From Candidatus Methanomethylicia archaeon (GTDB taxonomy: Archaea; Thermoproteota; Methanomethylicia; CALHIW01): 19,827 nt of DNA. A program made the position numbers and the translations under genes. The DNA is taken from positions 1-19,827 of the forward strand of contig JAWBQF010000040.1 of the NCBI GenBank assembly GCA_038845975.1. The letters are read 5' to 3'. The notes under the pieces are model-generated. The model was not told the origin of the DNA. It did no database searches and saw only the letters and a program-made list of their open reading frames with translations. Numbering within the stretch: the first letter of the stretch is position 1; every line of letters begins with the position of its first letter. This document shows, in pieces, positions 1 through 19,827 of this stretch.

Positions 1-257
1 AACGCAACATAAACAACCTTACTCTTAGAACCTACACTAATAATAGTATCATCAACCACAATCCTAACATCCCTCCTATCAAATTCAAATAGGAAGCTTA
101 AAGATCTAAACCACGATAATATAGATACATAACCTAAAATAATGAAGCTTAAAATATCTGAAGCCATTCTAGAAGAACATGAACGAAATATATATAAGCA
201 ATAAACAACTAGAGTAAATGGAGTTCTCTCCCTAATAAACCTAACAACTTTAACCAT
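1..257 (-). CDS. IS6-family (IS240-like DDE) transposase, N-terminal part, truncated by the window edge; may be degenerate
   Basis: Not in the ORF track. Translated by hand, open from ATG 257 to the edge: MVKVVRFIRERTPFTLVVYCLYIFRSCSSRMASDILSFIILGYVSILSWFRSLSFLFEFDRRDVRIVVDDTIISVGSKSKVVYVA. This fits the archaeal IS6 layout: R.RTP, an HTH-like segment ending in W, then the first catalytic motif IAVDET.I.V.G...Y..A (here IVVDDTIISVG). Confidence 0.75.
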   Translation of the reverse strand, partial: MVKVVRFIRERTPFTLVVYCLYIFRSCSSRMASDILSFIILGYVSILSWFRSLSFLFEFDRRDVRIVVDDTIISVGSKSKVVYVA

Positions 258-288
258 AGATTCACCGTAAACAAGGGAGAGAACTCCA
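219..288. repeat. 15-bp perfect inverted repeat enclosing the transposase SD and start codon
   Basis: TGGAGTTCTCTCCCT (219-233) is the reverse complement of AGGGAGAGAACTCCA (274-288); 40-nt loop. Confidence 0.85.
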
Positions 289-323
289 AATAAATCTAAA
301 GTTAACAAAGCCTTTTTATCTTT

Positions 324-338
324 AGAAAAATTTAAATA
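324..338 (+). promoter_or_regulatory. Archaeal BRE + TATA box for the CIS operon
   Basis: AGAAAAA-TTTAAATA at 324-338, about 25 nt upstream of the sheath gene start. SD-like GAGGTGA at 361-367. Confidence 0.6.
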
Positions 339-363
339 GAATTATCTCCTCTTTAAATTTGAG

Positions 364-1725
364 GTGACCTTCCTGGTTCGTATCCTTCCAGGCGTAGAGA
401 TACGTGTTGTTAAGGAAATTGTTCCGCAACAACTTCACCCGTCAGGTGTTGTAGGGCTTATTGGAACTGCTGAGAGGGGGCCTGTTTTCGAGCCTACACC
501 TACAACAAGCTATAGGGAATTTATAGATAAGTTCGGATCAAATACTGAATATACACTTATAAAAGATGCTAGACTAGCATTTCTAAATGGTGTTTTTGAG
601 GTTTTCGCTGTTAGGGTTGAAGGGGAGAATGGAAAGGCTGCTGAAGCAACTCTAAATGATAGTGAAGGTAATCCCTCAGTTCTACTTAGAGCAAGAACTC
701 CAGGTCCTAGTGGAAACAATATTGAGGTTATTGTCCGTAAAGGTATTATAGAGAATACTGTTATTATAGAGGTTAGTGATGGTAGGGTTTCTGAAGCTTT
801 TGAGAATTTAACAATGGATTCATCAAGCAGTCAATATCTAGTATCATATATAAACAAGAACTCCAAACTTATACAGGCTGAGGATATAAGTAAGCTACCA
901 TATCCTAGAAGTACACCAGTACCTATTGAAACAAGACTTTCAGGTGGGGTTGCAGGTACAATATCTAAGAGAAGTTTTGAAAAGGCTTTAGAATGTTTAG
1001 AGCTTGAACCAGATATTGATCTTGTTATGGTATGTGACTCCAGTGATCCTGAAGTACATGCATTAGTTGATGCTCACTGTAAAAATATGAGTAGAGACGC
1101 TATGAATAGAATAGGTATTGGAACTGTTGCTAGTGGTGAAAGTGTAAAGGATATTGTAAAGAGGACAGAAGCTCTTGCAAGCGATCGATTCGTTCTCGTT
1201 GCTCCATATGGATGTGCTGGAGCTGTAGCTGGCTTAATAAGTCATCTACCATATTATGAATCACCAACATTCAAAGCAGTTACAGGTATTGCTAGCTTAG
1301 AGAGAAGATACACTCCATCAGAGCTTATGGAGCTTCTGAAAGCAGGTATTCTAGCTTTAGAGATGAGGAGGGGGAGGGGAATTATAGTTGAGAAGGGCAT
1401 TACGACAAGTAAGGAGCAGATAAGCGTTATGAGGATTGCAGACCATGCTGTAAGAGGAGTGAAGAATGTAGCTGAAAACTTTATAGGTACATTAAACAGT
1501 CCTGGTGGAAGACTAGCATTAAGGGAGAAGATAACTGAGTTTCTACTATCTATGGAGAGGGAGGGAGCTATAGTTCCAAGCGTAGACGGTAAGAAGCCCC
1601 CATTCATTGTTGATGTATACTGTTCAGAAATGGATTTCGCGCAGGGAATTGTAAGAGTTGATGTTGCTGTAAGACCTGTAAGAGCTATGGACTACATATA
1701 TACAACAATAACTGTAGAAATATAG
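364..1725 (+). CDS. Contractile tail sheath protein
   Basis: N-terminal LPGVEIRV and GVVGLIGTAERGP..PT...SYREF..KFG; ARTPG..GNNI.V insertion domain; LSGG; C-terminal VRVDVAVRPVRAMDYIYTTITV, all typical of myophage/CIS sheaths. Start is uncertain: GTG 364, or CTG 373 five nt after the GAGGTGA SD. Confidence 0.93.
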   Translation: MTFLVRILPGVEIRVVKEIVPQQLHPSGVVGLIGTAERGPVFEPTPTTSYREFIDKFGSNTEYTLIKDARLAFLNGVFEVFAVRVEGENGKAAEATLNDSEGNPSVLLRARTPGPSGNNIEVIVRKGIIENTVIIEVSDGRVSEAFENLTMDSSSSQYLVSYINKNSKLIQAEDISKLPYPRSTPVPIETRLSGGVAGTISKRSFEKALECLELEPDIDLVMVCDSSDPEVHALVDAHCKNMSRDAMNRIGIGTVASGESVKDIVKRTEALASDRFVLVAPYGCAGAVAGLISHLPYYESPTFKAVTGIASLERRYTPSELMELLKAGILALEMRRGRGIIVEKGITTSKEQISVMRIADHAVRGVKNVAENFIGTLNSPGGRLALREKITEFLLSMEREGAIVPSVDGKKPPFIVDVYCSEMDFAQGIVRVDVAVRPVRAMDYIYTTITVEI

Positions 1726-1738
1726 GAGGTGGTAGTAT

Positions 1739-2140
1739 ATGGCTACTCCCCATGTAGCCTTCGCAAATGTTAGTAGTGTTAAAGCTGATGGAGAGGTTAT
1801 ACCTGGCCTCCAGTCAATAGAGTTTAAAATCATAAGGAATAGACAAAACGTTTACCATATAGGTATTGATGAAAGAGTTGGTGTTGATTATGGTCCACTA
1901 TATGTACATGGAATAATAAGAATAAGATCTACATATCCTAAGTTTGATAGTATGCTATTATCACCACTAGCAGAGGTTAAACCATTCCAGCTTGTTATTG
2001 AGCTTAAGAGAAGAGGACAAGTTGTTAAAACAATATCCTTTGATGACTGCTATCTTGAAGATAAAACATTCACAATGGATGCTAATGGTGTAGGTATAAG
2101 TGTATACACGTTTACAGCTACTAGAATAAGGGAACAGTAG
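1739..2140 (+). CDS. Tail tube protein
   Basis: 133-aa beta-rich protein directly after the sheath (GLQSIEF..., TISFDDCYLEDKTF, YTFTATRIRE); SD GGAGGTGG. Confidence 0.8.
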   Translation: MATPHVAFANVSSVKADGEVIPGLQSIEFKIIRNRQNVYHIGIDERVGVDYGPLYVHGIIRIRSTYPKFDSMLLSPLAEVKPFQLVIELKRRGQVVKTISFDDCYLEDKTFTMDANGVGISVYTFTATRIREQ

Positions 2141-2141
2141 A

Positions 2142-2507
2142 ATGCCTAAAAAACTTACAAAAGACATAATTCTTGAAGGAGCTAGTAGGAGAGAAGTATT
2201 ATACATTAATGAGTATGATGCTGAAGTTATAATAAGACCATTAACAGACGGTGAGCTTTCAAGAATATTCTCCTCAATAGGTAATATACCTCTAAGAGAA
2301 GATGGAACACCAGACGTAAGTAAAATCGATATCTCAAAAAACCTTGAGATCCTAAAGCTAGCTGCTGCAACAGGTCTTGTAGAGCCTAAGCTTACAGTTG
2401 AAGAACTTGAAACCATGAGGTTCGGTGTACCTGAATATATTGGAATGAAGGTTCTTGAGATTAGCGGCGTAGTTAGAAGTGAAGAGGAGGCTAAAAAAAA
2501 AGAATAG
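2142..2507 (+). CDS. Tail assembly chaperone (lambda gpG-like position)
   Basis: 121-aa acidic protein after the tube gene, with a V.IRPLTDGEL motif and a C-terminal EEEAKKK encoded over an A9 run, as seen in tail-assembly chaperones. Confidence 0.75.
   Translation: MPKKLTKDIILEGASRREVLYINEYDAEVIIRPLTDGELSRIFSSIGNIPLREDGTPDVSKIDISKNLEILKLAAATGLVEPKLTVEELETMRFGVPEYIGMKVLEISGVVRSEEEAKKKE
2492..2502 (+). other. Candidate -1 ribosomal frameshift site (A AAA AAA heptamer within T-A9-G)
   Basis: A9 run at 2493-2501 gives an in-frame X XXY YYZ heptamer one sense codon before the TAG stop. The -1 frame is open to 2722. Confidence 0.7.
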
Positions 2508-2722
2508 ATATTGAAAGCTTTGTTAGAAGCCCTGAAGGACTCGAACTAGCAACTCTATGCTTCGACTGTGGATATAAGCTTACTGAAAACCCTCGTGACC
2601 TAACACGGGATCAAATCCTTTTTCTCATTACTGCCCTAGCATACCGAGCTGAACAACTTGCCCAATCAAAACTAGCAGCAGAAGGAATAACAAGAATTGC
2701 TATAACTGAGGGAGAGGAGTAA
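2495..2722 (+). CDS. Frameshift extension (gpT-like) of the tail chaperone; G-T fusion about 193 aa
   Basis: Not in the ORF track. The -1 frame reads RIDIESFVRSPEGLELATLCFDCGYKLTENPRDLTRDQILFLITALAYRAEQLAQSKLAAEGITRIAITEGEE* (73 aa from 2501). It has no in-frame ATG/GTG/TTG, is bounded upstream by TAA 2492, and fills the gap to the next ATG (2725). Confidence 0.75.
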   Translation, partial: KKRIDIESFVRSPEGLELATLCFDCGYKLTENPRDLTRDQILFLITALAYRAEQLAQSKLAAEGITRIAITEGEE

Positions 2723-2724
2723 AC

Positions 2725-4047
2725 ATGAATATTAAAAGTTTACTCAGCAAACTAATTAAGACTAATAGTAGACTTCTACATGAACTCTGGAGTATCCTAT
2801 CTAAACCTATAGAAAGCTTAGCCTCAATATACATAAACATACTTAAAGATATCAGTAGAATACTTAAGAGTATTACTAATCTTAAAGCCCCAACCTTTAC
2901 TCCAAGAGTTGAAGTAGTAAGCCCCCAACTACTTAAGGAATCTATTAAGACTGAGCCAGTAGAAGAAGTTATTAAATCTCTAAGTCTACAGCCCTATATT
3001 TCATATACCGTAAACATCATTAAGGAAGCTAAACCAATCAATAAACCAACTGCTGAAACTATTAGACAACAACCACTATCTATAGTAGCGTTAAGTAATG
3101 TATTGGCTGAATCCATGCTTCCAACATTTACTCTCACCCAAGCTATGGATGGTTATTTATCTGTATCTTCTTATCTTCAGGCTCCGCAAAGAATATTGGA
3201 GGCTTTATCTCAATCTATTCCATATGTTTTTAAGCCGGTTATTCATGAAGTTTCCAGTATAGGTTTAGGTAGGCTTCCCATACCTACCATAACGTCTAGT
3301 GAAATATCTCCAATATTTGAAAAGATTCAATCTATTATACTTCATCCCTATGAGACTATGAAGCTTCCCCACTTTTTAATCTACTCTCAACCATTTGAAT
3401 TGTTTAAATTACCTAGGTCTCCTTTAAAGACTTTACCTGTAGAGTCCTTACATGCTTTCTATCCATTGGTTATAAATATCCCCTATTTATCAATGGGGGC
3501 TCCACCATCCGGATTCTTAATAGATGCTTTAAAGATAATTGGTAACTTTCAAATATTGGGAACATCTTATGTTGGAATGCTACCTTTAATCAACTTGGTT
3601 AGAGATAAATATATGGAGGCTTTCAGTAAAGCTGAGTTAGTTGAACAATATGTTACATTATTAAGTACTATTAGTGGTTTAAGGTTTTACTCAGTGTTAA
3701 GAAGTATGCTTCAGTTAAGACCTTACAACATGGTTGAAAATATTTTAATGAGGGATATGTATATTGTGAGGGGGGAGGAGTTATCACCATTAACCACCAT
3801 GACCATAGAGTCTTTAAGATCTATTAGATCATTTAAATTAGCTGAGGAAGAAGCTCGTAGAGAAATACTTAATACTTCAACTATCCTAGAGTTCCCTTCT
3901 TCAACTACTTTAAGACCAGTAATACATAATATCTTTAACATAACAGTACCTGAAGATGTTGGTGTAGATTTAAGAGAGTTGGAGAGGAGAATAACTCAAA
4001 TTCTTAGTGAGCAGATTCGACGATACTATGGATCATTAAGCTTCTAG
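2725..4047 (+). CDS. Putative tape measure-like protein
   Basis: Occupies the tape-measure position (after the chaperone G/GT, before the tube initiator). The C-terminus IHNIFNITV....DLRELERRITQILSEQIRR resembles tape-measure C-termini. The body is low-complexity and S/P/I/L-rich. Called mainly on synteny. Confidence 0.55.
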   Translation: MNIKSLLSKLIKTNSRLLHELWSILSKPIESLASIYINILKDISRILKSITNLKAPTFTPRVEVVSPQLLKESIKTEPVEEVIKSLSLQPYISYTVNIIKEAKPINKPTAETIRQQPLSIVALSNVLAESMLPTFTLTQAMDGYLSVSSYLQAPQRILEALSQSIPYVFKPVIHEVSSIGLGRLPIPTITSSEISPIFEKIQSIILHPYETMKLPHFLIYSQPFELFKLPRSPLKTLPVESLHAFYPLVINIPYLSMGAPPSGFLIDALKIIGNFQILGTSYVGMLPLINLVRDKYMEAFSKAELVEQYVTLLSTISGLRFYSVLRSMLQLRPYNMVENILMRDMYIVRGEELSPLTTMTIESLRSIRSFKLAEEEARREILNTSTILEFPSSTTLRPVIHNIFNITVPEDVGVDLRELERRITQILSEQIRRYYGSLSF

Positions 4048-4055
4048 GTGGTATT

Positions 4056-4565
4056 ATGTATATAAAGCTTGACGATATTGAGCTTATGAAGCGTGTTGAT
4101 GAGAATGGAGTTATTAGAGAGATTAGAAGTATACGTAATGTTTCCTTATCCGGTAGGAGACGTATTGTCGAGTTGAAAATACCTGGTCTTCAAGGAAATA
4201 TACTTCAAGATTTAGGTAGGGATCCATTATTAATCTATGTTGAGGGGCTGCTTACAGGTATTAATGCTAAAAATACGTTTCAGGAGATAAGCTCAAAGTT
4301 TAAGCTTGGTAAACCTATACAGTTCCTATCTGATATACCGTCTATAAGTGATGTTTCTGAAGTTGTAATAGAAAGCTTAAAAGCATATCTTATTAGTGGA
4401 GAGCCTTTAAGCTACTGGTATACATTAGTGTTAAGAGAGCATAAAAGTAGTTCTCAGCGGAAATCTGAGATTCCAAGTCAAGAGAAGGAGGCGAAGATAG
4501 AAACTGAGGAGTTAACAAAGCAGATACGTAGAGAGGTTGAAGAGAAGTTTAAGATTAGTGGTTAA
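4056..4565 (+). CDS. Tube initiator / baseplate-tube connector (Mu gpN DNA_circ_N or P2 gpU-like)
   Basis: GRRRIVELKIPGLQGNILQDLGRDPLLIYVEG matches the R....PG..G...QDLGR pattern; YTLVLRE near the domain end; canonical position. Confidence 0.7.
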   Translation: MYIKLDDIELMKRVDENGVIREIRSIRNVSLSGRRRIVELKIPGLQGNILQDLGRDPLLIYVEGLLTGINAKNTFQEISSKFKLGKPIQFLSDIPSISDVSEVVIESLKAYLISGEPLSYWYTLVLREHKSSSQRKSEIPSQEKEAKIETEELTKQIRREVEEKFKISG

Positions 4566-4566
4566 T

Positions 4567-5526
4567 ATGCTGTATCCAAACTATAGATTAGAAATAGGGT
4601 CTAAAGAATTCACTATTAATTCTCAATCTATTACTAGTATTACTGTAAAGCTTGGTTTAGGACCTAAAATCGATAGCTGTAGGGTTCTTCTAGTAGGGGA
4701 TGATGCAGCATCCAGTATTGGTAGGGGTGATAATGTTAATGTTTATCTTGGATATGATGATGATCTAGTTAAGGTTTTTACAGGTATTGTAGATATTGTC
4801 GATGTAGGGTATTCTCAGGTTAAGGTGGATAGTTTAAGTCCTAGTGTTAATCTTCTTAAGCTAAGACTAAATAGAGTATATAATAATCAAACAGCTGGAC
4901 AGATTGTTTCAGACCTATTATCTACAGCCGGAGTTAGTAGAGTTGAGGTAATGGATGGTTTAAGCTTTCCAATATATGTTATTGACGATCGTTTAAACGC
5001 CTACGAACATATAGAGAAGCTTGCTAGAAGATGTGGATTTGTATTCTATACATCTAGTGATGGAGGATTAATATTTAAAAAATATGTGGAAGATGGGAAA
5101 CACACGCTTAAGTATGGTGAAGACATATTAGCTATCAATATGGTTGAAATGGTTGAAGCCTATGGTTGCATTAAGGTTTTCGGTGAAAGTCCTTCAAGCA
5201 TGATGGGTAGTGAAACTTATCACTGGCTAACGAAGAGGGAAATTGTAGGTGAATCTGGAAGTGGACATACACTTATAATACAGGACTTCGCCATTAAGGA
5301 TAAGGGAACAGCTGAGAATGTTGCTCAGAATGTTTTAGATAATGTTAAGAAGTCATTTAGCATTATGTTAAGAATAGTTGGGAATGCTAATATAAAGGTT
5401 AACGATACTGTTGAGGTTAAGGATATGCCTGAGGAGAAGCTTAACGGCTTATTTCAAGTTGTAGATGTTGAACACTATTTAGATAAGATGAATGGCTTCA
5501 CATCAATTATTACTTGTAGGAGGTAG
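4567..5526 (+). CDS. Baseplate hub protein (gp27/P2 gpD/Mu gp44-like)
   Basis: VYLGY....KVFTG.VD, Y.NQTAGQIVSDL, IEKLARRCGF.FY, L.YGEDIL, GNANIKVND.VEV, NGLFQVVDVEHYLD...GFTS.I. Start moved to ATG 4567, just after the upstream stop at 4565; the track's 4537 start overlaps the previous gene. Confidence 0.85.
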   Translation: MLYPNYRLEIGSKEFTINSQSITSITVKLGLGPKIDSCRVLLVGDDAASSIGRGDNVNVYLGYDDDLVKVFTGIVDIVDVGYSQVKVDSLSPSVNLLKLRLNRVYNNQTAGQIVSDLLSTAGVSRVEVMDGLSFPIYVIDDRLNAYEHIEKLARRCGFVFYTSSDGGLIFKKYVEDGKHTLKYGEDILAINMVEMVEAYGCIKVFGESPSSMMGSETYHWLTKREIVGESGSGHTLIIQDFAIKDKGTAENVAQNVLDNVKKSFSIMLRIVGNANIKVNDTVEVKDMPEEKLNGLFQVVDVEHYLDKMNGFTSIITCRR

Positions 5527-5528
5527 CT

Positions 5529-6248
5529 ATGTCTATAGTTGAAATGATTAGGAGAATAGCTGAGAATGAAGTTAGAAAAATACATACTGTTGAGCTCGGT
5601 ATTGTAACTTCTGTTTTCCCACATTCAACACCAAGTGATAAGGATAACTATGAATGTAATGTAAGACTGAAAAACATGAATATTGAGCTTCAAAGAGTTC
5701 AAATAGCTACCCAAGTAATAGGCTTAGCGGAGCCTCCGAGAGTTGGAGATCTTGTTCTTGTAGCCTTTGTTAATGGTGATGTAAACATGCCTGTAGTTAT
5801 AGGTAGACTATACAATGATGAGGATCGACCACCAGTAAGCAACCTAGAGGAAATTGTTTATATTCCACCATACACGAAGAAAACCGATCGTAGAAGAATA
5901 TATATTGAGTTTCCTGAAGGTATGATTTTAAGAATTAAGGATGATGAGGTTATGGTTAAGGCTGGTGAGACAAGAGTTATTATTCAACATAATGGTGATG
6001 TTGTTATAGAGTCTAAAGCAAACATTACAGTAAAGGCTGAAGGCGATACCTCAATAAGATCTAAGGGGAATCTATCAATATCTGCTTCAAACATAGAGAT
6101 AAACAGTGAGAAAAATCTAAGCATTAAATCAGGATCTGATATGAAGCTTACTTCAGATGCAAATGCTGAGTTTACTTCTAGAAGCCAAATGAAGGTTGAG
6201 GCGAGTGCGCAGATGAGGATAAGAGGTGCAACAGTACATATAAACTAG
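5529..6248 (+). CDS. Baseplate spike protein (gpV/gp5-like OB fold + beta-helix)
   Basis: PRVGDLVLVAFVNGD.N.PVVIGRLY OB-fold motif, then about 8-residue beta-helix repeats (ITVKAEGD, TSIRSKGN, LSIKSGSD) ending in GATVHIN. Confidence 0.9.
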   Translation: MSIVEMIRRIAENEVRKIHTVELGIVTSVFPHSTPSDKDNYECNVRLKNMNIELQRVQIATQVIGLAEPPRVGDLVLVAFVNGDVNMPVVIGRLYNDEDRPPVSNLEEIVYIPPYTKKTDRRRIYIEFPEGMILRIKDDEVMVKAGETRVIIQHNGDVVIESKANITVKAEGDTSIRSKGNLSISASNIEINSEKNLSIKSGSDMKLTSDANAEFTSRSQMKVEASAQMRIRGATVHIN

Positions 6249-6256
6249 GTGATTGA

Positions 6257-6673
6257 ATGGATAGGGATGTTTTAAAAACAGATTTAAGGTTAAGGCTTGA
6301 TATGGTAGGAGCTGATTTAACTGTTCGTGAAGGTGATTTGGAAACTATAAGCGATGAGGATAATCTTGCTCAAGCTATAATACATAGGTTAATGACGAGT
6401 AGAGGTGAGCTTACTGAGCTCGGTCATCCAGATTATGGTTCAAGACTAGATGAACTTATAGGTGAACCTAATAATGAGAGGACAAGAAATAGAGCTAAAA
6501 CACTTGTTCTTGAATGTTTGGCTCAAGAATCTAGAATTAAGGAGATTGTAAGTGTGAATGTTAATACAAATCCTCTAGATCCTAACCGTATTGATATTGA
6601 GATAGTTGTAGTACCTATTGATAGTAGAAGAACTTTAAGTATTACCTACCCGTTACGTCTTGAGGTGGCTTAA
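6257..6673 (+). CDS. Baseplate wedge gp25/GPW-like sheath initiator
   Basis: DNLAQAIIHRLMTSRGEL..LGHPDYGSRL.ELIGEPN...L.QESRI; SD AGGTGA. Confidence 0.92.
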   Translation: MDRDVLKTDLRLRLDMVGADLTVREGDLETISDEDNLAQAIIHRLMTSRGELTELGHPDYGSRLDELIGEPNNERTRNRAKTLVLECLAQESRIKEIVSVNVNTNPLDPNRIDIEIVVVPIDSRRTLSITYPLRLEVA

Positions 6674-8238
6674 TGCCTATAAAGAGGAAAAGTTATAGAG
6701 AGATTGTTAATGATATTATTAAGAGGCTTGGAGAATCATATGAGCAGTTCAGCTATGTTAAGGATAAGAGGAAATACGTTCTTCCAGGTAGGGTTATTGA
6801 TATTTTAGGTGTAGAAGGGTTTTCAAGAGGTTTAAGAAAAACGTTTAGGAGAAATGTTGATTATAGTTTATCTGAAAACTTTATTGAGTGGATTGATGGC
6901 GGGGAGAAGCCTGATGAAAACTCAACATTCACAGTAATATATAAATCCCAGAAACCGGAAATTACAGATACAAATCCTGGAAGTGTTGTGAGAACACTTA
7001 TAGAGGCTATTAGTAGGGAGATAGAGTACCTTAATGAGCTAGTATATCAGGCATATCTATCAGGCTTTATAGATACTGCTTCAGGCGACTCTTTAGATCT
7101 TGTTGTAGCTCTTCTAGGAATAAGGAGGAAACCCCCACAGCCAGCATCAGGCTACATTACCTTCGGTAGACGTACAGAACCTGAAACACTACAAGTATCT
7201 GAAGTAATACTTTATAATGGATCTGTAGAGTATCCGCTTAAAAGTAGATTTGTTAAGGATATTTTGAATGTTAAGGGTGTAACTAGTAGTTCACCGGCAA
7301 TATATAGGAAGAATATTGACTATACCATTATAGATGGAAGGATTCGATGGCTACCTACAGGTTTAAAGCCTGATGAAGGATCAACATTTACAGTAGATTA
7401 TGTAGCTTACCGTGAAATAACTATACCTAAAGGAACAAGGGTTTCTACATATTCTCCAAGGCCTGAAGAGGCTAGAACATACGTTACAGTTGAAGATGCA
7501 GTATTGAAGCCTACAGGTGAAGGTGTATGGGAAGCTAATGTACCTATTGTTTGTACAGCTCCAGGATCATGGGGTAATGTTCTAGCTGGAACAATAACAG
7601 TACTACCTCAACCATTAATTGGTGTTGAATACGTCATCAATAAGGGGGATATTACTGGTGGCTTAGAAGCTGAGGATGATAGGGAGCTTAGGGAGAGAGC
7701 TAAACATGCTCTTGAGCTTGCAGGTAAAGCAACACTTCCATCACTTGAAACAGCTGTTAAATCTGTTGAGGGTGTAGGCTCCGTACTTGTGAAAGATATG
7801 CCTGATGGTATTCCTGGAATTGTTAAGGTTATTGTTGATGGTGGCGATCCGGATAAGATAGTTGAAGCTATTGAAATGACGAGAGCTGCAGGTGTAAAGG
7901 TTGAGTTTTCCAGACCTAAAACCGTATATATAGATGTCTACTTAACCCTTATAGTTGATAGAAGAATATCTGAAGTTAATGTTTCAAGAAGAGTTGAGGA
8001 GCTTATTAGAAGCTATATATCCTCATTAAGAATAGGAGATGATGTTCTATTCTCTAAGATAATTTCATTAACACTAGATGTGGAGGGTGTTTTAGATGTA
8101 TCTAATATAAAGATTACAGCTCATAGAGCTGGTTTGGAAACCATCGAAGTTGAGAAGGAAAATATTGAGATAGGTGATGAGGAGAAGGCTTCAGCTAGAA
8201 ACATAACCATAACATTTAGAAAGGTGGAGAAAGTATGA
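6673..8238 (+). CDS. Baseplate J / gp6-like wedge protein with two inserted repeat domains
   Basis: GSVVRTLIEA, FIDTASGDSLD..VALLGIRR, A.GYITFGR, CTAPG.WGNV.AGTI, TGGLEAEDD.ELRER, GKAT..SL..AV..V.GV, RAAGVKV. Coupled to the previous gene by TAATG. Confidence 0.92.
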   Translation: MPIKRKSYREIVNDIIKRLGESYEQFSYVKDKRKYVLPGRVIDILGVEGFSRGLRKTFRRNVDYSLSENFIEWIDGGEKPDENSTFTVIYKSQKPEITDTNPGSVVRTLIEAISREIEYLNELVYQAYLSGFIDTASGDSLDLVVALLGIRRKPPQPASGYITFGRRTEPETLQVSEVILYNGSVEYPLKSRFVKDILNVKGVTSSSPAIYRKNIDYTIIDGRIRWLPTGLKPDEGSTFTVDYVAYREITIPKGTRVSTYSPRPEEARTYVTVEDAVLKPTGEGVWEANVPIVCTAPGSWGNVLAGTITVLPQPLIGVEYVINKGDITGGLEAEDDRELRERAKHALELAGKATLPSLETAVKSVEGVGSVLVKDMPDGIPGIVKVIVDGGDPDKIVEAIEMTRAAGVKVEFSRPKTVYIDVYLTLIVDRRISEVNVSRRVEELIRSYISSLRIGDDVLFSKIISLTLDVEGVLDVSNIKITAHRAGLETIEVEKENIEIGDEEKASARNITITFRKVEKV

Positions 8239-9134
8239 GTAGAGCTGAGAGGATATGTGAGCGTCTACCTAAATTCTATAAGTCATGGATGGAGGATTCA
8301 ATCCTCTACAAGTTCATTAAAGCTGTAAGTAGTGAACTTGATGCTTGTAGGGATTTAATTGTTGAAATGATGAAATCCCACTGGGTTGATACAGCTTCTA
8401 ATAGTGACTTAGATATGATGGGCTCAATATTTAGAATTGAGAGATTAACCGGTGAGGATGATGAGCATTATAGGATACGCTTAAGGAGAGCTATAGCTGA
8501 TTTTACAGGTGGTGGTACTCTTACCTCAATATCTTCAATGTTAAGGATGCTGATTGGGGATGATTTTAAAATTGTTGAGTATCCTCCTATAGAGGGATAC
8601 TATGAGGTTAGGGTTATGTCTGGTGATACATGGATTCTTGGAAGTAATAGTGTTGAGGAATCTACATCAACAGAGATAATTATTGAAGCTGAAGATACTG
8701 TTGAGAATCCGGAGATTAAAAATTTAGATTTTAATGAGTCTATATGTTTTAATGGTAGGCTAGAGAAAGGTGATAAGCTCGTTGTAAAGGATGGTAAATG
8801 TCTACTTAATGGTGTTGATGTTACAGATAGAGCTTCAATAAATGGTTTATTAAGGCTTTATAGGAAAGCTTCAACATGGAGGTATTCTGAGCTTATTAAG
8901 GAGCGGATAGGGGTTTTCGATACTACAAGATTTGATGAAAGCATATTTGCTGTTAGTATACCTAAAGCCAAAATATCCTTTAAATGGCTGAGATATCAGC
9001 CTGCAACATTTATGGTTCAGTTAAGCCAAGAATCTTTAAATAGAAGTGGAGTATCTAAAGAATACGTGCAGGAAATTCTTAACTCTATGAAGGCTGCTGG
9101 TGTGAAAGCTATTGTTAAGGTTATGGGTGGTTAA
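8235..9134 (+). CDS. Baseplate wedge protein, P2 gpI/gp7-like, with an internal beta domain
   Basis: VDTA..SDLD.MG.IF.I.R..GEDDEHYR.RL.....FTGGGT and C-terminal MKAAGVK; ATGA overlap with baseplate J. Confidence 0.75.
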   Translation: MSRAERICERLPKFYKSWMEDSILYKFIKAVSSELDACRDLIVEMMKSHWVDTASNSDLDMMGSIFRIERLTGEDDEHYRIRLRRAIADFTGGGTLTSISSMLRMLIGDDFKIVEYPPIEGYYEVRVMSGDTWILGSNSVEESTSTEIIIEAEDTVENPEIKNLDFNESICFNGRLEKGDKLVVKDGKCLLNGVDVTDRASINGLLRLYRKASTWRYSELIKERIGVFDTTRFDESIFAVSIPKAKISFKWLRYQPATFMVQLSQESLNRSGVSKEYVQEILNSMKAAGVKAIVKVMGG

Positions 9135-9782
9135 ATGCCTAGATTTAAACCTATAATTAGAAAGCCTGGTGAACTTATTAGAGCTGAAGACTGGAATAGA
9201 ATTCAGGAGGAGATTAGTCAAGACCTTATGGAGCTTGATGGAAAGATAACTCAGCTAAAACAATATATAGATAGCCTTACTGAAACAACTACGATTCTAA
9301 ATCCTGCAAGCCCAATAGGTAAACTCTATAGTTTAAATGAGAATATACCTGGAGAAAGGTTAAACTATATGGCTACTGTTGTAGGACCAATAACAGGGCA
9401 ATGGGCATTAGAGAAGGGGAGAATTGGGGATTTATGTAGGTTTGGATTAGCAACACATCTTGAATCTCTTGACTATTGGGCTGGAGCAGAAGATGGTGAT
9501 AGGAAAGTTTTAGAAATTGTTTTCGAATATATAGATGGTACGCTAGCTACTGTTAGCGGCTTATTCATACATGAATGTTCAAAGCTAAAACCTAAAGGAA
9601 CTGATAACCCATATCTTGAATACCTTCTCTCACCAAATGAGAGGGTATGGTATAGGTATCGGGTAAGAAATCCAAACCCTGAAAAAGAAGTACTTAACAT
9701 TACATTTAGAAAAATAGATCCAGCATGCATACTAAAAATAGGAAACGTTATACACTATAAGTCAAAAATATCAGCTTTATAG
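9135..9782 (+). CDS. Putative short tail fibre / receptor-binding or fibre-attachment protein
   Basis: N-terminal KPGELIRAEDWNRIQ motif, as at fibre N-termini, then a short coiled coil and a beta domain; follows the gpI-like gene. Confidence 0.5.
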   Translation: MPRFKPIIRKPGELIRAEDWNRIQEEISQDLMELDGKITQLKQYIDSLTETTTILNPASPIGKLYSLNENIPGERLNYMATVVGPITGQWALEKGRIGDLCRFGLATHLESLDYWAGAEDGDRKVLEIVFEYIDGTLATVSGLFIHECSKLKPKGTDNPYLEYLLSPNERVWYRYRVRNPNPEKEVLNITFRKIDPACILKIGNVIHYKSKISAL

Positions 9783-9791
9783 GTAGGGATA

Positions 9792-10460
9792 TTGTTTATA
9801 GAGATTGAAGATAAAATCATTAATATATTAAGAGAGAAAGTTAAAGAAGTACCTATTGAAAACATAACTATAGGTGGAAGAGTAAATAGTAAACCATCAA
9901 TCACGGTTTCAAACACTACGTTTAAAATTAGAAAGATAAGTTTAGATGATGAGGAAGGTAATGAGATAATTGAAGTTTTTAATGGTGATGGTGCTAATAA
10001 AATATTTAAGCTAAAGGAGAAACCTATGGGTATTATTATTGTAGAATCCCCGAAAGGAAGGGTAATGAATGAAATCGATGACTACAATATAAACTATAAT
10101 GAGGGACTAATAGTTTTCCGTAATCCACCATTAAAAGGTAGAAAAAACATAATTATAAGATACATATCCTCAAAGAAGAGACTAGTAGTAGTGAAATTAA
10201 AGCTGAAAGCAAAATACAATATTAACATAGTAGCTCAGAGTAGAGAGCAGATGGATAGTCTTACCGAAGCAGTAATAAAATCCCTTACTGAATCGGAGGA
10301 TGAATTTGAGAGGATAGGAGCTATTCTTAAACCTGTTAAAGGGGAATATATAGCTGAAAACCAAATTAACCTAACATATCTAGCTGAAATCGAACTTAAA
10401 GTAGAGAAATCTATACCTCCAATAGAGAAGATAATAGTTAGTGAAAAACATGGTGTATAA
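9792..10460 (+). CDS. Putative tail terminator / cap protein (Pvc16/DUF4255-like) with an inserted beta domain
   Basis: N-terminal EIEDKIINILRE, PSITV, then YNINIVAQSREQMDSLTEAVIKSL and LTYLAEIEL...PPIE.I.V. TTG start after AGGTAGGG. Confidence 0.5.
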   Translation: MFIEIEDKIINILREKVKEVPIENITIGGRVNSKPSITVSNTTFKIRKISLDDEEGNEIIEVFNGDGANKIFKLKEKPMGIIIVESPKGRVMNEIDDYNINYNEGLIVFRNPPLKGRKNIIIRYISSKKRLVVVKLKLKAKYNINIVAQSREQMDSLTEAVIKSLTESEDEFERIGAILKPVKGEYIAENQINLTYLAEIELKVEKSIPPIEKIIVSEKHGV

Positions 10461-10949
10461 ATGAGTCAAACTAAACTACCCTATGGACCTGTAAAGCTTG
10501 TTGTTGATGCTATAGGCTTCCAAGACGGTAGATTAATACAGTTTGAAATATGGATGAAGAAAGGTGAAGAGGAGAAACTAATAAACCAGGTAAATGGAGT
10601 AATAAGAGGAGGGAGGGGGGAAGCCTTATGGATACCTCCACAAGAAGAGTATAGAGTTAAACTATCAAGAGAAATATCTACTAGTGAAGATGAGGAAATT
10701 GAAGAATACTATTTTAAAGCTAAAATCGATGATTTAGAAGTAAAGTCTCCACCTCTTATATTTACTTATCCTCTTGAAATATATCTTGAAGATGAAGATG
10801 GAAAACCAATAGATGGAGCTAAATACACCATAACGTTTTCAAATGGAAGCAAAAAAGAGGGAGTACTTCAAAAAGGATATGCAAAAATAGAGAACGCTCC
10901 AAAGGGAAGGTTTAGAATAGAGGTAGAAGGATATAGATTAAAGGAGTAG
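10461..10949 (+). CDS. Putative effector adaptor with a C-terminal transthyretin-like / carboxypeptidase-regulatory-like domain
   Basis: C-terminal LEIYLEDEDGKPIDGAKYTITFSNGSKKEGVL.KGYAKIENAPKGRFRIEV resembles TTR-like extensions of T6SS VgrG/PAAR proteins; N-terminal beta-sandwich. Confidence 0.5.
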   Translation: MSQTKLPYGPVKLVVDAIGFQDGRLIQFEIWMKKGEEEKLINQVNGVIRGGRGEALWIPPQEEYRVKLSREISTSEDEEIEEYYFKAKIDDLEVKSPPLIFTYPLEIYLEDEDGKPIDGAKYTITFSNGSKKEGVLQKGYAKIENAPKGRFRIEVEGYRLKE

Positions 10950-10953
10950 CGGA

Positions 10954-13182
10954 ATGAGTGAAAACATAGTAGCATGCATAAAAAACAGAGCAACCAAAGC
11001 CTTAGGAATACTTACCAGAGATGAAACCTATAGTGTAAGTCTTAAGCTAGGTAAAATCAAAAGTAGTATAGTTAAGCTTCAGAAGAAAACAGGAAATGGC
11101 TGGAAGGATATTAGTGTAGAGATTGACCTCCTCCAAACTAAAGATGAATTAAGGATAATTGTTGAGGATAATACAGGTTGCGGTGCTAAACTCTCTAGAG
11201 GTAACTTTTACATGCAAAATAGTAATCTAATAAAGGATATTCTTAATTTCTCAATCCCTCTTAAATTAGAGATAAGAAAATTTCATGGAGATAAGCAGCT
11301 ACCAGTTGAAGGAAGTGATGATATTCGGGCAGTAATTACAGTTATAGACCTTAGAGAAGATATAAATCAGGTTAAAGGTGTATTTTCCAGTTCCTCTAAA
11401 AACTCTGGTAAAGAATTTATTACTTTATTTAATGAAATAATACGTAACTTATCCCCGCATGATAACTGTGCTAAGACGTTAGCTCCTAAAGTTCTAGAAG
11501 CCAGATGTAGAATAAGTAAGATAATAGCAGACAGTATTCTTTTCTACTCTAATAGTAATAATAGGCTTTCTAAGTATTCTAAAGAACTAAGATTTAGTAA
11601 TAGTGTATTTGTAAATCAATGGCAGGAGGAGAAAGATGGTAATGGTATTAAATTTATTACTGCTAATATAGATTTCCGTCCACCACCAATACTTGGTGAT
11701 AATTACGCTTTTAGGATTTCTATAGAAAAGGGTCCTGACTACATTTCATCTAAACAATTCATTAAGTATAAGAATGGAAAGGATTGCTATGAAACTCCTA
11801 AAATTACTATTTGGAGAAAGATTAGGCTTAAACTGTTTGTTCAAGGAAGTAATCCAAGTGATATAAGCGTATATAATCAGATCAACTGGAGTGAGGTTAA
11901 ACAAGCTTTCAATGATGCATACATAGAGATAGAATATCCAACTACACCTCATCCTGTCGACTCTTCTCATACACATCCTCATTCACAAGTACAAGATTAT
12001 TTCTACATTATTCCTACAGATCAGTGGATTAACTATTTAGATAAATATGTATATAAAATATGGAATAATAAGGCATGGGCTTATTTAAAAAAGAATAACC
12101 TTTGTCAACTTCGAAAAGACCTTCAACAATATTCATTTCCTGCATCTTTAGCGCCAAGCGATAATAACCCTCCAACATCCTGGGATTTCTTAGGAATCTT
12201 AGCTTATGAAATCGCTAAAGATGTGATGTTGAGAGAGGAGGGAAAGACTGCTAAGCCTAATGATGCGGTATCAACTCAAGATTGCTTCTACGTTTTAGTA
12301 TGTAGACCCCCCAGTCAAAATAGTAGAATTTGGGGTGAGTTTATAGGAGGTAAGCTCTTCTACGTAGTGACACGAACAGGAAAAGATACTACAAAGTGGC
12401 TTGCACATGAAATGGGGCATGCATTATCTCTAAATCATGGTGCAACAGCATTTACGGATACTGTTTCTGGTTCTGGTATGGTTTATCCTGTTATACTTAG
12501 ATCTATGAAGAATGGTGAGGAAGGCCCAGACTGGGATTTGCATGATAGTGAGGATATGACTTCATGCATTATGTCTTATGAAAACGACTATCATGGTACT
12601 GGTGATAGTTACCACCCTAATTGGCATCGGGTTAATTGGCATTTCTGTGGGGTTTGTTTACTATTACTTAGATTCTATGATGAGGGGAGATTAAGAAAAA
12701 GTGATGTTTTCAGAAGAATTCAATACACACTTAGAAATGGAGGAAGTATAAAGATAGCTTATGCTGGTGTTGATATTTCTAAGGAGAAGCTGATAAAACC
12801 TGATGGTAGTACTGTTGAGTCTAAAAATATAGTGCTACAAAATATATCTTTTAAATCTCCTCTTAAAATGAACCAAGGAGATACATATATACTTCTTGTC
12901 CTTTACCCTAGTGAGGGAGTTATAAACAATCTTGGATATGACCACTATAAGGATGTATCCACACATCCTAGAGGGCAATGGAGATTTCTAGATCCAAATA
13001 CTAATAAGGAAGTACCTAGAAATAAAAGAGTTGTCAATATAAGTAGAGTTCGTTTTCCTGATGATACATTGTTAACGGAAATTGAAGCTGTAAGAAAGGG
13101 TCGAAATATTATTTCGTTTGGAATTCAAGGAAGTGGTAATTCGTTTATTTGGAGTGATCCATTAACTGTAGAGGTAGAATGA
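10954..13182 (+). CDS. Zinc metalloprotease (metzincin-like), candidate CIS cargo
   Basis: HEMGHALSLNH (12406-12438), Met-turn-like CIMSY (12565-12579), HFCGVC; no obvious signal peptide; sits within the tail operon. Confidence 0.7.
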   Translation: MSENIVACIKNRATKALGILTRDETYSVSLKLGKIKSSIVKLQKKTGNGWKDISVEIDLLQTKDELRIIVEDNTGCGAKLSRGNFYMQNSNLIKDILNFSIPLKLEIRKFHGDKQLPVEGSDDIRAVITVIDLREDINQVKGVFSSSSKNSGKEFITLFNEIIRNLSPHDNCAKTLAPKVLEARCRISKIIADSILFYSNSNNRLSKYSKELRFSNSVFVNQWQEEKDGNGIKFITANIDFRPPPILGDNYAFRISIEKGPDYISSKQFIKYKNGKDCYETPKITIWRKIRLKLFVQGSNPSDISVYNQINWSEVKQAFNDAYIEIEYPTTPHPVDSSHTHPHSQVQDYFYIIPTDQWINYLDKYVYKIWNNKAWAYLKKNNLCQLRKDLQQYSFPASLAPSDNNPPTSWDFLGILAYEIAKDVMLREEGKTAKPNDAVSTQDCFYVLVCRPPSQNSRIWGEFIGGKLFYVVTRTGKDTTKWLAHEMGHALSLNHGATAFTDTVSGSGMVYPVILRSMKNGEEGPDWDLHDSEDMTSCIMSYENDYHGTGDSYHPNWHRVNWHFCGVCLLLLRFYDEGRLRKSDVFRRIQYTLRNGGSIKIAYAGVDISKEKLIKPDGSTVESKNIVLQNISFKSPLKMNQGDTYILLVLYPSEGVINNLGYDHYKDVSTHPRGQWRFLDPNTNKEVPRNKRVVNISRVRFPDDTLLTEIEAVRKGRNIISFGIQGSGNSFIWSDPLTVEVE

Positions 13183-13186
13183 TGTT

Positions 13187-14626
13187 ATGAGTAGCCGTAA
13201 CCTATTATTATTGCTAGGTATTGATAGGGATTTATTTGTTAGGTTTGAATCTATTGTAGTTCATGTTTCTCTTGTAAATAATGGTTTGAAGCCTATAGCT
13301 GTTGAGGATCTTACAGCTACTAATAATCCTCTTTTCTTCAGGGCTGTTAACAATTTTGGGGGTAGGTTTAAGGGTTCTCTTCAAAGCTTCTGGATGAGGG
13401 ATGGAGTTGGTGAAGTTCCTGTAAGGGGGAAATCCATGATTACCTTAAACCCTAAGGAAGCTAGGGAAATTCACGTTGACTTGATTAAAATCTTTAATGT
13501 GTTGCCTGAAGGAAATTATAAGGTCTATGCCTACTATAGGCTAGGTACTTTATCCTTTCTTAAATCTAATATTATCAGTTTTAGGATTGTTAAGTCTAAG
13601 CCTATATATTCTATAACTTTCCAGGATTATGCTAGGAACAATATGATTCCTATTCGTACTTCCTGGATTAATGAGGGGGAAGATGGATTCTATATTTTCC
13701 TAATGGATTGTAGCTATAATCTACCTTCAAATATAATTTCTAACCGTAGAATAGCAAAGATTAATGGTTTAAGAGATATTACTTATTCTATTCCATCTGT
13801 ATATGGGCAGAATGTAGAGCATGTATTGTGGGTTGATAATGATACCTTATATGTAGCAGAGATAATTAATGGGGGCTTAGGAAATATTAGGAGGATCAAG
13901 AGACCTATAGGATATATTCTTAATCCTCCACTTACAACTGAGGATGGTGAATTAAGATTCTTAACATTTCTAGAAGGGCTTGTTAAGCTTGTAAGAATTC
14001 CCTTTAAGGGTGAGGTTATGGTTGATGATATTCTTAAGCTTAGAGGCTTACTAGATAAGTACTCCATTGTTTTCGATATGGATTCCAACCCATATTTAGT
14101 ATATAATTTAGACCGTAAAATCTATTACTTAAAGATTAATATATATGATCAGGCTAATATTGATAGGAGAGTAGACTTATTGGCTGAAGCTAATAATCCT
14201 GTTTTAAATCTTCATCTTTCAAATGCATGGAGATACGATGAGGATAGTTACCGTATATCATTAAACTATGTAGTTCAAGAGAATAATAAGCTATGCTCCT
14301 ATCTTATTGATGTAGATAATGGTAAGCATTTATCCCATGCATATACTCCACTTGAGGATATGAAGCTAAAGCTTATTCAAGTCATTCTTGACTATGACTA
14401 CAATCCCTACTTTCTTCTTCAAGATAGCTTAGGTACTCTATGGTTTAAATCATATGATGGTGAGCTTATAAAGGCTACTGGAGAGGATGAAAGATGTTCA
14501 GGTAATGTTAGCTATCCAGTAATGCTAATATCATCCAAATACAGCCGTAAATACTGTATATATCTAAGATATGTAAAGAATGAATCAACATTCACTTATA
14601 GAAAATTAAAAAGATTAATTGACTAG
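13187..14626 (+). CDS. Hypothetical protein (Ig-like N-terminus, possible beta-propeller); candidate immunity protein or chaperone
   Basis: 479-aa ORF 4 nt downstream of the protease. V.VSLVNNG..PI.V...LNPKEA...LPEGNYKV...SN pattern, then repeated short beta strands. Confidence 0.55.
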   Translation: MSSRNLLLLLGIDRDLFVRFESIVVHVSLVNNGLKPIAVEDLTATNNPLFFRAVNNFGGRFKGSLQSFWMRDGVGEVPVRGKSMITLNPKEAREIHVDLIKIFNVLPEGNYKVYAYYRLGTLSFLKSNIISFRIVKSKPIYSITFQDYARNNMIPIRTSWINEGEDGFYIFLMDCSYNLPSNIISNRRIAKINGLRDITYSIPSVYGQNVEHVLWVDNDTLYVAEIINGGLGNIRRIKRPIGYILNPPLTTEDGELRFLTFLEGLVKLVRIPFKGEVMVDDILKLRGLLDKYSIVFDMDSNPYLVYNLDRKIYYLKINIYDQANIDRRVDLLAEANNPVLNLHLSNAWRYDEDSYRISLNYVVQENNKLCSYLIDVDNGKHLSHAYTPLEDMKLKLIQVILDYDYNPYFLLQDSLGTLWFKSYDGELIKATGEDERCSGNVSYPVMLISSKYSRKYCIYLRYVKNESTFTYRKLKRLID

Positions 14627-14659
14627 TAGCTTAGTGATGTGAATAGTTAGTTTAGAATT

Positions 14660-15172
14660 TTACTTTACAGATTCCCATCTTGGGTTTGTTATTATTGTGT
14701 ATGGTTTCCATTTAGGATTTATAAGTTTCTTCTCCATTATTGGTGGTGGTGTTGGCGGTTTAGGTATTGGTGCTGTTGTTTCCCCTATAAATACTTTCCC
14801 TGTTGCTACTACCTTCCCTACTGGAGCATCTAATGGATCATTACATGTTATTGCTGTATCTCCACTTCTTGCTGCTGGTTTACCATTTATAAACACTCCT
14901 ATACTTCCAACTATTATTTTCCCCTGGTTTGATGGTGGCTTCTGAAATGATCCTCCTGGTGGAATATGTGGAGGCGTATTTATAGCTATACTATTAACTG
15001 TTGCTGCAGGCTTACCCTCTATGAAAACATCACTACTAAGATTACTATTAATTATACCATTGAATGGTAAAGTTACTGGTGTTGGTACAGGTCCTGTAGG
15101 TGAAGGCATAAGTACTATATGTATATCCTGTGCAACTATTCTATCCCCCGCTTTAGCTGCTGGTTGTCCCAT
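14660..15172 (-). CDS. PAAR-domain spike tip protein with a Pro-rich C-terminal extension
   Basis: Three PAAR-type motifs (QPAAKAGD, VFIEGKPAATVNS, VFINGKPAARSGD); candidate metal ligands H (DIHIV), H (PPHIP) and C (TCND). Confidence 0.92.
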   Translation of the reverse strand: MGQPAAKAGDRIVAQDIHIVLMPSPTGPVPTPVTLPFNGIINSNLSSDVFIEGKPAATVNSIAINTPPHIPPGGSFQKPPSNQGKIIVGSIGVFINGKPAARSGDTAITCNDPLDAPVGKVVATGKVFIGETTAPIPKPPTPPPIMEKKLINPKWKPYTIITNPRWESVK

Positions 15173-15175
15173 AGC

Positions 15176-16072
15176 TTAGCCTTTAGGCTGTGCTGCTCCA
15201 CATTTTGGACAGTATGATGCAACTAGGTTTATTACTGAACCGCAGTTTGGACATGTTTTTGTATCAGGTCCTCCTGGAGGCTGCTTCCCACATTTTGGGC
15301 AGAATAAAGCATCACTAGGCATTACAGATCCGCAATGCATACAGTACCTTCTTGCAGGCTCTACAGGTTCAGGAGGCTTAGGTGCTGCTGGAGGTGGAGA
15401 TGGCTTTCTTCTTCTTAGAAGAATAGCAGCTAATAATATAACCACAATAGCAATAACGGCTAAAATAATGTATGGTAGGAAGCTTAATACATCAAATCCT
15501 CTTGGAGGTAGTGCTACTGTAGTTTTGGTTGGAGTTGTTGCTGTAATTGGGGTTGTCGAAGCTGCTCTAACAATCAACATTAATGTTGTACTTCTTGTTA
15601 ATGTTCCAGAAACTCCAGATATAACTATATTATACGTTCCCTCCCCAACGCTTTTCCCTACGGATATGCTAACTGTAGCGCTTACCTTACCATTAGATGG
15701 AGGAGTAACACTTGATGGAGAGATTGAAACCGTTATCCCACTTGGAGAGCTTGATGATAGTGAAACAGAACTTGAAAAACCAAGTAGAGAACTTACTGTA
15801 ACTGTTACGCTCCCCCTTTCACCCTGTATAATTGTAATTGATGATGGATTAACCTCTAATGTAAAGGATGGTATTGGAGTAATTAAGGTGGGGAGAGTAA
15901 TGGGGGGAGAAATAGTTGGGGGAATGGTGGGTTTTATTGGAGAAATGAAAGTAATAGTTGCTTGAGGATTTATATTGCTTAATGAGTTCAACGGTGAAAC
16001 AGCTATTATTAATACGATAATAACAGTAAGGATTAAAACACTTAAAACTTTTCCTCCAATATTTTTCCTCAT
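15176..16072 (-). CDS. Membrane protein: signal/TM, Pro/Thr linker, Ig-like domain, TM, double zinc ribbon
   Basis: Hydrophobic N-terminus; FTLEVNPSSITIIQG...GTYNIVISG Ig-like domain; TM followed by RRRK; CMHCG..CPKCG..CPNCG..CPKCG. Confidence 0.85.
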   Translation of the reverse strand: MRKNIGGKVLSVLILTVIIVLIIAVSPLNSLSNINPQATITFISPIKPTIPPTISPPITLPTLITPIPSFTLEVNPSSITIIQGERGSVTVTVSSLLGFSSSVSLSSSSPSGITVSISPSSVTPPSNGKVSATVSISVGKSVGEGTYNIVISGVSGTLTRSTTLMLIVRAASTTPITATTPTKTTVALPPRGFDVLSFLPYIILAVIAIVVILLAAILLRRRKPSPPPAAPKPPEPVEPARRYCMHCGSVMPSDALFCPKCGKQPPGGPDTKTCPNCGSVINLVASYCPKCGAAQPKG

Positions 16073-16094
16073 AAATCCCTAAGCACACGCCTAC

Positions 16095-16102
16095 TTATAT
16101 AT
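16095..16102 (-). promoter_or_regulatory. TATA box for the zinc-ribbon/PAAR operon (probably leaderless)
   Basis: ATATATAA on the minus strand, 22 nt upstream of ATG 16072. Confidence 0.45.
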
Positions 16103-16972
16103 CTTACGTTTAGACTATCAGTGCTCTTGAGTAATTAGTGAATTTGTACATTAAATTTCATGCATTTTTATTTTTTGTTTTTATGTTGGATTTACAACTT
16201 CTTTAAAGAATGTTTCGAGGAAAAATATATATCCGTTATTCTTCTATGCTATGTATGGTTTTAGTTATGTGATGTTTTGATGTGTATATTGAGTGTCTTC
16301 CCTTATTAATGCTTACTACATGTTTAAGCTGGTTACCGAGCTATTATACAACATTCCATCCTTACTTGGATTCTTCTTTAGCAAGTATAGGAAGCTCATC
16401 GTAGAATATTGATTGCAAGGTTAGTTATTTTGAAATTGCTAAACCCCGTTCTTTAATAGGTCCCGTTCAGATAAGAAATTGACTGATAATTTTATATTAT
16501 GGGGATATCTGCTCAATTAATAGGTTGGGTTAGGAGCTTAAATATCCTTAAGAGGAATAAGAAGCTAGTAGAGCTGAAAGTTAAGGCTTTTTGCTTTGGC
16601 TTATTTTATTGTAGGAAACTTAGGGGTAAAGCATAACTTTAAATACTTAAACCCCTTCCTTAAAACTTTAAGTACTACTACGACTTCCATAGGTAAGCCT
16701 AAATTAGCAAGAAATTCAAGAATTCATAACCATAGCTTTACATATTATTAACCATATTGTTTCAACAAGAGGAGAGGAACTCAACTATAACTCCTCTTAA
16801 ACATTTAATTAGCTACCATTACAAAATCAATATTGATCATTAATAACATTATATTATCCGGGCAGGACCCTTAAACATGCTCTGTTAATTTAGGCCGTTA
16901 ACTACATGTATTTCTTATATCTAAGTTCACAGAGTTCTTAAACAAGTCCTAAAGTTTATAAGGTTAGTATCT

Positions 16973-17380
16973 ATGAGCTTTGAGGAGCTTATTAAGAGTG
17001 CTTTGGAGTTTGTGGAGCTAGCCTTTAGGAAGTTTGAGGAAGGAGTTAAGGAGAACTCGTCTACGAGACTTAGAGATTCTGCTGAGAAGACTTGGAACGC
17101 AGTTGCACAAGCTATTAACGCTTTAGTACTCAGGTATGAAGAGCTTATGCCTAGAAGTCATTATGAGAGGAGACATGCCCTAAAGGAGTTAGAAAAGAAG
17201 ATACCGAAACTTAAAGACTATGGCATTTATGATAGATATGCTGCTAGAAGCTGCCTGCTCCACGGCGAAGTCTTCTACGAAGGCATCATAGATACTGAGT
17301 TACTGAAATTAGAGCTCGAAAAGCCAAGGGAACTTGTGGAATACATATCCAAGAACTTAAGTAGATTTCAGAAGACATGA
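16973..17380 (+). CDS. PaREP1-like (HEPN-related) protein
   Basis: LRDSAEKTWNAV..A.NAL, SH.ERR, LHGEVFYE motifs; 135-aa helical protein. Confidence 0.75.
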   Translation: MSFEELIKSALEFVELAFRKFEEGVKENSSTRLRDSAEKTWNAVAQAINALVLRYEELMPRSHYERRHALKELEKKIPKLKDYGIYDRYAARSCLLHGEVFYEGIIDTELLKLELEKPRELVEYISKNLSRFQKT

Positions 17381-17614
17381 AGAATAAACTTCCATATTTA
17401 CTCACTTCCAACAAAGGAGTCGATTCTCTCTCAAATGAAGCTTACAGGACACATTTATCAGTAATAACATTTAACATAACATACTTTATACTATCTTTCC
17501 CTCTCAAACACAACCCAAATAGTTAGTGGACCTTATCCTAACCAATAATCATACTCAATATAGGATAAGAACACCCCAAATAAACTTCTAAAGTTGACAG
17601 AATATATATTTAAG

Positions 17615-17628
17615 CGAAAAGTTTATAG
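17615..17628 (+). promoter_or_regulatory. BRE + TATA box for the nuoL-like gene
   Basis: CGAAAAG-TTTATAG; the spacing puts the transcription start near ATG 17654. Confidence 0.5.
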
Positions 17629-17653
17629 TTTTCTCATGTTTGTGCTAGCTAGT

Positions 17654-19636
17654 ATGGTCTTAGAGTTAAATAATATTGTTCAGTTAACAGCATATACATG
17701 GTTAATACCATTTCTAGGATCTACGTTAATCCTAATATTTAGGAATAGAAGAGTTATCGGCTTAATATCTATCTTCTCAATATTTATCTCCTCTATTCTA
17801 TCTTTCTTACTGCTACTTGATGTTTATCTGAATGGCTCTAGAGATATTATACTTTATTCTTGGATTGAAAGCTTTCATGCTTGTTTCGGGGTTTATGCTG
17901 ATGCTTTATCTTCAATTGTGGCTGTTATGGTTTCATGGATTAGTTTCCTAATAGGTGTTTACAGCTTTAAATATATGGAGGGGGATGAATGGTGGAAGCG
18001 ATACTGGTTCTTCTTCACATTCTTCGTTGGAAGTATGTTATTAGCTGTTTTGGCTAGGGATCTTTTAACTATGCTTGTTGGATGGGAGGGAACCTCTCTA
18101 GCATCCTACGCATTAATAGGTCATTGGTTTACTGATGAAGAGGAGAAATGTGTTGGTGATGTTGGCCGTAAAGCATTAGGGATGAAAATGTGGTTTACTC
18201 CTAGCGAGTCTGGTTTTAGAGCTATTGTTATGACTGGAATTGCTGATACTGGTATGCTTATAGGGATGGGTATTCTACTATTTCTTAATGGTAATATTGA
18301 GTTTAAAGCCCTAACTGAAGCTTCAGGAGAATGGATTTCTAGGCTTTACTCTCTAGGCATACTTATACCATTCCTAATTCTACTATCCCTGGGATCTATG
18401 GGTAAAAGTGCTCAGTTTCCATTTCATGAATGGCTTGTAACTGCTATGACTGGTCCAACATCTGTTAGTGCATTAATACATGCTGCAACAATGGTTAAGG
18501 TAGGTGTATACTTCATGCTTAGATTAGCACCAATAATAATTCTAGGTTCTACAATATCTAACATATCTGTAAAGCTTTTCTTCGAGTTTATTGTTTTAAT
18601 AGGTGTTTTCACAGCTTTCTTCATGGCTACTCAGGCAATAGTTGCTAGGGAGATTAAGCTTGTTTTAGCGTTTTCTACAGCTAGCCAGCTTGGATACATG
18701 TTTCTAGCAGTAGGCTCCTCAGCGCTTATACATGAACATTATCTAGGTGTTTTATCCGGTCTTACACATATGGTTAGCCACGCAATATTTAAGGCTTCAC
18801 TATTCCTAGCTGCAGGAGCCGTAATTCATACTATAGAATCTAAATATATGGATGATGCTGGGGAACTATCTAAAGGAATGAAGTATACGTTTCTAGCTAC
18901 TCTACTCGGTATACTTTCACTTGCAGGTATTCCGCCAACACTTGGATTCTGGTCTAAGGATATGATTATAGAGGCAGCGTATGAATCAGGATGTATCCCA
19001 TACTGGCTTAGTATAGTAACAGCTGGATTAACAGCCTACTACTCTTTCAGATATCTCTTCAAGATATTTATAATTAAGGATAAGCATAAAGAGGAACATA
19101 TTCATGAAGCGGATTTAACCATGCTTACCCCATACCTATTACTAGGAGTTTTAGCGCTAGCTACTGGAATGTTTTGGCCTATAGGTGGAAACCTCTATGT
19201 CTTCCTAATCAATAATAAATATTTAGGTATTGAAGAAGATATACATATACCTGGACTTAACGCTAAAAACCTATTAATATCATGCATGTTTATACTTACT
19301 GGATTTCTAGCTGCATATTATTCATGTATTGCTAGGAGGAGAGTATTTGAGCTTAAAGGATTTACTAAAACAATATATAACCTACTATATAACCGATATC
19401 TTATCAACTCGATATACTATCTCATCTTTGTTGAGGGTTTCCATAAAATTTCAAGATGGACTGCTGAAATTGAAAACGTATTAGATAAAATACTACATGT
19501 GGAAATAGTTAAAAACATACTAGGAGTAGCGTTAAAAACTAGGAAAAGCATGGAGTTTACAGATACTTTATGGTATGTTATATTTGTAATGGTTAGTATT
19601 TGGCTAATTGTCTCTCTAATACTATTACTCATATAG
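17654..19636 (+). CDS. nuoL: NADH-quinone oxidoreductase subunit L / MrpA-like antiporter subunit
   Basis: GWEG..LASY.LIGHW, GKSAQFPFHEWL..AMTGPTSVSALIHAATMV..GVY, LAFSTASQLGYM, HAIFKASLFLAAGAVIH, GIPPTLGFWSKD. Start probably ATG 17654 rather than TTG 17594, given the TATA position. Confidence 0.88.
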   Translation: MVLELNNIVQLTAYTWLIPFLGSTLILIFRNRRVIGLISIFSIFISSILSFLLLLDVYLNGSRDIILYSWIESFHACFGVYADALSSIVAVMVSWISFLIGVYSFKYMEGDEWWKRYWFFFTFFVGSMLLAVLARDLLTMLVGWEGTSLASYALIGHWFTDEEEKCVGDVGRKALGMKMWFTPSESGFRAIVMTGIADTGMLIGMGILLFLNGNIEFKALTEASGEWISRLYSLGILIPFLILLSLGSMGKSAQFPFHEWLVTAMTGPTSVSALIHAATMVKVGVYFMLRLAPIIILGSTISNISVKLFFEFIVLIGVFTAFFMATQAIVAREIKLVLAFSTASQLGYMFLAVGSSALIHEHYLGVLSGLTHMVSHAIFKASLFLAAGAVIHTIESKYMDDAGELSKGMKYTFLATLLGILSLAGIPPTLGFWSKDMIIEAAYESGCIPYWLSIVTAGLTAYYSFRYLFKIFIIKDKHKEEHIHEADLTMLTPYLLLGVLALATGMFWPIGGNLYVFLINNKYLGIEEDIHIPGLNAKNLLISCMFILTGFLAAYYSCIARRRVFELKGFTKTIYNLLYNRYLINSIYYLIFVEGFHKISRWTAEIENVLDKILHVEIVKNILGVALKTRKSMEFTDTLWYVIFVMVSIWLIVSLILLLI

Positions 19637-19706
19637 ACTATACCTCCCATAAAGCTTTAAAGAACTGCTTATTTCTGATATGTGATGTTTTACTATTCTC
19701 AGTCTC

Positions 19707-19827
19707 GATACTGTCAAGTTATTTTTAGGGAGCTTTGAGAAGCCGCTTTTGGAGGTGATCACCATTAGGTGGCTTCTCAAAGCCCTTGAGAATAGTGGTT
19801 TGTTAGGATTAATAGGTTTTCGCTCCA
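19707..19827 (+). mobile_element. Probable start of a second IS6-family element (IR, hairpin, transposase N-terminus; runs off the right edge)
   Basis: IR-like GATACTGTCAAGTT (19707-19720); SD GGAGGTGA (19751-19758); open frame (V)ITIRWLLKALENSGLLGLIGFRS from GTG 19755 or ATT 19764, loosely like archaeal IS6 N-termini. Only about 24 codons are visible. Confidence 0.45.
19732..19783. repeat. 13-bp perfect inverted repeat (extendable with G-U pairs) enclosing an SD and start codon
   Basis: GCTTTGAGAAGCC (19732-19744) is the reverse complement of GGCTTCTCAAAGC (19771-19783). Confidence 0.85.

What the first reader, a model, noticed from the sequence alone, without database searches (positions are those of the whole stretch)
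364..16072. Compact, capsid-less contractile injection system in an archaeon, with a phage-like tail plus T6SS-like tip and cargo genes
Seen: a tightly coupled run (TAATG/ATGA overlaps, gaps mostly under 15 nt) of sheath, tube, chaperone, tape-measure-like, initiator, hub, spike, gp25, J, gpI-like, fibre-like and terminator-like genes. An adaptor, a protease and a partner follow, with PAAR on the other strand. The operon starts at its own TATA box. No capsid, portal, terminase, integrase, lysis gene, TssJLM/ClpV or Afp15-like AAA+ ATPase is recognisable between the flanking genes. Known: Afp/PVC-type eCIS usually have duplicated tube genes, a fused VgrG-like spike and an ATPase; R-type tailocins lack cargo enzymes. 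Inference: this is a Mu/P2-like minimal tail (one sheath, one tube, split hub and spike) adapted for protein delivery, possibly an under-described archaeal CIS subtype.
Basis: partly seen in the sequence, partly recalled or inferred. Interest (0 to 1): 0.9.

Follow-up and report, generated by a model that had tools for sequence, protein, structure and literature searches.

The report
Head-less contractile injection system in archaea
This hot-spring archaeon carries a complete phage-tail "syringe" gene cluster without any virus head genes, and the same cluster recurs in many other archaea of its phylum, so it looks like a little-studied archaeal injection weapon rather than a dead virus.

Summary
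Window 364-16072 encodes a tightly packed contractile-tail module: sheath, tube, chaperone, tape measure, hub proteins, spike, gp25, J, I-like, fibre-like and terminator proteins. A prealbumin-like adaptor, a metzincin-like protease and its partner follow. PAAR and a zinc-ribbon membrane protein sit on the other strand.

The window cannot show that heads are missing, because it is a whole contig that ends in a MITE-like repeat just upstream of the sheath promoter. Relatives can show it. The same cluster occurs in 22 archaeal genome loci with cellular genes upstream. One is a closed 1.5-Mb genome where housekeeping genes bound the island. Capsid, portal and terminase families give no hit in the own genome or in three of four relatives tested.

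It fails the tests for Afp/PVC-type eCIS and T6SS membership. Gene order matches phage Mu.

New points:
- A conserved A9 recoding site gives a G/GT-like chaperone extension that fills the apparent 217-nt gap.
- The zinc-ribbon membrane proteins keep a conserved cytoplasmic tail but have variable outer domains.
- PAAR is fused to the adaptor domain in one relative.
- The cargo region varies between genomes.

Verdict: a real, domesticated CIS and a new variant of a known kind. How it acts, cell-anchored or released, is unresolved.

The parts
1..312 (.). MITE-like repeat at the contig end. Not part of the system; it explains the assembly break.
   Evidence: blastn finds more than 100 copies at 70-95% identity across most contigs of G000. 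ORF 3-308(-) has no Pfam or PHROG hit. DNA-run contigs also start near 286.
331..338 (+). Archaeal TATA box (TTTAAATA), about 30 nt before the sheath start codon.
   Evidence: Sequence read. A TTA[AT]A[AT]A heptamer occurs in 21 of 23 upstream regions against a 3% background.
364..1725 (+). Tail sheath (453 aa, GTG start).
   Evidence: PF04984 5.4e-19, phrog_279 8.3e-56. More than 119 protein clusters share 62-78% identity.
1739..2140 (+). Tube protein (133 aa). Assigned by position and weak hits.
   Evidence: Always follows the sheath gene, at 42-83% identity. Of 15 family members, 6 match phrog_290 and 6 match phrog_365, both tail proteins. No Pfam, NCBIfam or PDB sequence hit.
2142..2507 (+). 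Tail assembly chaperone, short (G-like) product.
   Evidence: Position matches Mu gp41. 47-81% identity across 14 relatives. Ends in an A9 run at 2493-2501.
2495..2722 (+). Open frame in the -1 frame: the T-like extension of the chaperone, reached by slippage on the A9 run.
   Evidence: 75-aa open frame with no start codon of its own. A conserved 71-81-aa extension is present in 23 of 23 loci, in the -1 frame in 18 and the +1 frame in 5.
2725..4047 (+). Tape measure protein (440 aa). Assigned by position.
   Evidence: Position matches Mu gp42. Only the ends are conserved and the length varies between loci. No family hit.
4056..4565 (+). Baseplate hub / tube-initiator-like protein (169 aa).
   Evidence: DUF6046 at 1.2e-4, below cut-off. 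Of 15 family members, 6 match phrog_184 (baseplate hub) and 4 match phrog_33 (Dit).
4537..5526 (+). gpD / Mu P-like baseplate hub. The likely true start is the ATG at 4567.
   Evidence: PF05954 1.9e-6 (27.8 bits, cut-off 30.1), phrog_196 4e-11, VgrG_rel N-terminal part. Homologues align from residue 9-14 onward.
5529..6248 (+). gpV-like spike (OB fold plus beta-helix).
   Evidence: PF04717 1e-6, phrog_9992 3e-12, VgrG C-terminal parts of NF033848 and TIGR03361.
6257..6673 (+). gp25-like sheath initiator.
   Evidence: PF10934 6e-11, PF04965 5e-7, phrog_975 2e-18.
6673..8238 (+). Baseplate J-like wedge protein.
   Evidence: PF04865 2.5e-28, phrog_6 1.4e-65. TIGR02243 scores only 50.8 bits against a cut-off of 155.8.
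8235..9134 (+). gpI / Mu gp48-like baseplate protein.
   Evidence: phrog_1160 8.6e-21. Position as in Mu.
9135..9782 (+). Short fibre / receptor-binding-like protein: N-terminal helix plus a jelly-roll beta-sandwich.
   Evidence: AF2 model with pLDDT 91. Foldseek matches CBM29/16/61, tailspike distal domains and phage receptor-binding proteins; E 1.8e-5 to 1e-3, TM-score at most 0.54. Only 27 representatives among 1.8 billion proteins.
9792..10460 (+). Tail (sheath) terminator / cap.
   Evidence: AF2 model with pLDDT 81. Foldseek matches phage 812 neck at 2.9e-7, the E217, Pa193 and Pam3 necks, the PVC cap, the R2 pyocin collar, and the Streptomyces, Anabaena and Algoriphagus CIS caps. Atlas lead to SP10_terminator at 0.92.
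10461..10949 (+). PAAR-associated adaptor-like protein with a prealbumin-like C-terminal part (lead only).
   Evidence: Pfam SpaA at 0.0096. Fused in frame to PAAR in relative G004, L031:7968-8945(-).
10954..13182 (+). Metzincin-like zinc protease (742 aa). Candidate cargo.
   Evidence: HExxHxxxxxH and CxMSY are invariant in 4 of 4 homologues. 28-30% identity in G001-G003, so it evolves fast. No family or PDB hit.
13187..14626 (+). Partner of the protease (479 aa), fold unknown. Could be an immunity, inhibitor or loading factor.
   Evidence: Always paired with the protease, including in a paralogous pair at C22:19207-22780 that lies away from any tail gene. No family or PDB hit.
14660..15172 (-). 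PAAR spike-tip protein with a 40-aa proline-rich C-terminal extension.
   Evidence: PF05488 2.4e-10, NF033420 2e-7. 64-75% identity in 7 relatives.
15176..16072 (-). Type I membrane protein: signal/TM segment, Ig-like outer domain, TM helix, cytoplasmic double zinc ribbon.
   Evidence: PF12773 and PF13240. Hydrophobic segments at residues 9-27 and 201-219. The zinc ribbon is 35-84% identical in 12 linked homologues, while the outer domains vary.

Best explanation
This is a domesticated, head-less contractile injection system (CIS) derived from a Mu-like myovirus tail. It is carried as a roughly 13-16-kb chromosomal island in scattered members of the Thermoproteota (Nitrososphaeria, Bathyarchaeia and others).

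Shown here:
- A full set of tail and baseplate genes under an archaeal promoter.
- No head genes at the locus in relatives.
- No capsid, portal or terminase family hits in the own genome or in three of the four relatives tested.
- Strong conservation across genomes.

Inferred working:
1. The tube polymerises on a baseplate made of the gpD-like hub, gpV spike, gp25 and the J and I-like proteins.
2. The tape measure sets the tube length. It is handled by a chaperone made in two forms through slippage on an A9 run.
3. The sheath assembles around the tube and the terminator caps it.
4. Contraction drives the PAAR-tipped spike, with cargo, into a target.

Cargo differs between genomes. It is probably hooked to PAAR through the prealbumin-like adaptor. 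In this genome the candidate is a metzincin-like protease with its partner.

The linked zinc-ribbon membrane protein has a conserved cytoplasmic tail and a variable outer domain. I take it to dock or trigger the machine at the cell membrane, which would be a cell-associated, T6SS-like or CisA-like mode. I put that mode at about 50%. A released, tailocin-like particle is about 30%. Other modes, such as intracellular firing, make up the rest.
For: Gene set.

Mu order.

Head-less:
- The window is a whole contig ending in a MITE, so relatives were used.
- In 16 loci the 2.7-10 kb upstream held 142 ORFs. Of these, 57 have homologues elsewhere in G000.
- Of the 10 conserved upstream ORFs scanned, 9 hit cellular families (PfkB, MGMT, HycI, Rce1-like, PALP, Nramp) and 1 had no hit.
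- In closed genome G009 the island at 1369273-1382258 lies between KARI and acetolactate synthase on one side and YhfC and oxaloacetate decarboxylase on the other.
- PF05065, PF03237, PF04860 and PF03354 gave 0 hits over cut-off in G000, G009, G001 and G002. G002 gave one sub-cut-off PF03237 match (21.1 bits, cut-off 22) about 280 kb from its cluster.
- The controls rang, and G005 showed terminase and capsid hits more than 700 kb from its cluster or on other contigs.

Conservation:
- Sheath at 62-78% identity in 119 further clusters.
- 22 genome loci.
- The same order from sheath to terminator in 10 loci, and rearranged in 2.
- PAAR and the zinc-ribbon gene are linked in G001-G005 and G009.
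- Structural proteins (50-83% identity) are more alike than flanking housekeeping proteins (23-53%).
- Patchy spread: 10 of 400 other genomes sampled from the phylum.

Belongs to this genome: the MITE is shared with most contigs.

Recoding site.

Membrane protein topology and variable outer domains.

Cargo:
- Metzincin motif.
- PAAR-adaptor fusion and an S8 subtilase with a PG_binding_1 domain beside it in G004.
- No genes between terminator and PAAR in G005 and G009.

Hint of expression: near-identical contigs from an RNA library on 607-883, 1019-1310, 1586-1813 and 15548-15703.
Against: - No particle, protein or firing has been observed.
- Tube, tape measure and adaptor rest on position or weak hits.
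- Nothing shows that the protease is loaded or injected. A paralogous protease-partner pair stands alone on C22, so the pair may have a CIS-independent role.
- The upstream side of this very locus is unassembled.
- Pfam head models could miss very divergent archaeal capsids, although they did detect proviruses in G005.
- G000 is a 93% complete MAG with 4.3% contamination.
- The RNA-library contigs could come from DNA carry-over.
- The fibre-like protein has a carbohydrate-binding-like fold, which fits a released particle better than an anchored one.
Confidence: 0.8

Rival explanations
1. Released particle. The cluster makes a free, tailocin-like or eCIS-like particle. The particle binds target-cell surface glycans through the fibre-like protein and injects PAAR-linked cargo. 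The zinc-ribbon membrane protein then serves release, immunity or regulation rather than anchoring.
For: - The fibre-like protein has a lectin/CBM-like jelly roll like phage receptor-binding proteins.
- The tape measure and terminator give a fixed-length capped particle.
- The gene set is closest to phage tails and R-type tailocins.
Against: - No release or lysis gene is recognisable. This is weak evidence, because archaeal release genes are poorly known.
- The fibre-like protein is unusually conserved for a receptor binder (44-75% identity).
- A conserved cytoplasmic zinc-ribbon tail on membrane proteins with variable outer domains is hard to explain for a free particle.
Confidence: 0.3
2. 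Decaying prophage remnant. A tail module is left after the head and replication genes were lost, and it has no present function.
For: - Phage-like gene order and phage-family hits.
- A MITE lies next to the promoter.
- Patchy distribution.
- A few relatives show split genes: the hub in L011, J in L013, and the 4056-like gene in L022.
Against: - All 17 cluster ORFs are intact here.
- The head-less layout recurs in 22 loci from several classes, with conserved promoter, recoding site, PAAR and membrane protein.
- Independent decay would not keep 50-83% identity or stop at the same boundaries.
Confidence: 0.07
3. Tail module of a live virus or satellite whose head genes lie elsewhere in the genome or are borrowed from a helper.
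For: - The upstream side of this locus is unassembled.
- One IMG/VR contig carries the cluster.
- G005 has proviruses elsewhere.
Against: - No capsid, portal or terminase family hit over cut-off in G000, in closed G009, in G001 or in G002.
- The IMG/VR contig shows only tail genes plus the zinc-ribbon gene.
- The nearest isolated phage has terminase, portal and capsid genes within 8.6 kb upstream of its sheath gene, unlike the archaeal loci.
Confidence: 0.05
4. Mis-binned bacterial or viral contig, not archaeal DNA.
For: G000 is a MAG with 4.3% contamination.
Against: - The left-end MITE and right-end repeats are shared with many other contigs of G000.
- A PaREP1 gene lies on the contig.
- There is an archaeal BRE/TATA-type promoter.
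- All 22 related loci come from records labelled archaeal, several on contigs of 0.4-1.7 Mb.
Confidence: 0.01

Closest known systems
Mu-like / P2-like myovirus tails and R-type tailocins (e.g. R2 pyocin)
   Same: - Gene order from sheath to fibre as in Mu.
- Single sheath and single tube.
- Hub (gpD-like) and spike (gpV-like) are separate genes.
- A tape measure and a chaperone with an alternate-frame extension.
- Terminator fold like phage necks and the R2 pyocin collar.
- PDB sequence matches rank phage sheaths first: 9ezm at 6e-12, and the phiCD508-type 9gb1 series at 5e-7.
   Different: - Sheath identity to isolated phages is only 23-33%.
- No head genes.
- It carries PAAR, a conserved membrane protein and protease-type cargo candidates. 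From recall, R-type tailocins lack these.
- The terminator lies after the baseplate genes rather than before the sheath gene.
- The host is archaeal and the promoter is archaeal.
Afp/PVC/MAC-type extracellular CIS (dbeCIS lineages I and II; eCIStem)
   Same: - Head-less phage-tail cluster with cargo genes at the operon end.
- Cap fold similar to the PVC, Algoriphagus and Anabaena caps.
- J-like protein weakly related to TIGR02243.
   Different: - No gp19-type tube family, no Pvc16_N family, no AAA+ ATPase and no fused VgrG-like spike.
- One tube gene rather than two.
- It has the phage-type recoded chaperone.
- The main texts of the surveys report archaeal loci from one archaeal phylum only. 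Their supplements could not be read.
Haloarchaeal T6SS-like CIS of Halogeometricum borinquense (clade IIa; PMC11566945, passages read)
   Same: - An archaeal CIS.
- A conserved, linked membrane protein proposed as an anchor, and contact-dependent antagonism, are the working model there. A linked membrane protein is present here too.
   Different: - According to that paper, the system belongs to eCIS clade IIa, has Cis1-16, and its nearest relatives are in Bacillota.
- The present cluster fails eCIS family tests and looks like a separate domestication of a Mu-like tail.
- The membrane proteins were not compared directly because I had no sequence of Hbor_38620.
Streptomyces cytoplasmic CIS with membrane protein CisA (PMC12237407, abstract seen in a search listing)
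   Same: A CIS that needs an accessory membrane protein to act at the membrane. This is the closest analogy for the zinc-ribbon protein.
   Different: - A different CIS lineage. The Streptomyces sheath matches at only 2.6e-5 in PDB (8bky/9gtp).
- Homology of the membrane proteins was not tested.
- The function there is regulated cell death, which is not shown here.
Bacterial T6SS tip complex (VgrG-PAAR with transthyretin-like adaptor domains)
   Same: - PAAR cone.
- VgrG-like parts.
- A prealbumin-like domain found fused to PAAR in a relative.
- Variable effector genes next to the tip genes.
   Different: - No TssB/C-type sheath, Hcp, TssJLM, TssK or ClpV hits.
- It has a tape measure and a terminator, which T6SS lacks (recalled).

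Membership tests
Afp/PVC-type eCIS | Tube proteins of the T4 gp19 / Afp1-Afp5 family, usually in two or more copies | tested here: not met
   The tube ORF has no Pfam hit at E<=0.01 and no NCBIfam hit at E<=0.1. There is one copy in the genome.
Afp/PVC-type eCIS | Afp15-like AAA+ ATPase in the cluster | tested here: not met
   No AAA+ family hit on any of the 19 window ORFs. None among the 10 flank ORFs scanned in G009.
Afp/PVC-type eCIS | Afp16 / Pvc16_N-type cap | tested here: inconclusive
   No Pfam hit on 9792-10460. The fold does resemble the PVC, Algoriphagus, Anabaena and Streptomyces caps, and phage terminators match better.
Afp/PVC-type eCIS | Fused VgrG-like spike (Afp8) and Afp11-type baseplate protein (TIGR02243) | tested here: not met
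   Hub and spike are two ORFs that match different halves of VgrG models. TIGR02243 scores 50.8 bits against a cut-off of 155.8.
Type VI secretion system | TssB/TssC sheath, Hcp tube, TssJLM membrane complex, ClpV | tested here: not met
   None of these families hit. Only gp25/TssE-like, VgrG-like parts and PAAR are shared.
Integrated myovirus (Caudoviricetes provirus) | Major capsid protein, portal and large terminase linked to the tail genes | tested here: not met
   No hit over cut-off for PF05065, PF03237, PF04860 or PF03354 in G000, G009, G001 and G002. The controls were positive. Cellular genes lie upstream in related loci. The PF06074 search was uninformative because its control rang nowhere.
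R-type tailocin | Head-less chromosomal myovirus tail cluster with fibres and a lysis cassette, killing without cargo | tested here: inconclusive
   A head-less tail cluster and a fibre-like protein are present. No lysis genes are recognisable, and archaeal ones may be unknown. PAAR and cargo-like genes are present, unlike classical tailocins (recalled).
G/GT-type recoded tail assembly chaperone | Slippery site near the 3' end of the gene between tube and tape measure, with an overlapping alternate-frame ORF that runs up to the tape measure gene | tested here: met
   A9 run at 2493-2501 and an open -1 frame at 2495-2722. The feature is conserved in 23 of 23 loci. Production of the fusion protein was not tested.
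Haloarchaeal clade IIa CIS | Cis1-16 gene set with an Hbor_38620-type anchor | not tested
   No sequences of that system were at hand. The plasmid search returned only bacterial records.

The most novel reading that the evidence does not exclude
A second, independently domesticated archaeal contractile weapon. It would be a Mu-like tail turned into a cell-anchored injection system specific to Thermoproteota and their neighbours.

In this reading, type I membrane proteins serve as interchangeable sensor-anchors. Their conserved cytoplasmic zinc-ribbon tail docks the baseplate or tip, and their variable outer domains (Ig, NHL propeller, fn3) read the target.

Cargo would be swappable and PAAR-linked. 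In some hosts it would be aimed at bacteria, as suggested by the subtilase with a peptidoglycan-binding domain.

Assembly would depend on programmed slippage on an A9 run. Because the needed shift is -1 in some genomes and +1 in others, the slippage would more likely be transcriptional than ribosomal.
Probability: 0.3. Interest if true: 0.85.

Novelty: new variant of a known kind. Interest (0 to 1): 0.7.

Why it matters
Contractile injection systems are well studied in bacteria. In archaea, only a haloarchaeal system has been shown to work (PMC11566945).

This cluster puts a different, phage-Mu-like CIS into ecologically important archaea, including soil ammonia oxidisers (Nitrososphaera) and sediment Bathyarchaeia. 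So far their cell-cell conflict tools are almost unknown.

It offers three things:
- A compact 13-gene core for structural and engineering work.
- A testable candidate for how a CIS is coupled to an archaeal envelope.
- A clean case of conserved recoding on a poly-A run in archaea.

Tried and rejected
- PDB sequence searches with profiles found nothing significant. This covers the tube, chaperone, 4056-like, terminator, protease and partner families.
- hhalign of the tube, chaperone and 4056-like profiles against Mu M, gp41 and gp43 gave probabilities below 2%. The targets were single sequences, so this is not informative.
- NCBIfam gave no hit over any cut-off.
- The Portal_Mu (PF06074) search rang in no control genome and says nothing.
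- The plasmid search with the sheath protein gave 10 bacterial records at 24-32% identity and no archaeal plasmid. It cannot place the cluster relative to the haloarchaeal system.
- The viral-contig scan gave one 15-kb contig (L033) with the same tail genes, the zinc-ribbon gene and no head gene in its 2.2 kb upstream. The contig is too short to decide anything.
- No tRNA gene and no flanking direct repeats were found in the window. A tRNA-Arg lies near the cluster in G002 and G003 only, so no integration site was defined.
- Complex prediction of PAAR with the zinc-ribbon tail gave no answer, with scores of 0.00 and 0.00.
- Read laying could not bridge the left MITE in any of three DNA runs. 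Parts of the cluster without RNA-library cover are not evidence of silence.
- Mis-binning was considered and rejected.
- I did not build sheath or J trees against eCIS, T6SS or tailocin references, because reference sequences could not be brought in except for a few phage and plasmid hits at 23-33% identity.
- Print searches found no paper describing this cluster. Makarova et al. 2019 (mBio), which catalogues archaeal conflict systems, is not held, and supplements were closed. An earlier listing of these loci therefore cannot be excluded.
- A note of mine gives the A9 run as 2491-2499. The correct place, read, is 2493-2501.

Full report
What the window is. The 19,827-base window is a whole contig (C40) of a 2.77-Mb, 76-contig assembly. 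The assembly is rated 93% complete with 4.3% contamination. Bases 1-312 are a short repeat with more than 100 copies at 70-95% identity spread over most contigs, and the right end is another repeat. ORF 3-308 on the minus strand hits no family. The 'left IS' is therefore better called a MITE-like element, and it is where the assembly stops. Contigs of three DNA runs from other samples also start near base 286. The shared repeats tie the contig to this genome.

The genes. The ORF map matches the finding.
- Clear family hits name the sheath, spike, gp25-like initiator, baseplate J, an I-like baseplate protein, PAAR and a double zinc ribbon.
- The gpD-like hub is weaker: 27.8 bits against a cut-off of 30.1, with phrog_196 at 4e-11.
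- VgrG models match the hub ORF with their N-terminal part and the spike ORF with their C-terminal part, so hub and spike are split.
- An AlphaFold model of 9792-10460 (pLDDT 81) matches phage neck/terminator proteins, and also the caps of PVC, R2 pyocin, and the Streptomyces, Anabaena and Algoriphagus CIS. A language-model lead to SP10_terminator agrees.
- A model of 9135-9782 (pLDDT 91) shows a long N-terminal helix and a jelly-roll sandwich. It resembles carbohydrate-binding modules, tailspike distal domains and phage receptor-binding proteins, at modest scores.
- That fibre-like family is tiny, with 27 representatives among 1.8 billion proteins.
- The tube is assigned by position and weak PHROG tail hits: 6 of 15 members each for phrog_290 and phrog_365.
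- 4056-4565 shows weak baseplate-hub and Dit hits: 6 and 4 of 15 members.
- The tape measure is assigned by position and its variable length.
- The order of the first eleven genes is that of phage Mu.

A missed feature. The only large gap (2508-2724) is coding.
- The chaperone ORF ends GCT AAA AAA AAA GAA TAG, with the A9 run at 2493-2501.
- A 75-codon frame without a start codon is open in the -1 frame from 2495 to 2722, two bases before the tape measure gene.
- In 23 of 23 loci an A run sits 3-21 nt before the stop, followed by a well conserved 71-81-residue extension. The run is A9 in 20 loci, A7 in 2 and A10 in 1.
- The extension is in the -1 frame in 18 loci and the +1 frame in 5.
- This is the G/GT-type chaperone arrangement of phage tails.
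- The run is kept while the required shift differs. That points to slippage on the homopolymer, possibly by RNA polymerase. This step is inferred.

Is it head-less? The window cannot tell, so I used relatives.
- The sheath has 119 further listed protein clusters at 62-78% identity.
- It has 22 loci in archaeal genome records: 12 labelled Nitrososphaeria or Nitrososphaerota lineages, 6 Bathyarchaeota/-ia, and 1 each Hadarchaeota, Thermoprotei, Geoarchaeota and unclassified archaeon. Several sit on contigs of 0.4-1.7 Mb.
- Ten loci show the same order from sheath to terminator and two show it rearranged. The rest are cut short, or showed only the first genes.
- In 16 loci the 2.7-10 kb upstream held 142 ORFs. 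Of these, 57 have homologues elsewhere in this genome.
- Of the 10 conserved upstream ORFs scanned, 9 hit cellular enzyme or transporter families and 1 had no hit.
- A closed 1.52-Mb genome of the same class (G009) has the cluster at 1369273-1382258. It lies between ketol-acid reductoisomerase and acetolactate synthase on one side and YhfC and oxaloacetate decarboxylase genes on the other.
- Whole-genome searches for the HK97 capsid, two terminase families and the portal family found nothing over cut-off in G000, G009, G001 and G002. G002 gave one sub-cut-off Terminase_6N match (21.1 bits against a cut-off of 22) about 280 kb from its cluster.
- Control genomes rang. G005 showed capsid and terminase genes more than 700 kb from its cluster or on other contigs.
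- By contrast, the nearest isolated phage (23% sheath identity) has terminase, portal and capsid genes within 8.6 kb upstream of its sheath gene.

Accessory genes.
- PAAR (64-75% identity) and the zinc-ribbon gene lie next to each other beside the cluster in G001-G005 and G009.
- The zinc-ribbon gene is also linked in L008, L018, L019 and L033.
- In all six proteins inspected the layout is the same: an N-terminal signal or anchor, outer domains, one strong TM helix, then a cytoplasmic part ending in the double zinc ribbon. Five of the six also have a Big_1-like domain before the ribbon, and the window's protein has a proline-rich linker instead.
- The outer domains differ: Ig-like, NHL propeller, fn3, SprB, InlB-type. 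The ribbon is 35-84% identical. G004 has three such genes in a row.
- A conserved inner tail combined with a variable outer part is what one expects of a membrane dock or sensor for a cytoplasmic machine. This reasoning is by analogy with the haloarchaeal anchor and with Streptomyces CisA (abstract in the listing).

Cargo.
- Between the terminator and PAAR, G000-G003 carry three genes: a 162-aa protein with a weak prealbumin-like hit, a 742-aa protein, and a 479-aa partner.
- The 742-aa protein has an invariant HExxHxxxxxH and a CxMSY turn, a metzincin-type signature named from recall. The protease and partner are only 28-33% identical between genomes.
- G004 instead has PAAR fused in frame to the 162-aa-type domain. 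It is followed by a 1119-aa S8 subtilase with a peptidoglycan-binding domain and an 848-aa unknown.
- G005 and G009 have nothing there.
- A paralogous protease-partner pair also stands alone on contig C22.
- The fusion supports a PAAR-adaptor link. Actual loading of the protease is inferred.

Spread and expression.
- The sheath was found in 3 of 40 relatives sampled and in 10 of 400 other genomes sampled from the phylum.
- Structural proteins are more alike between genomes (50-83%) than flanking housekeeping proteins (23-53%). This fits horizontal spread of a constrained island.
- The DNA occurs in hot-spring metagenomes from several studies.
- One RNA library holds near-identical short contigs on the sheath, the sheath-tube junction and the zinc-ribbon gene. 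This is a hint of transcription, not proof.
- A TATA heptamer precedes the sheath gene in 21 of 23 loci, against 3% of random windows.

Comparison with known systems.
- It works like a CIS, but it fails the membership tests for Afp/PVC-type eCIS: no gp19-type tube, no Pvc16_N, no AAA+ ATPase, no fused VgrG, and TIGR02243 far below its cut-off.
- It also fails the tests for T6SS.
- PDB sequence matches rank phage sheaths above the Streptomyces CIS sheath. They also rank above chain 9qgl, which I take to be the PVC sheath because it is the neighbouring entry of the PlPVC1 cap 9qgn.
- The main texts of three surveys report archaeal CIS from one archaeal phylum.
- A sheath study noted homologues in Thaumarchaeota, Bathyarchaeota and Crenarchaeota assemblies without analysing the loci.
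- The haloarchaeal system is placed by its authors in eCIS clade IIa, next to Bacillota.
- I found no paper on this cluster. One key catalogue and all supplements were out of reach.

Verdict. This is a real, conserved, head-less contractile injection system of phage-Mu-like ancestry in Thermoproteota. It is a new variant of a known kind. The mode of action, the cargo and the recoding mechanism are open and directly testable.

Noticed in passing
window 1-312 and about 100 other places in G000: A roughly 315-bp MITE-like repeat family with more than 100 copies at 70-95% identity. It breaks many contigs, and this one lies about 20 nt from the sheath promoter.
   Followed up: partly
window 16455-16620 and 19706-19827: Two further short repeat families shared with other contigs: 7 or more contigs for the first, and C7, C45, C21, C56 and C11 for the second. 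The second forms the right contig end.
   Followed up: no
G000 contig C22:19207-22780: A paralogous pair (710 aa plus 486 aa, about 29% identical) of the protease and its partner, with no tail genes nearby. The pair is therefore a module in its own right.
   Followed up: partly
L031:7968-8945(-) (G004): PAAR fused in frame to a domain homologous to window ORF 10461-10949. This links the two proteins functionally.
   Followed up: partly
L031:8957-16251(-) (G004): Three tandem zinc-ribbon membrane proteins (768, 817 and 565 aa) with different outer domains (Ig/SprB, NHL propeller, NHL/fn3) and near-identical cytoplasmic tails.
   Followed up: partly
L031:4179-7538(-) (G004): A 1119-aa S8 subtilase with a PG_binding_1 domain (24.6 bits, cut-off 23) next to the PAAR fusion. 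It is a possible anti-bacterial cargo in a Bathyarchaeota genome.
   Followed up: no
L018 and L019 (Nitrososphaera sp.), L010, L012, L016: In soil Nitrososphaerales the cluster is rearranged. In L018 and L019 the baseplate genes are inverted upstream of the sheath gene. L010, L012 and L019 carry two copies of the 4056-like gene.
   Followed up: no
L007 (Bathyarchaeia) 16155-16223: No separate gpV-like spike gene was detected between the hub and gp25 genes in this locus, unlike in the others.
   Followed up: no
window 4537-4567: The listed TTG start of the hub ORF overlaps the previous gene by 29 nt. Homologues align from about residue 10, so the ATG at 4567 is the likelier start.
   Followed up: partly
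window 16973-17380 and 17594-19636: A PaREP1-family gene and a NuoL/MrpA-type antiporter subunit flank the cluster on the right. Both have paralogues elsewhere in the genome.
   Followed up: no
window 607-1813 and 15548-15703: Contigs from a sediment metatranscriptome library are 97.6-100% identical to parts of the sheath gene, the sheath-tube junction and the zinc-ribbon gene. The sample type differs from the hot-spring DNA holders.
   Followed up: partly
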